Shown here in pieces: positions 1 through 64,000 of a DNA stretch of 64,000 nucleotides. The DNA lies in the IMG/VR virus record IMGVR_UViG_3300029288_000079, positions 96,001 to 160,000 of that record, one strand, 5' to 3'. The notes below the pieces were generated by a model. It saw only the letters and a program-made list of their open reading frames with translations, did not search any database and was not told the origin of the DNA. A program made the position numbers and the translations under genes. Origin of the DNA: a virus. Its lineage: Duplodnaviria > Caudoviricetes. How positions within the stretch are numbered: the first letter of the stretch is position 1; every line of letters starts with the position of its first letter.

Positions 1-875
1 GAAGTACCTGACCCTATAACAGAATTTGTACCTCCTATAATTGTTAAGATGTTAGAAGTAGATTCTGTTAATGATCCGGATGAGAATACAGTCTGATAAA
101 TATTTGTATCTATAGATAATGATCCACTTGAATCCGTAGTCTTTACAAATCCATTATCAGTAAGATTAGTTATTTTTGTTAAACTAGCATCTCCCAATAT
201 AGGATTAATAAGTGTTGGTAATTCATTTAAAACTATTAAACCACTACCTGTAGTACCTGATCCTAATTGAGTTACATTTTCAATCACTAAACCATGCACA
301 GAGCCCGTTGAAATTGTAGAGTGTATATACGCAGAATTCCAATTTGTAGCAGAAGATATATAAACATCAACTAATGGAGACCCTAAGGTTAAACTACCAC
401 TACTATTAATATTTCCACAATTTGTAATATCCCCCAATGTAGTTATATTTGTACTTCCAACCCAAGTTGAAAGTGCCGTATTTTCTACATTACTAAGTCC
501 TATATCAGAATGAGTAGGTATGGAGTATGAAATAGATCCCGAACCATCATTATGCAACCAACCAATAGAATCTGATAAATTACCTAACGCAACTAAATTT
601 ATAGGTCTGTCCAATAATGTAATCCAACTAGAAGCTGATGCTGAGGCTGGGGCAATCCATGACCTAGTTCCTGAGATATCAGATGAAAGAATATAACCAC
701 TCTCAAAGGGGCTACCTAATGCAGGCTCATAAGATCCTGAAGGCAATGTAATATTTGAATTAACCCATCCCTGACCATTATACTGAATAATATTGCCTGA
801 GGCAGCATTAGTAATATACACATCTAAAAGGCTAGATAAATTATATCCTAATCTATTTATACCTGCTGATTCCAC
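1..875 (-). CDS. Fiber-like virion protein, runs off the window edge
   Basis: Open frame from GTG at 875: MESAGINRLGYNLSSLLDVYITNAASGNIIQYNGQGWVN...DIGLSNVENTALSTWVGSTNITTLG. These repeats are typical of phage tail or head fibers. Absent from the ORF track because it has no stop in the window. Confidence 0.65.
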   Translation of the reverse strand, partial: MESAGINRLGYNLSSLLDVYITNAASGNIIQYNGQGWVNSNITLPSGSYEPALGSPFESGYILSSDISGTRSWIAPASASASSWITLLDRPINLVALGNLSDSIGWLHNDGSGSISYSIPTHSDIGLSNVENTALSTWVGSTNITTLGDITNCGNINSSGSLTLGSPLVDVYISSATNWNSAYIHSTISTGSVHGLVIENVTQLGSGTTGSGLIVLNELPTLINPILGDASLTKITNLTDNGFVKTTDSSGSLSIDTNIYQTVFSSGSLTESTSNILTIIGGTNSVIGSGT

Positions 876-878
876 TTA

Positions 879-1535
879 TTAATTCCATTCTTTTATTCTA
901 ACACTACAAGACCCTGATTGAACTACTCCGTAGATAGCTTCCTGACCACAATATGGCATAGAGTCATTATATACCGACAAAGGAGGTATTGGCATACCTG
1001 TAAATATGGACACATCAGAACTACCTAAAAAACAAGTGTTTGTAGTGGACAGATTAAATAATATTATCTTCTTTCTTATTATTGATGCTGCTATTAATAA
1101 TGTAGGAGAAGTTACTACATTTACAGCAGAAGGATTAGACCCTTGAGCTATAGGATAATCAATCTTCCATGGCGTAGATCCTGAAGCACCTTGTGTAATA
1201 CCAGTAGATAATAATATTGTACTTATATTCTGAATAGATTCTAATGTAGCTGGATTTATTATAGATCCCGTAGAATCAGTCAAAGCTATATTATCAGTAG
1301 GTCCACCTAAAGCAATATTGGCATCAAGACTACCATCTGTGTATACCTTTAATTTATTAGAACTAGATCCATCTTCAATTTTTACATTACCAAGAGTTAT
1401 GGATCCTACAGTAAGACTAACACTACCTGAGGCAATAGCAACTCGAATAGAATCATCTGCCCTGTCAAATGATCTATTAAAGATTTGTTCTGAAGAAATA
1501 ACATTATCAAAATAAGATTCATGAGGAAGCGTCAT
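879..1535 (-). CDS. Putative virion structural protein
   Basis: S/T/G-rich beta-type sequence with a C-terminal RKKIILFNLS...FLG motif, located downstream of the capsid genes. Confidence 0.5.
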   Translation of the reverse strand: MTLPHESYFDNVISSEQIFNRSFDRADDSIRVAIASGSVSLTVGSITLGNVKIEDGSSSNKLKVYTDGSLDANIALGGPTDNIALTDSTGSIINPATLESIQNISTILLSTGITQGASGSTPWKIDYPIAQGSNPSAVNVVTSPTLLIAASIIRKKIILFNLSTTNTCFLGSSDVSIFTGMPIPPLSVYNDSMPYCGQEAIYGVVQSGSCSVRIKEWN

Positions 1536-1780
1536 TACTTACCTAACAATTTAAATACCAATGACAGAACGTCTTTGTATTGTATTCCAAGAAACCAAAA
1601 TGTTTGAATTATAAAATAAATGAGTAGTATAATTCTTAAAGTCCAAGTGAAATTTCTAACTCCAAATCGATAAGGCAAAACATCTTTACGAATAAAAACT
1701 TGGCGTATTTTTGAAGCAAAGGGTACTGGTAAAGGAAATGGCTGCTCACCTATCTTAGATCTGTAATCAGAATGTCTCAT
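1535..1780 (-). CDS. Small membrane protein
   Basis: Hydrophobic stretch IILLIYFIIQTFWFLGI; its stop overlaps the next start. Confidence 0.45.
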   Translation of the reverse strand: MRHSDYRSKIGEQPFPLPVPFASKIRQVFIRKDVLPYRFGVRNFTWTLRIILLIYFIIQTFWFLGIQYKDVLSLVFKLLGK

Positions 1781-1913
1781 TATAATATTCCAATTTATAT
1801 TAATATAATTATGTAATACTATTCCATCTATGAAATATACCTATACAGTAATTGAAGGTGCTAAAGATTTAGTATAATATTGTAAAGTAATAATAGTTAT
1901 AGTAATTGCATTG

Positions 1914-2285
1914 TTATACTGTAACTTCAAATATGGATAATCTTGGAGAAGATCCGGAGGCTGAGATTATCCCTGTATATTGTTGCTCGCTTAAAATTCC
2001 ACCCTTACCATCATCTTGTACAGAACCCCCCTGCAAAACAATTGAAAACTTAGTATTTGATGCCCCAGTCCCAAAATTAATATAAATTGGATTTGTACTA
2101 AGATTTTGAATTACACGTTCTATAGCTAATGTATTTTCAGCTAATATAGTTCCATTACTTGTGACAATACTTCCTGAAGATGTAGATGACATAATAAGAG
2201 AAGTTGTAATCGATGCAACATCACCTATTAATACAGATATTTTATTAAGAATTCCTGCAGGATCTAACATTGTACTATTTTTCAT
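1914..2285 (-). CDS. Putative virion structural protein
   Basis: RVIQNLSTNPIYINFG motif resembles the C-terminal part of 879..1535. Confidence 0.45.
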   Translation of the reverse strand: MKNSTMLDPAGILNKISVLIGDVASITTSLIMSSTSSGSIVTSNGTILAENTLAIERVIQNLSTNPIYINFGTGASNTKFSIVLQGGSVQDDGKGGILSEQQYTGIISASGSSPRLSIFEVTV

Positions 2286-2303
2286 AAATATTTTCCTTAA
2301 CTA

Positions 2304-2573
2304 TTATTGAGTTTCTTCAGACTTATTTTTTTCAGATTTCATTTCTGTATATGAGGAATATGCCCTACCAAGTGTTGCTATAGTAAATATACCTATATAA
2401 CCTTCTGTAGCACCTCCAGGTACACCTATTTTATTAATTGCACAATAAAAAGTTAAAAAAACCCAAGCTATAGGAATTACTATACCTGAAAATACTGCAA
2501 TAAATCTAGATGAACTTATAGTATTGGACGTGTCAAGTAAATCTCTAAAAAATCTTTTTAAATTATGAAACAT
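2304..2573 (-). CDS. Holin-like two-TM protein
   Basis: ISSSRF motif, then two hydrophobic helices and a charged C-terminus; GGAG RBS. Confidence 0.5.
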   Translation of the reverse strand: MFHNLKRFFRDLLDTSNTISSSRFIAVFSGIVIPIAWVFLTFYCAINKIGVPGGATEGYIGIFTIATLGRAYSSYTEMKSEKNKSEETQ

Positions 2574-2582
2574 ATAGTCTCC

Positions 2583-3014
2583 TTAATTACCCATATACCA
2601 TTTAACTATAATAGAAATTAATTCTAATGGATTATTTATTGTTATAAATCCTAAAGAATGCAGTAACGGAAATAATAGAATAAAAATAGATATTCCTATT
2701 ATCCACTTACCAGATTTTTTATTAAACAATCTTCCAATAACTGTATCTGTCTTCCACACTTCAAAAGCTTCCCTTAAATTCTTCTTCGCCCTAAGTTCTG
2801 TGGTTGCAGCGTATAAAATTCGCAAGGATTCCTCTAGTGTAAATCTTTCATCATTACCATTCAATTTAATACTATTCATACTCAGTAATAGATTCTTTAT
2901 ATCCACATGCTCTTTTGTGTTTATTTTAGACTGCTTACTCATGAGCTTATGAATATTTTTTCTATCTTCAATTGATTCTTTCATAAAAATTTCAATCTTT
3001 TTTGCGGTTGGCAT
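2583..3014 (-). CDS. Membrane protein with coiled-coil N-terminus
   Basis: C-terminal TM segment WIIGISIFILLFPLL. Confidence 0.45.
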   Translation of the reverse strand: MPTAKKIEIFMKESIEDRKNIHKLMSKQSKINTKEHVDIKNLLLSMNSIKLNGNDERFTLEESLRILYAATTELRAKKNLREAFEVWKTDTVIGRLFNKKSGKWIIGISIFILLFPLLHSLGFITINNPLELISIIVKWYMGN

Positions 3015-3065
3015 ATAAATCCTTCAGAGTTAACCCAATAATTATAGCATTTGTATGCTAATCTT

Positions 3066-3641
3066 TTATGATAAATTTCCTAATCTAGTACCACGTAATC
3101 CTCGAGTAAGTGATCTGGGCATAGATATAGTACCGCTCCATTGCCCTTTGATACCTATTCGTTTAAATCCTAAAGTTTTTCTAATCGCAGGTAATGCCGT
3201 AGTTATATATTGTAAAATACCTGTCCCAATATTCTGATAGTCTTGTTGTTTAACACGCTCCAAAGTTATGCCATTGTCATTATATCTGAAATGTTTTCCT
3301 GCTTCAAACCATTGTAGTCTGAGACCTGTAAAGAACATTGCACACATCATAACACTAGTATTAAATATAGATGCAAGTGTTTCTGTTTCCGGAGATAAAG
3401 GATCTTCATTTGACGCAGTAGCTATAGAAGATGCATCATATAAATCTTTTGAAGAATACATTGTAATTATAGGAGGTGTAGTATTGAACATATTTAGACC
3501 TAATCTTACATCTTCCCAAAGCTCAACATCACTTAATTTTGAAGGAAGTTGAAAAGCTGATCCTGATGCTGCAGTAACTCTCATTGAGAGCATACTACGC
3601 AATAGATTTACTAAATATTGTTGCTCAATTGATAGTGCCAT
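3066..3641 (-). CDS. Putative head-completion / neck (adaptor) protein
   Basis: Lies just after the capsid gene; helical adaptor-like sequence with YNDNGITL motif; GGAG RBS. Confidence 0.5.
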   Translation of the reverse strand: MALSIEQQYLVNLLRSMLSMRVTAASGSAFQLPSKLSDVELWEDVRLGLNMFNTTPPIITMYSSKDLYDASSIATASNEDPLSPETETLASIFNTSVMMCAMFFTGLRLQWFEAGKHFRYNDNGITLERVKQQDYQNIGTGILQYITTALPAIRKTLGFKRIGIKGQWSGTISMPRSLTRGLRGTRLGNLS

Positions 3642-3709
3642 GCGCTCTCCATAAAACTAGGATATACCCAAGTGTCCTATAGGGCATAGGAATGAATATA
3701 TCCTAATGA

Positions 3710-3907
3710 TTAACTCATGACAGATGTATAATTTTTTTTGGTAACGACTGCTTCATAAAAACTTGAGCCCGTATTCTTGCGAACTCGAAGATCTTTAGAA
3801 TCATCCTGTATAAGTGTTACAACATCACTTACTGCAGGTTTTAACCCACATCGTTTTACCTGAAAAAAATATTTTTTATTTAAATTTGCTAATGTATAAG
3901 TAGACAT
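3710..3907 (-). CDS. Hypothetical protein
   Basis: 65 aa ORF with AGGAG RBS. Confidence 0.5.
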   Translation of the reverse strand: MSTYTLANLNKKYFFQVKRCGLKPAVSDVVTLIQDDSKDLRVRKNTGSSFYEAVVTKKNYTSVMS

Positions 3908-3924
3908 GTATTTCTCCTGGCAGC

Positions 3925-3955
3925 AAAAATGGTAGGTGCCAGTTAAGGCACCTAC
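3925..3955 (-). terminator. Intrinsic terminator after the capsid gene
   Basis: GTAGGTGCC-TTAACT-GGCACCTAC followed by CATTTTT on the minus strand. Confidence 0.7.
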
Positions 3956-4003
3956 GTAATCATTTTAAAAATTATTTTATTCTAATTGAATAAAATAAAC
4001 TGC

Positions 4004-6278
4004 TTAGTTATGTGTACCTGTAGATACACCATTAGCATTGACTGCAGACATGCCAAGCTCTTCGTAGCCCACATATCCTATCTTAGCTTCTTTTGGTGAA
4101 TCATCCGGCATTAACATAACTTCAGTACGGATAGGCATGACACCAAAGAATCGTGGTTCTGATAACGAGAACACTGTTCCTGTTAACACAAGACGATTAA
4201 CAACGATATCTATACCCCAGATATTGCCCCGAAGACCTGTCTCAATAATTTCACGCATTGAAACTGGGTCCAATTCAGCAGTACCCCATGTACGAATATC
4301 TTTAAAGCTAGCAAATCGCATCAAGAAAGAATAACATGGTAAATCATGATCCATGATAATTGCAGAGACTTTATTCAAAAAGTCTTTATCACAACCAGAC
4401 GTAGAAGTTGAGATAGCATTGTTTGCAGTATTACCAGAAGCAGTAGTCGTAAACAACGCTATTGCTTGCAGATCCTCTTGCAATTGCATTGCAATTCGAA
4501 TCTTTTCTTGTGTACGATCAAGGACGTTGAAACGTCTTTGCTGAATCTGACTCAAGCGAATTTCAGCAGGCGAGAAAATTTCCCATGTAGTTGGTTCTAC
4601 ATAGGTGCCTTCTATTGTCCACTCTTGAACTGTACCGCGTTTTGCTACGACATATGATGGCACGGTTATATCTTTATCATACTTTTTGTTACTACAATCA
4701 TTTAAGATTGTGACATAGACGTTTCCGCTATGTTCTTATTGTCTCCAATAAGGTCGGACTGTATCACCATCTCATTACTGAGAGCTTTACTTGCAGTCTC
4801 TGAAGGTCGAATAATTTTGTATTCCATAGATTTTAATTGTAATTTGCTAAGAATTTCAGAAACCTTATACTTAGTTTCAGATGCAAAATATAAAGTATAA
4901 TAAGTTTTTCCACTAGATTTTTGTATAGTTTTCATTATTGTAGTTTTAATACCAAATTTACTATACAACATCTTGCGAATAAGTTTCTGTTCCTCTAAAC
5001 TAAACTGACATGTAGCTAAGGAATAATATTTTTGCTTTATTTTATTAGTTCCATGATAATATGATTTATTAGCACAACCATCATCAAAAAACCACCAAAT
5101 AAAACCTTCATATGTCAATAAATCTAAAGCTTCTTTTGTTACATGTTTTTTACCATTTACATCATATAACAATTTTCTTATTTCAAATAGATCAGGGTGA
5201 AAAACTGTAGAAAATGTATAAAATTTTAAGATTTCATTTTCATTCTCATATCTAGGTCTTTCCCCATATCTTAATGGCATTATTATAAGATCAGAAAGCT
5301 TGTTGTATTTATATTCTATCCACTCTTTTTGAACATGTCCATGAGATATGGATAAATAAGCTAAGGTTTTTTGTTTATTCAAACCTAAAAAACCATCCCC
5401 AAGAACTGTCCCAACTATACAGCCTACTAAAGCCGAGTCAAGTTTTTGTAATCTAATTTTTTCTATAGACTCATCAGATCTTCCACTTTTAATTCCATAT
5501 TGTTTTCTTCGTTCTTGAACAACACCAATAGGAACTCTTAATTCATCTGAAAGTTTTCTATCTGATTTACAATCTATAGTAGCTTGTAATAAAACATCTC
5601 TGGTTACAATATCCAGAAACTTTCTTCTACTTCTAACAACCCATCTCTTACCTTTTGTTGACATATAAATTATTCTTTCTTGCGGATTGTCCCTACCAAT
5701 TACATTTTTACGTATCTACCGTAGCAATTGTTTAACAGGAGTTTCCCGCATATTAGTAAAGTTTTAAGCGCGCTATGATTAGTTAACGCGCAATTTGACC
5801 CTGTGCAAGCACATCAATTTCGAAAAATTTACGTGCTGTGCCAACGAAATCTAACTGTTCCCTAATAGGAACGGCCCAAATTGTTACTCTTATTTTCATA
5901 AGGATGTAGACATTTCTGCTACATTCTTCATATCTCTATGAAGCTCGGACTGTATCTTCAACTTTTTAAGTTGTTTCACGTACTAGTCTCTGAGGAACAA
6001 TTTTAAAAACTTTTCCTGCTGATTGACTCTATCTTTTAGATTATTACATTTTAATGTACTAAAAGCTTAACAAGTGTTTCCAGCATATAGTGAAATTACC
6101 AGACAGCTTAGTTTATCTGGGCACCGAGAGCCTGACGACCTGCTTCAGTCGTTAAAGCTTCCCATATTGCATCGCCATTCACAACTGATTTCTCGTAGTT
6201 TTGGTACGGATCATTTGTCGATGCGGTTTTTGCAAGACTAAACCCTTTGCCAGGGTTGCTTGTTGGAATTTGGATCAT
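4004..6278 (-). CDS. Major capsid protein (HK97-fold type), 310 aa after splicing: join(6278..6115, 5876..5786, 4681..4004)
   Basis: The exons join in frame: MIQIPTSNPGKGFSLAKTAS...ALGAQ-M-AVPIREQLDFVGTARKFFEIDVLAQGQIAR-YDKDITVPSYVVAKRG...VGYEELGMSAVNANGV. AAGGAG RBS; follows scaffold and decoration genes. Confidence 0.9.
4682..5785 (-). mobile_element. Group I intron 2 in the capsid gene, carrying a LAGLIDADG ORF
   Basis: Exon end GCGCGU pairs with IGS GCGCGC with a U.G at the splice site. P10 AUCAUA pairs with exon 3 start UAUGAU. P AUGCGGGAAA, Q AAUCCGCAAG, R UCAGAGACUG, S GAUACAGUCC; terminal G at 4682. Confidence 0.92.
4702..5664 (-). CDS. Intron-encoded LAGLIDADG homing endonuclease
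   Basis: Two motifs, IVGTVLGDG and IWWFFDDG. The 3' end of the ORF reads through the intron R/S core. Confidence 0.9.
   Translation of the reverse strand: MSTKGKRWVVRSRRKFLDIVTRDVLLQATIDCKSDRKLSDELRVPIGVVQERRKQYGIKSGRSDESIEKIRLQKLDSALVGCIVGTVLGDGFLGLNKQKTLAYLSISHGHVQKEWIEYKYNKLSDLIIMPLRYGERPRYENENEILKFYTFSTVFHPDLFEIRKLLYDVNGKKHVTKEALDLLTYEGFIWWFFDDGCANKSYYHGTNKIKQKYYSLATCQFSLEEQKLIRKMLYSKFGIKTTIMKTIQKSSGKTYYTLYFASETKYKVSEILSKLQLKSMEYKIIRPSETASKALSNEMVIQSDLIGDNKNIAETSMSQS
5877..6114 (-). mobile_element. Group I intron 1 (ORF-less, 238 nt) in the capsid gene
   Basis: Exon end CCAGAU pairs with IGS GUCUGG. P AUGCUGGAAA, Q AAUCAGCAGG, R UCAGAGACUA, S AAGAUACAGUCC; terminal G at 5877. Splicing rebuilds an ATG codon. 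Confidence 0.92.
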
Positions 6279-6305
6279 AATATGATCTCCTTTAATTATT
6301 TATGA

Positions 6306-6450
6306 AAGTGGTTTACCCACTAAAAAGTGCTTAACGCACTGTAGATACTTTACTAATCTCGGTATCCATCGAGTAAAACTAGCAGAGGTTTCTGGCACCG
6401 ACCCAGACATATGCATTATCTACATATGTGTCCAACATAACCTCTTTGTC
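6306..6450 (-). ncRNA. Candidate structured RNA leader upstream of the capsid gene
   Basis: AGAGGUU/AACCUCU stem enclosing two hairpins, plus further hairpins AGUGC/GCACU and AGUGG/CCACU. Confidence 0.4.
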
Positions 6451-6486
6451 AAAAAACAAAATATGCTGGGGCTCGAAAGCCCCAGC
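6451..6486 (-). terminator. Intrinsic terminator after the decoration gene
   Basis: GCTGGGGCT-TTCG-AGCCCCAGC followed by ATATTTTGTTTTTT. Confidence 0.8.
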
Positions 6487-6533
6487 TTAAGTTCGATCTT
6501 ACGGGAGGAGCGGAGGGCGTAAGACCGAAATTC

Positions 6534-6977
6534 TTATATCCGCAATATAATACCCAGACCATAGTTATTGTCCGATGTTGGAACTTGGTACATCTTTCCT
6601 TTAACGGAACCTGTTGCAGTTGTCTGCCATTTACCAGCAGTGCCAATATACAGATTTGCATTCGGAGACGCTGAAGCAACTTCTGATTCATATGCACGAG
6701 TAGCTGAGCCTGCAGCAACTTCTTCACTATGATCAATGACGAATTTTGTACCACTGCCATAGATACCTGATAAGAGAGATCCAGTAGGCGGTGCAGAAAC
6801 TTCATCATCATCATCAATGCCAATAAACATGGCATTATCAACAGACGCTATGTCAGCATAATCACCAGTTGAATTTAACTGGAAAGCTTGACCTGGCATC
6901 CAAGTTGCAGCTACGACGGCAGCCGTGACAGGATATGTATCTGCAAACAGCTTGTGATAAATTATTACTTTACTCAT
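6534..6977 (-). CDS. Putative head decoration / cement protein
   Basis: 147 aa, A/G/T-rich, between scaffold and capsid genes; AAGGAG RBS. Confidence 0.65.
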   Translation of the reverse strand: MSKVIIYHKLFADTYPVTAAVVAATWMPGQAFQLNSTGDYADIASVDNAMFIGIDDDDEVSAPPTGSLLSGIYGSGTKFVIDHSEEVAAGSATRAYESEVASASPNANLYIGTAGKWQTTATGSVKGKMYQVPTSDNNYGLGIILRI

Positions 6978-7032
6978 TGTAAAACTCCTTTAATTAAAAT
7001 TATGTGTTAGTTAAACTTTTCTCATAAGAGAC

Positions 7033-8862
7033 TTATTGACGATATTTTGGACGCATAATTCTCGCTTTTTCAGGTGAAATACCTTTTTCACGTAAACGAT
7101 TACCTACTGTTGAGAATAATCCAGAGAAGTCAAACTTTTCATTATTCTCAGATGCCTGTCTAATCATTTGTGGTACAATGCTAGAAACTTTAGCATCAGA
7201 CTTCACTGTAGCATCAACACCTTCAGTCTTTACTTGAGCTTTAGGATCACTAACACCCTCTGCAGGATTTCCAACAATACCTGTTTCAGTGTCTGGAATA
7301 TGAGCTGATTTCAGTGCAGCTTCATTTATGATCGGCAATTCATCAAGAGTTTTACTCTTAACTTCATACTCTTCACTAGAAAGCTTTTGAATCTCACGAG
7401 CCTTACTCAAAATAGATTCTTTTGTAAAAGGAATTGCACCAATTGCAGCATATTTACGAGAAAGTTCAACTGCTTTATAAGCTTTGGCTTTGATCACCTG
7501 AGGATCTTGAGCAGAAAGTTTTCCCGGACCATCTTTTACTTCACCTTTATTTTTGTCTGCAGGATGCTCATCAGCAGGTTTATACTTTATATCCATTTTT
7601 GAAGTATCTTCAGCTGCCTTTTTTTCTTCCTTTTTCTCTTCCTTTTTCTCTTCAGCTTTTTCAGCTTTCTCTTCTTTTTTCTCTTCTTTTTCATCTTCCT
7701 CTAGTTTATCCCAAGCAGTCATTTTCTTAGCATATTCACCCTTACCATAAGCATCTTTATAATAGCGTCTAATAGATGCTTTATCCTTTACTTTTGGTTC
7801 TGCAGCTTCTTTTACAGATGCATAACGACCATTAAGTAATTGGCGTACAACTTCAATACCATCAACAGGTTTCTCATTTGCAGTTTTTATACTCCCCTGT
7901 TCCATAATCTTATTAACAACTTTTTCACCATATTGTGACGAACTAAACTGTCTAAAGCCATTCTCATTCTTTTGACCAAGATTAGATGGTGCGTTTGCAA
8001 AATCTGCTATGATACGTTTTCCTGATAGAGTATCTGTAATATCCCAATAGGAAGCATATTTGTTTTCTGGAACTATTACAAATGATGCATTCACATGTGG
8101 TTTTTCATCACGCGAATAATCTTCCACATTCAATCGGTTATCGACTGCTGGGTTTGGACGAGCATCTTCAAACTTGCGATCTTTTTGGAACTTTCCGGCA
8201 CCATCTGCCCATGCACGATTTTCAACTTCTGCTGGGTTCTTTCCACCAGGAAATTTATCCCCAGTAAACTCAGAACCTGTCGGAGGAACTGCAGTACTAA
8301 ATCTGCGCGAGGCAGTTCGGTCCACAATTCTATTAATACGATCTACATCTTCCAATGTCTCAGCAACATTTTTTAGACTTGAGTTTTGAATTTTACTTGC
8401 GGGATTTTTCAATGCACTTAAGAATGCCCAATGATTCATGGCATCATCAGCATCTTGTATAACTTTTTGAGCCGATACAGCTAAAGTTTGGATAGATCCA
8501 GCATAACGATCATTCTGACGTTTGAAAGAGGCTTTCTTTTCCTCTTCTTCAACTTGACCACAAATACCATCAAGAGAATCAACAACATTTTGCAAATCCG
8601 TTTTAGCTTCCTCTAGAACAGCTTTCGCATCTGCAGGTGTTTTAATTTTCTTTTCTTTTGATTCTTCCTTGTTTCCCTCAGGAAGTTCTTTAGTAGCTTC
8701 ACCAGATTCACCGGGAATTTCTTGATCAATTACATCATTCGGTGCAACTTCACCAAGATCTTCGAGAAAGTCTGCAGCACGTTTTTTAGTTACATTAAGT
8801 TCTGCCGCCATGCTCTTCAGACCACTCTGAAGTGTTGCGGTTGAATAGCGAGAATTAACCAT
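7033..8862 (-). CDS. Putative capsid scaffolding protein
   Basis: E/K-rich low-complexity and helical sequence upstream of decoration and capsid genes; many K/R-x-A motifs; AAGGAG RBS. Confidence 0.65.
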   Translation of the reverse strand: MVNSRYSTATLQSGLKSMAAELNVTKKRAADFLEDLGEVAPNDVIDQEIPGESGEATKELPEGNKEESKEKKIKTPADAKAVLEEAKTDLQNVVDSLDGICGQVEEEEKKASFKRQNDRYAGSIQTLAVSAQKVIQDADDAMNHWAFLSALKNPASKIQNSSLKNVAETLEDVDRINRIVDRTASRRFSTAVPPTGSEFTGDKFPGGKNPAEVENRAWADGAGKFQKDRKFEDARPNPAVDNRLNVEDYSRDEKPHVNASFVIVPENKYASYWDITDTLSGKRIIADFANAPSNLGQKNENGFRQFSSSQYGEKVVNKIMEQGSIKTANEKPVDGIEVVRQLLNGRYASVKEAAEPKVKDKASIRRYYKDAYGKGEYAKKMTAWDKLEEDEKEEKKEEKAEKAEEKKEEKKEEKKAAEDTSKMDIKYKPADEHPADKNKGEVKDGPGKLSAQDPQVIKAKAYKAVELSRKYAAIGAIPFTKESILSKAREIQKLSSEEYEVKSKTLDELPIINEAALKSAHIPDTETGIVGNPAEGVSDPKAQVKTEGVDATVKSDAKVSSIVPQMIRQASENNEKFDFSGLFSTVGNRLREKGISPEKARIMRPKYRQ

Positions 8863-9069
8863 GGTAAAACTCCTTTTATTATATTTGTAGTTTCAAAAAC
8901 TTATGTTCCGATTCTACAGTATATATAGCATTTGGCAGAATAAAAGCAAGAAATTTTACAATAAAAGTAATAAAAGTAGTATTTTGGCTTAAATTTTACA
9001 TATTTAAATCTATATAACTTGATTTTCACACATAAATATGCTAATATACTTAATATTAAGAATTTGTAT

Positions 9070-9924
9070 ATGAGTAAATCATTAAAATTAACAAATAAAA
9101 GATTTGAAAAATTATTGGTAATAAGAAAAGAAGATAGAGATAAATGAGGAAACTTTCGTTGGTTATGCAAGTACAATTGTGGAAGTAATATTAAAGTTAC
9201 GGGGAGTAGACTCATGTCAGGAAATGCCATAAGTTGTGGATGTATAAAACCTAATATAAATTTTTCCATAGGATCTAAGTTTGGACTTTGGACCCTTATT
9301 AAATTAGATCATAAAATAAAATATGGTAATAGTACACAAAAAGTTTTCCTTTGTCAATGTGAGTGTGGTTTAGAAAAATTAGTAAATCAATCTCAATTAT
9401 TAAATAAATTATATAAAGCATCTCCTAGATGTAGAAACTGTGCAAGTAAAAATTTACACAATTTATGTAAATTGAAAGGATTATCTGTTACATCAAAATC
9501 ATATGGTAGTTGGAGAAATATGATTTCTCGTTGTTATAATAAAAATAATAATGCATATAAATATTATGGGGGTAGAGGTATAATAGTTTGTAATAGTTGG
9601 AGAAAAAGTTTTTTAAATTTTTATAATGACATGGGTGAACGACCCCTAAATTTAACTTTAGACCGTATTAAGTCAAACGGTAATTACAAACTTTCTAATT
9701 GTAAATGGTCTACTAGAAGAGAGCAAATAATAAATCGCAGCATGACAATTCATGACGAGTTTAGTAATCTAAATATGTCTAATCAGAGAAAAAAGCAAAA
9801 ACGTTGGGAAAGAGATAAGAGATGTACTTGCTGTGGAAAAATTAGATATGATACTTTATTATGTAAAAAATGTAAAAATAAACAAAAACAATATAGACAT
9901 AACTATTACATTAAAAATTTATAG
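9070..9924 (+). pseudogene. HNH homing endonuclease with an in-frame TGA at 9145-9147 (intact frame 9214..9924)
   Basis: YGGRGIIVC..W..SF.NF..DMGERP...LDRI...GNY..SNCKW signature and CQCECG repeats. The upstream in-frame ATG at 9070 gives MSKSLKLTNKRFEKLLVI...DK*GNFRWLC. It is the only well-supported plus-strand gene. Confidence 0.75.
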
Positions 9925-9929
9925 GCAAT

Positions 9930-9958
9930 AAAAAAGACGCTTTTCAGCGTCTTTCTTT
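9930..9958. terminator. Bidirectional terminator between convergent genes
   Basis: AAAGACGCT-TTTC-AGCGTCTTT with A/T tracts on both sides. Confidence 0.75.
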
Positions 9959-9991
9959 ACATATACAATTATTATAGGTATTTTAATTTAA

Positions 9992-10777
9992 TTATTTAGG
10001 TTGTAGAACCCCGCAATCTGGACAAAATTTATGAGATTTCTTAAGTATTTTACCACATTCTACACAAAATATTTCATTCTCTCCCAATAAAAAATTCTTA
10101 TTAGATCTAGATTTATTATCTACAAGTTTTAATGGAGAAATTAATCTCAATTTGAATTCAAGCACATCGTCTTCAAGTTCTCCTATAGTAGTAAAACTAA
10201 AGGCTTGATTAGACTCTGATCCTTTAACAGTAGCACCTAGTTGTGAAGGATCTATAGAGGATTTTAAAGAATCTGAATTATTAGTTAATGTAATACTAGA
10301 ATTTGAAAAACACGTAGATATAATCTGATGATTAGGTATTGGGTCCCCTGTATTATTATAAGGCCATACAAATGGATTTACTTTAGGTCTTATCCATATA
10401 GGCTGATAAGGCCATACTGTTATTGGAATAACATTTTTTTCAAATTGTACTGTTATTACAATATTTCCATTCTGGGAATCCCCCGGATCTTCAACACCTG
10501 CATCATTTAATGATACAAATTTAAAATGCTTACCTTTCAGTAAATCCTCTCCTATAAGAAATCTTTCAAGATCCAATTTACTATCAGCCATTAAAACAAT
10601 ATTCGCTGCATCTTTACCATCAATTTTAATGCCTACGATAGCACGTTTGCCTCGATGTTTGTTTTGCAAAGATATGAAATATTCGGAATCGAAGGGGAGT
10701 GTAACCACTCCTCCATGTTCCTGTAATGGATTGCGTTTTGCGTCTTTAATGCAGACACAGAAGTTGTTCTTGTACAT
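9992..10777 (-). CDS. Hypothetical protein with C-terminal zinc ribbon
   Basis: CVECG...FCPDCG; start MYKNNF with AAGGAG RBS. Confidence 0.7.
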   Translation of the reverse strand: MYKNNFCVCIKDAKRNPLQEHGGVVTLPFDSEYFISLQNKHRGKRAIVGIKIDGKDAANIVLMADSKLDLERFLIGEDLLKGKHFKFVSLNDAGVEDPGDSQNGNIVITVQFEKNVIPITVWPYQPIWIRPKVNPFVWPYNNTGDPIPNHQIISTCFSNSSITLTNNSDSLKSSIDPSQLGATVKGSESNQAFSFTTIGELEDDVLEFKLRLISPLKLVDNKSRSNKNFLLGENEIFCVECGKILKKSHKFCPDCGVLQPK

Positions 10778-10876
10778 ATTAAGTCTCCTTTGAATATTTT
10801 TAGACCTCAACCAAGGGTCTGATTTAAAGTTGTTGTAACCTATTTTTAGATCCGGGTCAGGATCGGTTGGAAACTT

Positions 10877-13249
10877 TTACATCTGATTATCTAAAAATTC
10901 TTTTTCGTCTTCTTTTAAATCTCCAATAAATATATGTTCATATTCATAAGGACCTTTACCTATAGCTTTTTCTACATATAAAACAGCTCCTATTAAACTA
11001 TCAAACCCCATACCTCTATCTAATGACCCATCACCAAGCATCTCATTTGCTTTTTGTAATAATGCCTCTATAGATTCATATCCTGTTAATGATTTTGTAG
11101 GATATGCACCCTTTCCTCCACCCCATAAATATCCCAATACAAGTCCTTCTGCATTATATTCTACTTTAGGTATATCCCATGATTGTTTAAACTGTACAAT
11201 TTTAAAATCACCAATAGTATAAACCCAAGCTTCATCTAATATGTAAACTATTGAATCAGAATTATTCATGTAATCATGCCACATTTCACCAGGTAATATT
11301 TTAGCTGTAACAACACCCTTCACACATGTAGTTGAATTTACATTATTGTCTGAATTATACATCCCACGTCTTAAATGTGGATGCATATTAGTATTTATAA
11401 CTTTTACGGGACCAACATAGGCTTCTATAGTATCTCCTACTTCAGGTCCTTCAGGAGATATATCCCAACTTAATTTATTACTTGAATTTTCTTTTATAAT
11501 AGCTTCAATTAATTCTACAGCTTTATATGTAATTCCACTTATGTTCCATTCATTAATGTCTTCTAATGCAATACCACTCTCACCTAAATAACCCTTTCCA
11601 ATTTCCCAATCATGAATACAAGCTACGACAGTAATAAATTCATCTTCTGGATCTTCAATATGAACTTCCCATTCTACTGTCTCTTCCATATAAGGTTCCC
11701 AAGTAGGCCTACCAAATATTCTAAGCATTGTATTATAATCGCATACTATTCCCCCTACTTTATGCATACCACTAGGATTACTAATTTCATCCGGAGCTAC
11801 TGTTTTAAATTTTATCTTATCTTTTGGCAAATCCCAACTAAATTTTAAACTGGATTCTGCAGATAAATATTGTAACATTTTATTAATCTTATTTACTTTT
11901 TCAGTATTTCCCTCAGCTTTAGCTTTATTTAGGTCATCTAAATATTCATCTATTAATTCTTTACGATTTTGTTCTACATTTTCTTTAGAAAGATTACTAT
12001 CAAATTTTAAATCATTAGAATTAAGATTTGATTCTTCTTTAGGGGCATCTGTATTTTTTAATACATTTTTAAATGGATTATTCTTCTTTAAAATTCCAGA
12101 TTTCTCTACTTTTTTTGCTTCATAAATAATATTTTCAATCCCTTTCCAATAAACAGAATTAGTTTCTGGAAGGCCTACAAATTTTACTTTTTCTATTAAT
12201 TTAGAGGGATCAGGATCCCAGCAGTATCCCAAATTACCTCCCATAGGTCCTATTTTTTCACCATTACAGTATGCTTTATAACAATCCATAGCTTTTTCTA
12301 TAGATCCATTACCCCAAACAATATCAAAATCATTATACTTGGGATTTATTTTTGTAAGAGAGAATTCAAACCCTACAATTGGTAAACAAACTCCATACCC
12401 ATTTTTTTTAAAATTTCCAATACCTTTAACTAGCCATCCTGCATAACTAAGATGACTCTCATCACTAGGTTTAAAATTCTTAAAATCATAATCCCCAAAC
12501 ATATTCAATATGTCATTATTATCCCAAGCCTTCTTTTTAAATAATTCAGATATCACCATTTCATTAGTCTTAATTATTAAGGGATCATCATCCAAACTTA
12601 TTTCTCTGAATTCGTCATCTGAAGATAATTTTTCTCCATTTTCATATATTAAAGTTAATGGCCAAGACTCGTCTGAAAACCCACAACCACTCCAGATCCA
12701 ATTGTTAAATCTGCAATCAATAATATCTCTCCATTTAGCATCACCATATATTACTTCTGGACCAAATGAAAACATCATACCTATGTGCAAATAAATATTA
12801 TCAGCATCTATTTTACTAGATTTCCAAACTTGATAAGGTTTACATAAAGATTTAAAATCCTCAAAATTAGAAGCTATAACTTGCATAGATATATCCCAAG
12901 ATTTCTTCTCATCCTCAATAATACCTACATATTCCAAAAGATTAAAATCCTTAGGACTAAATAAACATCTTGTAAGTTGACCACCATCTATAATCTTTCT
13001 ATTAGCTTTAGGATTTAGTTTTAACCATTCAAATTTTTCTTTAGCCATATCAGGACTATCTGACCACATAGACCAAACTCGAACATCACCATTTTCAGAT
13101 GTTACTAAAGATATAACTCCATACTTATAACCCATACCCGTCCTAACAGTTGTATCATCTACCAACCATCCTATATAGCTATCAGGATCATAATCAACAG
13201 GTAACGCTGGTCCTATATCCCAACTCAATATGTTATTTTGCACTTGCAT
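10877..13249 (-). CDS. WDI-motif modular polyprotein (6 motifs)
   Basis: ILSWDI, KKSWDI, KKAWDN, KFSWDL, KLSWDI and KQSWDI separate IGW-type, PGQVW-type, SH3-like and other modules. Confidence 0.75.
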   Translation of the reverse strand: MQVQNNILSWDIGPALPVDYDPDSYIGWLVDDTTVRTGMGYKYGVISLVTSENGDVRVWSMWSDSPDMAKEKFEWLKLNPKANRKIIDGGQLTRCLFSPKDFNLLEYVGIIEDEKKSWDISMQVIASNFEDFKSLCKPYQVWKSSKIDADNIYLHIGMMFSFGPEVIYGDAKWRDIIDCRFNNWIWSGCGFSDESWPLTLIYENGEKLSSDDEFREISLDDDPLIIKTNEMVISELFKKKAWDNNDILNMFGDYDFKNFKPSDESHLSYAGWLVKGIGNFKKNGYGVCLPIVGFEFSLTKINPKYNDFDIVWGNGSIEKAMDCYKAYCNGEKIGPMGGNLGYCWDPDPSKLIEKVKFVGLPETNSVYWKGIENIIYEAKKVEKSGILKKNNPFKNVLKNTDAPKEESNLNSNDLKFDSNLSKENVEQNRKELIDEYLDDLNKAKAEGNTEKVNKINKMLQYLSAESSLKFSWDLPKDKIKFKTVAPDEISNPSGMHKVGGIVCDYNTMLRIFGRPTWEPYMEETVEWEVHIEDPEDEFITVVACIHDWEIGKGYLGESGIALEDINEWNISGITYKAVELIEAIIKENSSNKLSWDISPEGPEVGDTIEAYVGPVKVINTNMHPHLRRGMYNSDNNVNSTTCVKGVVTAKILPGEMWHDYMNNSDSIVYILDEAWVYTIGDFKIVQFKQSWDIPKVEYNAEGLVLGYLWGGGKGAYPTKSLTGYESIEALLQKANEMLGDGSLDRGMGFDSLIGAVLYVEKAIGKGPYEYEHIFIGDLKEDEKEFLDNQM

Positions 13250-14186
13250 ATAGCTCTAACTTCGTCTGCCAAACACCTTGAGGAATTAATTCACGCCATT
13301 CATGACCCTGCTTAGCAATCTTCTGAAATTCAATCTCATCATTACCTTTCATTATTCGAATACCTGCATGAGTAACACATTCCCTACCCTCTAGTCTATA
13401 ATCACCTTTTTGATCTATTAACCAAGTAGTAGGTTCAATGGAAGTTGTAGTGCTAAGAGCTGGCTGAGGTTGATTTTTTTGATTATACTCTTTTTCATGA
13501 TTAAACTCACCAAAAGCCCAATCTTCAAATACTAAAGGTTCCTCATTACTAAGATGTTCTCTATCCATATATGTATGATATTCCTGTAAGAATTCTTGAT
13601 CTTTTGATTTTGCAGCAAGCCATGTTTTGAATTCCGGATTACTCTCATAAAAAGCCTTACGTTCAGAAGCACTTTTTTCAGAAATTTTCTTTTCAGGTTC
13701 TGTAGGTTCTATAGGCTGAACTTCAGGAGATATAGGAGCAGACACCTGACCTTGCTGGACACCTTGCTGGACACCTTGTCCAGGTAAAGGTGTAGTAATA
13801 TCTATCTGTAAAGATCCATCAGGCTTTGTCTTTACACTTGTATCAGCTTTTTTAGTTAAAAAAGTATATCTCCAATCAGGAATATTTGATGCTTTCTGAA
13901 AGAATCTACTAGCTGATCTACTACGTAAGCTTTCAAAGCGTTCCCGCCTTGTCTTCCCATCCATTAGGGGTGAGTTCTTATCCACAGAAATCTCCTTTTT
14001 AGAGTCAGACCTTTGCAATCCATTACCTTCTTTCCAGGCTGACTGTTCTTTATTTACAGGATTTCCAGAGCTAGGAAACTTGTCTCCTGTAAATGTTGCA
14101 TTATTTGGGATCTGTTTTCCATCAGGTATTTTATATACCCCAGGTTTTTGATCTTCCTTAGTTGAGAATATTTTTCTCCAGTTCAT
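13233..14186 (-). CDS. Putative internal head protein
   Basis: MNWRKIF start; shares FTGDKFP..NP....AW..G with the scaffold; K-x-A/S motifs; AAGGAG RBS. Confidence 0.55.
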   Translation of the reverse strand: MNWRKIFSTKEDQKPGVYKIPDGKQIPNNATFTGDKFPSSGNPVNKEQSAWKEGNGLQRSDSKKEISVDKNSPLMDGKTRRERFESLRSRSASRFFQKASNIPDWRYTFLTKKADTSVKTKPDGSLQIDITTPLPGQGVQQGVQQGQVSAPISPEVQPIEPTEPEKKISEKSASERKAFYESNPEFKTWLAAKSKDQEFLQEYHTYMDREHLSNEEPLVFEDWAFGEFNHEKEYNQKNQPQPALSTTTSIEPTTWLIDQKGDYRLEGRECVTHAGIRIMKGNDEIEFQKIAKQGHEWRELIPQGVWQTKLELYASAK

Positions 14187-14201
14187 TTTGAATCTCCTTA
14201 T

Positions 14202-16196
14202 TTATATTTTAATTATTGCTTCTTTTGCCTTACTTACAGGTATTGATATTACTTTCGGAGTAGCATTTGTGTAATTCACATCTTTATGTATAATTGATAT
14301 TACAATCTCTCCATCCTCCCAAACCTTAGGCCAACCAGGATGCTTTTCATAATCAGTTCTAATTATTTCTAATATTCTTTTATCACTATTATAAAAATCT
14401 TTGTTGCCTACATTATCACAATACCAACTGAATACTATCCAACTTTTTATTTTAACCTTATCTCCCACCTCAAATTCATCTATTTCTGGTATATCCCATG
14501 AATTAATTAAAGGTGAATCCTTTACAAATATTAAAGGAAAATCAGTCTCTCCAAAATTGTATATACCTTTAACATTCCAACTAATAGGATATGTTATTTT
14601 TGGTTCATCATAAAACCACATAATAGAATAAATAAAAACTGTATTGAAATTCGATATCTCATATCTATATGCATTACCTAGTATAAAATAAAAATATTTA
14701 GCCTTTATACTATCAAAAGTTTTCCATACCTGTCTTGGGCCAGCTATACTTATAAAATCTTCTATTGTATCTGCTTGATAACCTGAATTTAATATAGGTT
14801 TAATATCCCATTCTTCAGAAAATCTCAAACTACTAGTAGTTTCTTGTGTATATTCCCATATATCTTCTTGAGCTTTAGCTAGTAAACTATCAAAATCAAT
14901 ATTCTTATTAGTTCGTTTAGCAGCTTGTCTTGCATATTTTATAGCATTAGCAGCAAAAAAAGCAGCAGCATTATCAGAAAAAAAAGCAGCAGCATTATCA
15001 GCATAATAAGCAGTAGCATAAGCAGCATAATAAGCAGTAGCATTAGCAGCATAAGCAGCAGTAGCAGCATAACCAGCAGCAGCATTAGCAGCAGAATAAG
15101 CAGAATAAACTTTATCTCTATTTTCTTTACTAGGATTCTTAAAACAAGTTTTTGCTGCTTCTATACATTTTCTAACTCTATCATCATTAGGATATTGCTC
15201 TTCATAAATACTTAATACAGCTTCTGCACAGTATATAGCATAAAGTAAATTTACTTTTTTAGGATCTACTTCTATAGGTTTAATGTCCCAGGATATCAAG
15301 TCCTTTTGAAAAATATCCTGCACCTGCCATTTATCGGGTGGACCGATACCACCAAATATCCACACTACAGCTTCTTTATTAAGAATATTGTTTTGTAATA
15401 ATTCAAATATGCAATCCACAAATTGTTGATTGTCTTGTATATCTTGAATAGCTACTTCATTTTTATTATGACTAACTCTTCCCAACATACTAACATGGTA
15501 TACCTCGGGACCTATACTTTCTCTAAGATCTGAATGAGTTTGTTTTGAGTCTCCTATTATAAGCTTACCATTATTATATAAAAAAGGTCGTCCTGCGCCA
15601 GTCTCAACATCGAATCCAGAATAGCTTGAAACTTTTCTATGTCTTTTATATCTATCTTTCACTTGTATATTAGGATCATATCCATCATGGTCTACTAAAC
15701 CTCTTCTTACATAATCCTCATCACAATCAGTATGATAAAATACTGTATCTATTTTTTCACCATTTAGATATACATCCCAAGTACCTGAATGCTCAGGTTT
15801 CTTAGGCTCTATATCCCATGATCTCTTTTTGGGACCACTAAAATTTAAATAATCTTTCGCAGATTCTATTATATCTTTTGAAACATTATCTATACTTCCT
15901 ATATGTGTACCTAAATAAATTGCCTTAGAAAAGGTTTTATTTTGTTCTGAAATATTTTTATTAGCATAAGTAGAGCTAAATCCTTTCCAGTTACCATTAT
16001 AACCACAATAAATGTAATCTCCTAATAATTTATTATCAATATGTTTAAAATTTCCTAATATATATAAATTATTTGCTACATTTTCATATAAGTAAACATC
16101 ATCATCTTTTATAGAATTTACAAACTCTTCAAAAGAGTCTATCCATGATATATCAGGAATATCCCAACTTAAAGATTTAATTTCTATAGGTTCCAT
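14202..16196 (-). CDS. WDI-motif modular polyprotein (5 motifs) with Imm5-like cassette
   Basis: SLSWDI, KRSWDI, LISWDI, EEWDI, INSWDI. Confidence 0.75.
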   Translation of the reverse strand: MEPIEIKSLSWDIPDISWIDSFEEFVNSIKDDDVYLYENVANNLYILGNFKHIDNKLLGDYIYCGYNGNWKGFSSTYANKNISEQNKTFSKAIYLGTHIGSIDNVSKDIIESAKDYLNFSGPKKRSWDIEPKKPEHSGTWDVYLNGEKIDTVFYHTDCDEDYVRRGLVDHDGYDPNIQVKDRYKRHRKVSSYSGFDVETGAGRPFLYNNGKLIIGDSKQTHSDLRESIGPEVYHVSMLGRVSHNKNEVAIQDIQDNQQFVDCIFELLQNNILNKEAVVWIFGGIGPPDKWQVQDIFQKDLISWDIKPIEVDPKKVNLLYAIYCAEAVLSIYEEQYPNDDRVRKCIEAAKTCFKNPSKENRDKVYSAYSAANAAAGYAATAAYAANATAYYAAYATAYYADNAAAFFSDNAAAFFAANAIKYARQAAKRTNKNIDFDSLLAKAQEDIWEYTQETTSSLRFSEEWDIKPILNSGYQADTIEDFISIAGPRQVWKTFDSIKAKYFYFILGNAYRYEISNFNTVFIYSIMWFYDEPKITYPISWNVKGIYNFGETDFPLIFVKDSPLINSWDIPEIDEFEVGDKVKIKSWIVFSWYCDNVGNKDFYNSDKRILEIIRTDYEKHPGWPKVWEDGEIVISIIHKDVNYTNATPKVISIPVSKAKEAIIKI
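14808..15293 (-). repeat. Imm5-like cassette copy 1 (486 nt, matches 30660..31145)
   Basis: Same sequence at an offset of 15852; the antisense ORFs 14925..15215 and 30777..31067 have identical translations. Confidence 0.9.
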
Positions 16197-16230
16197 ACAG
16201 TATATTTAGCCAATTTCTATATAAAAACAA

Positions 16231-16458
16231 CTATTTGTCTATATCTTCTCTAGTCACATGGAGCCACTTCGCTACTATATCAAAACTATCTATGCCAATA
16301 TCAAATCCATCTTTACAATAGTCATATTCTGCACCAGGTTCATACTTTAGAAAGAACTCATCCTTGTGGACACAGATACAATTATCACATTGAAACCAAC
16401 CATCAGGCACATATATCCACGTGGCCATTTTACCACAACTACAGAGTTCTTTTTCCAT
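16231..16458 (-). CDS. Small Cys-rich hypothetical protein
   Basis: CSCGKMATW...CDNC zinc-binding pattern. Confidence 0.55.
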   Translation of the reverse strand: MEKELCSCGKMATWIYVPDGWFQCDNCICVHKDEFFLKYEPGAEYDYCKDGFDIGIDSFDIVAKWLHVTREDIDK

Positions 16459-16478
16459 TTAACTAACTTTATCCATTT

Positions 16479-16526
16479 AAATAATATCCTATTCGAATTC
16501 AAATAATATCCTATTCGAATTCAAAT
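16479..16526. repeat. 22-bp tandem duplication
   Basis: aaataatatcctattcgaattc twice, spanning the stop codon of 16511..16855. Confidence 0.85.
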
Positions 16527-16855
16527 TCTAATCCATTAGATTCTATACCATGAGCTTCTGCAGGAGGTAATGTCAAAACTTCTGCAGATCCTGGGTACTT
16601 CATATTTAAACGTTTAGCTAATTTTTGTACAGTCTCGGTATCATTTAGAGGCCATAATAATAAACTCTTGTCATCGTAATCAAATCTTAAATCTTCCCAC
16701 TGTAAACTACAAAACCTTTTAAGATTCTGAGGTAAGGCGGAAGCTTTTAAAGATACATAATCTACAGGAGTTTCTAGATCACCTTGATGTGTTAATATAA
16801 GAATTCTACGCCAATTAGTTCCAAATTCTAATCCATTTTCCTGTTCTTGCCCCAT
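16511..16855 (-). CDS. Hypothetical protein with NGLEF at both termini
   Basis: ENGLEFGTNWRRIL at the start and SNGLEFEFE at the end; AGGTGA RBS. Confidence 0.55.
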   Translation of the reverse strand: MGQEQENGLEFGTNWRRILILTHQGDLETPVDYVSLKASALPQNLKRFCSLQWEDLRFDYDDKSLLLWPLNDTETVQKLAKRLNMKYPGSAEVLTLPPAEAHGIESNGLEFEFE

Positions 16856-16862
16856 ATATCAC

Positions 16863-18212
16863 CTATATATTAGCTGAGAAATGCCCCGAGTAACCTTTTT
16901 CTTTTGACCACAAGTAACCTTCTGCAGCTCTAGTACTCTTTACATAACCTTTCTTAAAATGCCAAGAGTCAGTACCTGAAAGACTTGGTAGAGTCCTTAC
17001 TGTTACAGATCCATAACTATCATCCATACCGTAAGCCATTCTTTTCCTAGTATGCGTATGTCCAATATGCCACTCCTTACTTATACAATCCGCCCATGCT
17101 TCTGAAGCCTCATCAGCCATTAATGTAGGTAACATGCTATGTTTCTCATCATCTCCATGAGTAAATCCTATAAGACATCTCCCGTAATGAACATACTTTC
17201 TTGGAGAGGGAGATACATCTACGATAACATTATTTACACCCTTATACCAAGCCGCTAACTCTCTTACTAGGTGATATGAAGATGTTCGATCATGATTTCC
17301 TGGAACCCATAGAATATCTACTGGTGCAATAGCTCTTAAATAATCAATAGCATTTACACAAGCCAAAACTCCTTTAGCAAATATTTTAGGATACCTAGAA
17401 TCAACGTCTTGAGGTGTGTCATTTACAGTAGTATTTCGTGCATTGTCTATATGAAAGAAGTCTTGACCCACAGGAAATAGAATCTTTTCTATAGGAAATC
17501 CCTTTGTCTTAGAACAAAGCTCTACTACAGCATCATGATATATTTTTTCAGCTATTTTCATATCGTAGTCAGTACCTGTTTCTTTTCCCCAAGCAAGCTT
17601 TCCAAAGTGAAGATCAAATATACTAATCTCCAGTAGATGTTTATCCTTTACAGGTTTAGGTGTCTGAATTTTAGTATACTTAGGAAAATGTTTCTTTGCT
17701 TCTTTAAGTAATTCATCCAAACCATCAGACACTTTTTTGTCCACTTTTCTTCTAAGCCATACTTTAACTTGCCACAAAGGTTGGGTGAGCCATTCATTCT
17801 TTCTTATAGAATGTCCATCCATAATACCTTTATCCCATTTCAAATTTTGATCTCTATATTTTGCTCCCACCTCCCATTTATTTATAACATATCTATCTAC
17901 TTCCCAAATACCCGTATCTACGTTACCCGCCTTCAGTGCATCTTCCAAAGTTTTTATAGAGTGAGATACTGAAACTAAAGATTTCTGATTATCATTACCC
18001 TCTTCTGTAAAATTCTCTTGTGGCTTCTCAATAATACTCCGTAATTTTTCTGCAAAAGGTTTCTTCAATCTCCTCGCCCTGTGATCTCCACATTTAAACC
18101 TTCCCATCAACTCATCAATTGTTACAGTCGGGTCTTTTTCAATAAATTCTATTATTTCTTTATCCGATGCTGTTTTCACATTTGATTTAGATTCCATCTC
18201 TATACCTTCCAT
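16863..18212 (-). CDS. Calcineurin-like metallophosphoesterase with N-terminal HTH
   Basis: DLHFG, GQDFFH, GNHD, HGD and GHTH motifs. Confidence 0.85.
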   Translation of the reverse strand: MEGIEMESKSNVKTASDKEIIEFIEKDPTVTIDELMGRFKCGDHRARRLKKPFAEKLRSIIEKPQENFTEEGNDNQKSLVSVSHSIKTLEDALKAGNVDTGIWEVDRYVINKWEVGAKYRDQNLKWDKGIMDGHSIRKNEWLTQPLWQVKVWLRRKVDKKVSDGLDELLKEAKKHFPKYTKIQTPKPVKDKHLLEISIFDLHFGKLAWGKETGTDYDMKIAEKIYHDAVVELCSKTKGFPIEKILFPVGQDFFHIDNARNTTVNDTPQDVDSRYPKIFAKGVLACVNAIDYLRAIAPVDILWVPGNHDRTSSYHLVRELAAWYKGVNNVIVDVSPSPRKYVHYGRCLIGFTHGDDEKHSMLPTLMADEASEAWADCISKEWHIGHTHTRKRMAYGMDDSYGSVTVRTLPSLSGTDSWHFKKGYVKSTRAAEGYLWSKEKGYSGHFSANI

Positions 18213-18264
18213 TTAGTTTTAGTTAGAAACGGATCCATTCGCTCCTCCGTTTCAGTTCATATAC

Positions 18265-18498
18265 TTACTGTAATTTTATTGTATTATCCTTTACTGATTG
18301 TAAACATCTTGTAAGAAAGTCTATAGCACATTCTTTTGCTGTTTTATAATAATGTGATGAAACATACTCTGTCCCAGGTATTATCCAATAATAGCTATCT
18401 GAATTATGCCTAATTCGCTCCTCTGATTGATAAATTTCAAAAGAAATTATCCTATTATCTTCCATAAAAGTTTTCCTCCATATACTGTTCTTAATCAT
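18265..18498 (-). CDS. Hypothetical protein
   Basis: 77 aa with GGAAGG RBS and an IWRKTF motif near the start. Confidence 0.5.
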   Translation of the reverse strand: MIKNSIWRKTFMEDNRIISFEIYQSEERIRHNSDSYYWIIPGTEYVSSHYYKTAKECAIDFLTRCLQSVKDNTIKLQ

Positions 18499-18568
18499 AT
18501 ACCTTCCTATATATTTATATACCTTTGTATATAATACTTACTACACAACATTCTTACAACCTACAAAT

Positions 18569-18871
18569 CTATACACTATCTATTAACCAAGAATAGTCAA
18601 ATGAATCAATAAAACTAATATCCATATCAAATCCAAGTAATCTAATTTTAATATGAGGTTGACCAAGTTTAACAGGATCTAAAATGACCACATCCAAATC
18701 TGAATCATTTCTGTAATCCCCAAAAATTCTACTACCAAATAATTTAATATCAGAAACATCATACCCAAATTTTCTAGATATATTATTCTTTATATCTAAA
18801 ATAGACCTCCCATTTAACCCAAGATGTTCAAAATCTTTAGAAACTTTAAATATTTGTCTCCACCTAACCAT
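18569..18871 (-). CDS. Minimal nucleotidyltransferase (Pol-beta superfamily)
   Basis: LFGSR...DSDLDV...DI catalytic motif; likely start MVRWRQIF. Confidence 0.8.
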   Translation of the reverse strand: MVRWRQIFKVSKDFEHLGLNGRSILDIKNNISRKFGYDVSDIKLFGSRIFGDYRNDSDLDVVILDPVKLGQPHIKIRLLGFDMDISFIDSFDYSWLIDSV

Positions 18872-18879
18872 AGTATACC

Positions 18880-20316
18880 CTATTGTAAAGAACAAGCACT
18901 ACTAATATCACCATCTTTAATCAACATATCATACATATCCAAAACATTGTCTCGACCTAACTCTTTATAAAGTCTACGCAGATATTCGTCCCTGCCCTCA
19001 TCTTGTTGACGAGCATATTTCTCCAGTACTATAGCATCCTTAAATGCAGGAGAGGCCACAACAGATAGTTCAAAGAATGATAATTCATGATTAATTTCTA
19101 AATTTCTAGCTATAACATATCTGCTACTTGTACCGTTTAGTACTTCTTGTATATCTCGCTGACTAGACAAAATATGGGGTAGCCATTCCGGACGTAAATG
19201 TTCACTATCAAGAAGATCTCTTATTTGATTTGCAGATACACTTGTAAGCCTACCCTTGTTGCCCTGCTTCATATGAGTACAATAATCTGAACTATAACGA
19301 GCTTTTGTATTACAAACTGAGCAAGTAGAATAGTTTACATTACAATTATGGACAATAATACCTCCCGCAACATAACTATGATCATGCTCTACTTCGAAAT
19401 TATATACATTACCATCATAATCAATTTCTTCTATATTGTCAACATAAAATCTGATAAGACTCATAGTACTATCAAACCCCATTACCTTATTATCTATAGC
19501 AAGGTCCCCAGCCTCTATCCAATATACTTCTTCAATTTTATAGTCATAATCAGTAGCCACTGGATGCTCTAAGGTAATAATTATTGGTTTATCACTACTT
19601 GGAGTTATAATTTTTAAAGCCTTACCTTTATATTGTCGAATCATTGTTTCAGTTACCTTTTGTATTGCTCCTGTATGGGATATGACTGAATCTCCCACCG
19701 ATACAGATTCTATTGGCATAGAAGACTTATCGGCCATAGTTACCAAAGCTCCTGGAGCAAAACATCCCATTGAACATGTTAAATTTTGTCCAGTGTCAAT
19801 CATACGAACAATACGTTCTAGTAACTCCTTGGTCTTCCTATCATGACTAGCAGACTTAACTAATTGGGTATCAATTCTCATTAATACTTCTATGTCCCCA
19901 AGAGTTTGGTCTTTAGCTTCTAATATATTTTTACGAAGTACATCTTGCTTTCTAGATAGCAATGATGCCCATTTCTTTTCTTTAACTTCCTCTGGATAAT
20001 TAAATCTATTCAGAAAAGCATCCGGAAGATCACCAATAGAACCACGAAGACCAAGTTTTGAATTATGTTCCGCGTGACTTTTTTTACCAATAAAACTTTT
20101 ATACCCATACCCAGGACGTTCATCTTCAAAATATTCATAAGGAAACGCATCAGCATTTCCGTTGGCCCCTGACTTTTCGAAATTTCCAATGGCTCTAAAA
20201 CGAAGATATCTGAATTCGTTTGTGTCTAATGGTAAAATTCTTTTCTCGTACTTAGCTGCTTGCCTAGATGTCAAAGGCTGAGGTTTAATAATTTGATTAC
20301 ATACTTTAACTAACAT
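18880..20316 (-). CDS. Prohead maturation protease (HK97/herpes-type serine protease) with intein
   Basis: ANGNADAF, HAEHN (His), SMG (Ser), CSVC..YCTH and FFELSVV..PAF motifs; start MLVKV with AGGTGA RBS; located between portal and scaffold. Confidence 0.85.
   Translation of the reverse strand: MLVKVCNQIIKPQPLTSRQAAKYEKRILPLDTNEFRYLRFRAIGNFEKSGANGNADAFPYEYFEDERPGYGYKSFIGKKSHAEHNSKLGLRGSIGDLPDAFLNRFNYPEEVKEKKWASLLSRKQDVLRKNILEAKDQTLGDIEVLMRIDTQLVKSASHDRKTKELLERIVRMIDTGQNLTCSMGCFAPGALVTMADKSSMPIESVSVGDSVISHTGAIQKVTETMIRQYKGKALKIITPSSDKPIIITLEHPVATDYDYKIEEVYWIEAGDLAIDNKVMGFDSTMSLIRFYVDNIEEIDYDGNVYNFEVEHDHSYVAGGIIVHNCNVNYSTCSVCNTKARYSSDYCTHMKQGNKGRLTSVSANQIRDLLDSEHLRPEWLPHILSSQRDIQEVLNGTSSRYVIARNLEINHELSFFELSVVASPAFKDAIVLEKYARQQDEGRDEYLRRLYKELGRDNVLDMYDMLIKDGDISSACSLQ
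19345..19764 (-). mobile_element. Mini-intein (140 aa, no endonuclease) in the protease
   Basis: SMG|CFAPGALV...TLEHP...VYNFEVEHDHSYVAGGIIVHN|C. Confidence 0.9.
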
Positions 20317-22057
20317 TTTTATCACCTGTAGTTTGTAGAAATTGATCCATTGTATATGGAGTAAAATCATTGGCAAATATTACAGCTACATCATCACTTG
20401 TAAAATTATTACATATTAATCTATCTAAACAATCTACAAGCTTATCAAACTCATCAGAAAATTCTTCAGGCTTATAGTCAGGGTTCCAGAATACAACAGC
20501 GTTAGTTCCCGCCCTACCTACAAAAGCATTTTTATAATCATTCAAATCAATATTAATATCAGGTATATCTCTATGTAAATCACCTTTACGACCAAAGCTT
20601 AATTTTCCATTTTCATAAAAAAATGGAATACCTTGAACACCTGCTAGCATAGATTTAGGTATATTAGAGTGTTTTGATAAAGAAGATTGTTTATTATTAG
20701 CAAGCTCTAAATCACTACCAAATATAATATAAGTATACCCATTATGTACTAAAGGTTCCACCTCATATATCATTTTTCCAGTCTTATTATGAACATCTTC
20801 TGGATATATCTCATGAATTACTTTATATTTCTTATGATATTCCAGTCTTTCATATTTATATTTACCTTCTATATCTAATATAATATCATCCCCTTCTTCA
20901 TCAAAAATAGCAGCAGGATCAGTGTCACGAATTTTAGTAACAATATCACCTATAATAAATTCCTGTTCTAAGTCTGGTATATCCCAGCTTAATGATCCGA
21001 ATTTATCCGAAAGATAATCTTGAATACTGCCATAAAATAACTCCTTATGCACACCATTGGCAGTGATTACAACCTTAGTTGCATCTGTCTTACGCAAAAA
21101 CTCTATTATAAAACCCTTCTGATTTCCTATGACACCTTTATTCCAAACTTCAAAATAAATAACCCCCTCTTGCAAATTACTTCGAACCCATCCCTTATTT
21201 AAAAGATACTCTTGAGGTTTAACATTATATTCACTGTTACCTGCATCCATTATACCTGAAGCCTCTTCTTCATAGTTAGGATAGAATTTTAATATCAAAG
21301 GTATAGCAGACTTGGTGTGATCATCCAAAGCATCAAAATTATCCCCCATAGGAGATATCCAACACCTACTATAGTCTGTTGTATATCCATTATAAAGAGT
21401 TATAGGATTCTCAACCTCAATATCTGGAACATCCCAGCTTAAATTCATATTCTGTTTCGGAAAGGAATAAAGTTCAGCTTTGCCAGAATCACCTGTTTTT
21501 CTTGAGTCAGTGATAATATGTTTAGATTTATCTTTTAAAAGATTGTGTCTATAATTAACCATATGTTCACCAACATCTGTTTGAATATTACCATGTATTT
21601 CTAACCCAGGATAATTTTTCTGCACATAATCTACAAACATTTTTTGCATCTGTTTTCCATATCCCTGATTTCTATACTCCGGCAATATATAAAAAGTAAT
21701 TACTTTTATAATTGGCTCATTTAAATCTTTCGAAGATTTTTCTATAGCAAATCCTAACAACCCAACATCTAGACCATTATCAATTAATACTAAAGCATTA
21801 AGGGCATAAACATAGTGTTTAAAAAAATCAGACCCTTTACTACCCCCCTCGGCATCTTTATTTTCTACAAACTCATGCCCCGGCATTCTCTTTACAGTTT
21901 CTTCAGGAAGTACATAATTATCTTTATTACCATAAGGATGCTCCCATGATAACCAACCTCTAAAAAAAGATTGATCTATAGGTTTTAAATTTTTCAATTC
22001 CCATCGAAATCCTATGCCAGAACCATCAAAGCTTAATATATTTCTAACCTTCTCCAT
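20306..22057 (-). CDS. WDI-motif modular protein with N-terminal GNAT acetyltransferase
   Basis: FYILPEYRNQGYGK acetyl-CoA motif; NLSWDV and SLSWDI; WISP..G...H...GWVR and SH3-like modules. Confidence 0.7.
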   Translation of the reverse strand: MEKVRNILSFDGSGIGFRWELKNLKPIDQSFFRGWLSWEHPYGNKDNYVLPEETVKRMPGHEFVENKDAEGGSKGSDFFKHYVYALNALVLIDNGLDVGLLGFAIEKSSKDLNEPIIKVITFYILPEYRNQGYGKQMQKMFVDYVQKNYPGLEIHGNIQTDVGEHMVNYRHNLLKDKSKHIITDSRKTGDSGKAELYSFPKQNMNLSWDVPDIEVENPITLYNGYTTDYSRCWISPMGDNFDALDDHTKSAIPLILKFYPNYEEEASGIMDAGNSEYNVKPQEYLLNKGWVRSNLQEGVIYFEVWNKGVIGNQKGFIIEFLRKTDATKVVITANGVHKELFYGSIQDYLSDKFGSLSWDIPDLEQEFIIGDIVTKIRDTDPAAIFDEEGDDIILDIEGKYKYERLEYHKKYKVIHEIYPEDVHNKTGKMIYEVEPLVHNGYTYIIFGSDLELANNKQSSLSKHSNIPKSMLAGVQGIPFFYENGKLSFGRKGDLHRDIPDINIDLNDYKNAFVGRAGTNAVVFWNPDYKPEEFSDEFDKLVDCLDRLICNNFTSDDVAVIFANDFTPYTMDQFLQTTGDKNVS

Positions 22058-24032
22058 TTATCTTCCTAAGTAATGCAATATTCTCAATTTTCTTTGCATC
22101 TAACAAACTCTTGTTTTCAAATGAAAGAGTAACATCATCTCGAGTAACATCTCCAATTACTTCTCGATGTAATTGATCCATTTGACTTGCCATTCCTGCT
22201 GGAGGAGTTTGACCTCCTGCAGATTCCGGAGGACCACCCATACCTATTGGAGCTGGTCCTAGACCATCAGCCCCACCTTCCGGACCACCTGGAGCTTCAC
22301 CCTCTGGACCACCTACACTAATATCTCCTATACCCCCAAAATCAATAGGACCACCTCCACCCCCCGCACCACCCTTTTTATTATCCTGCATAAATGGTAA
22401 CAATCCTGATTTAGATATAGTTATTAACCGCTGTTGCTTACGTCTCAAATCCTCAATATAGGCTTTTTCTTGAGTATCACGATCAAGTCTGCCAAGTCTA
22501 GCTAATGTAGCATCATCAACTAAATGTGGCCTTTTATCTACCAACCATTTTATAAAATTCTTTAAATTTTCATCTGTAGAAGCTGATAAAGATCCCCAAT
22601 CTAATTTAGGATATACATATTCACGCACTTGACGTTGTTGCTGTTGCTGAACTTCATCAGCCTTCACCTTTAAGTAACTTTTAAATTCTTTATTATCTTG
22701 AATATCACGCAGAGTAGTAAATTGTTGCCCAATCTTTTGCATAATGTCATTACCACTACCATATTTGGAAGATCTAACTCCACCATACCCTGCAACAGCA
22801 TTTTTTACACGATAGAATCCACAAAGATCAGCCGTTGTTTTAAACACACCTGAGTGAACAAAGTTTTCAATCTTTAATTGATAGTTAAGGTAACGCTGTC
22901 TTTGTACTTCCATATTTATGTACGCTTGACTGTATGACCCACCTTGACCTGCAAGTAATTGTTCATGAACTCCGAGTCCAATAAATTTCAATCGATATAT
23001 GCGATCAAGCTCGGGTCCAACAGGAAGCATTTTACCATTACTACCCACGTGTTCCACATTTATTCCATAATGGTAGAAGATTGAAAAATTGGGATCCAAT
23101 TCAAATGCAGCAAACATATTACGAACTTCCTCAAGCTCTGCATTGTCTGGCATATACCCAGAAGTTGGATCTCCGATTTTAACAAGCATCATTGGAACTG
23201 CATGGCGTGTGGCTAATGCAAAATTAGCTTGATTGAATCTATCCTCCAACATTAAGGTTTTAAGAATACGTTTAATTATACTCTTACCCTGCTGTTCATA
23301 AGGTCGTTTCGCATGAGCTATATGAAATACGTTGTTTGGGTCCAGTGGAATCTCTTGATTAAATAATACATATCTTACAATCTCGGGAGGCAGTTGATCA
23401 TATATGAATCTAGGAGTCTTTGTTTGTACTATTTTCCTCAATGTCTCATCAGGAATTAATTTGATCAATGGACGTTGATTAACCCATGTTGATTCTATCT
23501 TAACATAGTCAGGATTCAATATTGCAAATTGATCCCACATGTAATCCGCATTGTTCCACGCACCAAAGGCATAAACATTTCCTATTTCAAAATATTCTTG
23601 TGAGATATCTGTCAACATTTTAAAACCATTTATTCTCTCCCACATATCTGTAAAATGCTGCTGTATACCTGAATCCTCGCATTGCCCTAACCGTAAATCT
23701 GATAGAGGCATTTCCGCAAGCATCTTAACGGCAGCACCTACAATAGGATCAGTCTCTCCAAAGAAACGATACAGGCCATGCAAAGTTCTACTATCTGGCG
23801 GAATAGCCAATGTAGAACTAGAATAGCGAGGATCGTTGAACATTGGAGCTATACGTGTTATATCAGACGAAGCCTTAGCTCGAATCTGTGCTACCTTATC
23901 CAATGACAGATTACTACGTTGTGGTAATATTGAAGGGGTTTGAACTAATGTTGCCTCTATTCTTGCAGCCTCAATATTACTATTCGAGATATCTGTTATA
24001 ATGTGTTTGCCACCTGGTTGTAGTTTGTACAT
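22044..24032 (-). CDS. Portal protein
   Basis: DPIVGAAV, YFEIGNVY, ILNPDYV, VFHIAH...GKSII and PMMLVKIG portal-type motifs; G/P-rich C-terminal tail; position next to the protease. Confidence 0.85.
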   Translation of the reverse strand: MYKLQPGGKHIITDISNSNIEAARIEATLVQTPSILPQRSNLSLDKVAQIRAKASSDITRIAPMFNDPRYSSSTLAIPPDSRTLHGLYRFFGETDPIVGAAVKMLAEMPLSDLRLGQCEDSGIQQHFTDMWERINGFKMLTDISQEYFEIGNVYAFGAWNNADYMWDQFAILNPDYVKIESTWVNQRPLIKLIPDETLRKIVQTKTPRFIYDQLPPEIVRYVLFNQEIPLDPNNVFHIAHAKRPYEQQGKSIIKRILKTLMLEDRFNQANFALATRHAVPMMLVKIGDPTSGYMPDNAELEEVRNMFAAFELDPNFSIFYHYGINVEHVGSNGKMLPVGPELDRIYRLKFIGLGVHEQLLAGQGGSYSQAYINMEVQRQRYLNYQLKIENFVHSGVFKTTADLCGFYRVKNAVAGYGGVRSSKYGSGNDIMQKIGQQFTTLRDIQDNKEFKSYLKVKADEVQQQQQRQVREYVYPKLDWGSLSASTDENLKNFIKWLVDKRPHLVDDATLARLGRLDRDTQEKAYIEDLRRKQQRLITISKSGLLPFMQDNKKGGAGGGGGPIDFGGIGDISVGGPEGEAPGGPEGGADGLGPAPIGMGGPPESAGGQTPPAGMASQMDQLHREVIGDVTRDDVTLSFENKSLLDAKKIENIALLRKINGEG

Positions 24033-24050
24033 AACTTTACCTTTTTAGTT

Positions 24051-27000
24051 TCAAATTAATTCCATGTCTGTATAAAATATAAACCAACTATCCTTTAAAT
24101 GCGTATATGTATCCAATATTACATACCAATAATAAGGGTTTCCACATTGTTTTAATAATGTTCCTTCCGATCCTTTAGCCAAATTAACTTCAGAAATTCC
24201 TATAAAATTAAATACATCATTTTTTAGTCTAACCCTATCTCCAGCTATAAACTCATTTTCTATTATAGGTATATCCCAAGATTGTTTTTGTTCAGAATAT
24301 TGATCCACTATCTCTATATCTTTACTTAACATATATACAGAACCCTCCTCACTTATAAATACATTATATATAGGTTCCTCCAGATATTTTTTAGTTAAGC
24401 CTGCTGGACAAACTCCTTTAGCATCTCTATTTGCTTCCTCAGAATTTTTAAAAATTAAATATATATAACCTATTTTACCAATAATTGATTTTACAAAGTT
24501 AGGGTCTAAATTACCAATAGATTTAGATAATATTTTTACCTTATCCCCAACTTTGGGATCTATATCTGGTATATCCCAAGATAATCTTGGTAAAGCATTA
24601 TCATGCCTTTCCATACAATGAATAGCTAAATGTTGGAGTTCTTGTGTAGGTATACCCTCAGTCTTTTTAGATTCTTTTTTGGGTACTATAGTATCAAAGA
24701 GGTTATATTGAGAAAGGTCGATATTTTGTTCATAATTATCCTCATTAATATCCGATTCAATATAGATATTTCTTATATTATTGTCAATAGCTATCTCACT
24801 TGCACTTATATCACATGCTTCCGGAGCTATATGATCCGGTGTCTCCATATCAATATCAGGTTCTTCAGCTTCAGATTCTGGTATCAAGTTTAATTGAGTC
24901 TCCGGTTCTACAGGATCTACCCGTCTCTGCCTACGCTGTCTAGGCTGTAATTGCTCATAATTTCCTATTGGAATTCCATCCCACCCAATTTCTATTCTAT
25001 AATTAGCATCAAATTTATAAGGGTGCTCAAAATCATAATTTAGAGTATAAAGCATTTCACCCCTTTTACTAAATACACTCCCAGGAACATTAAATTTGTT
25101 TAGCCAGAAATTAATTCTAGATTTTGTTGTAGGTGTATTATAATTTCCATTATCTACTATAATTCTATCCCCATAAAATACTACAACATCAGTAGACCAG
25201 TATCTTATAGCTATACCATCTCCAAATACCCTATGCATTATGGTTTTATGGCCCACTACTCTTTCTGACTTATTCTTAAACCTTCCATTATTAGTTAATA
25301 TATTTTCAATATCTTGCATCTGCCATGCAGGAGTATTAGAAATATCCCATGCTAAAGTATTAATATTATCATCAACTTTAACTAAGGTCATAGGCATGTT
25401 AGATTCCCAAACTACAGCATAAGCTGTTTTAGGATATTTAATTTTATAGACAGGTCTTATATTACTAAAATATTTAGAATCAGCTAGATTTACAGCCCTA
25501 CTTTCTAAATTATCTTCATTATTATTAAAATCATAAATACCAAAATTTTCATAGTTTGGCCCTATATGTAAATAATTATCCCCAAGATGAGTATCATCTT
25601 TCCATACTTGCCCTGGTGCAGCTACTTCTAAGAACTCTTCTAGTGTATTTACAATATGTCCCTCTTGTAAAAATGGTATATCCCAACTATGCATATATCT
25701 TGTTTTATTTGCATTTTCTACTTGAACAAGTTCCATAGGATATGCTTCATCCATTACATAACATCTATCAGATATAGCTACAGATTTCCAATGTCGATCT
25801 TCATTACTTCCAAACCATTGACTAGATCTGATAGATAAAGCTTTACCAGCTTTAATAGCACTGATCTCACTACTATCTTCTGTAACAATAAAAATATTAG
25901 GATTGCTCTTAATATATAAGAATGATCCTAAAGTCTTACTTCTCCAGACCTGCCCGGCTCTTGCATTTTCTCTAAACTCTTTTTGACTATTTGCAATATC
26001 ACCTAATTCAGGATCTATAGATATATTCCAAGCCAATACATCTGTAGCAATTTTACCCTCTGTATCAAAATCATAATCATTAGACTCAATTAATTCTATA
26101 ATAGCTTCTTTAGATGTTAAATATTCATATTCATGTCTCAGCATAGTTAGATAATCGTCACAAAGAGCTTTTTTAAACTCATCCTCAAGATCTTCTATTG
26201 ACCCATCAATCTCATATTCATTGTCCTCTGTTCTTTCACTCTCCAATAATCTTAAACTTTCTTTAAATCTCAGTGCAGTTTTATATGTATCACAAGTATT
26301 ACCATGATCACGCATTATATCTGCAATGCATTCCGACATACTTTGAGTAAGTTCTCCTGAACAATAACTACCCCTATCAATATCGAATCCTGTTATTTTT
26401 AGTCCAATATTTGCAGCATCGTCATATGTACACTCCCACCAATCATAATCTACATTTTTATCATAAAGGTTTTCAATAGCTTTTTCCTGTATATCTTCAG
26501 GTAATTCATTATATTTATATGTAGTATCTTTATCATCGGGATCAAATATAGGAGATATATCCCATGAAAGATTTAAATTATTTCTAAATCTTAAACTACT
26601 AGTAGTTTCTTGTGTATATTCCCATATATCATTTTCTGCTTTAGCTAGTAAACTATCAAAATCAATATTTTTATTAACCTGTTCAGCAGCTCTTTTAGCA
26701 TATTTTATAGCATAAGCAGCATCAATAGCAGCATCAATAGCAGCATCAATAGCAGCATCAATAGCATAAGCAGCAGCATTAGCAACATAATAAGCAGCAG
26801 CATTAGCAACATAAGCAGCAGCATCAATAGCAGCATCATAAGCAGCATCAGCAGCAGCAGTAGCAGCATAACCAGCAGAATAAGCTTTATTTCTATTTTC
26901 TTTACTAGGATTCTTAAGACAAGCTTTTGCTGCCTCTATTGCTGCTCTAGGTCTGCTATCATTAGGATATTTAGATTCAAATATAGGTAGTACAGCTTCT

Positions 27001-30000
27001 GCACAGTAAATAGCATAAAGTAAATTTACTTTTTTAGGATCTACTTCTATAGGTTTAATATCCCAGGAGAGGTTTTCATTTATTAATTTAATATCATTTA
27101 TATTAACAGCCCACCCTAGACGAGAAGTACCTGGATGACTTATTGATAAAAGAGAGAAATTATCCCAATCAACACTAACATACCCATCACCTCTTAATTC
27201 TGTTATAGTACCTTTACTACCCTTCCGTATAGGTTCCACATTATTAACATAATAGGCTTCATCATCACGTATGAATTCTATTCTATCCCCTATTTCGAAT
27301 TCTCCAGGAATTCTAGGTAAGTCCCAGCTTAAACTAGATCCATAAGGCATCAAAGGACGCATATCGTTTACTTTATCAAGAGTTCTATGCAAGCCACGTT
27401 CAAACCACATATCAGAATCATCTTTATCAAGCTTTCTAGCTGCAGGATCCTGCTGTTGTTTCTGATCCGTCGGTCCTCTACGAACCACCTCTTCAGGTTG
27501 TGGATCTAACACACTATCATATTCATCTGAAGCTTTAACCTCAAATGGAAATACACCTACAAATCTTATAGGTTTTAAAGTAGTAATATTAGTAAAACTT
27601 AATTTTCCACCATCAATAATCACCTTAGCTAATTCAGGCTTTGCTAAAAGTTCATTAAAAAATGCTTCAGCATCTTCTTCACTAAATCCAACATACCGAT
27701 ATGCATAATTAATTTTTACAGCTACAACTACTCCATAAGTATTGTAGAGATTAGCGTATGTCATCCACCCTAAGAAACTCTCAGGATTTGATATATCAGG
27801 TTTTGCGGGAGATATATCCCATGACATTTTCTCTGGATCTTTAAATTTATTCAAAAGATTAATTATCACTCTATCATGATCATCTAAATAATCTTTTTTA
27901 GTTATGTAAGATGCCTCCCTATCTGAAAGTGCCAAATTAGAAATTCTAGCTACATCAGCATTTGATGGACTATCATCTATATCTTGATGAATTAGCGTAG
28001 ATGGAAAATACTTTATATCATTTTCTCCGGGCAACCAATCCTTTGGAGTAGTTATATCTAAGTGATCTTCTTGTCTAAAGAATAAAGCCTGCTGATCAAA
28101 CTGATCTTTAGACATATCTATATCTGATTTATCTGTATAAGATTCCGGAGTTGAAACTTTTATAGATGCTTCTCTTATATCTCCATCCTGCAAAGAATCT
28201 TCATTCTTTCTACGATCTAACTCTTGTTCAATCCATTCCCTTAACTTCAGATCAAATACACTAAAACATTGCTCCGCATCCTCTATAATGCTATTCAATG
28301 ACTTTAGTTCTTTTTCAAGGTTCTCTGTAGGTCCTTTTAGTAATTTTACAACCCAATTCTCCTCAGGCTTGGGATCTGAAATATCCCATGCCAACTTACT
28401 AATCTTTTCCTTTACCTTACCTGAATTTAATGATACTTTATACATCTCATCATCCGAGAACTTACAACATATTTCTTTTGCTGACCAACTAAAAGGTTTG
28501 AGATCCTTAAGATTAGCTTTACCATTACCCTCGTATTTTAATGTAACATGGGGTAAGTATCCAAACTTGCGATCAAATTCATCAATTACTGATTCAACGG
28601 CTTCTAAACATTTCTGATAAACCTCGGCACCATCAATGCAATTAACCAATGCAGCAACTGTGTTATCTCCATTATCAAATGTACCTAAACCTGTAAATTT
28701 ACATTTTATCTTCTTATATTGTTTCGCTACTGATTGGATAGCCTTAACAATCTTTTTCTTTTCATTAGGCGTGAGTTTCTTATCCTTCACGCATATCAAT
28801 GTCATATGTAAGTCTTGATCAAGATTACTTATATGATTGAATCTTTTTCTAACAGACTTAGGAAGATCTAAATAAATGAATATCTCATCCTTGAATTCAT
28901 TTTTCTTAGATGCTGTGTTATCTATAGAAGGTATAAATTCTAAATCCTGAGCAATATAAAAAGACCAAGCAACATTATTACGTACTCCAGTTTTGTATTC
29001 TACTGTGTAGTAATGTTGTCCCAAATATTTCTCACCTTGATTCTCATAAAAAGTAGAACTGTTAATAGTATCTTCTGATATCCCCACAATTCTACCAGTA
29101 AGACCTATACCCATAGTAGCAAATTTGGGTCTTGCATACACACTTTTTGATAGTATCTTTACTTTGTCCCCAACTTTAAACTCTGGAGTGTATGATATAT
29201 CCCAAGATAAAGTTTCAAGTATTCCTATATATCGAATAGGTTTAAGCCATGTTAAATAACATTCAAATGTTTCAATATTTTTAGATAGTCTAGCCTCAGT
29301 TCTATTTACTCCTATAGTAGCAGCTACCTCATACCAATTACTAAAACCCATGCCCTGTCCTATTAATTTGATGCCCTGAATTACACAATACTGATTATCA
29401 AAATCTCTTTTACATAACCATCCTATAAAATCTTCGGGAGAACTATTATATGTAGGTACCTCAGGATCCATAGATATATTCCAAGATAAATGTGAGCCTA
29501 TTTTTTCTATGTATCTCTGCCAATAACTCAAGGGTATATCAAAATGAATTTCATTACCATCTTTATTATAGCCTTCAATAATGACCTTACCCCTCCCCCA
29601 GTTAGGTATGTCTTTAGGAAGTTCCCAAACATCACAACCTTCATCAACATAATTATATTTAAAATTAATTTCTACAACCTCAAATTCATTTTTATCAAAA
29701 TCATCAAAGTATTCATTATCAATATCAATTTCAGACGATGATTGAGGTATAAGACTTACCTTATCCCCAACTTTTAATTCTATATCAGGTATATCCCAAG
29801 CCAAAGCTGATCTATAATCTTCCAACATACTATGTAGATGTAATGGAAAATCATATTTTTCATCAACGATAGTAGTTCCAAAATCTTGCTCTATATCCAC
29901 ATCAGATTTATTTTCAGGTTTCATCCATACCGCATTCTTCAAAATAAGCTTATTATCATTTTTTCTCTCATACTCAATAGGATGATTTGGAGATAATACC

Positions 30001-31616
30001 AATGCAAATCCTGACCGACTATACCATATCTGACTTGGTTGTGCTTCTTTTATAAATTTCTCTACAGCAGCTTCATTAGCAGCAGTAGACTCAAAAGATA
30101 ATTTATCATTCACAACTTCTAAAAAATCTTCCCATTTATTGTATGGAAATGTATTTGTAGCTCCATGAAAATGAACATATACTCTTCCTGTGTATAATCC
30201 TCCACAATCATACTCATATTCATGATCAGGCAAAATTTCAATAACTTTTCCTACAGATCCCTGAAAATAAGAATCTACATCAATATTATCTAAATAATTT
30301 CTATCAGCTATGACTCGAACAATATCCCCTTCTTTTATGTTAGTAATAATATCCCAAGACTTCTTATTATTATTAGAATCTATGAGTGTAACCCACCTAT
30401 CATAATCTGGAAGAGGTATGATAAAAGATATCATATCACCCTCTACGTCTTTACCTTCTATACGCATGGCTCCTGCATGTCCTTCGGAAGAAAACCATGA
30501 ACTACTTTTTTTCACAATTGTAACTACAAAATCATTTTTGTCAAAGAGATTACTAAACGTAACAGGATCTGAATATGCTGGATCCTTAATAATCTCATGT
30601 AAATTTTCAGGTATTATGGAAAAGTGGTCCCCAATTTTAGGTACATACAGTTTAATGTTCCATTCTTCAGAAAATCTCAAACTACTAGTAGTTTCTTGTG
30701 TATATTCCCATATATCTTCTTGAGCTTTAGCTAGTAAACTATCAAAATCAATATTCTTATTAGTTCGTTTAGCAGCTTGTCTTGCATATTTTATAGCATT
30801 AGCAGCAAAAAAAGCAGCAGCATTATCAGAAAAAAAAGCAGCAGCATTATCAGCATAATAAGCAGTAGCATAAGCAGCATAATAAGCAGTAGCATTAGCA
30901 GCATAAGCAGCAGTAGCAGCATAACCAGCAGCAGCATTAGCAGCAGAATAAGCAGAATAAACTTTATCTCTATTTTCTTTACTAGGATTCTTAAAACAAG
31001 TTTTTGCTGCTTCTATACATTTTCTAACTCTATCATCATTAGGATATTGCTCTTCATAAATACTTAATACAGCTTCTGCACAGTATATAGCATAAAGTAA
31101 ATTTACTTTTTTAGGATCTACTTCTATAGGTTTAATGTCCCAGGAGAGAGTATTTGAATCTCCTTCAAGATTTATAATATCTGCTTTTATAACAGCCCAA
31201 TGTTTATTTGCATCACCGAAAGCATCTTCACATGTGGGCTGATTATCCCAATCTACAAATACAAAATCCTGGCCCTTCATTAAATCCATAACCACACCCG
31301 TAGAACCATATGAGACTTCACAACTATAATCAATGGTCCCCCAATAAGAATTTCGATCTTTCTTAATCCATTTAACTCTATCACCTATTTCAAACTGGCC
31401 CGGCTTTCTAATCGTAACTATGTCCCATGCACTTACAGGAGTTCCATATTCCTTAACTTTAAATAATTCCTTATCTTCTCTATCCAAATCTGGAAGAGCT
31501 AGATCTGTATTCCAAGGTTCTTGAAAATCTAAGGAATTATATCCAGGGGCAGGAGACTCCTTTTCAAAAGGATCACCTATACTTTTCAATCTATCTATGA
31601 TAACATCTTTTGCCAT
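24051..31616 (-). CDS. 2521 aa WDI-motif polyvalent polyprotein (17 motifs) including a 2H phosphoesterase and two Imm5-like cassettes
   Basis: 17 W[DN][IL] motifs by manual count; LHMTL and PHVTL pair; about eight SH3/KOW-like modules. Confidence 0.8.
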   Translation of the reverse strand: MAKDVIIDRLKSIGDPFEKESPAPGYNSLDFQEPWNTDLALPDLDREDKELFKVKEYGTPVSAWDIVTIRKPGQFEIGDRVKWIKKDRNSYWGTIDYSCEVSYGSTGVVMDLMKGQDFVFVDWDNQPTCEDAFGDANKHWAVIKADIINLEGDSNTLSWDIKPIEVDPKKVNLLYAIYCAEAVLSIYEEQYPNDDRVRKCIEAAKTCFKNPSKENRDKVYSAYSAANAAAGYAATAAYAANATAYYAAYATAYYADNAAAFFSDNAAAFFAANAIKYARQAAKRTNKNIDFDSLLAKAQEDIWEYTQETTSSLRFSEEWNIKLYVPKIGDHFSIIPENLHEIIKDPAYSDPVTFSNLFDKNDFVVTIVKKSSSWFSSEGHAGAMRIEGKDVEGDMISFIIPLPDYDRWVTLIDSNNNKKSWDIITNIKEGDIVRVIADRNYLDNIDVDSYFQGSVGKVIEILPDHEYEYDCGGLYTGRVYVHFHGATNTFPYNKWEDFLEVVNDKLSFESTAANEAAVEKFIKEAQPSQIWYSRSGFALVLSPNHPIEYERKNDNKLILKNAVWMKPENKSDVDIEQDFGTTIVDEKYDFPLHLHSMLEDYRSALAWDIPDIELKVGDKVSLIPQSSSEIDIDNEYFDDFDKNEFEVVEINFKYNYVDEGCDVWELPKDIPNWGRGKVIIEGYNKDGNEIHFDIPLSYWQRYIEKIGSHLSWNISMDPEVPTYNSSPEDFIGWLCKRDFDNQYCVIQGIKLIGQGMGFSNWYEVAATIGVNRTEARLSKNIETFECYLTWLKPIRYIGILETLSWDISYTPEFKVGDKVKILSKSVYARPKFATMGIGLTGRIVGISEDTINSSTFYENQGEKYLGQHYYTVEYKTGVRNNVAWSFYIAQDLEFIPSIDNTASKKNEFKDEIFIYLDLPKSVRKRFNHISNLDQDLHMTLICVKDKKLTPNEKKKIVKAIQSVAKQYKKIKCKFTGLGTFDNGDNTVAALVNCIDGAEVYQKCLEAVESVIDEFDRKFGYLPHVTLKYEGNGKANLKDLKPFSWSAKEICCKFSDDEMYKVSLNSGKVKEKISKLAWDISDPKPEENWVVKLLKGPTENLEKELKSLNSIIEDAEQCFSVFDLKLREWIEQELDRRKNEDSLQDGDIREASIKVSTPESYTDKSDIDMSKDQFDQQALFFRQEDHLDITTPKDWLPGENDIKYFPSTLIHQDIDDSPSNADVARISNLALSDREASYITKKDYLDDHDRVIINLLNKFKDPEKMSWDISPAKPDISNPESFLGWMTYANLYNTYGVVVAVKINYAYRYVGFSEEDAEAFFNELLAKPELAKVIIDGGKLSFTNITTLKPIRFVGVFPFEVKASDEYDSVLDPQPEEVVRRGPTDQKQQQDPAARKLDKDDSDMWFERGLHRTLDKVNDMRPLMPYGSSLSWDLPRIPGEFEIGDRIEFIRDDEAYYVNNVEPIRKGSKGTITELRGDGYVSVDWDNFSLLSISHPGTSRLGWAVNINDIKLINENLSWDIKPIEVDPKKVNLLYAIYCAEAVLPIFESKYPNDSRPRAAIEAAKACLKNPSKENRNKAYSAGYAATAAADAAYDAAIDAAAYVANAAAYYVANAAAYAIDAAIDAAIDAAIDAAYAIKYAKRAAEQVNKNIDFDSLLAKAENDIWEYTQETTSSLRFRNNLNLSWDISPIFDPDDKDTTYKYNELPEDIQEKAIENLYDKNVDYDWWECTYDDAANIGLKITGFDIDRGSYCSGELTQSMSECIADIMRDHGNTCDTYKTALRFKESLRLLESERTEDNEYEIDGSIEDLEDEFKKALCDDYLTMLRHEYEYLTSKEAIIELIESNDYDFDTEGKIATDVLAWNISIDPELGDIANSQKEFRENARAGQVWRSKTLGSFLYIKSNPNIFIVTEDSSEISAIKAGKALSIRSSQWFGSNEDRHWKSVAISDRCYVMDEAYPMELVQVENANKTRYMHSWDIPFLQEGHIVNTLEEFLEVAAPGQVWKDDTHLGDNYLHIGPNYENFGIYDFNNNEDNLESRAVNLADSKYFSNIRPVYKIKYPKTAYAVVWESNMPMTLVKVDDNINTLAWDISNTPAWQMQDIENILTNNGRFKNKSERVVGHKTIMHRVFGDGIAIRYWSTDVVVFYGDRIIVDNGNYNTPTTKSRINFWLNKFNVPGSVFSKRGEMLYTLNYDFEHPYKFDANYRIEIGWDGIPIGNYEQLQPRQRRQRRVDPVEPETQLNLIPESEAEEPDIDMETPDHIAPEACDISASEIAIDNNIRNIYIESDINEDNYEQNIDLSQYNLFDTIVPKKESKKTEGIPTQELQHLAIHCMERHDNALPRLSWDIPDIDPKVGDKVKILSKSIGNLDPNFVKSIIGKIGYIYLIFKNSEEANRDAKGVCPAGLTKKYLEEPIYNVFISEEGSVYMLSKDIEIVDQYSEQKQSWDIPIIENEFIAGDRVRLKNDVFNFIGISEVNLAKGSEGTLLKQCGNPYYWYVILDTYTHLKDSWFIFYTDMELI
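26586..27070 (-). repeat. Imm5-like cassette copy 3
   Basis: SWDIKPIEVDPKKVNLLYAIYCAEAVLPIFESKYPNDSRPRAAIEAAK...QETTSSLRF. Confidence 0.85.
30660..31145 (-). repeat. Imm5-like cassette copy 2 (matches 14808..15293)
   Basis: Direct repeat, 486 nt. Confidence 0.9.
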
Positions 31617-31618
31617 AG

Positions 31619-34600
31619 TTATTCTTCAAATTTTAAACCACCCGATACTTCTGCTTTAGGAGTTTTACCATTATTACCATACCCATAGTCAATACCAAAT
31701 TCTAAACCCTTACTTGGTCTATATCTTTGCTCAGGATATACTGAAGGATGTCTGCATTCTGCACATAGACCTGAAGGATTACCCATCGTATTTCTACCAC
31801 ATTCTCGACATTCATGACTTAATGGAAGATTCATCTCTCTAGCTGAATGAAGCCCCCCTAATCTTTCCATTATACTATCTTCAAAAAAGTTTAGTGAACT
31901 TTCTGCTGATAAATACTGTAGCATCTTATTTATTTTTTCTATTCTCTCAATATTACCCTCGGACTTAGCTTGTGCTAATTCATCTAAATATTCATCCATA
32001 AGATGTTGCTTGTGACGCTCCAAAGATTGAGGAGACATTTGTTGATTATCAAATTTCAAATCATCATACTTTTTACGAGGATCATTATCGGCCAATCCAA
32101 GATCAGGAGTATCTAAAGTTTCCTCCCCCATATTAGGAGACCCTGCAGGAGCCAATTCATTTAAATCTGACTCATCAAATCCAAGGTCATCAATCTCATC
32201 TTTAGGATACTTTGTCTGGGATTTCAAAGCCTCTGGTAGAACAATGCTAACTACATTCTTGATCATACCAATAGCCGTCTCATCCAATGTAAGACCTTTC
32301 AAAATTCTTACTATTGCTGCATTAAAAGCCTCTGGAGACTTTAATAAAAGATCAGAGTTTTGCTTTACATGTTCTACTATTGTAATTATAGATTTCACAT
32401 AGTTTATGATTGGAAGATCCATTGGAATTTTAGAAACCTGTTCCATTTCTTCAGCCAATTTTTGAACTTCTTCAGGTTTAAGATTAAATTCCTCTTGACG
32501 TTTTGTTATACCACTAGCTATCAGCATATTTTTAGGGGCATCTTTAAGATATGGATAATCATTCAATTGCCGATCCACATATCTTAAAACCTTATCTTTA
32601 TAAACAGAACCATACACATCCCCCGAAAATTTAAGATCGGTAGAGCTATAAAGCTGTCTTGTAGAATACTTGTCACTAAAATCTTTACAAGAAGATATAA
32701 AATATTTTCCGGGAGCTGTACTCAATTGATAAACCACAACTATCTGACTATCTACTAATTTTTCCGTTATAATAGTCATAGTGCCCAATGATTTCTTAAA
32801 CTTAGTAAGCTTATTCAGATCTGTTACAGTAGCCACCGAATTAGGATCCTGTTTATCAGAACATTTAACTCCTTTACGCAAATCTAACTTATAAGGTAAT
32901 AGATCTATAGCATACCATGTTTTTGGATAGTTTTGCTTAGTAGTATTACTCCAAATGTCACTACCTGTATCTGGAGTAATATCCATCGCCGGATGAAAAG
33001 GAACTCCACCAAGTCTTAATGCAGCATAGTCATAATAAGGCCTGCGATCCTTATCATTATTTTCTTTCATGCAATCTTCAAATGTAGGCACCCAAACCTC
33101 ATCAACCCCTCCATGCTCAATAGCCCTTTTAATTATCTCAAGCATAACCATTTCAGGCCAGTCTCTAAAATAATTACGAAAAGCTACTATAGCTTTCAAT
33201 GCATATATATCTTGGCTCATCTCTGAATTAAAGCTGACATTATTACCGTTCAATTTAACATAACCACTCTTTGATAACTTATTAAAGGTATCTATAGTGA
33301 ATCCTGAAGATCCATCTAAAACATCTTGTATAGGCACTGATTTATTCATATCTCCTTTAAGGATATCATAAAGTTTTGATATAGCTAATGTCTCAGGAGC
33401 TTTTAACTCAAATGGAATATTTTTACCTTTTACCATATGTTTAAAATAGTTATCACCTCTACCTGCAGCTTGCTGTAAAGCATCGCTTTGATTCTCCACA
33501 TCTAACCATACATTACGTTTTTGAGTGGACCCCTCAACCCCACTATTATCAACTATATAAGTAGGCCTTACTCTAGCCGAAGCAAAAGCGTTCATCCAGT
33601 GTGTATTATGTGGCATCCCCTCAGTAAAATTTCTATTTTTTAAGGTATGGGGAGATGTTAAGTCTATCATATCTACAATACTCTTAACTTCCTGAGGCAA
33701 TCCATTAGGATTGGGTTCCAAAATAATACCAAATGTATTGGGATATTTTGAGCCAGCTTCACCTCCCGGAGGATTTCTCCTGCCTAAAGTAATGTCATCT
33801 ATACGACTCCCATGAGGAAATTGACTTATATCTCTTAATTGTTGCTGAAGTAGTACAGAATCACCTGCTTTACTATCATACTGTGAATTTAATAATATTG
33901 CATATATCTGAGATATCTGCTGTGCATCTAATTGATCATTGGGAAATTGTATTATAATGTTTCTTAAATTATATGCATCTGCAGGTAAAGCATCTAGTAA
34001 TGCCTGCTTGGACATTGTCCCCCTACCCGAATGCTGTTGAAACACTTCTTGAAGTTTCTGTTCTTGCTGAGTTTGTTGCTCGATCTCCATCTGTTCTTTT
34101 GAAGGTTTGTTTTCCTTTGGCCCAGATATCATACCTATAATCTTGCCCATTGATTGAGCTAGCCCCATTGTAGCTAACTCACCACTCTTATTCATTTGTA
34201 TGATGATACCTTTTGCCTCAGGAAGAGTAAGCCATTCAGCTTTCTGACCTGACTGAAGTAAATTCTCTAGATCTTGTTTAATAATTGATTTATCATCAGG
34301 TATTGCAGGCATCTCTTCAGAAAATCTCAAACTACTAGTAGTTTCTTGTGTATATTCCCATATATCATTTTCTGCTTTAATTTTTAAACTATCAAAATCA
34401 ATATTCTTATTAACCTGTTCAGCAGCTCTTTTAGCATATTTTATAGCATAAGCAGCAGCATCAGCATAAGCAGCATCAGTAGCATCAATAGCAGCATTAG
34501 CAGCATAATAAGCAGCAGCATTAGCAACATAAGCAGCAGCATCAATAGCAGCATCATAAGCAGCATCAGCAGCAGCAGTAGCAGCATAACCAGCAGAATA

Positions 34601-36265
34601 AGCTTTATTTCTATTTTCTTTACTAGGATTCTTAAGACAAGCTTTTGCTGCCTCTATTGCTGCTCTAGGTCTGCTATCATTAGGATATTGCTCTTCATAA
34701 ATACTTAATACAGCTTCCACACAGTATATAGCATAAAGTAAATTTACTTTTTTAGGATCTACTTCTATAGGTTTAATATCCCAGGAGAGATTAAGATCCA
34801 AAGAAGATAATTTCCTATTTTTATGCGTAAGAAAACCATGTAAATGCTGTAATAAAGGATCGGCTAATTTACGTTCTGCAGGTGTTAGGGGTAGAGAATT
34901 ATATTGTTTACGCTTCATACCTCCGATAACTAATGCATTAAAATCATCTGTATTATATATAGCCTTCTGAATTACTAATCCAATAGGTTTTCCCAAATTT
35001 TCACTAAAGTCTACATCTTCAGAATTATAACCACCTGAACCAGTAAAGTCTGTACCCTCAACCACATTTCTAGTAAACTTTTTAACATCTAATTGACATC
35101 TAGAAAATGAAGAATTTGTAAGATTATTTTGTGATATAGTACCTTCACTGAATATGCTACCAGTAAAGTTAACTTCTGTAGCCTTACTACCTGTAATAGT
35201 AATATTATTAAATTTACATTTAATCAATTTAGTTCCGGCTGGAATCTCTGTGTTACTTAATGCCTTACTTAGATATTGAGTACCTTTCTCATTGAGCAAT
35301 ACTCTATTAACAATTGTAGAAACAGGTGATAGTGATTTAGATTTTTTAAATAATAAATCTCGTAATATTTTTATAATAACCTTGTCATCCATAGAGTCAA
35401 ACATAATACCTGTAGTAGCTGGATCTATGCTATTAATAAGTTTACTCATGCTTTGCCTTAAAACAAAATCTATCTCCTTATGATCAGTTATATTATTTGT
35501 TTTCAATAGTTCTGTAAGGAATTTACGAATATCATTCTTACCCAAAATATTTCCTGGACCGAACTCAGACAATAAAGATCCTTTAACATCATCAAATCCT
35601 GCACCAAGAAAGCTCCTGGTAATGTCTATAACATTCTCATTGGGTATTAATATATCTCGTAGCTTCGTATGTCGAGAAAATTTAATAGCTCTTACCATAC
35701 AATTAGCAATAACATTATCTATACTACTTGCTAATTTATCACTATATTCATAATTTGGTTCAACATTATTACCATAAGGCTGAACTATTTTGTTATTAAT
35801 TATAGACCAAACCTCGGCCAATAACATAGGAAACTCTTTTTTATGCACTCCATTCTCTAAATCATCATATACTTCTGCATATTCCGGATGACTCTCTTTG
35901 AAATGTTCCCAATAAGGCATTATGGCTTGTACAGCTTTTATAGGGTTCTTAAACTTAGTCATTAATTCTTTATGAGGCTGAGAATAATCTGTAGTAAAGT
36001 TGTTATGTTGCCCCCCTTGAATACCTTCTTTAGCATCTTTAGTTAAACTAAAAGTAACATTATCAATAGTATAGAGATAACCTTTCATAATCATATCATC
36101 TATTATTCTATTAAATTGCAATATAGATGCTGTAGACTTTGCTGTTACTCCTAGCTGCTCTTTAACACTATTAAACATACTTTGTTTTGTTACAGGAATA
36201 GTTTCATTCTGTAATTGCTGAATAACTATTGGAGCAATTTGAGAAATAGTAAATGCCTTATTCAT
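31619..36265 (-). CDS. Large polyvalent virion protein (pentapeptide-like repeats, Imm5-like cassette, E-x-QSD domain)
   Basis: NFTGSIFS...NLTNSSFSRC; NLSWDIKP cassette; ASARV...DVENQSD...FRDWPEMVM...DEVWVPT. Confidence 0.65.
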   Translation of the reverse strand: MNKAFTISQIAPIVIQQLQNETIPVTKQSMFNSVKEQLGVTAKSTASILQFNRIIDDMIMKGYLYTIDNVTFSLTKDAKEGIQGGQHNNFTTDYSQPHKELMTKFKNPIKAVQAIMPYWEHFKESHPEYAEVYDDLENGVHKKEFPMLLAEVWSIINNKIVQPYGNNVEPNYEYSDKLASSIDNVIANCMVRAIKFSRHTKLRDILIPNENVIDITRSFLGAGFDDVKGSLLSEFGPGNILGKNDIRKFLTELLKTNNITDHKEIDFVLRQSMSKLINSIDPATTGIMFDSMDDKVIIKILRDLLFKKSKSLSPVSTIVNRVLLNEKGTQYLSKALSNTEIPAGTKLIKCKFNNITITGSKATEVNFTGSIFSEGTISQNNLTNSSFSRCQLDVKKFTRNVVEGTDFTGSGGYNSEDVDFSENLGKPIGLVIQKAIYNTDDFNALVIGGMKRKQYNSLPLTPAERKLADPLLQHLHGFLTHKNRKLSSLDLNLSWDIKPIEVDPKKVNLLYAIYCVEAVLSIYEEQYPNDSRPRAAIEAAKACLKNPSKENRNKAYSAGYAATAAADAAYDAAIDAAAYVANAAAYYAANAAIDATDAAYADAAAYAIKYAKRAAEQVNKNIDFDSLKIKAENDIWEYTQETTSSLRFSEEMPAIPDDKSIIKQDLENLLQSGQKAEWLTLPEAKGIIIQMNKSGELATMGLAQSMGKIIGMISGPKENKPSKEQMEIEQQTQQEQKLQEVFQQHSGRGTMSKQALLDALPADAYNLRNIIIQFPNDQLDAQQISQIYAILLNSQYDSKAGDSVLLQQQLRDISQFPHGSRIDDITLGRRNPPGGEAGSKYPNTFGIILEPNPNGLPQEVKSIVDMIDLTSPHTLKNRNFTEGMPHNTHWMNAFASARVRPTYIVDNSGVEGSTQKRNVWLDVENQSDALQQAAGRGDNYFKHMVKGKNIPFELKAPETLAISKLYDILKGDMNKSVPIQDVLDGSSGFTIDTFNKLSKSGYVKLNGNNVSFNSEMSQDIYALKAIVAFRNYFRDWPEMVMLEIIKRAIEHGGVDEVWVPTFEDCMKENNDKDRRPYYDYAALRLGGVPFHPAMDITPDTGSDIWSNTTKQNYPKTWYAIDLLPYKLDLRKGVKCSDKQDPNSVATVTDLNKLTKFKKSLGTMTIITEKLVDSQIVVVYQLSTAPGKYFISSCKDFSDKYSTRQLYSSTDLKFSGDVYGSVYKDKVLRYVDRQLNDYPYLKDAPKNMLIASGITKRQEEFNLKPEEVQKLAEEMEQVSKIPMDLPIINYVKSIITIVEHVKQNSDLLLKSPEAFNAAIVRILKGLTLDETAIGMIKNVVSIVLPEALKSQTKYPKDEIDDLGFDESDLNELAPAGSPNMGEETLDTPDLGLADNDPRKKYDDLKFDNQQMSPQSLERHKQHLMDEYLDELAQAKSEGNIERIEKINKMLQYLSAESSLNFFEDSIMERLGGLHSAREMNLPLSHECRECGRNTMGNPSGLCAECRHPSVYPEQRYRPSKGLEFGIDYGYGNNGKTPKAEVSGGLKFEE
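34314..34789 (-). repeat. Imm5-like cassette copy 4 (mosaic of copies 1/2 and 3)
   Basis: LSIYEEQYPND as in copies 1/2, followed by SRPRAAIEAAKACL as in copy 3. Confidence 0.85.
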
Positions 36266-36280
36266 ATTAACCTCTGTAAA

Positions 36281-37720
36281 TTATTTTCTACTTTTATAGT
36301 ATATATCTCTAGACTCATGGGGTAATGCCGTATCTTTTAATTTATTATAAAATGTCATAAACTTTTGTATACAATGCTTAACTTGTGGTACTATAGCTCG
36401 TGATTCTTTATTATGAGAATCATATGCTCCAGTACCAAAATTAAAAGCCTTAACCCCAAGATGTTCCATATGTGCGATATCACTATAGCTACCCTTACCT
36501 ACATGAATACCACTATCTTCTAATAGTTTTTTAGATTCTTCATCTTCGTATTGATACATCACTGCATCTGTTCCTGCACGATCAAACTCAAATATCCATT
36601 TATAGGGTTTTAGAGGTACAAAGTGTTTTGCGGTAGAATTCCCTGATTCTTCATTCTCCGTTAATAGGATATCTGCCTTGACCCCTAACTTAGGCAATAC
36701 ATCTAATATAATATAAGCCCCTAACCTGTCATCAAGCTGAGCATTATGAATCAATTCCTCTTCGTCATGTTGCAAAGTATAATAATGCTGATTATCTTGA
36801 ACAGTATCCAAATGTGCCACAGCCAATATACTAGCCCCCCTATCAATAAAGATATATATACCATCCTCAGTATCCGTAACTTCACCATATTTTTTAAAAT
36901 CTTCTATATTAGATAGAGCTATAGTCTTTAAATCATCATGATTAATCTCAGGTTGTGGCTCTGTATTGTTAAACTCCATGTTAGTATTAGGAGCTCCAAT
37001 ATGTATCTTGTTGTCAAATAATTGAAACTTCTCTGGATTTTTCTCAGCTAATGACTTTACAAATTCAACAAGCTGATCATTTCTAAAACTCATATACTTA
37101 AATACATAATCTTTTAAAATATTTGCAATAGAATTTATAGAAAATGTAGTACCACTATAATATTTTATAAGCCAATCAATAGCTTTTTGTTCATCTATCT
37201 TGTCTTCATGTGGTACATAAGTTTGACCTCTACCAAACCCCCTACCCGAGTTCTGATACTTATATTTAGGTAATCTTTTAGGTTGAGTAGGAACTCTATT
37301 AATATACTTCTCTTTATCATACCCTGGCATCCAGTCAGAACCCTTATCTATAAAATTTGCTACTTCCTCTTCTAAAATAACATAAAGATTTCCATAAACA
37401 ATATTATAATCTATATTATATACTTTTGATATATTATTTATAACATATATCATAGTTTCATCAAATAAATCTATCTTTGCCCAATCATTCAATTCTTCTG
37501 TAGGAATATTATATTGTTCCAAAAAATATTGAATAATATTACGCCACATCCTTACAGATTTAGGGTTTGAGTATAAATAATCATCTTTAGTCTTTTCAGA
37601 CTGCTGAACGGGTTGTTGAGAGGGACCCCATTCTTTCCAAATAAACTCTTTTGAAAATTCCTGTCCTATAGGAAATTCTTTATCTATATCATCACTAATA
37701 TCTATACTATAATCTACCAT
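36281..37720 (-). CDS. Protein with C-terminal M28-family zinc peptidase domain
   Basis: AHLDTV, LDDRLG, ENEESG, EFDR and DSH metal-ligand motifs. Confidence 0.75.
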   Translation of the reverse strand: MVDYSIDISDDIDKEFPIGQEFSKEFIWKEWGPSQQPVQQSEKTKDDYLYSNPKSVRMWRNIIQYFLEQYNIPTEELNDWAKIDLFDETMIYVINNISKVYNIDYNIVYGNLYVILEEEVANFIDKGSDWMPGYDKEKYINRVPTQPKRLPKYKYQNSGRGFGRGQTYVPHEDKIDEQKAIDWLIKYYSGTTFSINSIANILKDYVFKYMSFRNDQLVEFVKSLAEKNPEKFQLFDNKIHIGAPNTNMEFNNTEPQPEINHDDLKTIALSNIEDFKKYGEVTDTEDGIYIFIDRGASILAVAHLDTVQDNQHYYTLQHDEEELIHNAQLDDRLGAYIILDVLPKLGVKADILLTENEESGNSTAKHFVPLKPYKWIFEFDRAGTDAVMYQYEDEESKKLLEDSGIHVGKGSYSDIAHMEHLGVKAFNFGTGAYDSHNKESRAIVPQVKHCIQKFMTFYNKLKDTALPHESRDIYYKSRK

Positions 37721-37721
37721 C

Positions 37722-40355
37722 TTATTTCCTAATCAATAAAGTAAAATCATTGTCTTCTGGATGATCTAATAATTCAATCTTAGCATCCAAAGCCTTTTCC
37801 AACATATCCACAACTCTATTAGGATTGTCATAATGCAAACCACCACCAATATAATTCATGTGTTCATGTAGAAAATTTACTCCTATACCAAGCTTGCAAG
37901 AGTTCAAAATGCTCTTAAGAATCTCGATAACATGATCATCCCAATTATTATGATCATTGGCAAATATTCCGCTAGCTATACCATAATCAAATATATCTGT
38001 ATCAAAAGGATCTATTCTCACATTACGTAATTCAAAGAATTCTTCAGGATGCTGCTTCCTAGCTTCATCTAGCATCTTCTCTGATAGATCTATACCTACG
38101 TATCTTTCAGGTATTTGACCATGTTCTTTTATAAAATCTAAAAAAGAACCAAAACCACAACCAATGTCTAATATCTTCTTATCCGTAAAGTCACCAAGCT
38201 TCAATAGTTCAGTGAATCTAAATTCTTGTACCTCAGGACTACTCCATACTACATTTGTTGAGGGCCCCAATCTTTGCAATCTATTTTCATGCTGAGTGAC
38301 GTAATCCTTTTCAGATTTATCAAATGCATCCAACAAATTAGGATCCAAAGTTGCTGCAGTCTTTTCAAACCCCTTTAGTTTTAATACATATTGTAGTATA
38401 ACATTCAACATGGCCACCACTGCCTCGGGATTCTTCTTTAATAACTCAGGTGTACCATACAAATCTACCTCTAAATCATCTGGATGAACATACCCAGGAA
38501 TAGATGGATCTATTCCATATGGCCTATTAGTAAATACAAACTCAATGTTATTCATACCCTGAAGAATCTCGGGATGACGATTAAATAGGTCCTGATGCTG
38601 TTCTCTGAATTTAAATCTTATATCTTGAGGTATAGATTCATAACTAACTCTATTATCATCCAAATCAAATGCTTGCTTCGATTCAATTAATTCCAGATCT
38701 TCTCTTGTAAATAGCCCTAAATCACCCACAACATAAATAACTTTATCTTTAAAGTATTTCCAATCTACATCATAAAATTCAAATTCATTATCTATCCCAA
38801 ATACATCTTTTACATATTTAGATGATTCTGGTGAAATAATAAAGTCCACAGATCCTGTGCAATCAACACTATAAGAAATACCTGCATTACCTACATTAGA
38901 TACAATCTTGACTACATCTCCAACTTTAATCTCTTCCTGTTCTGGTAAGTCCCATGATTGTTTTTTACTAACTAAATCAAGGTCAGATTCTAGATAGTAA
39001 TGTAAATCTTCACCCTTAGGTATACTTTCTACTCCATAAACATTTTCATCTGTTCTATTTATTACTACAATACCTATATCACCTTTTCCTGTATTATGGG
39101 CAGGAATTTTAGATATAATTATACCTTTGTCTACAAATTGCATATTATCCCAAATCGTACCAAAATAATCCTTTGATTTAATAATACCACCAGAATTAAA
39201 TATACAACATTTACTATGATGGGTTACAATATCTTCAACTTCTAATTCTATATTAGGTATATCCCAGCCCAATGCAGCACGTTTAGATATTAATCTATTC
39301 AATATACCTTTTTCATCTCGACCCCCATTAACCAATGCATCTATCTGCCAATCCAATTCCTCTATTAGTGAACTTTTCTTTAGATCATCCTCTATAGAAC
39401 TCATTAATTCATCAAACTCTTTCTTTCTATCTTTAGGGCACCACATTCTACCATTTCTTTTTTTCAACTCAAAAGCAGCACCTATGGACCCAGAAGCTCC
39501 CGATGGATCTGGCAATCTAACATATATTTTACCATCAATCTCCATTTCATCTGCTAAAGATAATTTTGAAGATACTACTTTACCCTCTCTTAAATATAGT
39601 TTCATTGGAAAATCGTTAACATTAAACCCACTATTAAAATCTCTTTGAAATTCTGGTTCTGATCTAGACCAGTAACCCCCATTAATAATTGGATCTCCAT
39701 TAATATCTTTTTTATCTGTTATAGTTAAAGCATCTTCTACGTAGTAATAAAAATCCTTTTGAGATCTTTGCCAAACATCTCCTTGTTGTGCAAACTCTAG
39801 AAACTCCCCAATATTTTCTGCTATATCTAAAGGCCATAGTATATCCCAACTTAATTTATCATAATCTTTAGGAACTTCAAAATCCTCAATATTAATAAGT
39901 GGAAAAATATCTGAAGGATTGGACCAAGAAGCCCCTCTCATACCTGGATCTTTATATTTTTCAATAGCTTTATTTACACTCCAAGCCCATGTAGCCCCAC
40001 CTATCCAATATCTTCCTTTTTTATAAGGTTTATCAAATATATATAAATACTGCGTACCCTCTGAATTTTTAGATTTCCAAATTTGCCCAGGTACAGCCAT
40101 TTCTATTAGTTCATCTATATTATTTGCAATGGGTTCAGATATGTTCCAACTAAGAAGAGATGGTGGATCTTCAAATCTATTCTCTATTCCTGAATCATGT
40201 CCCGCATCATTGTTATCATCATACTGATCATGACGTTTATCATAACGTTTAGGATTTGTTCTACGCATCTGTATATCATCAGGAGGGTTTAATCCAGCTC
40301 TCTCCTCAGGTGTTTGAATTTCAGATGGGGTGCTATCGAAATAGGTGTCGCTCAA
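37722..40355 (-). CDS. WDI-motif modular polyprotein with C-terminal class I SAM methyltransferase
   Basis: LLSWNI, KLSWDI, ALGWDI, KQSWDL, KQAFDL; KILDIGCGFG...YVGIDLS. Confidence 0.75.
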   Translation of the reverse strand: MSDTYFDSTPSEIQTPEERAGLNPPDDIQMRRTNPKRYDKRHDQYDDNNDAGHDSGIENRFEDPPSLLSWNISEPIANNIDELIEMAVPGQIWKSKNSEGTQYLYIFDKPYKKGRYWIGGATWAWSVNKAIEKYKDPGMRGASWSNPSDIFPLINIEDFEVPKDYDKLSWDILWPLDIAENIGEFLEFAQQGDVWQRSQKDFYYYVEDALTITDKKDINGDPIINGGYWSRSEPEFQRDFNSGFNVNDFPMKLYLREGKVVSSKLSLADEMEIDGKIYVRLPDPSGASGSIGAAFELKKRNGRMWCPKDRKKEFDELMSSIEDDLKKSSLIEELDWQIDALVNGGRDEKGILNRLISKRAALGWDIPNIELEVEDIVTHHSKCCIFNSGGIIKSKDYFGTIWDNMQFVDKGIIISKIPAHNTGKGDIGIVVINRTDENVYGVESIPKGEDLHYYLESDLDLVSKKQSWDLPEQEEIKVGDVVKIVSNVGNAGISYSVDCTGSVDFIISPESSKYVKDVFGIDNEFEFYDVDWKYFKDKVIYVVGDLGLFTREDLELIESKQAFDLDDNRVSYESIPQDIRFKFREQHQDLFNRHPEILQGMNNIEFVFTNRPYGIDPSIPGYVHPDDLEVDLYGTPELLKKNPEAVVAMLNVILQYVLKLKGFEKTAATLDPNLLDAFDKSEKDYVTQHENRLQRLGPSTNVVWSSPEVQEFRFTELLKLGDFTDKKILDIGCGFGSFLDFIKEHGQIPERYVGIDLSEKMLDEARKQHPEEFFELRNVRIDPFDTDIFDYGIASGIFANDHNNWDDHVIEILKSILNSCKLGIGVNFLHEHMNYIGGGLHYDNPNRVVDMLEKALDAKIELLDHPEDNDFTLLIRK

Positions 40356-40529
40356 AGATTCTCCAATCTACACCTATATTTGGGTTATTTAAAAATAAAA
40401 TCAACTTGGAAGGGTAAAAATAAATATAATTTCAACATTTACTGAAAGGAGATGTAAAGGGATGTATGCTAAAAATTGTATTCTATTTTTAGTATATTGT
40501 CTGGTAAACAATCAATAAGATATAGAATA

Positions 40530-40573
40530 CAAAAATACAGCACAATTACCTTAAATAAGAAATTGTGCTGTAT
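40530..40573 (-). terminator. Intrinsic terminator
   Basis: ATACAGCACAATT / AATTGTGCTGTAT stem followed by TTTTG. Confidence 0.6.
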
Positions 40574-40591
40574 ATATGCAACATATTAAAC

Positions 40592-40921
40592 CTATGTTGT
40601 AGGTGTAGCTTGACTGAGATCTGCAACAGTTGCGGTTGAATTCACAGGTGGTGGGGTATCGATAGGCTTATTATTCAATAATCTACTTATAAAGTCTTCC
40701 AGACAACTTCCTCCCTGTTTACCCGCAAGATGAACAAAATGAAGGCCCTCATCATTCAATGGCAGAGAGTCCTGCTCACTATATATGCTTTCCCCGATCA
40801 CAATAACTTTATCACCTGGATTAAAAGCTTGGCTACATTCCGCACATCTACGTCTATTGCCTTTAATATCTGATATAGTCAAATCCGTAAGTTCTACTAC
40901 TAAACTACCTTGAAATTTCAT
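40592..40921 (-). CDS. Zinc-binding hypothetical protein
   Basis: CAEC...H...C pattern; AGGAG RBS. Confidence 0.55.
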   Translation of the reverse strand: MKFQGSLVVELTDLTISDIKGNRRRCAECSQAFNPGDKVIVIGESIYSEQDSLPLNDEGLHFVHLAGKQGGSCLEDFISRLLNNKPIDTPPPVNSTATVADLSQATPTT

Positions 40922-40930
40922 AAATGCTCC

Positions 40931-41722
40931 TTATAATAATTTACTTAAGAATTTACCTGCATCAAACACCCAATAAACACCTCCAATAACAGTCTTATCT
41001 AAAGGACTATATTCTATCATGTAGTATTTATAGAATATACCTGCTGTAGGATTGAGTTGTACCAAATTATTTTCTAAATTAAGTCTACCCGTCAGTTCCA
41101 GCCTTAATCCAAACGATGGAAGAACTATCTCATTATCCACCCCACCTTGCCTAACAGCAATATACAGTGTAGAATCTACCTCACTATTAGAACTGAACTT
41201 AACACCAGGTGACTCAGTTGTGGTTCTGAACTTCCATAGACCATCGGTGTCTCTATATAAACTATTAGATATTGGGATAATATCATATTCCAATGCTAAA
41301 TTCCACTGAGGCTTTACACCATTAGAGTAATATTTTGTATCCCCTTTGAATGATGTTATACCTTGTTTACCATTGAAGGCCACACCACAATATTGACCCA
41401 AACTGTCAGTACCATTTGAAGCAATACCTTGACCTGATCCTTTGGATGAGTCTATCTTGGCCTGCAACTGCTGAGATGTCAGGATCCAATATCCCTTTTC
41501 TTTTTCTAGATGTGATACTTTACTATTCAAGTCGTTTACTTTAGCTGACAGAACTAAGTTATTACTATCTTTCTGATGCAACTGAGATTCATATGCAGCT
41601 GTATTCTGAGTTATAATTGCAGCATTGTTATTACGCTCTTTTCTAGCATCAACCAAAAAGTAGAGGCATACACCTAATGCTGCACATAAAGCTACAATTA
41701 TCCCGTATAGTTTTAAATTCAT
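40931..41722 (-). CDS. Spanin-like or membrane-anchored coiled-coil protein
   Basis: N-terminal TM, coiled coil and C-terminal beta region, near a transglycosylase gene. Confidence 0.45.
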   Translation of the reverse strand: MNLKLYGIIVALCAALGVCLYFLVDARKERNNNAAIITQNTAAYESQLHQKDSNNLVLSAKVNDLNSKVSHLEKEKGYWILTSQQLQAKIDSSKGSGQGIASNGTDSLGQYCGVAFNGKQGITSFKGDTKYYSNGVKPQWNLALEYDIIPISNSLYRDTDGLWKFRTTTESPGVKFSSNSEVDSTLYIAVRQGGVDNEIVLPSFGLRLELTGRLNLENNLVQLNPTAGIFYKYYMIEYSPLDKTVIGGVYWVFDAGKFLSKLL

Positions 41723-41892
41723 ATTAACTCCAATTTATTTAGCTCAAACTTAACAATTTCTTGTATTCTATCTGGCCAATCTTTCTCATGATGCCAGGCC
41801 CCACATGCACAAGGACCTTCAAACATATCACATCTTTCTGTGCAAGCATTTCTTACATTAACTATAGATGGCATTACTATAAAACCATTCAT
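41719..41892 (-). CDS. 57 aa Cys/His-rich protein (below the ORF-track cutoff)
   Basis: MNGFIVMPS...CTERCDMFEGPCACGAWH...; AAGGGG RBS; stop overlaps the next start. Confidence 0.55.
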   Translation of the reverse strand: MNGFIVMPSIVNVRNACTERCDMFEGPCACGAWHHEKDWPDRIQEIVKFELNKLELI

Positions 41893-41911
41893 GAATACCC
41901 CTTAATAAATT

Positions 41912-42283
41912 TTACTGTTTTTTGTTTTCAAAATAAAAAGTATCTTTCAAATTCTCATCTTCTTTATAAATATCAGATACATAAATGAAACTAAATTCTG
42001 ACCAGTTTCGCAAAGCTTGCCAAAATCTCAAATCTGGGTTTGCTTTACAGTATTCTGTGAAACTATTCAATAAATCTTTAGATTTAATCACGTCTCCTAT
42101 TTGAAGCCCTACCATCATATTTGCATATCCACTATCAAACCGAACTAATCCTAAATGTATTAACTCCGCATGTAAATTCCTTAGTGATGAGTCTTTAATT
42201 ACTCTAAGAGCATCATCACAATTCAAAATATGCTTATCCATATATCTCTCTTTAAAAGTTATATTTTGAAACAACTTCTCCAA
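41912..42283 (-). CDS. Hypothetical protein
   Basis: C-terminal SFTEYCKANPDLRFWQALRNW motif typical of small phage proteins. Confidence 0.5.
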   Translation of the reverse strand: MEKLFQNITFKERYMDKHILNCDDALRVIKDSSLRNLHAELIHLGLVRFDSGYANMMVGLQIGDVIKSKDLLNSFTEYCKANPDLRFWQALRNWSEFSFIYVSDIYKEDENLKDTFYFENKKQ

Positions 42284-42842
42284 TAGCAGTATAAACCTTT
42301 TTTACAAATTCTGGATTATTAATTTTATGATTACTTATTGTACCTGCATTATGAGCTGCAATAGCATATTCATTAGTACCATATCTATCTAAGTTCTTCT
42401 GGAATATAACTGCTGCCAAATGAGTATTATATCTTGGAGTCATTAATTTAGCTTCTGTAACACTTTTATCATATAATTTAGCCGTTTCCATTTGAATCAT
42501 AAACAAACCATAGGACCATCTATTATTTCTGTCCATAATCTTTCTATGTGCATATTTAAATCTTTCACTTTCATGATATGCAAGACCACAAAAAACTGCA
42601 GTCTTTATACTATAAACCTTAGCTGTATCTATTAACATCTGCATTATTTCTTTTTCTTTTATTTGATAAAACTCTTCCTCCGTCATTTCAATAACATCCA
42701 TATTTTTATACACAGGAATATCTACTTTATCAACAGAATTTCTAAAAAATACTTTATCTCCAATTATACTCCCGGCACCTAAAATTAATAATATTCCTAT
42801 TGTACCTCCCAAATATCCAAGAATATCTTTAAATTTAACCAT
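42252..42842 (-). CDS. SLT-family lytic transglycosylase with N-terminal TM
   Basis: YHES catalytic Glu, SYGLFMI and AIAAHNAG motifs. Confidence 0.75.
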   Translation of the reverse strand: MVKFKDILGYLGGTIGILLILGAGSIIGDKVFFRNSVDKVDIPVYKNMDVIEMTEEEFYQIKEKEIMQMLIDTAKVYSIKTAVFCGLAYHESERFKYAHRKIMDRNNRWSYGLFMIQMETAKLYDKSVTEAKLMTPRYNTHLAAVIFQKNLDRYGTNEYAIAAHNAGTISNHKINNPEFVKKVYTAIGEVVSKYNF

Positions 42843-42868
42843 TGTTTTTCCTTTTTGTTGTTTTTTAA

Positions 42869-43648
42869 TTATTCATAGATTGGCTGGGAACTAACCGCCT
42901 CTATTTGCCATGTATTAGGTATATGAGTTAGACTATATGCACCCCCAACCATGGGCTTAAGTACTGTATGCTTTAAGCCTTGTGGAATTGTTATTTTTAC
43001 TACATCCCATATTATATCACTAAAATGTAAAACATCTCTATATGTATCCCAAACGAATACATACTTGCTACTGAAATGCTGATCCTCCGGAAAGATACCC
43101 ATTTCTATTTTGTGGTCCTTAGGAATTACTGTATAAACTTCATCATGATATAAATTAGACTGAATATTAGAGGCTTCTACTTCTGAGAAATCATCGGGTT
43201 CTATAATTTCTATAAGCGTTGCTGGAAGACTATCTTTAGTTATTAAACACCAATCGCTAGGATTATTAGGACTATGAAATTTACTAACAGCCCGATAGGC
43301 AAGTTCTGCAATAGAACATTGTAAAACTTGTTCATCTGCAGATATATTAATATTTACACTACCCTGATTTGCAGATATAACAAGATACTTTAAATTGCCA
43401 AAGGTAGGATTCTCTAGTACCCATACTTGCCCAGGTTTTAAAGCATCCCTTAATTCTTCAATAGTATTTACAACCATACCTATCTCAGAATCAACAGGTT
43501 TAATATCCCAAGATAGTTTCATCTCTGAAGATGGAATAACAACACGCTGATCCTCAAAGTTAAGATCATCATGCTTTACAATGTCCGGTTGTTCTAAGGG
43601 TATTATCTTATCTATGTCAGATTGCTGTAGGTGTGACTTCTGATCCAT
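42869..43648 (-). CDS. WDI-motif protein with one PGQVW module
   Basis: MKLSWDIKP...VNTIEELRDALKPGQVW. Confidence 0.65.
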   Translation of the reverse strand: MDQKSHLQQSDIDKIIPLEQPDIVKHDDLNFEDQRVVIPSSEMKLSWDIKPVDSEIGMVVNTIEELRDALKPGQVWVLENPTFGNLKYLVISANQGSVNINISADEQVLQCSIAELAYRAVSKFHSPNNPSDWCLITKDSLPATLIEIIEPDDFSEVEASNIQSNLYHDEVYTVIPKDHKIEMGIFPEDQHFSSKYVFVWDTYRDVLHFSDIIWDVVKITIPQGLKHTVLKPMVGGAYSLTHIPNTWQIEAVSSQPIYE

Positions 43649-44186
43649 TTTCTTTACCCTTTAACCGTTGAACCTTTTCTACTATATGAAAGCCATCATC
43701 TACCAATTTAACTGAAGGTGCTGTCTCTACCCATATAGAATCAATCCCATATCCTGTAGTAGCAATCTCTTTTTCTTTTTGAACTAGATCTCGAATAGCC
43801 GAACCAATAGGATCCGTCCCATTAATTTCATAACGTCTAGTTTCGATAGACCAAATTGTACCATGAATATCTCTATCCTTTGGTATAGAGTCAAATACTA
43901 CAACGCCCATACTCTTTCTGAAATCTTCTAATTGTTTAACATCTATACCTATGGTACGAAGATCAATAGTCTCTTCAGCTTCAGGCTTTTGTATACCCAT
44001 AGCTTGAGGCTTTCCTACCCCAACAGCCTCAACTATATCAGTATTTTCTGATACATCGGGTTCAATAGGAATAAGATTCAATTTTATTACAGTTTCATAA
44101 TCTTCAAACTCCTTGTGTTGAATAGACACACCTAGAAATTCTACCTCGTGCTCTTCACCATTTATTATTAGTAATGATTTCATCAT
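43617..44186 (-). CDS. Hypothetical protein
   Basis: 189 aa ORF with AGGTG RBS. Confidence 0.5.
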   Translation of the reverse strand: MMKSLLIINGEEHEVEFLGVSIQHKEFEDYETVIKLNLIPIEPDVSENTDIVEAVGVGKPQAMGIQKPEAEETIDLRTIGIDVKQLEDFRKSMGVVVFDSIPKDRDIHGTIWSIETRRYEINGTDPIGSAIRDLVQKEKEIATTGYGIDSIWVETAPSVKLVDDGFHIVEKVQRLKGKENGSEVTPTAI

Positions 44187-44256
44187 ACACCTATATTTAG
44201 AGTTTTTTAAATAAAAAGCAACATGATAATATAGTTTAATTTAGACAGAGAGACAA

Positions 44257-44403
44257 CTATTCCTTGAAGCTTTCATTCCACTTTTTTATCTCCTTCTCAG
44301 CCTTCTTTTTACCAGTTTTACCACCTAACCACCAGGCAATACTAATTGTACCGAAAACAGTAATAAATACTACAATAAACACCATCCAATCAACTTCTAT
44401 CAT
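44257..44403 (-). CDS. 48 aa single-TM protein
   Basis: MIEVDWMVFIVVFITVFGTISIAWWLGG followed by a K-rich tail; AGGAG upstream. Confidence 0.45.
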   Translation of the reverse strand: MIEVDWMVFIVVFITVFGTISIAWWLGGKTGKKKAEKEIKKWNESFKE

Positions 44404-44464
44404 TTCATACTCCTAATTTATAATAATAAAGTAACTTAATATGCATAGTCCCATCTTAAGTTAT

Positions 44465-46693
44465 TCAACTAGTTTCTAATATATCATCTATTGGATTCAT
44501 GTATACGCTTGTAGCAAACCACTCCTTTTTATTAGGATGGCAGTCTTTTCCATTCATTCTATCTTCAGCAGCTATTCGTGCCTGATATGCATTATCGGCC
44601 TCGACAGTTATAAGTCTAGTCTGCACTATAAGAACATCAAACTTTTCTTTAGACATTTTTTATCTCCTATATTAAACGTACTTACCATTAGGACACACTT
44701 CATTGGACTTCTCTAAATTCATAAATTTTACTTTTATTTAATAATCTTAGATCAGAATTCATCCTCTTCTTGTCTGTGTATTTGAGTAATGCTTGTGTAT
44801 GCCACATACCATGATAATAACGCCTTCTACCTTCTATACGATATTCTTTCGTTGTTTCGGGATGATGCTTTCTTATCAGCGTGTCTGAATGAAATCTTTT
44901 TTTGCAAAGAGTGCATCTAAAATTGCTTCCAGTTGTATCATGTATCACCGGATCATAAATCACTTTCTTCTTTTTGCAGTATGGGCAATTTTGATACAGC
45001 AATGTTCCACTTCCCCATCCACTACCAGGTGTTCTTGGCATGTCTCATCTACCTTCTTATAATCCACTCACAACCACATTTTTCACATTTACATAGTGAA
45101 GAACCTATGCGTACAGGTATCAGCTTCGACCCTCTATGGAATAGCCAACAAATTATCTTTTTCATACTCGTTGATCCTCCCTAACTCTATATACCCAAAG
45201 TTTGCTTCCATGATCTGTTTTACTTTGCAGATTTTTTAATGCTTTATCTCTGTCACGTATCCTTGCATATGCACTGTGCTTGGTCCATAATTTAGGATGG
45301 TCCCAAAATGGCTCATCATCCTTTATTATTTTATACTCAATAATATAAGACCTTTTAACTTTTTTACTCACAATTACAAGATCATGCTCTCTCACCTGTT
45401 TCTTCTTTATTAAGGGCTGCACTAGTATAACTCCTCACTTATTAATATAGGATTATCATCATGAATTAAACCTGAGAATAATTGCCCTGCTTTTTTTGCA
45501 ATACAATAAGCTAAACTACGACTTACATATCTATCAAAGCTAGTAATAAAACCCTGTTCAATTAGGTTTGCATCATAGTTACCTTTACCTTTTAGAATGT
45601 ATAAGGTAATAAAACAATTATGATGTCTTCGGCCAGCGATCACAATTCCTTTATGTATGTTTTTAGGCTGATGCACATACTCCTTACCATCATTGTACCA
45701 AATTGCAGCGCATAGAATATATTCTCTAGGCTTTATTCCTAGAAATTTCTTAAGCTTAAACACAAGAGTAGTATATCTATCCTTTAATGTAACTTCTGTT
45801 GTAAACATATTAGTAGTCATTATAAATCCTTAATCTCTTCTTTCATCCGCTTAGTATACATAATTATACTGATTTCAAAATTACTTTGCAATCATCTTTA
45901 GCAATTGTAAAGCCAGTTCTTCTCCATGTTCCATCTAAATCTATTTTCACAACTTCCCAACCATCATTGATTATATCGCATTCACCAGAAATATCTTTAG
46001 CAATGAAAAAATATTTTCCAATCTCACTCTTATACCAATAGGTACAAAGTGTAGATTTCATAATCTTAACAAACGCAAGTGGCATAACTGATGCAGGTTG
46101 ATGAGATAAGCGTTTTGCTTTATTACATTTTTTATTTTCAGCTTTCATAACATTATCCTTTCAATAAAATTCAGTTACTCACAAGCTAACCGTATCTGTT
46201 CCATTTGGTTTTGTTACTTCTAGATATACATCAACAACTTTACTTACCTTTTCTACACGCATTGCCTCAATATGAGCATACTCCTTCTTATCACATTTAA
46301 CTCTCACAGCTCTAAATCGATTAGAACCCTCCTCATAAAATTCAACAATATATGTATCTAAATTGCTCTCCTTAGACACAGACTCCATTATACGATCTCC
46401 TTGGTTACATTTAATCCTGTAACAACCTTTACACCTTTATTATACGGACTTTTATAATCAAATGCAATTGGAGGTAGTGAAGACATAGGTACTGGAGGTC
46501 CTTCAATACCCATCTCGTGAAAATGAATTTCATATATCTCAGGATATATAGTTTGCAATCTATTAACAATTTCAAGAATTAGTTCAGGTGGGCCAAGAAA
46601 AGCTAAACTAAACTTAATTCTATACTTATTCTTTACCCCAACCAATCCCTTTGGAGTGTAATTTTTCTTTTTCTTCATATTAAGTTCTGCCAT
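44465..46693 (-). other. Cluster of small hypothetical phage genes (44465..44656, 44700..45041, 45162..45422, 45422..45820, 45864..46148, 46179..46388, 46388..46693)
   Basis: Tightly packed co-oriented ORFs, several with RBS; CPYC..CTLC zinc ribbon and ILCAAIWY..GRRHHNC..QGF motifs. Confidence 0.55.
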
Positions 46694-46709
46694 AGGTTAT
46701 ATTTTAATT

Positions 46710-46749
46710 TAGGTAATTGATATACTTATTACAGCATATCAATTACCTA
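46710..46749. terminator. Hairpin, possible terminator
   Basis: taggtaattgatat / atatcaattaccta 14-bp inverted repeat just after 46754..47437. Confidence 0.5.
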
Positions 46750-46753
46750 TTTA

Positions 46754-47437
46754 TTATGGAGTTAAATATTTGAATATGAAATCCTTTGGAGGACCTTCCT
46801 TCAATTGGAAATGTAACATAGCCTGCTGATCCATACCCTTGTTCTCAGTAGGGTTTCCAAGTACCTTTTCTAACCAAATAGTAAGATATTTGTTATAACC
46901 AAGCTCAAGATCCTCAAACTTACCTATGCCCACTCCTTTAGAGTTAGCGGTATGAACTCCTGGAAAAGTTGTATACCATAACCAAGTAGCACGTTGAAGT
47001 GTAGAATCTAAAGTTACACCCACAGAATCATATATACTTCTATAAGATGAGTCTGGTAAGGCTACATACCTTTCTTTGTATCTTATCCACTGCCCAGCAT
47101 TATTCTTAATAGGTATCTTAATGGTAAGCAAAGCTTGACGCTTATCTCCTCTACCTACAATTGAATCTATTGTAAAAACATATGTCTTATATCGATCAGC
47201 ATCTGATACAATCACTGTATCAGGATATTGATTCACTACCCAATAAACACTCTTATTAGGATTAATTTTCAAAACAGTATCAATTAAATAGTCCTCACGA
47301 GTTGCCATATAAACTTGAGCAGCTCGAGCTTCTGTGTATTCCCAAGCATTATTGGGTATAGTAATAAATCTTTTTGGTTGAGAACATAGCTCAACAGTAC
47401 TGAGTATAATTAATATACTCAAGATAAATCTTTTCAT
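46754..47437 (-). CDS. Secreted or periplasmic protein
   Basis: Signal peptide MKRFILSILIILSTVELCS|Q; AGGAGG RBS. Confidence 0.6.
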   Translation of the reverse strand: MKRFILSILIILSTVELCSQPKRFITIPNNAWEYTEARAAQVYMATREDYLIDTVLKINPNKSVYWVVNQYPDTVIVSDADRYKTYVFTIDSIVGRGDKRQALLTIKIPIKNNAGQWIRYKERYVALPDSSYRSIYDSVGVTLDSTLQRATWLWYTTFPGVHTANSKGVGIGKFEDLELGYNKYLTIWLEKVLGNPTENKGMDQQAMLHFQLKEGPPKDFIFKYLTP

Positions 47438-47471
47438 AAATTGCTCCTCCTAAATTATATTTATGTTTGTT

Positions 47472-47951
47472 TTAATCTGTATGTGATAACCACTGCCAGC
47501 CTAAGTTTGTTGCAGCAGAAACTTGTTGTTCATTTTTTGCAACAAGAAGTAAATTAGAACTATCCTTTTGTGTACCATTATCTCCAATAGTACGAATAAA
47601 TAAAACTATACTAGATCCCGTTTCAAACTGAAGATCAGCACTTTCAGCACTTGATGAAAGATCTGCACCAAGTTGTGTAAATCTGGCATCATCAATTGCA
47701 GCCATGATTTGTTGCTTCTCAACAAACGAATCTGTTGAAGGAAGCCAAGTTAATTTTCCTATTTCCATATTGTTTATCCTTTGTATGAATGTATATGTTA
47801 AGTTAGTTGCTAATGAAACACATTTCTTATTGTTAAAGTAAAGAAATAATCCCACCAATGTCAATACTACTAAAATTATTATCCACATGATATTTCCTTC
47901 TAGCATGCATATTAAGGGATTCCCTGCATCATTTTTTGAACTAAACCACAT
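47472..47951 (-). CDS. Membrane-anchored protein with beta-sandwich-like domain
   Basis: TM WIIILVVLTLVGLFLYF and LTWLPS...FIRTIGDNG motif; true start uncertain. Confidence 0.4.
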   Translation of the reverse strand: MWFSSKNDAGNPLICMLEGNIMWIIILVVLTLVGLFLYFNNKKCVSLATNLTYTFIQRINNMEIGKLTWLPSTDSFVEKQQIMAAIDDARFTQLGADLSSSAESADLQFETGSSIVLFIRTIGDNGTQKDSSNLLLVAKNEQQVSAATNLGWQWLSHTD

Positions 47952-48091
47952 TGTTCTGAATTCTTAAAGCAATCTTCAGAAATTCCAGAGCATCCAATTA
48001 GCTTGCAATATTCATCATTAATAAACTTTCTTAATTTGATTTCTTGTTCTGAATTAAGAATGCAATTTATAATTTTATCTCCCATATATTC

Positions 48092-48595
48092 TTAATCCTC
48101 CACAAACTTAATTCTTTGATTCCAAAACTTGTGTGTCATACTTCTACATAACTGTATAAGATCCTTTACATCAAGCTTATCTCTATGCAGTCTAGGTGCT
48201 TTTTTAACAACATCTAGTCGCCATCGTTCATCAAATAGAACAAGTCCAGCATACTCCGGAACCTCTGTTTTATCTACCATTCCCTTAGGACAGGCATACC
48301 AAAAATAATTAGCTGGCTTCAATACATCCCATTGATAATCACCATACTTCCCAGACTTATTAAACTTTCTTTCCCCTTTAATATACCGTTGTATATGATC
48401 ATGTTTCTCTTTTTTACTATCTGATAGATAGTCTTGTCTACTAAGTTTTATCTCAAATTCATGTGTAAAAAATGCTCGTGTTACTACAACAATATCAGCC
48501 TCCCACCCAAACACTTGTGAACATGGCACAACAAGTAATGTTCCTCCCTGCATATGATTTGCATAGATCCTATTTTGAACATCTATCTCTGTCAT
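48092..48595 (-). CDS. PD-(D/E)XK nuclease, MmcB-like
   Basis: EAD...EFEIKLSRQDYLSD...NYFWYACP...EVPEYAGL. Confidence 0.7.
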   Translation of the reverse strand: MTEIDVQNRIYANHMQGGTLLVVPCSQVFGWEADIVVVTRAFFTHEFEIKLSRQDYLSDSKKEKHDHIQRYIKGERKFNKSGKYGDYQWDVLKPANYFWYACPKGMVDKTEVPEYAGLVLFDERWRLDVVKKAPRLHRDKLDVKDLIQLCRSMTHKFWNQRIKFVED

Positions 48596-48622
48596 AATAA
48601 TAATTTAGTTTTCAATAGTCAT

Positions 48623-48826
48623 CTATTTACTTAATGTTATATAGAAAACACCTCTTTTCAAATCCTCCAATTCAAACAACATACCCACCATATCTTTTAA
48701 ATCACTACTTATCTTCACATATTCTATAAACTTACATTCACCACTAATACAAAAGGCATCTTTAAGAAAGATTCTCATATCCTCAATATATTCTTCTTCT
48801 TCTTTTGTAATTGTTTTATATGACAT
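48623..48826 (-). CDS. Hypothetical protein
   Basis: 67 aa co-oriented ORF. Confidence 0.4.
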   Translation of the reverse strand: MSYKTITKEEEEYIEDMRIFLKDAFCISGECKFIEYVKISSDLKDMVGMLFELEDLKRGVFYITLSK

Positions 48827-48844
48827 TGTTATTCATACCTTAAT

Positions 48845-49129
48845 TTATGGAATAATTTCACCATTAAGTTTGAATCCCCATCCAAAAGCATCAACATATT
48901 CCTGATCCAGGACCTGGAAGCTCATAATACCATTAAACAGAAATTGCCGGATATGATCATTAAGTGTATTATCCCATAACCATAATACTTGATTACCCTT
49001 CTTATTAATACCAATCTCAGTAATACCTCCTGTATGAGTTACTTGTTCACCGTTCTCTTTAGTGTATTGCAACGTAATACATTTATGGGCTTGCAAGGCC
49101 TCTACTAATGGTGCTGTATCTGTAATCAT
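48845..49129 (-). CDS. WYL/SH3-fold-like protein
   Basis: ITLQYTKENGEQVTH...LWLWD...IRQF. Confidence 0.5.
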   Translation of the reverse strand: MITDTAPLVEALQAHKCITLQYTKENGEQVTHTGGITEIGINKKGNQVLWLWDNTLNDHIRQFLFNGIMSFQVLDQEYVDAFGWGFKLNGEIIP

Positions 49130-49353
49130 TTTCTACCTACCTCCCATTTTGTAAAATATCTACCCTTATCCTCTTTGTTAATTCTAATTAGAGTTTTTTG
49201 TAATTCTTTTAACAGTCTCCTAGCAACTCTAATATGCATTTCTATCGTCTGCTCAGGAAATAAAGGATTTATAGGAGTGGCATAATACCGCTTACAAATA
49301 CTTCTGTATTCTTGAGCACGTTTAGCATGGATTCCTGTTCTATCAAGGGCCAT
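49126..49353 (-). CDS. Hypothetical protein
   Basis: 75 aa ORF, translationally coupled to its neighbour. Confidence 0.45.
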   Translation of the reverse strand: MALDRTGIHAKRAQEYRSICKRYYATPINPLFPEQTIEMHIRVARRLLKELQKTLIRINKEDKGRYFTKWEVGRK

Positions 49354-49360
49354 AATTATT

Positions 49361-49861
49361 TCATCTCCTCTCCTCTAACTTCTCATAACCCACTATATTT
49401 TGGTATTTAACAACATGTAACTTTCCAATATCTTTACTTTCATAATCCATAACCTCATTACCAATGTAGTAAACTATATCACAAATATCAACCTTATCAA
49501 ACTGAGGTTTAGTTGACATCGAACTACCTATAGATACTACAGTTCCTTCTAACAATGGGGATTGATGAGATGTAGCTATAATAATCCCAGGTGTAACACC
49601 TTCTTTTCCAGATTCATCAGGTTTGATAAATACAAAATCATTTAATGCTTGCATATTGAGCTCCTTATTATTTAGTTTTTGTTCAACCTCAAATATCATA
49701 CTCTCTTCATCGCTTGATAGACATGCAGCTCCTTTAGCCCCACACTCAGGACATCTTATGGCATCTCCATCATAACAAAAATCACTGGCATTTGTAAAGA
49801 CTTCCAGATCATCTCCACAGATATTACACTCCTCATTAGTTGTTACCCAACGCTTTTCCAT
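49361..49861 (-). CDS. groES: GroES-like co-chaperonin (49361..49654) in frame with an N-terminal zinc ribbon
   Basis: MQALNDFVFIKP...TPGIII...GTVVSIG...DIVYY; internal AAGGAG RBS before ATG at 49654; upstream CNIC/CPEC. Confidence 0.7.
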   Translation of the reverse strand: MEKRWVTTNEECNICGDDLEVFTNASDFCYDGDAIRCPECGAKGAACLSSDEESMIFEVEQKLNNKELNMQALNDFVFIKPDESGKEGVTPGIIIATSHQSPLLEGTVVSIGSSMSTKPQFDKVDICDIVYYIGNEVMDYESKDIGKLHVVKYQNIVGYEKLEERR

Positions 49862-49867
49862 AGTCTC

Positions 49868-50302
49868 TTATAGATTTTTTATAAATTTAGGTAATATTTT
49901 TCTGGGTACATCTATAGAAAAACTAAATCTATTATTACCCGCCTCTGTCTCTCCACCTTTTTTAGTAAAATCCTCATAGGATTGATTCACAACATTCCAT
50001 ATATACTTTCGAAATGGTTTAGAGTCAGGAGATAATATTTGAAGAGCTCTTGTAAAAGCTATTTTTCTACCTAGAGTTTCATTAAATCTATCTCGAGGAT
50101 TACAATATGTAATAGCATGAGTTAGAGGAAATAAACTTAAAGGATATTCATTTGTCCCCTTTATAAAGATATCACACGTAATAGCTCTGCGCTTTATCAT
50201 AGGTAAGCGGATAGGCAATAAAGGGACCTTTATTCCACTAACCTTTCTAGGCATACCCTTAAACTCCCCAAATGCAATCTGCAGAATTACTTTATTCTTC
50301 AT
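49868..50302 (-). CDS. Hypothetical phage protein
   Basis: CNPRDRFNETLGRKIAFTRA motif; GAGGAG RBS. Confidence 0.55.
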   Translation of the reverse strand: MKNKVILQIAFGEFKGMPRKVSGIKVPLLPIRLPMIKRRAITCDIFIKGTNEYPLSLFPLTHAITYCNPRDRFNETLGRKIAFTRALQILSPDSKPFRKYIWNVVNQSYEDFTKKGGETEAGNNRFSFSIDVPRKILPKFIKNL

Positions 50303-50324
50303 AATTACTCCTCTATTAATATAC

Positions 50325-50873
50325 TTAGTCCCAATATGCTAAAACATTTTTATAATCCGGATAATTTTTACTAAGCCAATCCATAACTTCCTTATCAAGT
50401 TCTCTTTCTATTAAAATATATGCTTCATCATATGCCTTAATAAATTTTACTGTTGCCGTTGCATAGATAATATTATCCTCATCCATAACAAAAAATTGCA
50501 AAGCATCTTTTAGATCATAGTTCTGACTACTACTAAATCTTGTATAAAGGCCCATATTAGCACTTCGATCATAGAATGCTGCTTTATAAAATATAAATGC
50601 CCTTCTCCTACCCCTATCATCAATTAAATAACTCCACATATCATGATCAGATTTCTCTTTCTTCCATCCTTTTGGCATCTCAACTTTCAGAAAAATATCA
50701 TCATGATCCCCAAGAAACTTGAATCCGAGCTTCTGTAACTCTTTCTTCGGACATTGTTTGGGTAATATATCAGAATTAACGAGAGCTTGTTGACCCCTCT
50801 TTTCCTGAGCTTCAATACCTCCAGGAGTAATAGCAGTAAGAAAATTCTCTATAACAGTAGGTCTAGTTGTCAT
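50325..50873 (-). CDS. Conserved hypothetical phage protein
   Basis: GGIEAQEKRGQ...PKGWKK...HDMWS...IFYKAAFYDR; AGGAG RBS. Confidence 0.65.
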   Translation of the reverse strand: MTTRPTVIENFLTAITPGGIEAQEKRGQQALVNSDILPKQCPKKELQKLGFKFLGDHDDIFLKVEMPKGWKKEKSDHDMWSYLIDDRGRRRAFIFYKAAFYDRSANMGLYTRFSSSQNYDLKDALQFFVMDEDNIIYATATVKFIKAYDEAYILIERELDKEVMDWLSKNYPDYKNVLAYWD

Positions 50874-51066
50874 ATAATCTCCTATGTATAAATTAAAGAT
50901 TATTGGTACAAACTTTTACTTGTTAGTTAGACTTTCATTATTTGTACCAATAAATTCTTTCTTTATTTTTTGACCAAGCTGGTGTTAAAGATAATGAAAG
51001 CACCTCACGCATAGTCACCTTTTGTAAGAACTACCAAACTACTCAGTGCTAACTGTCCTAAATATA

Positions 51067-51465
51067 TTATTCTTTTGCTATTGCTCCACAATCTATCTTT
51101 ACAAATTTACTAATAATATTATTAAATTCCAATAGCTCTGCCTTTGTTTTAGGAATTTCTATATTCTTTATAAGATATGCAGCTTTATTTTGTAGCTTCT
51201 TAAGATACAACTCCTCCCTAAGTTCGGGAGTCAGTTTACATAAAAGATTATGATTCCAAACATTACCTCCAATACTTATACCATTAGATCTTCTAAATCT
51301 TTCTATACTACATGGCTTAACACCTGAGGATTTATATTCTACAATTATCTGTGTCTTGGTTATTCTAGAAATTTTTACAATTCTACCAGCGTTATTTCCA
51401 GACACATAAACTTTATCACCTGCTTTTAATTGAGCTAACCATTCAGTGTCATGTATCAATGTCAT
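51067..51465 (-). CDS. Beta-barrel (KOW-like) hypothetical protein
   Basis: LKAGDKV...VKISRITKTQIIV. Confidence 0.55.
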   Translation of the reverse strand: MTLIHDTEWLAQLKAGDKVYVSGNNAGRIVKISRITKTQIIVEYKSSGVKPCSIERFRRSNGISIGGNVWNHNLLCKLTPELREELYLKKLQNKAAYLIKNIEIPKTKAELLEFNNIISKFVKIDCGAIAKE

Positions 51466-51713
51466 ATTTCAGTACTCCTTTTTTCTTCTATATCTTTCTT
51501 CAAGAAATTTATTATATAATCATAATCAATATGTGGCAATATACAAAGACTACAATCTTTCTTACCTTTAATATATGTAAAATTACCTTTACAGTCAAAT
51601 GTAAACAAAGGACAAAAGCAGAAAAGACAGGAAAAATTATCTAAATGAATATTACTATGACATGGAAAATATTCACAGTCCTTATTACAAAAGAATTTAC
51701 TATTGTTATCCAT
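51462..51713 (-). CDS. Cysteine-rich small domain (zf-like) protein
   Basis: CEYFPCH...CLFCFCPL...KDCSLCILPH. Confidence 0.75.
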   Translation of the reverse strand: MDNNSKFFCNKDCEYFPCHSNIHLDNFSCLFCFCPLFTFDCKGNFTYIKGKKDCSLCILPHIDYDYIINFLKKDIEEKRSTEI

Positions 51714-51716
51714 ATA

Positions 51717-51941
51717 TCATTTCATATCACGAGGTGGAGTTGGCGGTATATACATCCAAAATTGCACTCTGCCATTATATTGCTTTGTCCACCCTATAAG
51801 ATCATTATAAACGATCCAAGTCTTGTCTACATACTTGCCCTGTAATATATCAGAATAAGTACGTTTACGTTCCATCCAAGCAACTACTACCAAGCAAAGT
51901 TCTGGCAAGTCAGGAAGTTTCTCTTTTATATCTATCCACAT
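51717..51941 (-). CDS. DUF551-like protein
   Basis: MWIDIKEKLP...VQFWMYIPPTP. Confidence 0.65.
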   Translation of the reverse strand: MWIDIKEKLPDLPELCLVVVAWMERKRTYSDILQGKYVDKTWIVYNDLIGWTKQYNGRVQFWMYIPPTPPRDMK

Positions 51942-51997
51942 TTTATCTCTCCTTTATAGTTTGATTAGACTAATCATCTGTTTTTCTACACAACAAT

Positions 51998-52402
51998 CTA
52001 TATTTTTGGTAGTGGCTTAAATAGTCCCTCATCAATAAATATAATAAAATCTTCCATTGAATGTCTATCATACATACTTCTGCCTATTGTTTCCCTCCCT
52101 TCACAAAAAGTATATTCATATCTATAACTATCTCTATGTAAGAAATCCATTTTAATCTCTCTATCACCCTTCTTAAATAATATATGGGATCCTTGATGAG
52201 TCCATTTAGTATTATAATGAGCTGTGTAAGTAATACCCTCCTCTAATAATAAAGGAATAATATCTGAAAAAGCAATTTCAAATTCACTAATAATACGTTT
52301 AAGATCTTTCTCGAGCTTTCTATCTAAAAATTCAGATTCAATTCTCTCCTTCTCAAGTCGTTCTTGTCTTATTTTTACTGCTTTATCCATTAATTTTGAC
52401 AT
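51998..52402 (-). CDS. Hypothetical protein
   Basis: 134 aa with AAGGAG RBS. Confidence 0.55.
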   Translation of the reverse strand: MSKLMDKAVKIRQERLEKERIESEFLDRKLEKDLKRIISEFEIAFSDIIPLLLEEGITYTAHYNTKWTHQGSHILFKKGDREIKMDFLHRDSYRYEYTFCEGRETIGRSMYDRHSMEDFIIFIDEGLFKPLPKI

Positions 52403-52496
52403 TGATTTCTCCTTATATTATATACATAGAAATATAATAAATGATATTATAAGAATCAAGTGTTCATGAAAGTCTAATGTTCATAAATTATGAACA

Positions 52497-55400
52497 TTAC
52501 CGAATAGGTCTTACCTTAGATTTATTCCCCCAGCCTGTAGGTCCTGCTAGTGGAGAAACACCTTTACGTCTAAATTTAGCGGGTAAACCATCTCTATGAG
52601 CTTGTTTAATGCTCTCCTTCGTAGGATTCATCCTTAAACATAATCTATGTATTAAGTTACTAACTACATCGGCCAGGTCATCTGTTTGTACTGGACCAGT
52701 GGCAGGGTGATGATAATACACAATGCCCCCAGCATGATCCTCTTGCAGATACTTCATTTCAGTTTTCCACAGCTGTACCCAACCCCCATCATCCACTCCA
52801 TACATCTTCACATTACCTAATTGAGCTTCAGATAGGAAACTGCCATACATTTCAGCCTTATATGGATTGGTAAATGTTGTTTCAACTGCAGGTAATCCTA
52901 CGGCTTGTAATGCATGGACTGGAGGCGAGGATTCAAATTGGTCATAAGCTATCTCTAAAATATAATTTCTGCCCCCAAGATCATCCACAAGTTTAAATAC
53001 AAATTCCAACACTACATTAGGATCCACCTGAATTATCTCATGTCTACCCATACCTACATTTTTAAGTGTAGCATTGAACCCAAACATACCATCCACAATA
53101 TAAGTATACTTCTTTGTAGTAAAATCCTGTTCAGCATGTCCCCAGGATACTGCATATGTATCAGCTTTCTTTTTCTTGGCTTTTCCACCAGGATCCAGAG
53201 TAATAATGTAATGCTTTCTTCCACCAATGTTATCCCTACACATTGGTACGGTTGATTGAGGTATTGCATTTATAACTGCTTCAGATATAAACTGCCCAGA
53301 TGGATTTCTAAAATGAGCTCCATATTCTGAATTACATCCAACAGGATCTGCTCTAAATTCTGAATCTAATACTTCTCTTGTAATTGTGGGTCTGACTTCC
53401 CATGTAGCAAATTGAAATAAGCAGTAACCCACTTCAGGTTCAATATTTGCAAAGTTTTCCTGCTCCATTCCTCCAGCCATACAATAGTAATGATAGAACT
53501 CCCCACCTTTCTCTACGGGAGAAGATTCCATAATAACCCTACCCTCGTCTCCAAAGTCCTGTACAGATGGAATTAATGCTTTAGTAATGGCATAATCAGA
53601 TCTAGGATTCTCAGATACTAACTGTTCCTCAGACTTAGTAGGATCAAATTTAGCTCTTACGAAATGAGCAAACTCAGACAGCATTAACAAATACGTAGCA
53701 TCACCACGTTTTGTAGTTCCTGATGTTGTTACAGATTTGATATTGATAGTGCCGGGTTTCCTAGGTTCCTTCGATTCTCCACTTCCCCTGAGTACCTTCC
53801 TATTCATTTCAAATATCTTATCATTCTCTAATTTATCTACAGGTGTAAACAACCTCAACTCAGTAGAACTATCCTTATCAAAATCTATAAAAGGCTTGAA
53901 AAAATCAGTAGAACGAATATTATCTCTTGATAAAGTAAATACAGCTTCTGCTTGATCTCCACCCGCAGCAACGTGAGTAATATATATAGGATGTCTATCA
54001 CGTATGCCAAAATGTTTCTGAGGATTACCTAATGTAATCAGCTCATATGTACTTACACATGAAAAGAAAGACATCAAAGTACTATTATGAACAACAATAT
54101 CATTAGCTATAAAATTATGTGTATCTTCAACACTCAGATCATAGGTATCTTCTTCCCCAATGTATTCTATTTTATTTATAATGTCCCAATCTACATCTGA
54201 TATAGATAGATCTCTCAATAATTCATCGTCCAGTACATCAGCTATTCTACCCAATTTTTCACGATTAATAGACCAGCCTTGCCCTATTCTACCATTAATC
54301 TCTCTCAATCTTTGTTTACTTAACTTTTTTTCAATTCTTTTATCATTAATATAGTTTAAGATTTCTTTAGGTATGCAAGATATTAAAGTATTAGGTTTTT
54401 TATGAAGTCTTTCCTTTTTAAGAACTATACCCAATCTCTTTTCTTTTTCTCCAATAAATCCTATCTTATTAAAATACTTCTCAATATCCTCTTTTCGTCT
54501 TATATATAACTTATACGAATCAAATCTCTTATAAAGACCTTCTTTATTACTAAAGTAACCGCTTTTTACCTTTTTAACACTTCCAACTATTCCAAATCTT
54601 AAAAGCAGACTTTGTACTTGTAGAATTAATTTATACGAACTAGAAGAGTAAAATATAAAACCATCTTTTCCATTATCTACCACGCACCCATCACAAGAGA
54701 ACAAAGCTTTTAAAAAATTAGCAATGATTTCATTAGAAGAATAATTTATAACTTCTGGAACTTCTTTATCTATAGACAAAACACCATATAAACCATGTAT
54801 CTTACAAAACTCTCTCGCATCATTTGGAATTCTACAATTCTTGGAAATAACATTTTTGACTATTCTATAACTATATCTATTATGACCTGTATAATTCATT
54901 TTACAGTTAAATTCCTTACAGCAAGTTGCCATATCTGATAATATTGCAGAATCTGTATTTGTAAAACTAAAATTGCCATGGGTTCCACCATCCCCAATCA
55001 TATAACCTAAAAACCTAGATTTTTTGTCAGATAAAATATCTGTATTAATATCTACCGAGATTGGAATATTATTTGGTATGGCTATTCTAGATTCTATCGT
55101 AAGTTCACTTAACTGCCTCCACCCTGAAATAGTTAAAAATTTATGATTTTGAGTAGTCTTTAAAGTTTTCCCAGTTCTAGTTGAAATTCTATAGACAGGT
55201 TTTTTACCATTGAAATTAATACTATAATTTATAGTAGACGTAATCTTATAATGAGAGTCTAATGTTAATATTTTTGGTTTTAGATTATTATTATATATAT
55301 CATCTAATCTAAGTAATGATCCTGTATCTACATCATATATAGTAGAATCTCCTGTAAGACATTTGGTACCGCGGCGGCCTAGGGCAAGAATAAATCTTTT

Positions 55401-55667
55401 AGGCCTGGCATCTGTATTGATGTTAACAGCTATATGCCACTTCTCCCATAAAAGATTTAGTAGGGCCATCTCGTCTGCTGTTGGAGGATATAGTAACCAC
55501 AATCCATAGTATGTCTTAATAGCACAAGATTGAAAAACAGTTGGAGTCTCCCCCATAAACTCTGTACTAGCTATGAACTCCAGAGCATCCACCTTCTCCA
55601 TAGGCTGAACTTCTTCTACAGCCTCTTCAAAGTATTGCTGACCAGCTTGTAGGAAATCAAAATCCAT
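52497..55667 (-). CDS. terL: Terminase large subunit with intein (about 630 aa after splicing)
   Basis: Walker A GRRGTK|S, Walker B-like LLMLSEFAHF, ESSP coupling motif, and nuclease motifs ITLDPG, YDQF and DDLADV. Confidence 0.9.
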   Translation of the reverse strand: MDFDFLQAGQQYFEEAVEEVQPMEKVDALEFIASTEFMGETPTVFQSCAIKTYYGLWLLYPPTADEMALLNLLWEKWHIAVNINTDARPKRFILALGRRGTKCLTGDSTIYDVDTGSLLRLDDIYNNNLKPKILTLDSHYKITSTINYSINFNGKKPVYRISTRTGKTLKTTQNHKFLTISGWRQLSELTIESRIAIPNNIPISVDINTDILSDKKSRFLGYMIGDGGTHGNFSFTNTDSAILSDMATCCKEFNCKMNYTGHNRYSYRIVKNVISKNCRIPNDAREFCKIHGLYGVLSIDKEVPEVINYSSNEIIANFLKALFSCDGCVVDNGKDGFIFYSSSSYKLILQVQSLLLRFGIVGSVKKVKSGYFSNKEGLYKRFDSYKLYIRRKEDIEKYFNKIGFIGEKEKRLGIVLKKERLHKKPNTLISCIPKEILNYINDKRIEKKLSKQRLREINGRIGQGWSINREKLGRIADVLDDELLRDLSISDVDWDIINKIEYIGEEDTYDLSVEDTHNFIANDIVVHNSTLMSFFSCVSTYELITLGNPQKHFGIRDRHPIYITHVAAGGDQAEAVFTLSRDNIRSTDFFKPFIDFDKDSSTELRLFTPVDKLENDKIFEMNRKVLRGSGESKEPRKPGTINIKSVTTSGTTKRGDATYLLMLSEFAHFVRAKFDPTKSEEQLVSENPRSDYAITKALIPSVQDFGDEGRVIMESSPVEKGGEFYHYYCMAGGMEQENFANIEPEVGYCLFQFATWEVRPTITREVLDSEFRADPVGCNSEYGAHFRNPSGQFISEAVINAIPQSTVPMCRDNIGGRKHYIITLDPGGKAKKKKADTYAVSWGHAEQDFTTKKYTYIVDGMFGFNATLKNVGMGRHEIIQVDPNVVLEFVFKLVDDLGGRNYILEIAYDQFESSPPVHALQAVGLPAVETTFTNPYKAEMYGSFLSEAQLGNVKMYGVDDGGWVQLWKTEMKYLQEDHAGGIVYYHHPATGPVQTDDLADVVSNLIHRLCLRMNPTKESIKQAHRDGLPAKFRRKGVSPLAGPTGWGNKSKVRPIR
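54084..55361 (-). mobile_element. LAGLIDADG intein (426 aa) inserted in the terminase Walker A motif
   Basis: K|CLTGDS...TQNHKF...LGYMIGDG...FLKALFSCDG...YDLSVEDTHNFIANDIVVHN|S. Confidence 0.92.
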
Positions 55668-55668
55668 A

Positions 55669-55923
55669 CTAATTTACCTGACCATACTGTTTATCCCACC
55701 AATCTCTATTTTCATTATTACTTTCTTCCGCCTCAATAAACGGAAGTTCATCTTCATCAAAAAGATTCAACATAAAGCCTTCCTCAGCAAAATCTCTAGC
55801 AAATTTATTGGTTAAAGCATGGTGCATTGAATCATCAATATATATGTCGCCCTCTTTTGGTATGGATCTTGCTGCACAGATTGCTATTGTTCTATCACCT
55901 ACCTTACGTATTCTAATTGCCAT
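55669..55923 (-). CDS. Hypothetical protein
   Basis: MAIRIRKV...CAA...GDIYIDD..HHAL motif common in phages. Confidence 0.55.
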   Translation of the reverse strand: MAIRIRKVGDRTIAICAARSIPKEGDIYIDDSMHHALTNKFARDFAEEGFMLNLFDEDELPFIEAEESNNENRDWWDKQYGQVN

Positions 55924-55927
55924 AATA

Positions 55928-56740
55928 TTACTCTTTCAATCTCTTTTGTTTTACAGTCACAGCTTTGGATACATCTAAAGGTTTCAATGCAGGAGCTACA
56001 ATCATATTCATAATACTAAGAATACTATTATATACTTCCCTACCCTTCTTAATATCATTCAAGAAAGCTTCTTTAACAATATAGCCAGATAAGGCTTGGA
56101 GCATATGTCCAAATGTCTCTTGTAAACTCTCCATTATCTCTATCCTTACCGCCAGTTTTTCCTTCTCTATAATATTACTAGCTATATTTACAACGTCACC
56201 CTTCATACTATTCCAAAGTCCCTGCCGTCTTTCTATAAGATCAAATAATCTATTTTCAGCCCCTCTAACCTTTACAGCAGCTGCTTTCAAAGTTTCATCT
56301 CCAGGTACGCTCGTTGCTTTTAACAAATCAAAAGCTTCCACAGAGTCATCCAAATGACAACTAGCCCTGCGTACCACTTTTTCTACACTCACACAATCTT
56401 CCATACGACATCTTAGCATAATGTCTAGCATATGAATGTAATCTAGAGTAGATTCCTTTCTTGAATCATATAATTGATTATAAATATCTTTATCAGCAGC
56501 AGATGTATCATTACGCTGTATCACTAAAGGCCTCAATAGAATAGATACATCAGTATGATGTTTATGGCCTGTAATGTTCAGACGAGATATTGGAGAAAAT
56601 CCACTGGGTAAAAAAGGAGAGTAATATTCACCTATTTCTTTAAGAGTCTTTATACCCGAAAAGATATCAAAATTTATACTATTTATTAGATTTGGTTGTG
56701 ATCCAAATGCATTACATATTTTACAAAGATGATGTGGCAT
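55928..56740 (-). CDS. Probable terminase small subunit
   Basis: N-terminal CKIC...HKHH zinc/HTH-like region, then helices; upstream of terL; GAGGAG RBS before MPHHLC. Confidence 0.55.
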   Translation of the reverse strand: MPHHLCKICNAFGSQPNLINSINFDIFSGIKTLKEIGEYYSPFLPSGFSPISRLNITGHKHHTDVSILLRPLVIQRNDTSAADKDIYNQLYDSRKESTLDYIHMLDIMLRCRMEDCVSVEKVVRRASCHLDDSVEAFDLLKATSVPGDETLKAAAVKVRGAENRLFDLIERRQGLWNSMKGDVVNIASNIIEKEKLAVRIEIMESLQETFGHMLQALSGYIVKEAFLNDIKKGREVYNSILSIMNMIVAPALKPLDVSKAVTVKQKRLKE

Positions 56741-56772
56741 GATTTTGCTCCTCACGCTTATCCATTATGTTA

Positions 56773-56868
56773 TTAAATTAATTCTATATCAGACTCCAAC
56801 AAAAATATACTATCTAAGTCACCAACATTGAATTTACTAAATGTAATATCCCAAGCTAATGATGTCAT
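56773..56868 (-). CDS. 31 aa WDI mini-ORF MTSLAWDITFSKFNVGDLDSIFLLESDIELI
   Basis: ATGA overlap with the upstream stop; carries the start and end signatures of the SH3-like WDI modules. Confidence 0.6.
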   Translation of the reverse strand: MTSLAWDITFSKFNVGDLDSIFLLESDIELI

Positions 56869-57464
56869 GACAATGGAACTCCATCTATTGCATCTAACAT
56901 CATAATCCACTGATCTATTATTTCTAATTTTTTATCTATGGCTGTAAGAGCATTAGCCGCATGTTTAGATACTGATGTTGCAGCAACAATCTTATATTCA
57001 ATATCATCAAGCTTATCTTTCAGATCAGAATAACTCTTCACACCATTAAAGAACTCCGTGTCCCCGGTCCCCATATCTAGATAGGAAGGTATGGCTACAG
57101 GCAAGGATCCAATCAAACTATTAAGAAAGTCCGATATTAATTTCAATGTTCCTGCATCGGCCCCACTACTATCTGTACCACTCAATGGTATTGAATTTAT
57201 AATAGTATTTACTAACCCACTATTAGGTGTTAGAAGAGAATTTACAACTAATCTTTGCTTCTGTAATGCGTTAGAAACTACATCACAAGATTGTATATTA
57301 AACAATATTGTACTGCGAGTACTCATCAATAAGGAAGCTTTCTGAGTAAATAAGAATGATTTAATACCCACTCTTAATGGTCTCGACAGATTGATGAAAA
57401 ACTGAACCAATCTAGCATCAATCCCAGTAGACTCAGCTATTGTTTTTGCTTGAGTGCTTGACAT
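56865..57464 (-). CDS. Hypothetical helical protein
   Basis: Likely start MSSTQAK with GGAG RBS, overlapping the upstream stop. Confidence 0.55.
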   Translation of the reverse strand: MSSTQAKTIAESTGIDARLVQFFINLSRPLRVGIKSFLFTQKASLLMSTRSTILFNIQSCDVVSNALQKQRLVVNSLLTPNSGLVNTIINSIPLSGTDSSGADAGTLKLISDFLNSLIGSLPVAIPSYLDMGTGDTEFFNGVKSYSDLKDKLDDIEYKIVAATSVSKHAANALTAIDKKLEIIDQWIMMLDAIDGVPLS

Positions 57465-58726
57465 TATATTAACTCCACATTGTCCACAGCAAACCCCCAA
57501 CCAATTTCCTCATGGCGAGATGCTGGATATAAGTCCCAACTTACACCAATATGAGGTGTGATCATTTCATTTAAACCTACACTAACAACTGTACCCTTTG
57601 CACCTATAGGAAGTTCACCAATGGATGTATATGTTCTTGCTAGACGAGGTGTACCTTCTTTAATCCTAATTCTATCCCCTATTTGAAAATCATTTTCAAG
57701 TCTAGGTATATCCCAACTTAATGTATCTTCTGCAAGTTCTAGATCTTCAGTTGTGAAAAAATCTTCCCTATTACAAGTTGGATACAAATTAACTACCCAA
57801 TAATCGTCACCTCGAAGTGTGCCTTTGCCCACTATATAGAATATGTGATTAGAATCCTCTCTGTAAGCATTAGGAAAATCAGAATCATATTTCATCCACA
57901 CATTAAGTGGTGCATAAATAGATTTATTCTTAATCCTTACCTTGCTCCCAACTTTTAACTCTAGATCAGGTATATCCCAAGATAATAATGGATCCTTCTC
58001 AGGTTTAATATATTTTAATAATCCCTTTCTTATCATACCATTATTGAATTTAATAAAATCATCAAACTCTGCCTGACTATTAGCCTGACCCACAATATAA
58101 AAACCACTAAAAGGTTTAACATTCAAAATTCCGGGTGATGGGACTATAGTAGACTCAGGTTTCTCACCCTTAAAGGGAACTACACATCCATATATTCCGG
58201 TTATGTTTTCACTATCTTTATCATGCTTCACACAACCATAAGATATTAAATCTAAACCTTGCCTCCATATTGCACATATTATTGTCCCATAAGATATATT
58301 TATTTCCTCTAATTGGTCTATTGTATATGGACCATCTAATACAATACCTATGTCCCAAGACAATTTCTCTATTGATTGAATATAACTTTCTATTTCTGAT
58401 TTATTCTCCTCAATAAATCTTTCAAACTCTTCAGAAGTTATATTAGTAGCAATAGTATTAAATGTTGTTCCCTCATGATATCCTATTTCTCTAGTATCAA
58501 ATTTGGTATCAATTGTATCTATGAAACCTTTAAGTTTATTATTGTAAACATGACAATATTTGTCTACTAAACCCTCTGAATCTACATGTATTATATTAAA
58601 AATCCCTCTACATATTGAAAATCTAACCAGTATTACATCCAACGGAACATCCCTTAGTTCAGGTATACTTATAAAATTTCCTGGATTAAAAGTTCCTACT
58701 GATATGTCCCACGCCAATGATTTCAA
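57464..58726 (-). CDS. WDI-motif modular polyprotein (4 motifs)
   Basis: SLAWDI, KLSWDI, LLSWDI, TLSWDI; two SH3-like modules. Confidence 0.7.
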   Translation of the reverse strand: MKSLAWDISVGTFNPGNFISIPELRDVPLDVILVRFSICRGIFNIIHVDSEGLVDKYCHVYNNKLKGFIDTIDTKFDTREIGYHEGTTFNTIATNITSEEFERFIEENKSEIESYIQSIEKLSWDIGIVLDGPYTIDQLEEINISYGTIICAIWRQGLDLISYGCVKHDKDSENITGIYGCVVPFKGEKPESTIVPSPGILNVKPFSGFYIVGQANSQAEFDDFIKFNNGMIRKGLLKYIKPEKDPLLSWDIPDLELKVGSKVRIKNKSIYAPLNVWMKYDSDFPNAYREDSNHIFYIVGKGTLRGDDYWVVNLYPTCNREDFFTTEDLELAEDTLSWDIPRLENDFQIGDRIRIKEGTPRLARTYTSIGELPIGAKGTVVSVGLNEMITPHIGVSWDLYPASRHEEIGWGFAVDNVELI

Positions 58727-61700
58727 TTATAACTCCGTTGATAGCAATTGCTCTATTACCGCAGTATTAATTGGTATCATCTCTCTAATCCATTGTTCAA
58801 ACTGTTTAAGAAGAGAACTAATACTAGCTCCATCAGAACCTTCATCAGCACTTTGAATTTTCTTTTGCTGAGTACCAGATATCGGGAATTCATATAAGAA
58901 TCTCTCAACCACCATCTGCATATCCTTATTCTCAATAATAGCCTTGAGCTTTCGAATCTGCTCAGATAATGTTTTGTCAAGCTTATCAGCCTCAGCTAAA
59001 ACTTGTGTTAATGATGCTGTAGGAGATGTAGCTTTCTCTCTCGAGACTGCAGCCCAAATCTTATTCTCATATGCCTGAACATGATCTTCTGATTGAGTCA
59101 ATTGATCATATACCATATCAATATAACTTCTCATCTGATCGGCTTGCTTTGCTATCTCAGATTCATATGGCTTTCTAATATTAGCCATAGTTTCTTCAAC
59201 AGGTTTCAAAGCAGCTTTCAACGCAGCCTCAACTTCCTGCTTTTTCTGAATAACCTGTCTCAACTTAGTAATAGCCTCACTAGCTTTTCCACCCGCTTCA
59301 GGAATAACTTCTGGCTCTTTATATTCTTCAATATTAGGTGCCTTCTTCATATCTAGTTTAGGCTCTACGGGTTTTGTTAACGTAGGTTTCGCTGCAGAAG
59401 CTGGGGCACTAGGAGCTGTTACCGTTACTTCTGAAGGACTATGTCTTACAACACTAGGCTTTGTAGTTGTACCTTCTTGGTCAGGCCGATTGATCTTAAC
59501 ATCAAAGCCTACGGCCTCTCTTAAAGACGATTCAACCTCATCCAGTGGAGAATTTGTCTTTGGTCCTTTATACTCAATATCCCGGGCAGGCTGTTTACCA
59601 TAAGGAAGCATATCACGATCAGGAAAATTCTCACGTTCCTTTACCTGGTTCTCATCCATTTTACGAAAAGGTATATTATATCCCTTACCCGTACCCCTGG
59701 TCTTACCTGCAGGAAACTCAGTCAACCCAATATCAATCTTCTTCGTCTCTCCCAAAGGTACACCATGATCTGAATGACCTGTCTCATCCTTGTCACCTTT
59801 ATCAGGTTTAAATCCCATCTCCTGCAAGGCTCTTACTTCTCGTGGCATACGACTAGGATCCCCATTATACTCGTTATTATACCCCTTAGAAGCTCTGATT
59901 ACAATAGGTTCTTGATCTACCATCATAATAGTTCCACCAAGATTACAAGCCTTCTTCTCGGTCCCATCATCAAACTGAACCGTTATATCTTCATGGCCCT
60001 TAAGCAAAGTATAACGAATGCTTTGTGGATCTGTTATCACATTACCATTTACGTCTGTTATTGATGCAACTATAGCAAGGCTAGAAAAATGATCTATCCC
60101 ATTTGTGATGGATCCCTTCCAACCCCCTGCTTGCAGAGTATTTCGAAAACTTTTTCGTATCTCATTCCATCTTGGTGACATAGTTTTTATTCTCGCTTTC
60201 TTTAATTCTATTTTTTCCAAACTTTTAGAATTTTCCTTATCATTGTTTGCATAGATATGTTCTCTTAATGCAGTATCTTCAAGCTCAGATGTAGTATGCA
60301 CAACAGGCTTCAAATATTGCTCTTGACCTGCAGGCACAACTGCCTCCTGATTAGTTTGTGTATCTACAATAGTTGTAGCCTGCGGAGTTTGCTGCTTCAC
60401 AGTATACTGCTTACTATCTTGAGGATTGTATACAGTCTGCTGAGGAGTCAATTGCTGCTGAACTACACCTGTAGGCTTTTGCGGAGCATATGCTGTAGCA
60501 GGTTGATTGGATATCGATGATGGATTATCCCAAGAAACTTTGCTAGAGTATAATATATCATTAGCCTGTTGCACTAAATCATTAACGGATTGTGAAACGC
60601 CACCAACACTACTGTTATGCTGATCAATTATATTTTGAAGCATGGCAACCTGTGATTCCGAAAGATTGTTAGCTTCCGGCATTGTTAACCCAGTTGTGTT
60701 GCTAGTATCTCCATATAATGATCTAATATTTGCTAACAGTTCCGTATTGCTTTGCGTAGATGGCTCAGGAAAATTTAAATTATAATCATCATCACTCTTA
60801 GGCATTGCATTGGGACCCGATGGTGCCTGAGAATTTACAGCATCATTCAATGCCTCATCTTCGGCAATCTTCTTATTATCCTCATTAGTCCAAACATCAG
60901 ATTCACCCGATGGATTATGCTTAGATTTTATTTTATCCTCAGCTGATTTTATTACCTTTACTTCAGTTGGATTTAATGCTAAATCCTTTTCAGAAAGTTT
61001 ATCAAACACAACTATATGCTGAGGTGACACAACTTCTTTAACCACATATTTCTCTAAATTACTCCAGACATAGCTTTTACTTCCAGGTTTAAATTCTTTT
61101 TGAATAACAGTATCCCCAATTTTAATAGGCTTACCTTCAGCATCTGCAATTGTATTAGGAGTTTCAGCAGGTTTTCCTATATCTCCATACATCTCTTCAA
61201 TATAACCCTCACCCTTTCCTTCTACACCTTCCCCACCTTCATCAGCTACCTTCTCACTTGCCATATGAAAATTTGTAGGATCAGGTTTACGGAACGTAGG
61301 AATATCGGTCTTACGCATCTGACGTTCAAATTGTTTCTTAAAGTCAACATCAGTCATAAGGTTAGCTACGGTTTCCTTATCAAAAGGATATTCTTGATTT
61401 GAGGAGGTCTTAAATACTCGAGGCATTAAGATCTTGCCTGCCGGATCTATTTGAACGCTGGCATAAACACGAGCATGTTGATTACGACCATACTGCCAAT
61501 CTATCTGACAGTCTATGGAATTCAACATATCATTCTGCTGTCCTGCTTGTTTTGTATGCTCTGAACGCTGATATCGTACATCTGCACGATACATACCAAC
61601 CTTGCTAGCAAACTTGCTCAAAGCATCCAAAGCTTTCATTACAACTAACCGATCTGTGAAAGTACTATAATTAGCTTCTTTTTCCATATGGAATGAATCT

Positions 61701-62023
61701 GCTGTACGAGATTCTTTATATCCTTCTAAAGCTTTAACTTCCTGTGAAACTTTCAGAAGGCCATCACATTCCGGACATTTAAACTTAGCCTGTGTATTCT
61801 TCAGAGCAGCCAGACGTTGTTGGTTCTTAAGCTCCGGATGATCAGCTAAAAATGTCTTAGCACAGCCATCACAGGCATATTTAATAACAACAAGACTTGA
61901 ATCACTTGCTGTTTTTTGAATTGGTTTATCTCCCTTTTGAGAGCATTTTAACAACTCATCTGTATTCATCCATTTGGGTGCAGACTGATGACTGTTATTT
62001 TCTTGCGGAACTATTCTAGACAT
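58727..62023 (-). CDS. Large putative internal head protein
   Basis: Zinc ribbon CDGC/CPEC, many K/R-x-A motifs, KVSWDN, Q/T-rich and coiled-coil regions; AAGGAG RBS. Confidence 0.6.
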   Translation of the reverse strand: MSRIVPQENNSHQSAPKWMNTDELLKCSQKGDKPIQKTASDSSLVVIKYACDGCAKTFLADHPELKNQQRLAALKNTQAKFKCPECDGLLKVSQEVKALEGYKESRTADSFHMEKEANYSTFTDRLVVMKALDALSKFASKVGMYRADVRYQRSEHTKQAGQQNDMLNSIDCQIDWQYGRNQHARVYASVQIDPAGKILMPRVFKTSSNQEYPFDKETVANLMTDVDFKKQFERQMRKTDIPTFRKPDPTNFHMASEKVADEGGEGVEGKGEGYIEEMYGDIGKPAETPNTIADAEGKPIKIGDTVIQKEFKPGSKSYVWSNLEKYVVKEVVSPQHIVVFDKLSEKDLALNPTEVKVIKSAEDKIKSKHNPSGESDVWTNEDNKKIAEDEALNDAVNSQAPSGPNAMPKSDDDYNLNFPEPSTQSNTELLANIRSLYGDTSNTTGLTMPEANNLSESQVAMLQNIIDQHNSSVGGVSQSVNDLVQQANDILYSSKVSWDNPSSISNQPATAYAPQKPTGVVQQQLTPQQTVYNPQDSKQYTVKQQTPQATTIVDTQTNQEAVVPAGQEQYLKPVVHTTSELEDTALREHIYANNDKENSKSLEKIELKKARIKTMSPRWNEIRKSFRNTLQAGGWKGSITNGIDHFSSLAIVASITDVNGNVITDPQSIRYTLLKGHEDITVQFDDGTEKKACNLGGTIMMVDQEPIVIRASKGYNNEYNGDPSRMPREVRALQEMGFKPDKGDKDETGHSDHGVPLGETKKIDIGLTEFPAGKTRGTGKGYNIPFRKMDENQVKERENFPDRDMLPYGKQPARDIEYKGPKTNSPLDEVESSLREAVGFDVKINRPDQEGTTTKPSVVRHSPSEVTVTAPSAPASAAKPTLTKPVEPKLDMKKAPNIEEYKEPEVIPEAGGKASEAITKLRQVIQKKQEVEAALKAALKPVEETMANIRKPYESEIAKQADQMRSYIDMVYDQLTQSEDHVQAYENKIWAAVSREKATSPTASLTQVLAEADKLDKTLSEQIRKLKAIIENKDMQMVVERFLYEFPISGTQQKKIQSADEGSDGASISSLLKQFEQWIREMIPINTAVIEQLLSTEL

Positions 62024-62076
62024 TTTATGTCTCCTTTAATAGAAATTAGTTATTTATTTTTCTTTATTATATATTT

Positions 62077-63930
62077 TTATACCCACGCCTTAGAATCTTC
62101 TATATTATCAAAGTCAATGCTAAAATCCTGTGAATCCCTAGACTCCATATCTCCATAATCAATGCCTTGTTCATATAAATCTCTCACCTGTCTTTTACAG
62201 ACACCCCTCATAATAACATCTCCAAGCACAGTCTCACTATAAGGTATATAGAATTTCCTCACCGGAGCATAATCCTTTTCATTAATATACGCACCATCAT
62301 CCTTAGGATCCTCAATATCATTTTCTGTATTATTTATATCCCAAGCCTTAGTCTGATTAGATGCAATGTCTATATTCCGTGAGTCTACAATATAAAATCC
62401 TTTATCTTCATACCCATCCCATACCACTGCAACCAGATATTCTCCCTCTTCATTAAAATATTCAGGTCCTGGATCTACAACAGTTCCTAATGTTCCTATG
62501 GGTAAAGTACCAAAACCCCAAGTTCTACTACTCGAAGCACAATCATTTATTACAACTCTAGCACCTACAATGAAAAAATCCCTATTCTTTTCTATTGAAA
62601 TATTCCAGGCTTGATGTTCATTATTTTGTATTTCCACAGGTGAGAGGTTTTTAGAATTAATCCATACTTCACTTGGTATATTTTTATTAGTATTCTCTAA
62701 TTTTAAAGGAAAATTATCTGGATATACATACATATATTTACATATTATATAAGAAGCATTAGATGCATTAATTAATATGTAACATTTACCATTAGTTCCT
62801 TCATAATATTTTAAATTATAATCCAAAACCTTACAATCCTTACCCGTGTATAAATCTTTCGTATTAAACTCACCAAAAATAGATTTACTCCAATGTTGTC
62901 CCGGACGAATAACCTCCCCCAACTCTTCAATTGTATTCACAACAAGACCTACTTCAGGTTCAGGTAATTCAATATCCCATCCAAATTTCTCAGCATCAGT
63001 CTGCTCATCATCTACTTTACGAATAGATTCTACATCTGTTGTCCATCCTAAATATTCTTTGTTACCCCAATACCAACTACATTTAGGTAAATGAAACCAC
63101 TCCACTTCAACCATATCCCCATTTTCAGAAACAGACTCGACAGTACCTCTAGAACCTACATCTATCTCACCTGCATCAAGATTATCCTCTATTAAAGATT
63201 CTACAAGATCTCCAACTTTAAAATCCGGTTCAGGTAAATCCCAGGACTGCTTTATATTATCAAATGTTTTATCAGTCTTAACTAACCTCATAGGAAAGGA
63301 ATCTTTAATTACTATACAATCAGACCATGCTTGATTTACCTTTTCATCTATTGTAAATGTCCAAGCACAATTTGGAAACGTCCACGCAGCCAGATGATAA
63401 TCTGACTTTACTCCTGACCCCTCAGCATCAAAATTAGGACATATATTAAGATATATACACCCAATCCCACCACCACTCCACACCTGCCCCACTTGAGCAT
63501 TACTAATGAGTTCACTAATATCCTCCACTACCGTACCTACAGTAACTTCTAATGGTATATCCCAAGAATGTTTGTCTTCTATGCTTAATTTATCATATTC
63601 TATAGAGTCCATATCCCAGTCAACATTATCATTGTTCAAATATTCTCTTACAGCAACCACTAAATTACCAGTTTCATATTTATTCCATTTAAAATTACCA
63701 GCATCCTCACAAAATTCCAACCCCGATTCATCAAAGTATTTAACAGCCTCATCAAATGTTCTACACCATATAGCCCATACACTACCCCCACTCTTACTCA
63801 AAGAAGGACTACAAGGTAGAATTAATACAGGAACACCATATAATAATCCACCCCTTACATGATAAACTTTAGGTTCTATAAAGGGTATATCCCAAGATTG
63901 AGTTTCAGTATGTTCGGCTATCTCATTCAT
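62077..63930 (-). CDS. WDI-motif modular polyprotein (6 motifs)
   Basis: TQSWDI, KHSWDI, KQSWDL, KFGWDI, HQAWNI, TKAWDI. Confidence 0.75.
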   Translation of the reverse strand: MNEIAEHTETQSWDIPFIEPKVYHVRGGLLYGVPVLILPCSPSLSKSGGSVWAIWCRTFDEAVKYFDESGLEFCEDAGNFKWNKYETGNLVVAVREYLNNDNVDWDMDSIEYDKLSIEDKHSWDIPLEVTVGTVVEDISELISNAQVGQVWSGGGIGCIYLNICPNFDAEGSGVKSDYHLAAWTFPNCAWTFTIDEKVNQAWSDCIVIKDSFPMRLVKTDKTFDNIKQSWDLPEPDFKVGDLVESLIEDNLDAGEIDVGSRGTVESVSENGDMVEVEWFHLPKCSWYWGNKEYLGWTTDVESIRKVDDEQTDAEKFGWDIELPEPEVGLVVNTIEELGEVIRPGQHWSKSIFGEFNTKDLYTGKDCKVLDYNLKYYEGTNGKCYILINASNASYIICKYMYVYPDNFPLKLENTNKNIPSEVWINSKNLSPVEIQNNEHQAWNISIEKNRDFFIVGARVVINDCASSSRTWGFGTLPIGTLGTVVDPGPEYFNEEGEYLVAVVWDGYEDKGFYIVDSRNIDIASNQTKAWDINNTENDIEDPKDDGAYINEKDYAPVRKFYIPYSETVLGDVIMRGVCKRQVRDLYEQGIDYGDMESRDSQDFSIDFDNIEDSKAWV

Positions 63931-64000
63931 AATAATTAGAAGCTTATCGGAACTTCTTTCTCGCCAAGCTCACCGTTTGGATTCACTTGTGTATTAGGCT

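Follow-up and report, generated by a model that had tools for sequence, protein, structure and literature searches.

A K-L-S-W-D-I peptide ahead of unrelated modules among the head genes of an uncultured phage may be an address or cut-site label

Why should one short, tryptophan-centred peptide stand ahead of unrelated protein domains about 50 times, each site holding roughly 18 bits, in genes that lie among those for a phage's head? We explored this question in a 64,000-nt window (the whole stretch of DNA analysed, within a 181,733-bp genome), for which an earlier note had reported a WDI-type motif about 47 times in ten genes and proposed a cut site and/or a capsid-loading tag. A recount of W[DN][IL] gave 46 sites across nine large minus-strand genes and one further in a 31-aa ORF (56773-56868), and thus 47 in ten genes, as first claimed. 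A literature search on LSWDI returned only irrelevant papers. The motif-bearing genes, including one that crosses the window end, are as follows:

10877..13249, minus strand: 790-aa modular protein, W[DN][IL] at six sites from residue 10 onward
14202..16196, minus strand: 664-aa modular protein, five sites, the first at residue 11; Imm5-like cassette at residues 303-462
20306..22057, minus strand: 583-aa protein encoded right after the portal gene; a single canonical site at 358 and a WDV variant at 208; GNAT matched weakly
24051..31616, minus strand: giant polyvalent protein of 2521 aa, its gene immediately upstream of that for the portal; 17 sites; among its modules are SH3/KOW-like, two Imm5-like, 2H phosphoesterase and unnamed families C and D
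31619..36265, minus strand: 1548-aa protein with a pentapeptide-repeat region; sole motif (W495) ahead of an inserted Imm5-like cassette
37722..40355, minus strand: 877-aa modular protein, four sites; SAM methyltransferase at the C-terminus
42869..43648, minus strand: 259-aa protein, one site (W47), then a family-C module
56773..56868, minus strand: 31-aa relic ORF, reading MTSLAWDI...ESDIELI
57464..58726, minus strand: 420-aa modular protein, five sites, the first at residue 6
62077..63930, minus strand: 617-aa modular protein, six sites, the first at residue 13; motif retained in orthologues (34-79% identity)
63939..64000, minus strand: 3' end of a gene for a 1152-aa protein, extending beyond the window to 67394 (L010:936-4394); sites W7, W106 and W776; Pfam LPD28 and Imm5-like domains

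The motif was far more frequent than chance would allow and was confined to this block. Across the whole genome, [SAG]W[DN][IL] occurred 47 times against 3.3 expected by composition, and 46 of these 47 matches fell in the ten large head-region genes between window positions 10877 and 67394 (one of these genes reaching beyond the window end, and the 31-aa relic ORF being left out of the count of 46). When the residues of the ten large proteins were shuffled 2000 times, the mean was 0.83 and the maximum 7, compared with 46 in the real proteins. There were no matches in the remaining ~200 genes of the genome, so that the motif is not equally common in non-virion genes, and a scan of the genome in any frame outside the head-region block returned only three chance-like matches. 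The sequence logo was K-L-S-W-D-I-[P/S/K]-x-I-E. Consistently with the claim that selection acts on the peptide, the motif Ser was encoded by TCN in 25 cases and AGY in 13, the Asp by GAT in 36 and GAC in 9, and the Ile, Asp and Pro codons at the motif followed the background usage of the same genes, which argues for selection at the peptide level.

Compact modules follow the motif, about 50 of them in ten proteins: median spacing was 115.5 aa, with 29 of the 36 intervals between 80 and 200 aa, and the same module families recurred in different orders across genes, both in agreement with the earlier note. One and the same tag preceded unrelated folds (SH3/KOW-like, Imm5-like, LPD28 and two unnamed families), each time within a linker of ~20 residues that was predicted to be coil and lay outside the domain cores. 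AF2 modelling of two module families gave the K-L-S side a pLDDT of 58 and placed W-D-I and the next residues in coil at 75-80. The first strand began 10-14 residues past the Trp, and the motif belonging to the next module, at the C-terminus, had a pLDDT of 59-67. As coil at pLDDT 58-80, outside the aligned fold cores, the motif is not predicted to be a buried structural strand; the moderate values of 75-80 at W-D-I leave room for docking of the Trp onto its own module. The motif sits at module boundaries, and Pfam and PHROG domain models began 4-10 residues past the Trp. The proteins had been likened to counter-host polyvalent proteins, and the domains found were of that kind: LPD28 (Pfam E-value 4e-12), 2H (2.5e-6), Methyltransf_25 (1e-9), Imm5_like (1e-15), GNAT and pentapeptide. 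For the family-C fold, nothing convincing was returned by Foldseek against the PDB (best E 0.36), a wide VIA-align search (best Z 4.6), BFVD (best E 0.07) or the ESM Atlas (TM below 0.5); its sequence profile matched nothing in the PDB, and an Atlas feature search gave no usable match.

Comparison with relatives changed what should be regarded as the motif. WDI, the key motif of the earlier note, holds for this lineage; the invariant core over the wider clade is K-L-[S/G/A]-W, newly recognised here, and D-I is lineage-specific. The residues past the Trp are D-I-P here and Q-x-Q-P-E or x-E-P-E in relatives, of which one (L013) carries S-S-L-K-L-G-W-Q-x-Q-P-E at about 19-23 sites and another (L015) K-K-L-S-W-x-E-P-E at about 24. 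The tag is uniform inside a genome and differs between genomes, on modules that are only 20-30% identical, as is expected of a co-evolving reader. Genes begin M-x(3-11)-S-W-D-I and single-domain proteins of L015 begin MVKLSW or MDTLKLSW (the M-x-K-L-S-W type); since the tag stands at N-termini, including those of single-domain proteins, it prefixes a module and does not merely separate domains. Judged by the portal (30-32% identity), Phage G and virus Rctr197k are the closest named relatives; both were without the motif, which was found in no cultured relative; a search for related loci with alignment A4 gave none in IMG/VR and two in metagenomes. The protein P0007 (L004), ending ...QSWDV-stop, was dropped as proof of a free-standing C-terminal tag, because a module continues in another frame directly past the stop and a frameshift or assembly error is likely.

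The motif-bearing genes are packed tightly with, or overlap, the portal and protease-like genes on one strand. Terminase, portal, protease and scaffold had all been named as neighbours, and all were located, the last two as protease-like and scaffold-like genes:

4004-4663 plus an upstream exon: split capsid gene
7033..8862, minus strand: 609-aa Glu/Lys-rich scaffold-like protein, with only an off-consensus A-S-Y-W-D-I-T
18880..20376, minus strand: protease-like protein with a mini-intein at a conserved CSMG|C site; candidate motif reader
22044..24032, minus strand: portal protein, without the motif
36281..37720, minus strand: 479-aa protein between two motif-bearing genes, with a C-terminal clan-MH (M42/M28-like) metallopeptidase signature
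52497..55667, minus strand: large terminase subunit with an intein carrying a LAGLIDADG domain; marks the packaging module

Most likely, the peptide is an address or cut-site label that would be read by the phage's own head machinery. In the mechanism that we propose, K-L-[S/G/A]-W (with D-I-P here) would be a short linear tag standing N-terminal to each cargo module and recognised in trans by a component of the head that the phage itself encodes. The polyvalent proteins would be made together with portal and protease and would then enter the procapsid, where the S78-like prohead protease (18880-20376) might cut within or beside the tag; the bond joining the small residue to the Trp is a plausible site. 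A few long ORFs would in this way give dozens of domains of ~10-20 kDa, a size that would let them pass out through the tail along with the DNA, and those released would include SH3-like adaptors and Imm5-like, 2H, GNAT, methyltransferase and pentapeptide modules. We infer the existence of the reader, its identity as a protease, cleavage, packaging and injection; it is plausible that the peptide serves for cutting or loading, and the explanation taken as a whole, from tag and trans-acting reader to procapsid entry and S78-like cutting, we hold tentatively, at slightly less than an even chance.

The protein at 18880..20376 is probably a divergent S78-type prohead protease, a candidate and a weak assignment: its family, in which intein-less homologues are about 336 aa long, shows His and Ser-Met-Gly as invariant features, along with ELSVV..PAF, and Peptidase_S78 matched weakly in three of 27 members (best E 0.014), while the exteins had no match in the PDB or INPHARED and the family profile none in the PDB. 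The pattern [SAG]W[DN][IL] was absent from the capsid, scaffold-like, portal and protease-like proteins. This lack of a consensus site, together with the weak identity of the protease, counts against the proposed mechanism.

Among the alternatives, the one that survives best, though unlikely, has the tag act as a signal for loading or docking, with no cleavage. A multivalent motif would bind the procapsid interior, the scaffold or the portal, in the manner of an encapsulin's cargo-loading peptide, or else the SH3-like modules, and the chains would stay intact, as beads on a string. Such a signal would account for the motif being missing from classical protease substrates and for the tagging of single-module proteins, where cutting would take off only 5-12 residues; SH3/KOW-like is the commonest module family, and every argument for a trans-acting reader holds equally for docking. 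However, no binding partner was identified, an intact 2521-aa chain must unfold for passage through the tail, and in the phage precedents known so far targeting goes together with cleavage (T4 CTS; PMC10052503).

The exchange of modules bears on a further alternative, which we consider rather improbable: the motif would be no more than a junction, both structural and evolutionary, with no trans-acting reader. As a stock linker and N-terminal cap it would allow any cassette to be inserted in frame beside any other, and it would be retained for its harmless folding and its use as a crossover point for cassettes. Cassettes do move from gene to gene and from phage to phage, and the breaks fall exactly at the motif. 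In four Imm5 cassettes, DNA identity starts exactly at TCC-TGG-GAY-ATT and stops at the next TGG (two of the copies being 100% identical); orthologous giant proteins of 2521 and 2860 aa are mosaic, with homology blocks breaking 2-11 residues ahead of the Trp; and the locus of the relic ORF (56773..56868) holds 0, 1, 2 or 7 modules in different phages. All three patterns suit a junction, as does the higher pLDDT just past the Trp than before it. Nevertheless, given the codon diversity, only about 8 nucleotides are conserved, so DNA homology cannot maintain the motif, and nothing obliges a passive linker to be the same throughout one genome yet different in another. Neither an exposed Trp kept about 50 times nor a tag at N-termini with just 4-5 residues ahead of it would be needed at a junction, and a single cap fitting at least five unrelated folds is unlikely. 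The diversity of the motif codons also led us to reject a recombination site in the DNA as the only explanation.

Very improbable is that the tag is read once injected, or that some other enzyme reads it: a host protease, an N-degron pathway that recognises a newly exposed N-terminal Trp, or the M42/M28-like protein at 36281-37720, which might trim linkers. The tag is commonly followed by Pro or an acidic residue, and the gene at 36281..37720, a candidate for a second processing enzyme, lies between two tagged genes and is kept in the closest relative. Against this, its peptidase matches are weak (PHROG E 1e-11, Pfam M42 E 0.2), clan MH enzymes are exopeptidases, and lineage-specific drift of the tag is easier to reconcile with a reader encoded by the phage than with a conserved one from the host.

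Returning to a tag read by the head machinery, it is possible, with the balance leaning against it, that a clade of uncultured phages of ~170-195 kb uses a drifting, genome-specific code (K-L-[S/G/A]-W plus a lineage tail) that addresses ~100-residue domains to the capsid and releases them there. If so, the modules would be plug-and-play cassettes, tag and reader would co-evolve, effectors would be gained by pasting them behind the tag, and the tag might suffice for loading, perhaps delivering, foreign proteins, which would make it a possible means of placing such proteins in capsids. Phages are believed to deliver polyvalent proteins as their first weapons. Here their boundaries are legible in the sequence, with one peptide-conserved tag per module, exchange exactly at the tag and a lineage flavour, so that the boundaries of about 50 unknown domains become testable, as does the specificity of a candidate protease or receptor.

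Several known systems resemble this one in part. A possible parallel is offered by the cargo-loading peptides of encapsulins, which are short, conserved and address unrelated cargo inside an HK97-fold shell, usually as C-terminal single copies; their consensus is other than K-L-S-W-D-I. In T4, the internal proteins and Alt carry an N-terminal capsid-targeting sequence cut by gp21 at L/I-x-E, and this cargo, expressed together with the head genes, is carried along when the DNA is delivered (PMC10052503). The parallel lies in a short peptide at the N-terminus of small, unrelated cargo proteins, a pattern that the MVKLSW... single-module proteins of L015 appear to match. In contrast, a T4 protein has a single tag, and gp21 sites are present on capsid and scaffold too, whereas here there are up to 17 per chain, Trp-centred, and the core head proteins are without the tag.

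Multi-site processing of head proteins by a prohead protease is established in SPN3US and phiKZ, with 14 cut sites in nine proteins, and gp175/gp245 cuts at A/S/G-x-E in phiKZ, 201phi2-1 and SPN3US; in both T4 and phiKZ/SPN3US, one motif marks the core head proteins and the protease itself (PMC10052503). The likeness lies in a large phage with many proteins that are, or here may be, head-internal, and in several short-consensus sites per protein. The phiKZ-type cuts mostly remove N-terminal propeptides, including those of portal and protease, at a three-residue motif ending in Glu, whereas the sites here lie between swappable modules.

The closest comparison is with polyvalent proteins of the phage type (Iyer, Burroughs, Anand, de Souza, Aravind 2017; PMC5512222), believed to be packaged in the capsid. 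In-built zincin-like MPTase domains were proposed there for their processing, and the word 'linker' is absent from the text of that paper. Unlike the members of this class with an MPTase, the polyproteins here had no detectable peptidase domain (no Pfam match to a peptidase family at E up to 0.1, with several modules left without any family assignment) and bear a K-L-S-W-D-I prefix on each module. A built-in MPTase is common in the class, not obligatory. Common to both are 2-15 or more unrelated conflict domains per chain, mosaic architectures, adjacent portal and packaging genes, and the domains LPD28, 2H, methyltransferase and GNAT, with Fic and InPase in relatives, and by these features the ten motif-bearing proteins fit the phage-type polyvalent class.

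The motif W[DN][IL], usually K-L-S-W-D-I and heading modules of about 100 residues in large head-region proteins, was found 46 times in nine large genes and once more in a 31-aa ORF (56773-56868), exactly matching the count of about 47 in ten genes made in the earlier note. When a small residue was required before the Trp, 47 sites were present genome-wide (3.3 expected), 46 of them in ten large genes between window positions 10877 and 67394. Residue shuffles of those ten proteins gave a mean of 0.83 sites and never more than 7, and only three chance-like matches were seen beyond the tagged block in any reading frame, so that the motif is strongly enriched over shuffled controls and not common in other genes. 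The motif logo read K-L-S-W-D-I-[P/S/K]-x-I-E. Its Ser was encoded by both TCN (25) and AGY (13), and its Asp, Ile and Pro codons followed the background usage of the same genes; a slight excess of CTC and TCC was traced to four recently copied cassettes. Consistently with what had been claimed from the first reading, this codon pattern argues that the motif is selected at the peptide level.

The source record (181,733 bp, rated complete in IMG/VR) has a G+C content of 32-36% and carries almost every gene on the minus strand. Tagged genes adjoin or overlap those for the portal and the protease-like protein, and the head and packaging genes are as follows:

4004-4663, minus strand: major head protein, C-terminal two thirds (phrog_2522, E 4e-37)
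7033-8862, minus strand: scaffold-like protein, 609 aa, Glu/Lys-rich
18880-20376, minus strand: protease-like protein, 498 aa, with a mini-intein inside
22044-24032, minus strand: portal (phrog_16240, E 2e-56)
52497-55667, minus strand: large terminase, with an intein and a LAGLIDADG domain

The nearest named relative of the portal was that of Bacillus phage G (30% identity). Inteins thus occupy two head genes (a mini-intein in the protease-like gene, a full intein in the terminase). The major head protein itself seems split (4004-6299, minus strand): the 4004-4663 part matches phrog_2522 positions 106-314 only, a 320-aa ORF with LAGLIDADG-like sequence lies just upstream (4702-5664), and roughly 6108-6299 may hold the first exon (MIQIPTSNPGKG...); in this region none of the Rfam intron families scored above threshold. 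An Mre11/SbcD-like metallophosphoesterase (16863-18212, minus strand; GNHD and GHTH motifs; phrog_704, E 2e-76) directly follows the protease-like gene within the head operon and is kept in the relative L002. Amid the tagged genes, an untagged transglycosylase-like protein (42252-42842, minus strand; phrog_34720, E 5e-7) has an SLT homologue in a relative. A segment F-T-G-D-K-F-P-x3-N-P-x3-E-x2-A-W, also found in the relative G001, is common to the scaffold-like protein and a protein of 317 aa (13233-14186, minus strand) and could be a separate head-assembly signal. Elsewhere in the source genome, one phage gene bears a type IX secretion C-terminal sorting domain (Por_Secre_tail, E 1e-7; L010:13895-14896, genome 172895-173896) and another encodes an FGE-sulfatase-like protein (L010:10728-11957, genome 169728-170957), which together hint at a Bacteroidota host.

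Motif-to-motif spacing had a median of 115.5 residues. Two module families were folded from paralogue alignments, using constructs that ran from 10 residues before the Trp through the next motif at the C-terminus. The family A model (pLDDT 82.5) resembled SH3/KOW-like folds by Foldseek (probability about 1.0, but E 0.02), and known-fold searches with the family C model (pLDDT 80.4) gave nothing convincing. In both, pLDDT was 58 on the K-L-S side, W-D-I and the next residues formed coil (75-80), the first strand came 10-14 residues after the Trp, and the C-terminal motif copy scored 59-67. Since Pfam and PHROG models (Imm5_like, LPD28, small SH3-like phage proteins) also begin 4-10 residues past the Trp, the motif is predicted to be the middle of a linker of about 20 residues and no core strand, contrary to the buried strand that the earlier note had named as fatal to its proposal. 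The Trp may dock loosely on its own module.

Module exchange respected the same boundary. In the relative L002/L006, whose portal is 81% identical, a giant protein of 2860 aa has about 19 motifs, and its homology blocks with the 2521-aa giant protein (24051-31616, minus strand) are shuffled in order and break 2-11 residues ahead of the Trp. Four Imm5 cassettes across three genes shared DNA identity from exactly TCC-TGG-GAY-ATT to the next TGG, and the Imm5-like cassettes at 14802-15320 and 30654-31172 (minus strand), in different genes, were 100% identical in DNA. All four Imm5 cassettes have a low-complexity core that is rich in Ala, Tyr and Asp and varies in length. The locus upstream of the terminase-adjacent 275-aa gene holds a 31-aa relic here and one, two and seven modules in the relatives L011, L012 and L004, respectively; the 73% orthologue of the 420-aa protein (P0002) has two additional modules, each opening with L-S-W-D-I. 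At L004:4600-4920, the orthologous protein P0007 terminates in ...QSWDV-stop and a coding-looking module carries on in another frame, a break just after the tag that we read as a frameshift or assembly error; similar breaks were present in L011.

When 1.84 billion representatives were scanned in full by HMMER, the 617-aa protein as query returned only 8 matches, 7 of them with the motif, down to 32% identity. The protease-like protein had 112 homologues, mostly without intein and of about 336 aa, on contigs of up to 194 kb. The tag took the form S-S-L-K-L-G-W-Q-x-Q-P-E in three polyvalent proteins of L013 (67% identity), K-K-L-S-W-x-E-P-E in L015 (49% identity) and S-W-D-[V/I/L] in L004, with a few [L/F]-[S/A]-W-E-[E/D] sites in L017; none was found in phage G or Rctr197k. 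These differing flanks point to K-L-[S/G/A]-W as the constant element and D-I as a local flavour. Within one genome the tag was uniform and between genomes it differed, and the modules behind it were just 20-30% identical. Single-domain proteins of L015 start MVKLSW, MSLLNLSW and MDTLKLSW, and the tag lay inside the first 6-13 residues of five source-genome genes and most orthologues, which suggests a module prefix, more than a separator.

Pfam identified five Imm5_like copies, one 2H phosphoesterase, one SAM methyltransferase, a weak GNAT match, one pentapeptide-repeat region and, in the gene just beyond the window end, LPD28 ("large polyvalent protein associated domain 28"); relatives' domains include Fic and InPase. 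The tagged proteins belong to the phage-type polyvalent class, for which capsid packaging was inferred by its authors (Iyer et al. 2017, PMC5512222).

Peptide-level selection, uniformity per genome with drift between lineages, retention of an exposed Trp about 50 times and maintenance at N-termini together speak for a phage-encoded reader that acts in trans. For this role the protease-like family (18880-20376) is the obvious candidate; it has an invariant His, an invariant Ser-Met-Gly directly followed here by the mini-intein, and an ELSVV..PAF segment; its homologues have no intein, a mini-intein or a LAGLIDADG intein, and its sole family hint was Peptidase_S78 (3/27 members, best E 0.014). 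We tentatively favour an addressing tag that would also be cut. A docking tag without cutting would leave the same arguments for a reader standing and seems rather unlikely. A junction or linker without any reader would suit the cassette breakpoints at the tag, but the exposed Trp and the N-terminal copies speak for a reader, and we consider it doubtful. Another enzyme, or a reader acting after injection, is improbable.

The feature is real and striking, and its mechanism is an unproven proposal. The class of polyvalent, probably head-packaged proteins is known; in the literature searched we found no Trp-centred per-module tag, nor its exclusivity, clade-wide drift or cassette exchange exactly at the tag. 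One point speaks against a plain maturation-protease site, as the earlier note had entertained: neither the capsid nor the portal, the scaffold-like or the protease-like protein has the consensus site, whereas in known prohead-protease systems the core head proteins bear the cut site. The precedents for a tag cut by its reader are the T4 capsid-targeting sequence and the multi-site cutting of SPN3US, whose head proteins are cut at multiple A-x-E sites (PMC10052503).

Follow-up and report, generated by a model that had tools for sequence, protein, structure and literature searches.

Introduction

Phages and conjugative elements encode polyvalent proteins, described by Iyer, Burroughs, Anand, de Souza and Aravind in 2017 (PMC5512222), and release by proteolysis after injection has been proposed for these proteins (PMC5512222). 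In phage T4, capsid targeting sequences of 10 residues end at a gp21 site, and the prohead-protease site follows the rule L/I-x-E (PMC9026906); the prohead-protease site of phage SPN3US is A-x-E.

Here, we describe a group of genes in a tailed virus (Caudoviricetes) that invites comparison with both kinds of system. Our analysis centers on a window of 64,000 nucleotides within a 181.7-kb genome, and on a giant open reading frame in it, P0001, whose modules are separated by a short recurring peptide that we call the joint. The original prediction had singled out P0001 as a "flagship" gene. The motif proved to be genome-wide, and the feature is better described as a system of ten genes (Table 1).

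Results

P0001 had been predicted to carry about 20 modules in one ORF just upstream of the portal gene, punctuated by 17 W[DN][IL] motifs and two degenerate sites (KLSFES and PEACDIS), and each of these points held. The ORF is continuous over 2521 codons and comprises 18-20 modules from at least ten families; the gene downstream of it (22044-24032) is a portal gene by sequence match. W[DN][IL] occurs exactly 17 times, against a mean of 1.36 and a maximum of 7 in 5000 residue shuffles, and the preceding residue is S or A at 16 of the 17 sites. The joint consensus is K/T-L-[SA]-W-[DN]-I-[PSK], with a spacing of 87-272 aa. The two degenerate joints lie at aa 505 (KLSFES) and aa 2267 (ACDIS). KLSFES occupies the place where PGQVW-type modules usually have LSWDI, and its counterparts in two orthologues read KLSFEA and KKSFET. 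A tblastn search with P0001 against 50,697 deposited phage records returned no match, and a literature search found no published account of SWDI-type strings or of such cleavage motifs in phage polyproteins.

The predicted identities of the better-defined modules were likewise confirmed. Imm5_like (PF21805) matches two stretches of P0001 with an E value of 1e-15 (58.3 bits, against a Pfam gathering cut-off of 25), corresponding to the two Imm5-like cassettes. The 2H phosphoesterase (PF13563) scores 28.1 bits, above its cut-off of 27, and both of its HxT motifs are present (HMTL at 937 and HVTL at 1023). The three PGQVW-type modules and the two IGW modules form paralogue families. About eight modules are putative SH3/KOW-like barrels, a label suggested by weak sequence matches (NHase_beta_C, E 1e-3; DUF4314, E 0.07) together with an x-[VI]-G-D-x-V pattern. 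When P0011, a stand-alone homologue of module A12, and six modules without assignment were searched against Pfam at E values up to 1, a Fic domain in a B module was the sole result. The PGQVW module has 49 representative homologues among 1.84 billion proteins. Foldseek found no PDB match to it with an E value below 0.26, and the best VIA-align result against 48,161 chains had a Z score of 4.8; because these matches are too weak, no fold is assigned to this module.

Several lines of evidence place the joint between modules. We predicted structures for PGQVW modules with an AF2 model covering aa 1850-2100 of P0001, in which pLDDT falls below 50 only at positions 14-16, 120-132 and 236-251. These positions are the three joints of this stretch; the two domains lying between them have a block-mean pLDDT of roughly 60-93, and the model has a pTM of 0.47. 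In the model the joints thus fall exactly in the low-confidence segments, as expected of flexible linkers between modules predicted to fold independently. The Pfam Imm5_like match starts 3 residues past WDI, and stand-alone Imm5-like proteins begin at the residues directly after the motif. P0011 covers the interior of A12 only, starting about 10 aa after SWDI and ending about 5 aa before the next joint. We rejected the idea that the motif is part of one domain fold, since the modules that follow it are as different as helical Imm5-like, beta-rich PGQVW, barrel and 2H ones; its position outside Pfam and stand-alone boundaries and within low-pLDDT linkers also rules this out.

Across the 181.7-kb genome, [SAG]W[DN][IL] occurs at 47 sites, all of them in coding frames and none on the non-coding strand. 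All but one (46 of 47) fall in ten ORFs of the head region (together 15.6% of the genome), and the neighborhood of P0001 includes terminase, portal, candidate protease, scaffold-like and capsid genes. In a 164.6-kb relative, a widened motif ([SAGT]W[DN][ILVF]) finds 50 sites, most of which are in ORFs of the head region (13-63 kb). Five motif-bearing ORFs have the motif Trp within residues 6-13, and three others begin with leaders of 46-72 aa; orthologues conserve the leaders of both the giant ORF and the 877-aa ORF. In the 583-aa protein (20306-22057), the part after the joint corresponds to a separate 237-aa ORF in relative B, with the joint at residue 18. Joint serines are encoded by TCN 25 times and by AGY 11 times, and joint leucines by TTA, TTG, CTC, CTT and CTA; therefore, selection acts on the joint peptide. 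The same variation, with serine in both codon families and leucine codons that differ, led us to reject a DNA- or RNA-level signal.

Table 1. Coordinates of the giant ORF, its modules, the other motif-bearing genes and neighboring head genes within the window.
Feature	Coordinates	Strand	Description
Giant polyprotein ORF (P0001)	24051-31616	-	2521 aa; 18 segments; 17 W[DN][IL] joints plus 2 degenerate
A00	31431-31616	-	62-aa N-terminal leader; 63-77% conserved in both orthologues; ends at first joint, VSAWDI
A01	31146-31430	-	Putative small barrel-type (phrog_7871); paralogue of A10 and A17; no counterpart in B or C
A02	30666-31145	-	Imm5-like cassette; ~480 nt 100% identical to copy in ORF 14202-16196
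A03	30360-30665	-	Putative barrel-type; opens with variant joint EEWNI; paralogue of A05
A04	29802-30359	-	Putative barrel plus PSQIW (PGQVW-type); degenerate joint KLSFES (30087-30104) between them; orthologous to B03, C02
A05	29487-29801	-	Putative barrel-type; orthologous to B05
A06	29208-29486	-	IGW module; paralogue of A09 and of module 1 of ORF 10877
A07	28392-29207	-	Putative barrel plus 2H phosphoesterase (core aa 933-1034; HMTL, HVTL); orthologous to B08, C05
A08	27825-28391	-	Module with orthologous parts in B11/B13 and C06/C07
A09	27330-27824	-	IGW module; acidic tail
A10	27069-27329	-	Putative barrel-type (DUF4314-like, weak)
A11	26568-27068	-	Imm5-like cassette no. 2
A12	26034-26567	-	Module with 175-aa stand-alone homologue P0011
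A13	25689-26033	-	PGQVW module
A14	25353-25688	-	PGQVW module; AF2 pLDDT 82
A15	24582-25352	-	phrog_554; acidic tail; degenerate ACDIS joint (24804-24818); B and C counterparts have Fic domain
A16	24282-24581	-	Putative barrel-type
A17	24054-24281	-	Putative C-terminal barrel-type; orthologous to last module of B
1548-aa polyprotein	31619-36265	-	Neighbor of P0001; pentapeptide repeats, Imm5-like; 1 joint
877-aa polyprotein	37722-40355	-	PGQVW modules, methyltransferase; 4 joints
583-aa protein	20306-22057	-	GNAT, one joint, putative barrel
664-aa polyprotein	14202-16196	-	4-5 joints; first at residue ~11
790-aa polyprotein	10877-13249	-	5 joints; first at residue 10
259-aa protein	42869-43648	-	46-aa leader, one joint, PGQVW module
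420-aa polyprotein	57464-58726	-	5 joints; first at residue 6 (MKSLAWDIS)
617-aa polyprotein	62077-63930	-	5-6 joints; first at residue 13
1152-aa motif-bearing ORF	starts 63939		Continues beyond window end
Portal gene	22044-24032	-	Directly downstream of P0001; phrog_16240, E 2e-56; 30% identity to phage G portal gp14
Candidate prohead protease	18880-20376	-	Weak match to phage G gp19; interrupted by mini-intein
M28/M42-like metallopeptidase gene	36281-37720	-	Among polyprotein genes; conserved synteny; possible alternative enzyme for cutting or trimming

Comparison of P0001 (A) with its orthologues B (L002:1411-9987, 2858 aa) and C (L003:10001-17995, 2664 aa) bears directly on the proposal that the gene is an expandable array of cassettes. 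All three share a colinear backbone, consisting of the leader, SH3+PGQ, SH3+2H, X8, Y12, Z15/Fic and the terminal SH3, and the B and C orthologues contain a Fic domain. Around this backbone the orthologues differ by gain, loss and transposition of whole modules, as the proposal had foreseen, and neither has the fixed colinear order with indels away from motifs that would have spoken against it. Seven of the 18 A modules lack a counterpart in B, about 11 of the 23 B segments lack one in A, and at least three changes of order are evident (A13/C13 versus B09; B01 versus C15; A04-A05 versus C02-C01). Breakpoints of homology cluster at the joints: 83 of 146 (57%) are no more than 12 aa from a motif Trp, versus about 17.5% by chance. 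Five Imm5-like cassettes are found in four genes, with DNA homology that runs from the S-W codons of one joint to just before the next; one of these cassettes is 100% identical in two genes, and both of its breakpoints are inside joints. The joint is a site of in-frame module exchange within and between genes, and this makes the arrays expandable. Module content changes faster than the core genes: the portal of B is 81% identical, whereas relatives share less than half of their modules.

More distant homologues have joint peptides of their own. Joints before homologous PGQVW modules read SWDV/F in orthologue C, K[LTV][SA]WE[VM] at 12 sites in P0040 (LSWEV type), LSWK[THN]V at 14 sites in P0039 (LSWKTV type), and DLA[EW] at 15 sites in P0045 (14 DLAE and one DLAW). 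The proteins of these last three lineages were sourced from ENA and Logan, and scans of IMG/VR and JGI with P0039 and P0040 found nothing. By analogy, the L-small-[W/E] core of these peptides appears to parallel the L/I-x-E rule of T4 and the A-x-E rule of SPN3US.

Pfam and PHROG scans detect no peptidase family in P0001. HExxH is absent from all ten polyprotein ORFs, which led us to reject an embedded zincin peptidase; therefore, any cutter would act in trans. One candidate, ORF 18880-20376, weakly matches phage G gp19 (phmmer E 2e-6) over three collinear stretches that flank the mini-intein, and Pfam S77 and S78 searches of the genome gave no match. A second candidate, the M28/M42-like gene, keeps its place in both relatives examined (L003 and the G002:C67 contig), and its metal-ligand motifs (HLD, DDR, ENEE and DSH) look intact on reading the sequence; its family assignment is a lead, with Atlas scores below 0.8. 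A direct comparison of ORF 36281 with the phage G gp2 "zinc peptidase" gave no match. M28/M42-type (MH-clan) enzymes are mostly exopeptidases. The usual signature of a prohead protease, namely sites common to shell and core proteins, appears to be missing: the joint motif is shared by ten ORFs, but capsid, portal and candidate protease are all without it. The scaffold-like protein has a single near-match, SYWDIT, which is conserved in relative B.

Discussion

We lean towards a model in which these genes encode head-packaged cargo polyproteins that are cut at their joints by a phage protease, and whose modules are exchanged at those same joints. In this model, packaging and cleavage are inferred, as are the enzyme, the bond that it cuts and what the modules do. 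The ten head-region genes encode strings of small, independently folding modules, among them Imm5-like, 2H, PGQVW, IGW and putative barrel types; Fic, GNAT, methyltransferase and pentapeptide modules occur in orthologues or sister genes. The chains would be made late and loaded into the prohead beside the portal. A phage-encoded protease, with the intein-containing prohead protease candidate as the first choice and the M28/M42-like peptidase as the second, would cut the joints, most likely just after the Trp; by analogy with the T4 rule, L-[SA]-W would then be P3-P2-P1, although Trp at P1 has no precedent among characterized prohead proteases in the cited literature. Cutting would release about 20 small proteins that enter the host along with the DNA, and several of these may act there as counter-defense factors. 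More tentatively, we envision the joint as a lineage-specific "junction-peptide code", here L-S-W before the cut and D-I after it, with the P1 of the head protease changed from Glu to Trp. Such a code might serve both as a protease signal and as a universal in-frame joint for copying cargo modules between about ten genes, resulting in a cassette system that reshuffles the injected counter-defense set; we regard this broader proposal as possible rather than probable.

A conserved linker peptide could equally be a binding handle as a cutting site. If the chain remained uncut, as beads on a string, the joint might be recognized by a packaging receptor on the scaffold or portal or by a chaperone, or might act as an unfolding or threading signal during ejection, and would for that reason stand on every module including the first. 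This would fit a motif that is found in exposed linkers and, in five ORFs, so close to the N-terminus that cutting there would take off only 5-12 residues, and it would fit both capsid and portal proteins that lack the site and chains that lack an embedded protease domain. We nevertheless consider an uncut chain rather unlikely: a 280-kDa string of 20 folded domains would be hard to thread through the tail channel, homologous modules occur as free small proteins, and some 47 copies per genome of a motif whose strict L-small-W/E core mirrors known cleavage rules are better explained by a protease site.

A different possibility is that the chains are cut, but outside the prohead. Intact chains would be delivered or expressed, and the M28/M42-like peptidase or a host protease would process them inside the infected cell, making the joint a post-entry release signal. 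The conserved place of the M28-like gene among the polyprotein genes, its seemingly intact metal-ligand motifs, the lack of the motif in head shell proteins and the release after injection proposed for polyvalent proteins (PMC5512222) all agree with this. We find it improbable, however, given that the lineage-specific joint argues for a reader encoded by the phage and not by its host, and that the M28/M42 assignment is itself a lead to a clan composed mainly of exopeptidases. Finally, the concentration of breakpoints at joints, and the identical Imm5 cassette bounded by them, would also follow if the joint had no trans-acting reader and persisted as a recombination joint (shared TGGGAYAT) whose conservation is a by-product of repeated copy-and-paste, but this is very improbable: about 8 nt are shared and no more, serine and leucine codons vary between codon families in a peptide under selection, old orthologous joints retain the peptide though their flanks diverge, distant lineages each have their own uniform peptide at 12-15 joints, and recombination alone leaves an invariant Trp in a disordered linker unexplained.

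If the joints are indeed cut as in our preferred model, a dsDNA phage would devote 15.6% of its genome to polyproteins in the style of RNA viruses, delivering with its DNA dozens of small proteins, most of them of unknown fold. The junction peptide offers a simple way to recognize such cargo in metagenomic sequence and to delimit its modules, and predicts a prohead-type protease of unusual Trp specificity. Swapping modules in frame at one shared joint could vary the putative injected anti-defense set much faster than core genes evolve.

The system shares features with several known strategies. Like RNA-virus polyproteins and the herpesvirus assemblin-scaffold precursor, P0001 is a single product with conserved junctions between units that likely function separately. 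Unlike these, it belongs to a dsDNA tailed phage, no protease module is detected in the chain, its cleavage is a prediction, and its modules are likely accessory cargo rather than replication or capsid proteins.

Proteins inside the head carry a very short consensus site in T4 (protease gp21; IPI-III and Alt, which have capsid targeting sequences) and in phages of the phiKZ (gp175)/SPN3US type, where they are inner-body and ejection proteins. The genes described here resemble these in the very short site, in short N-terminal leaders that end at it, and in diverse, fast-evolving cargo sets. The N-terminal motif of five ORFs recalls the capsid targeting sequences of T4, and one homologue lineage, with its D-L-A-E joints, comes close to the T4 rule. 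In contrast to these systems, the putative P1 residue is Trp rather than Glu, the sites divide a single chain into up to 20 modules instead of marking a propeptide for removal, the shell and portal proteins lack the site, and the protease is weakly identified and split by an intein.

P0001 also resembles the polyvalent proteins of phages and conjugative elements. Like these proteins, which have 2-15 or more domains, it is very long and joins many unrelated domains; its gene lies among late/virion genes, directly upstream of the portal (the portal/MuF neighborhood); and it has conflict-type domains, with 2H in P0001 itself, Fic in its B and C orthologues, and GNAT and methyltransferase domains in sister ORFs. 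It too is predicted to travel with the DNA, possibly to be freed by proteolysis. P0001 differs from polyvalent proteins in having neither the zincin MPTase hub, which is common there though not obligatory, nor another embedded peptidase, and in that most of its modules are small domains of unknown function. Furthermore, a conserved, lineage-specific junction peptide stands at every module boundary, a feature not found in PMC5512222, and the system as a whole spans ten genes that exchange their cassettes.

Results

The 2521-aa ORF is uninterrupted and contains 17 W[DN][IL] sites (16 follow Ser or Ala) at a spacing of 87-272 aa, versus a mean of 1.36 and a maximum of 7 in 5000 residue shuffles of the protein. 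Together with the portal match downstream, this count confirms the motif-rich giant ORF beside the portal gene that the original prediction described. Pfam agrees with the two Imm5_like cassettes and the 2H phosphoesterase that it proposed, the latter with both HxT motifs present, and the PGQVW and IGW modules are genuine paralogue families; the 'SH3/KOW' label given to the barrel modules is tentative at best, all of the hits behind it being weak.

Features of the window discussed in the text
Feature	Coordinates	Strand	Remarks
Major capsid gene	4004-6299	-	At least three coding pieces, ~6111-6299, 5786-5935 and 4004-4735; ~18 kb beyond the portal gene; 39% identical to phage G gp27
LAGLIDADG-type ORF	4702-5664		320 aa; inside one intervening stretch of the capsid gene
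Scaffold-like ORF	7033-8862	-	609 aa, Glu/Lys-rich; upstream of decoration-like and capsid genes; no family match
Cys-rich ORF	9214-9924	+	CxxC pairs; between polyprotein and scaffold-like genes
Imm5-like cassette	14814-15293		Minus strand; in ORF 14202-16196
Candidate prohead protease	18880-20376	-	Phage G gp19 match, three collinear stretches, E 2e-6
Joint-bearing ORF	20306-22057		Split in relative B
Portal gene	22044-24032		Directly downstream of giant ORF; phrog_16240, E 2e-56; 30% identity to Bacillus phage G portal gp14
Giant ORF	24051-31616	-	2521 aa
Imm5-like cassette	26568-27068		Mosaic copy
Imm5-like cassette (A02)	30666-31145	-	In giant ORF
Imm5-like cassette	~34300-34786		Mosaic copy
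Candidate M28/M42-like metallopeptidase	36281-37720	-	C-terminal domain resembles phage M28/M42-type; phrog_4191; Atlas leads
Large terminase	52497-55667	-	1056 aa; large DnaB-type intein, aa ~103-528 (E 1e-22 to PDB 1mi8)

The window belongs to a virus record of 181,733 bp that is rated complete and whose ORFs contain 47 [SAG]W[DN][IL] sites, all in frame on the coding strand, with none on the opposite strand. All but one are confined to ten ORFs that sum to 9431 aa (15.6% of the genome) and are interspersed with the terminase, portal, protease, scaffold-like and capsid genes. The consensus of this junction peptide, or joint, is K/T-L-[SA]-W-[DN]-I-[PSK], preceded by hydrophilic residues. Because its Ser is encoded by both TCN (25) and AGY (11) codons and its Leu by five different codons, the joint is selected as a peptide and not as a nucleic-acid site. 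The motif lies at residues 6-13 in five ORFs, while a leader of 46-72 aa precedes the first joint in three others; two of these three leaders (giant ORF and 877-aa ORF) are conserved in orthologues. In a 164.6-kb relative whose portal is 81% identical, the somewhat broader pattern [SAGT]W[DN][ILVF] occurs 50 times, always on the coding strand; most of these sites lie in the head region. Close relatives of the phage (L006/G002:C67, the 164.6-kb contig; P0010, P0019) are filed in public MAG bins named 'Candidatus Omnitrophota bacterium' (the 164.6-kb contig) and 'Candidatus Pacearchaeota archaeon', labels that probably reflect binned phage contigs and are unreliable as host calls.

The joint stands before unrelated folds. 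The Pfam Imm5_like match opens three residues past WDI, and stand-alone Imm5-like proteins start M-K-S-D-P-x-K-V, at the position following the motif. Likewise, the stand-alone 175-aa protein P0011 matches only the interior of module A12, from about 10 residues past SWDI to a point some 5 residues short of the following AWNI. AlphaFold models a single PGQVW module (18-sequence alignment) with pLDDT 82 and residues 1-17 as coil. For the tandem modules at aa 1850-2100 the prediction is a pair of beta-rich domains, mostly at a block-mean pLDDT of 60-93, with no fixed mutual orientation (pTM 0.47); the three joints, at model residues 14-16, 120-132 and 236-251, coincide exactly with the only stretches where pLDDT falls below 50. 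An invariant Trp within a linker modelled as flexible and exposed points to a trans-acting reader of the joint.

Searched against 1.84 billion proteins, a PGQVW profile matched just 49 representatives, the majority of which are long chains of many modules. The peptide ahead of homologous PGQVW modules varies among lineages and is uniform within each protein: SWD[VF] in orthologue C of the giant ORF, K[LTV][SA]WE[VM] (12 copies) in P0040, LSWK[THN]V (14 copies) in P0039, K[LF]SW[QAK]I in P0048, P0056 and P0071, DLA[EW] (15 copies, typically [AS]-D-L-A-E, one ADLAWD) in P0045, and a NILNLPPP-type peptide in P0052. The common core is L-small-[W/E]. The degenerate joint KLSFES/KLSFEA/KKSFET is also conserved and retains an aromatic residue at the Trp position.

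The giant ORF has two orthologues, B (2858 aa; L002 in IMG/VR) and C (2664 aa; NCBI MAG contig L003). L003 and the 164.6-kb contig, which is related to B, keep the order methyltransferase polyprotein, M28-like peptidase, pentapeptide polyprotein, giant polyprotein and portal, the last being in L003 a putative portal ORF of 1529 aa. Just upstream of that polyprotein cluster, L003 also encodes a protein of 165 aa that has PCRF and RF-1 domains, as in peptide chain release factors (L003:682-1179). By reciprocal best hits, A00, A04, A07, A08, A12, A15 and the terminal barrel form a colinear backbone, around which 7 of 18 A modules lack a counterpart in B, about 11 of 23 B segments lack one in A, and order changes (A13/C13 versus B09; B01 versus C15; A04-A05 versus C02-C01). 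Of 146 homology ends, 83 fall no more than 12 aa from a joint, versus about 17.5% by chance, and a substantial minority of breakpoints fall within modules.

Five Imm5-like cassettes are spread over four genes of the genome. Their DNA homology sets in abruptly at (CTC) TCC TGG GAY ATT and runs to ...TTG AGA TTT, immediately ahead of the following joint. Two copies (14814-15293 and A02) are 100% identical over ~480 nt with both breakpoints inside joints, which suggests recent gene conversion; three further copies, one past the window end, are mosaic. In relative B, the post-joint part of ORF 20306-22057 is a separate 237-aa gene with a joint at residue 18. The gains and losses of whole modules, the joint-bounded cassettes and this split gene indicate that the arrays are expandable and that modules move as units, in support of the cassette array originally proposed.

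No HExxH motif or other embedded peptidase was found in the polyprotein chains, and two separate genes encode candidate enzymes. The candidate prohead protease matches phage G gp19, named as a head maturation protease (PMC12484599), and contains a mini-intein (aa ~202-344; PDB intein matches E 2e-6 to 1e-4) three residues after CSMG, ahead of a zinc-ribbon-like CxxC...CxH segment common to gp19. This assignment is weakened because the capsid, portal and candidate protease proteins all lack the joint, and the scaffold-like protein, so treated from position and composition, has a single near-joint, SYWDIT (aa 271-276), conserved in B. The second candidate, the M28/M42-like protein, has a conserved gene position amid the polyprotein genes, as judged from L003 and the 164.6-kb contig. 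It also has a 260-aa N-terminal region, and it belongs to a widespread phage family, since its Atlas neighbours are nearly all viral.

The split capsid gene, with a LAGLIDADG-type ORF in an intervening stretch, probably carries group I introns, and the large-terminase intein probably has an endonuclease insert. Of the window's ORFs that reach 150 aa, the Cys-rich one is alone on the plus strand; it is a possible homing-endonuclease-type insertion.

Discussion

We lean slightly towards a model in which the polyproteins are cleaved and packaged. T4 gp21 cleaves after L/I-x-E, and T4 internal proteins have 10-residue targeting leaders ending at that site (PMC9026906); SPN3US gp245 cleaves after A-x-E (PMC10052503). 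By analogy with these sites, the cut would fall after the joint Trp, with L-[SA]-W at P3-P1.

Neither literature searches nor 50,697 phage records yielded an equivalent system. By its size, its location and some of its domains, the giant gene fits the polyvalent proteins (PMC5512222). The MPTase hub domain usual among them is absent, and the strict punctuation by junction peptides is an addition not found in that paper. Closest in presumed working are the T4 and phiKZ head cargo proteins with protease sites, from which the present system differs in that each chain strings together many functional modules and the site is centred on Trp.
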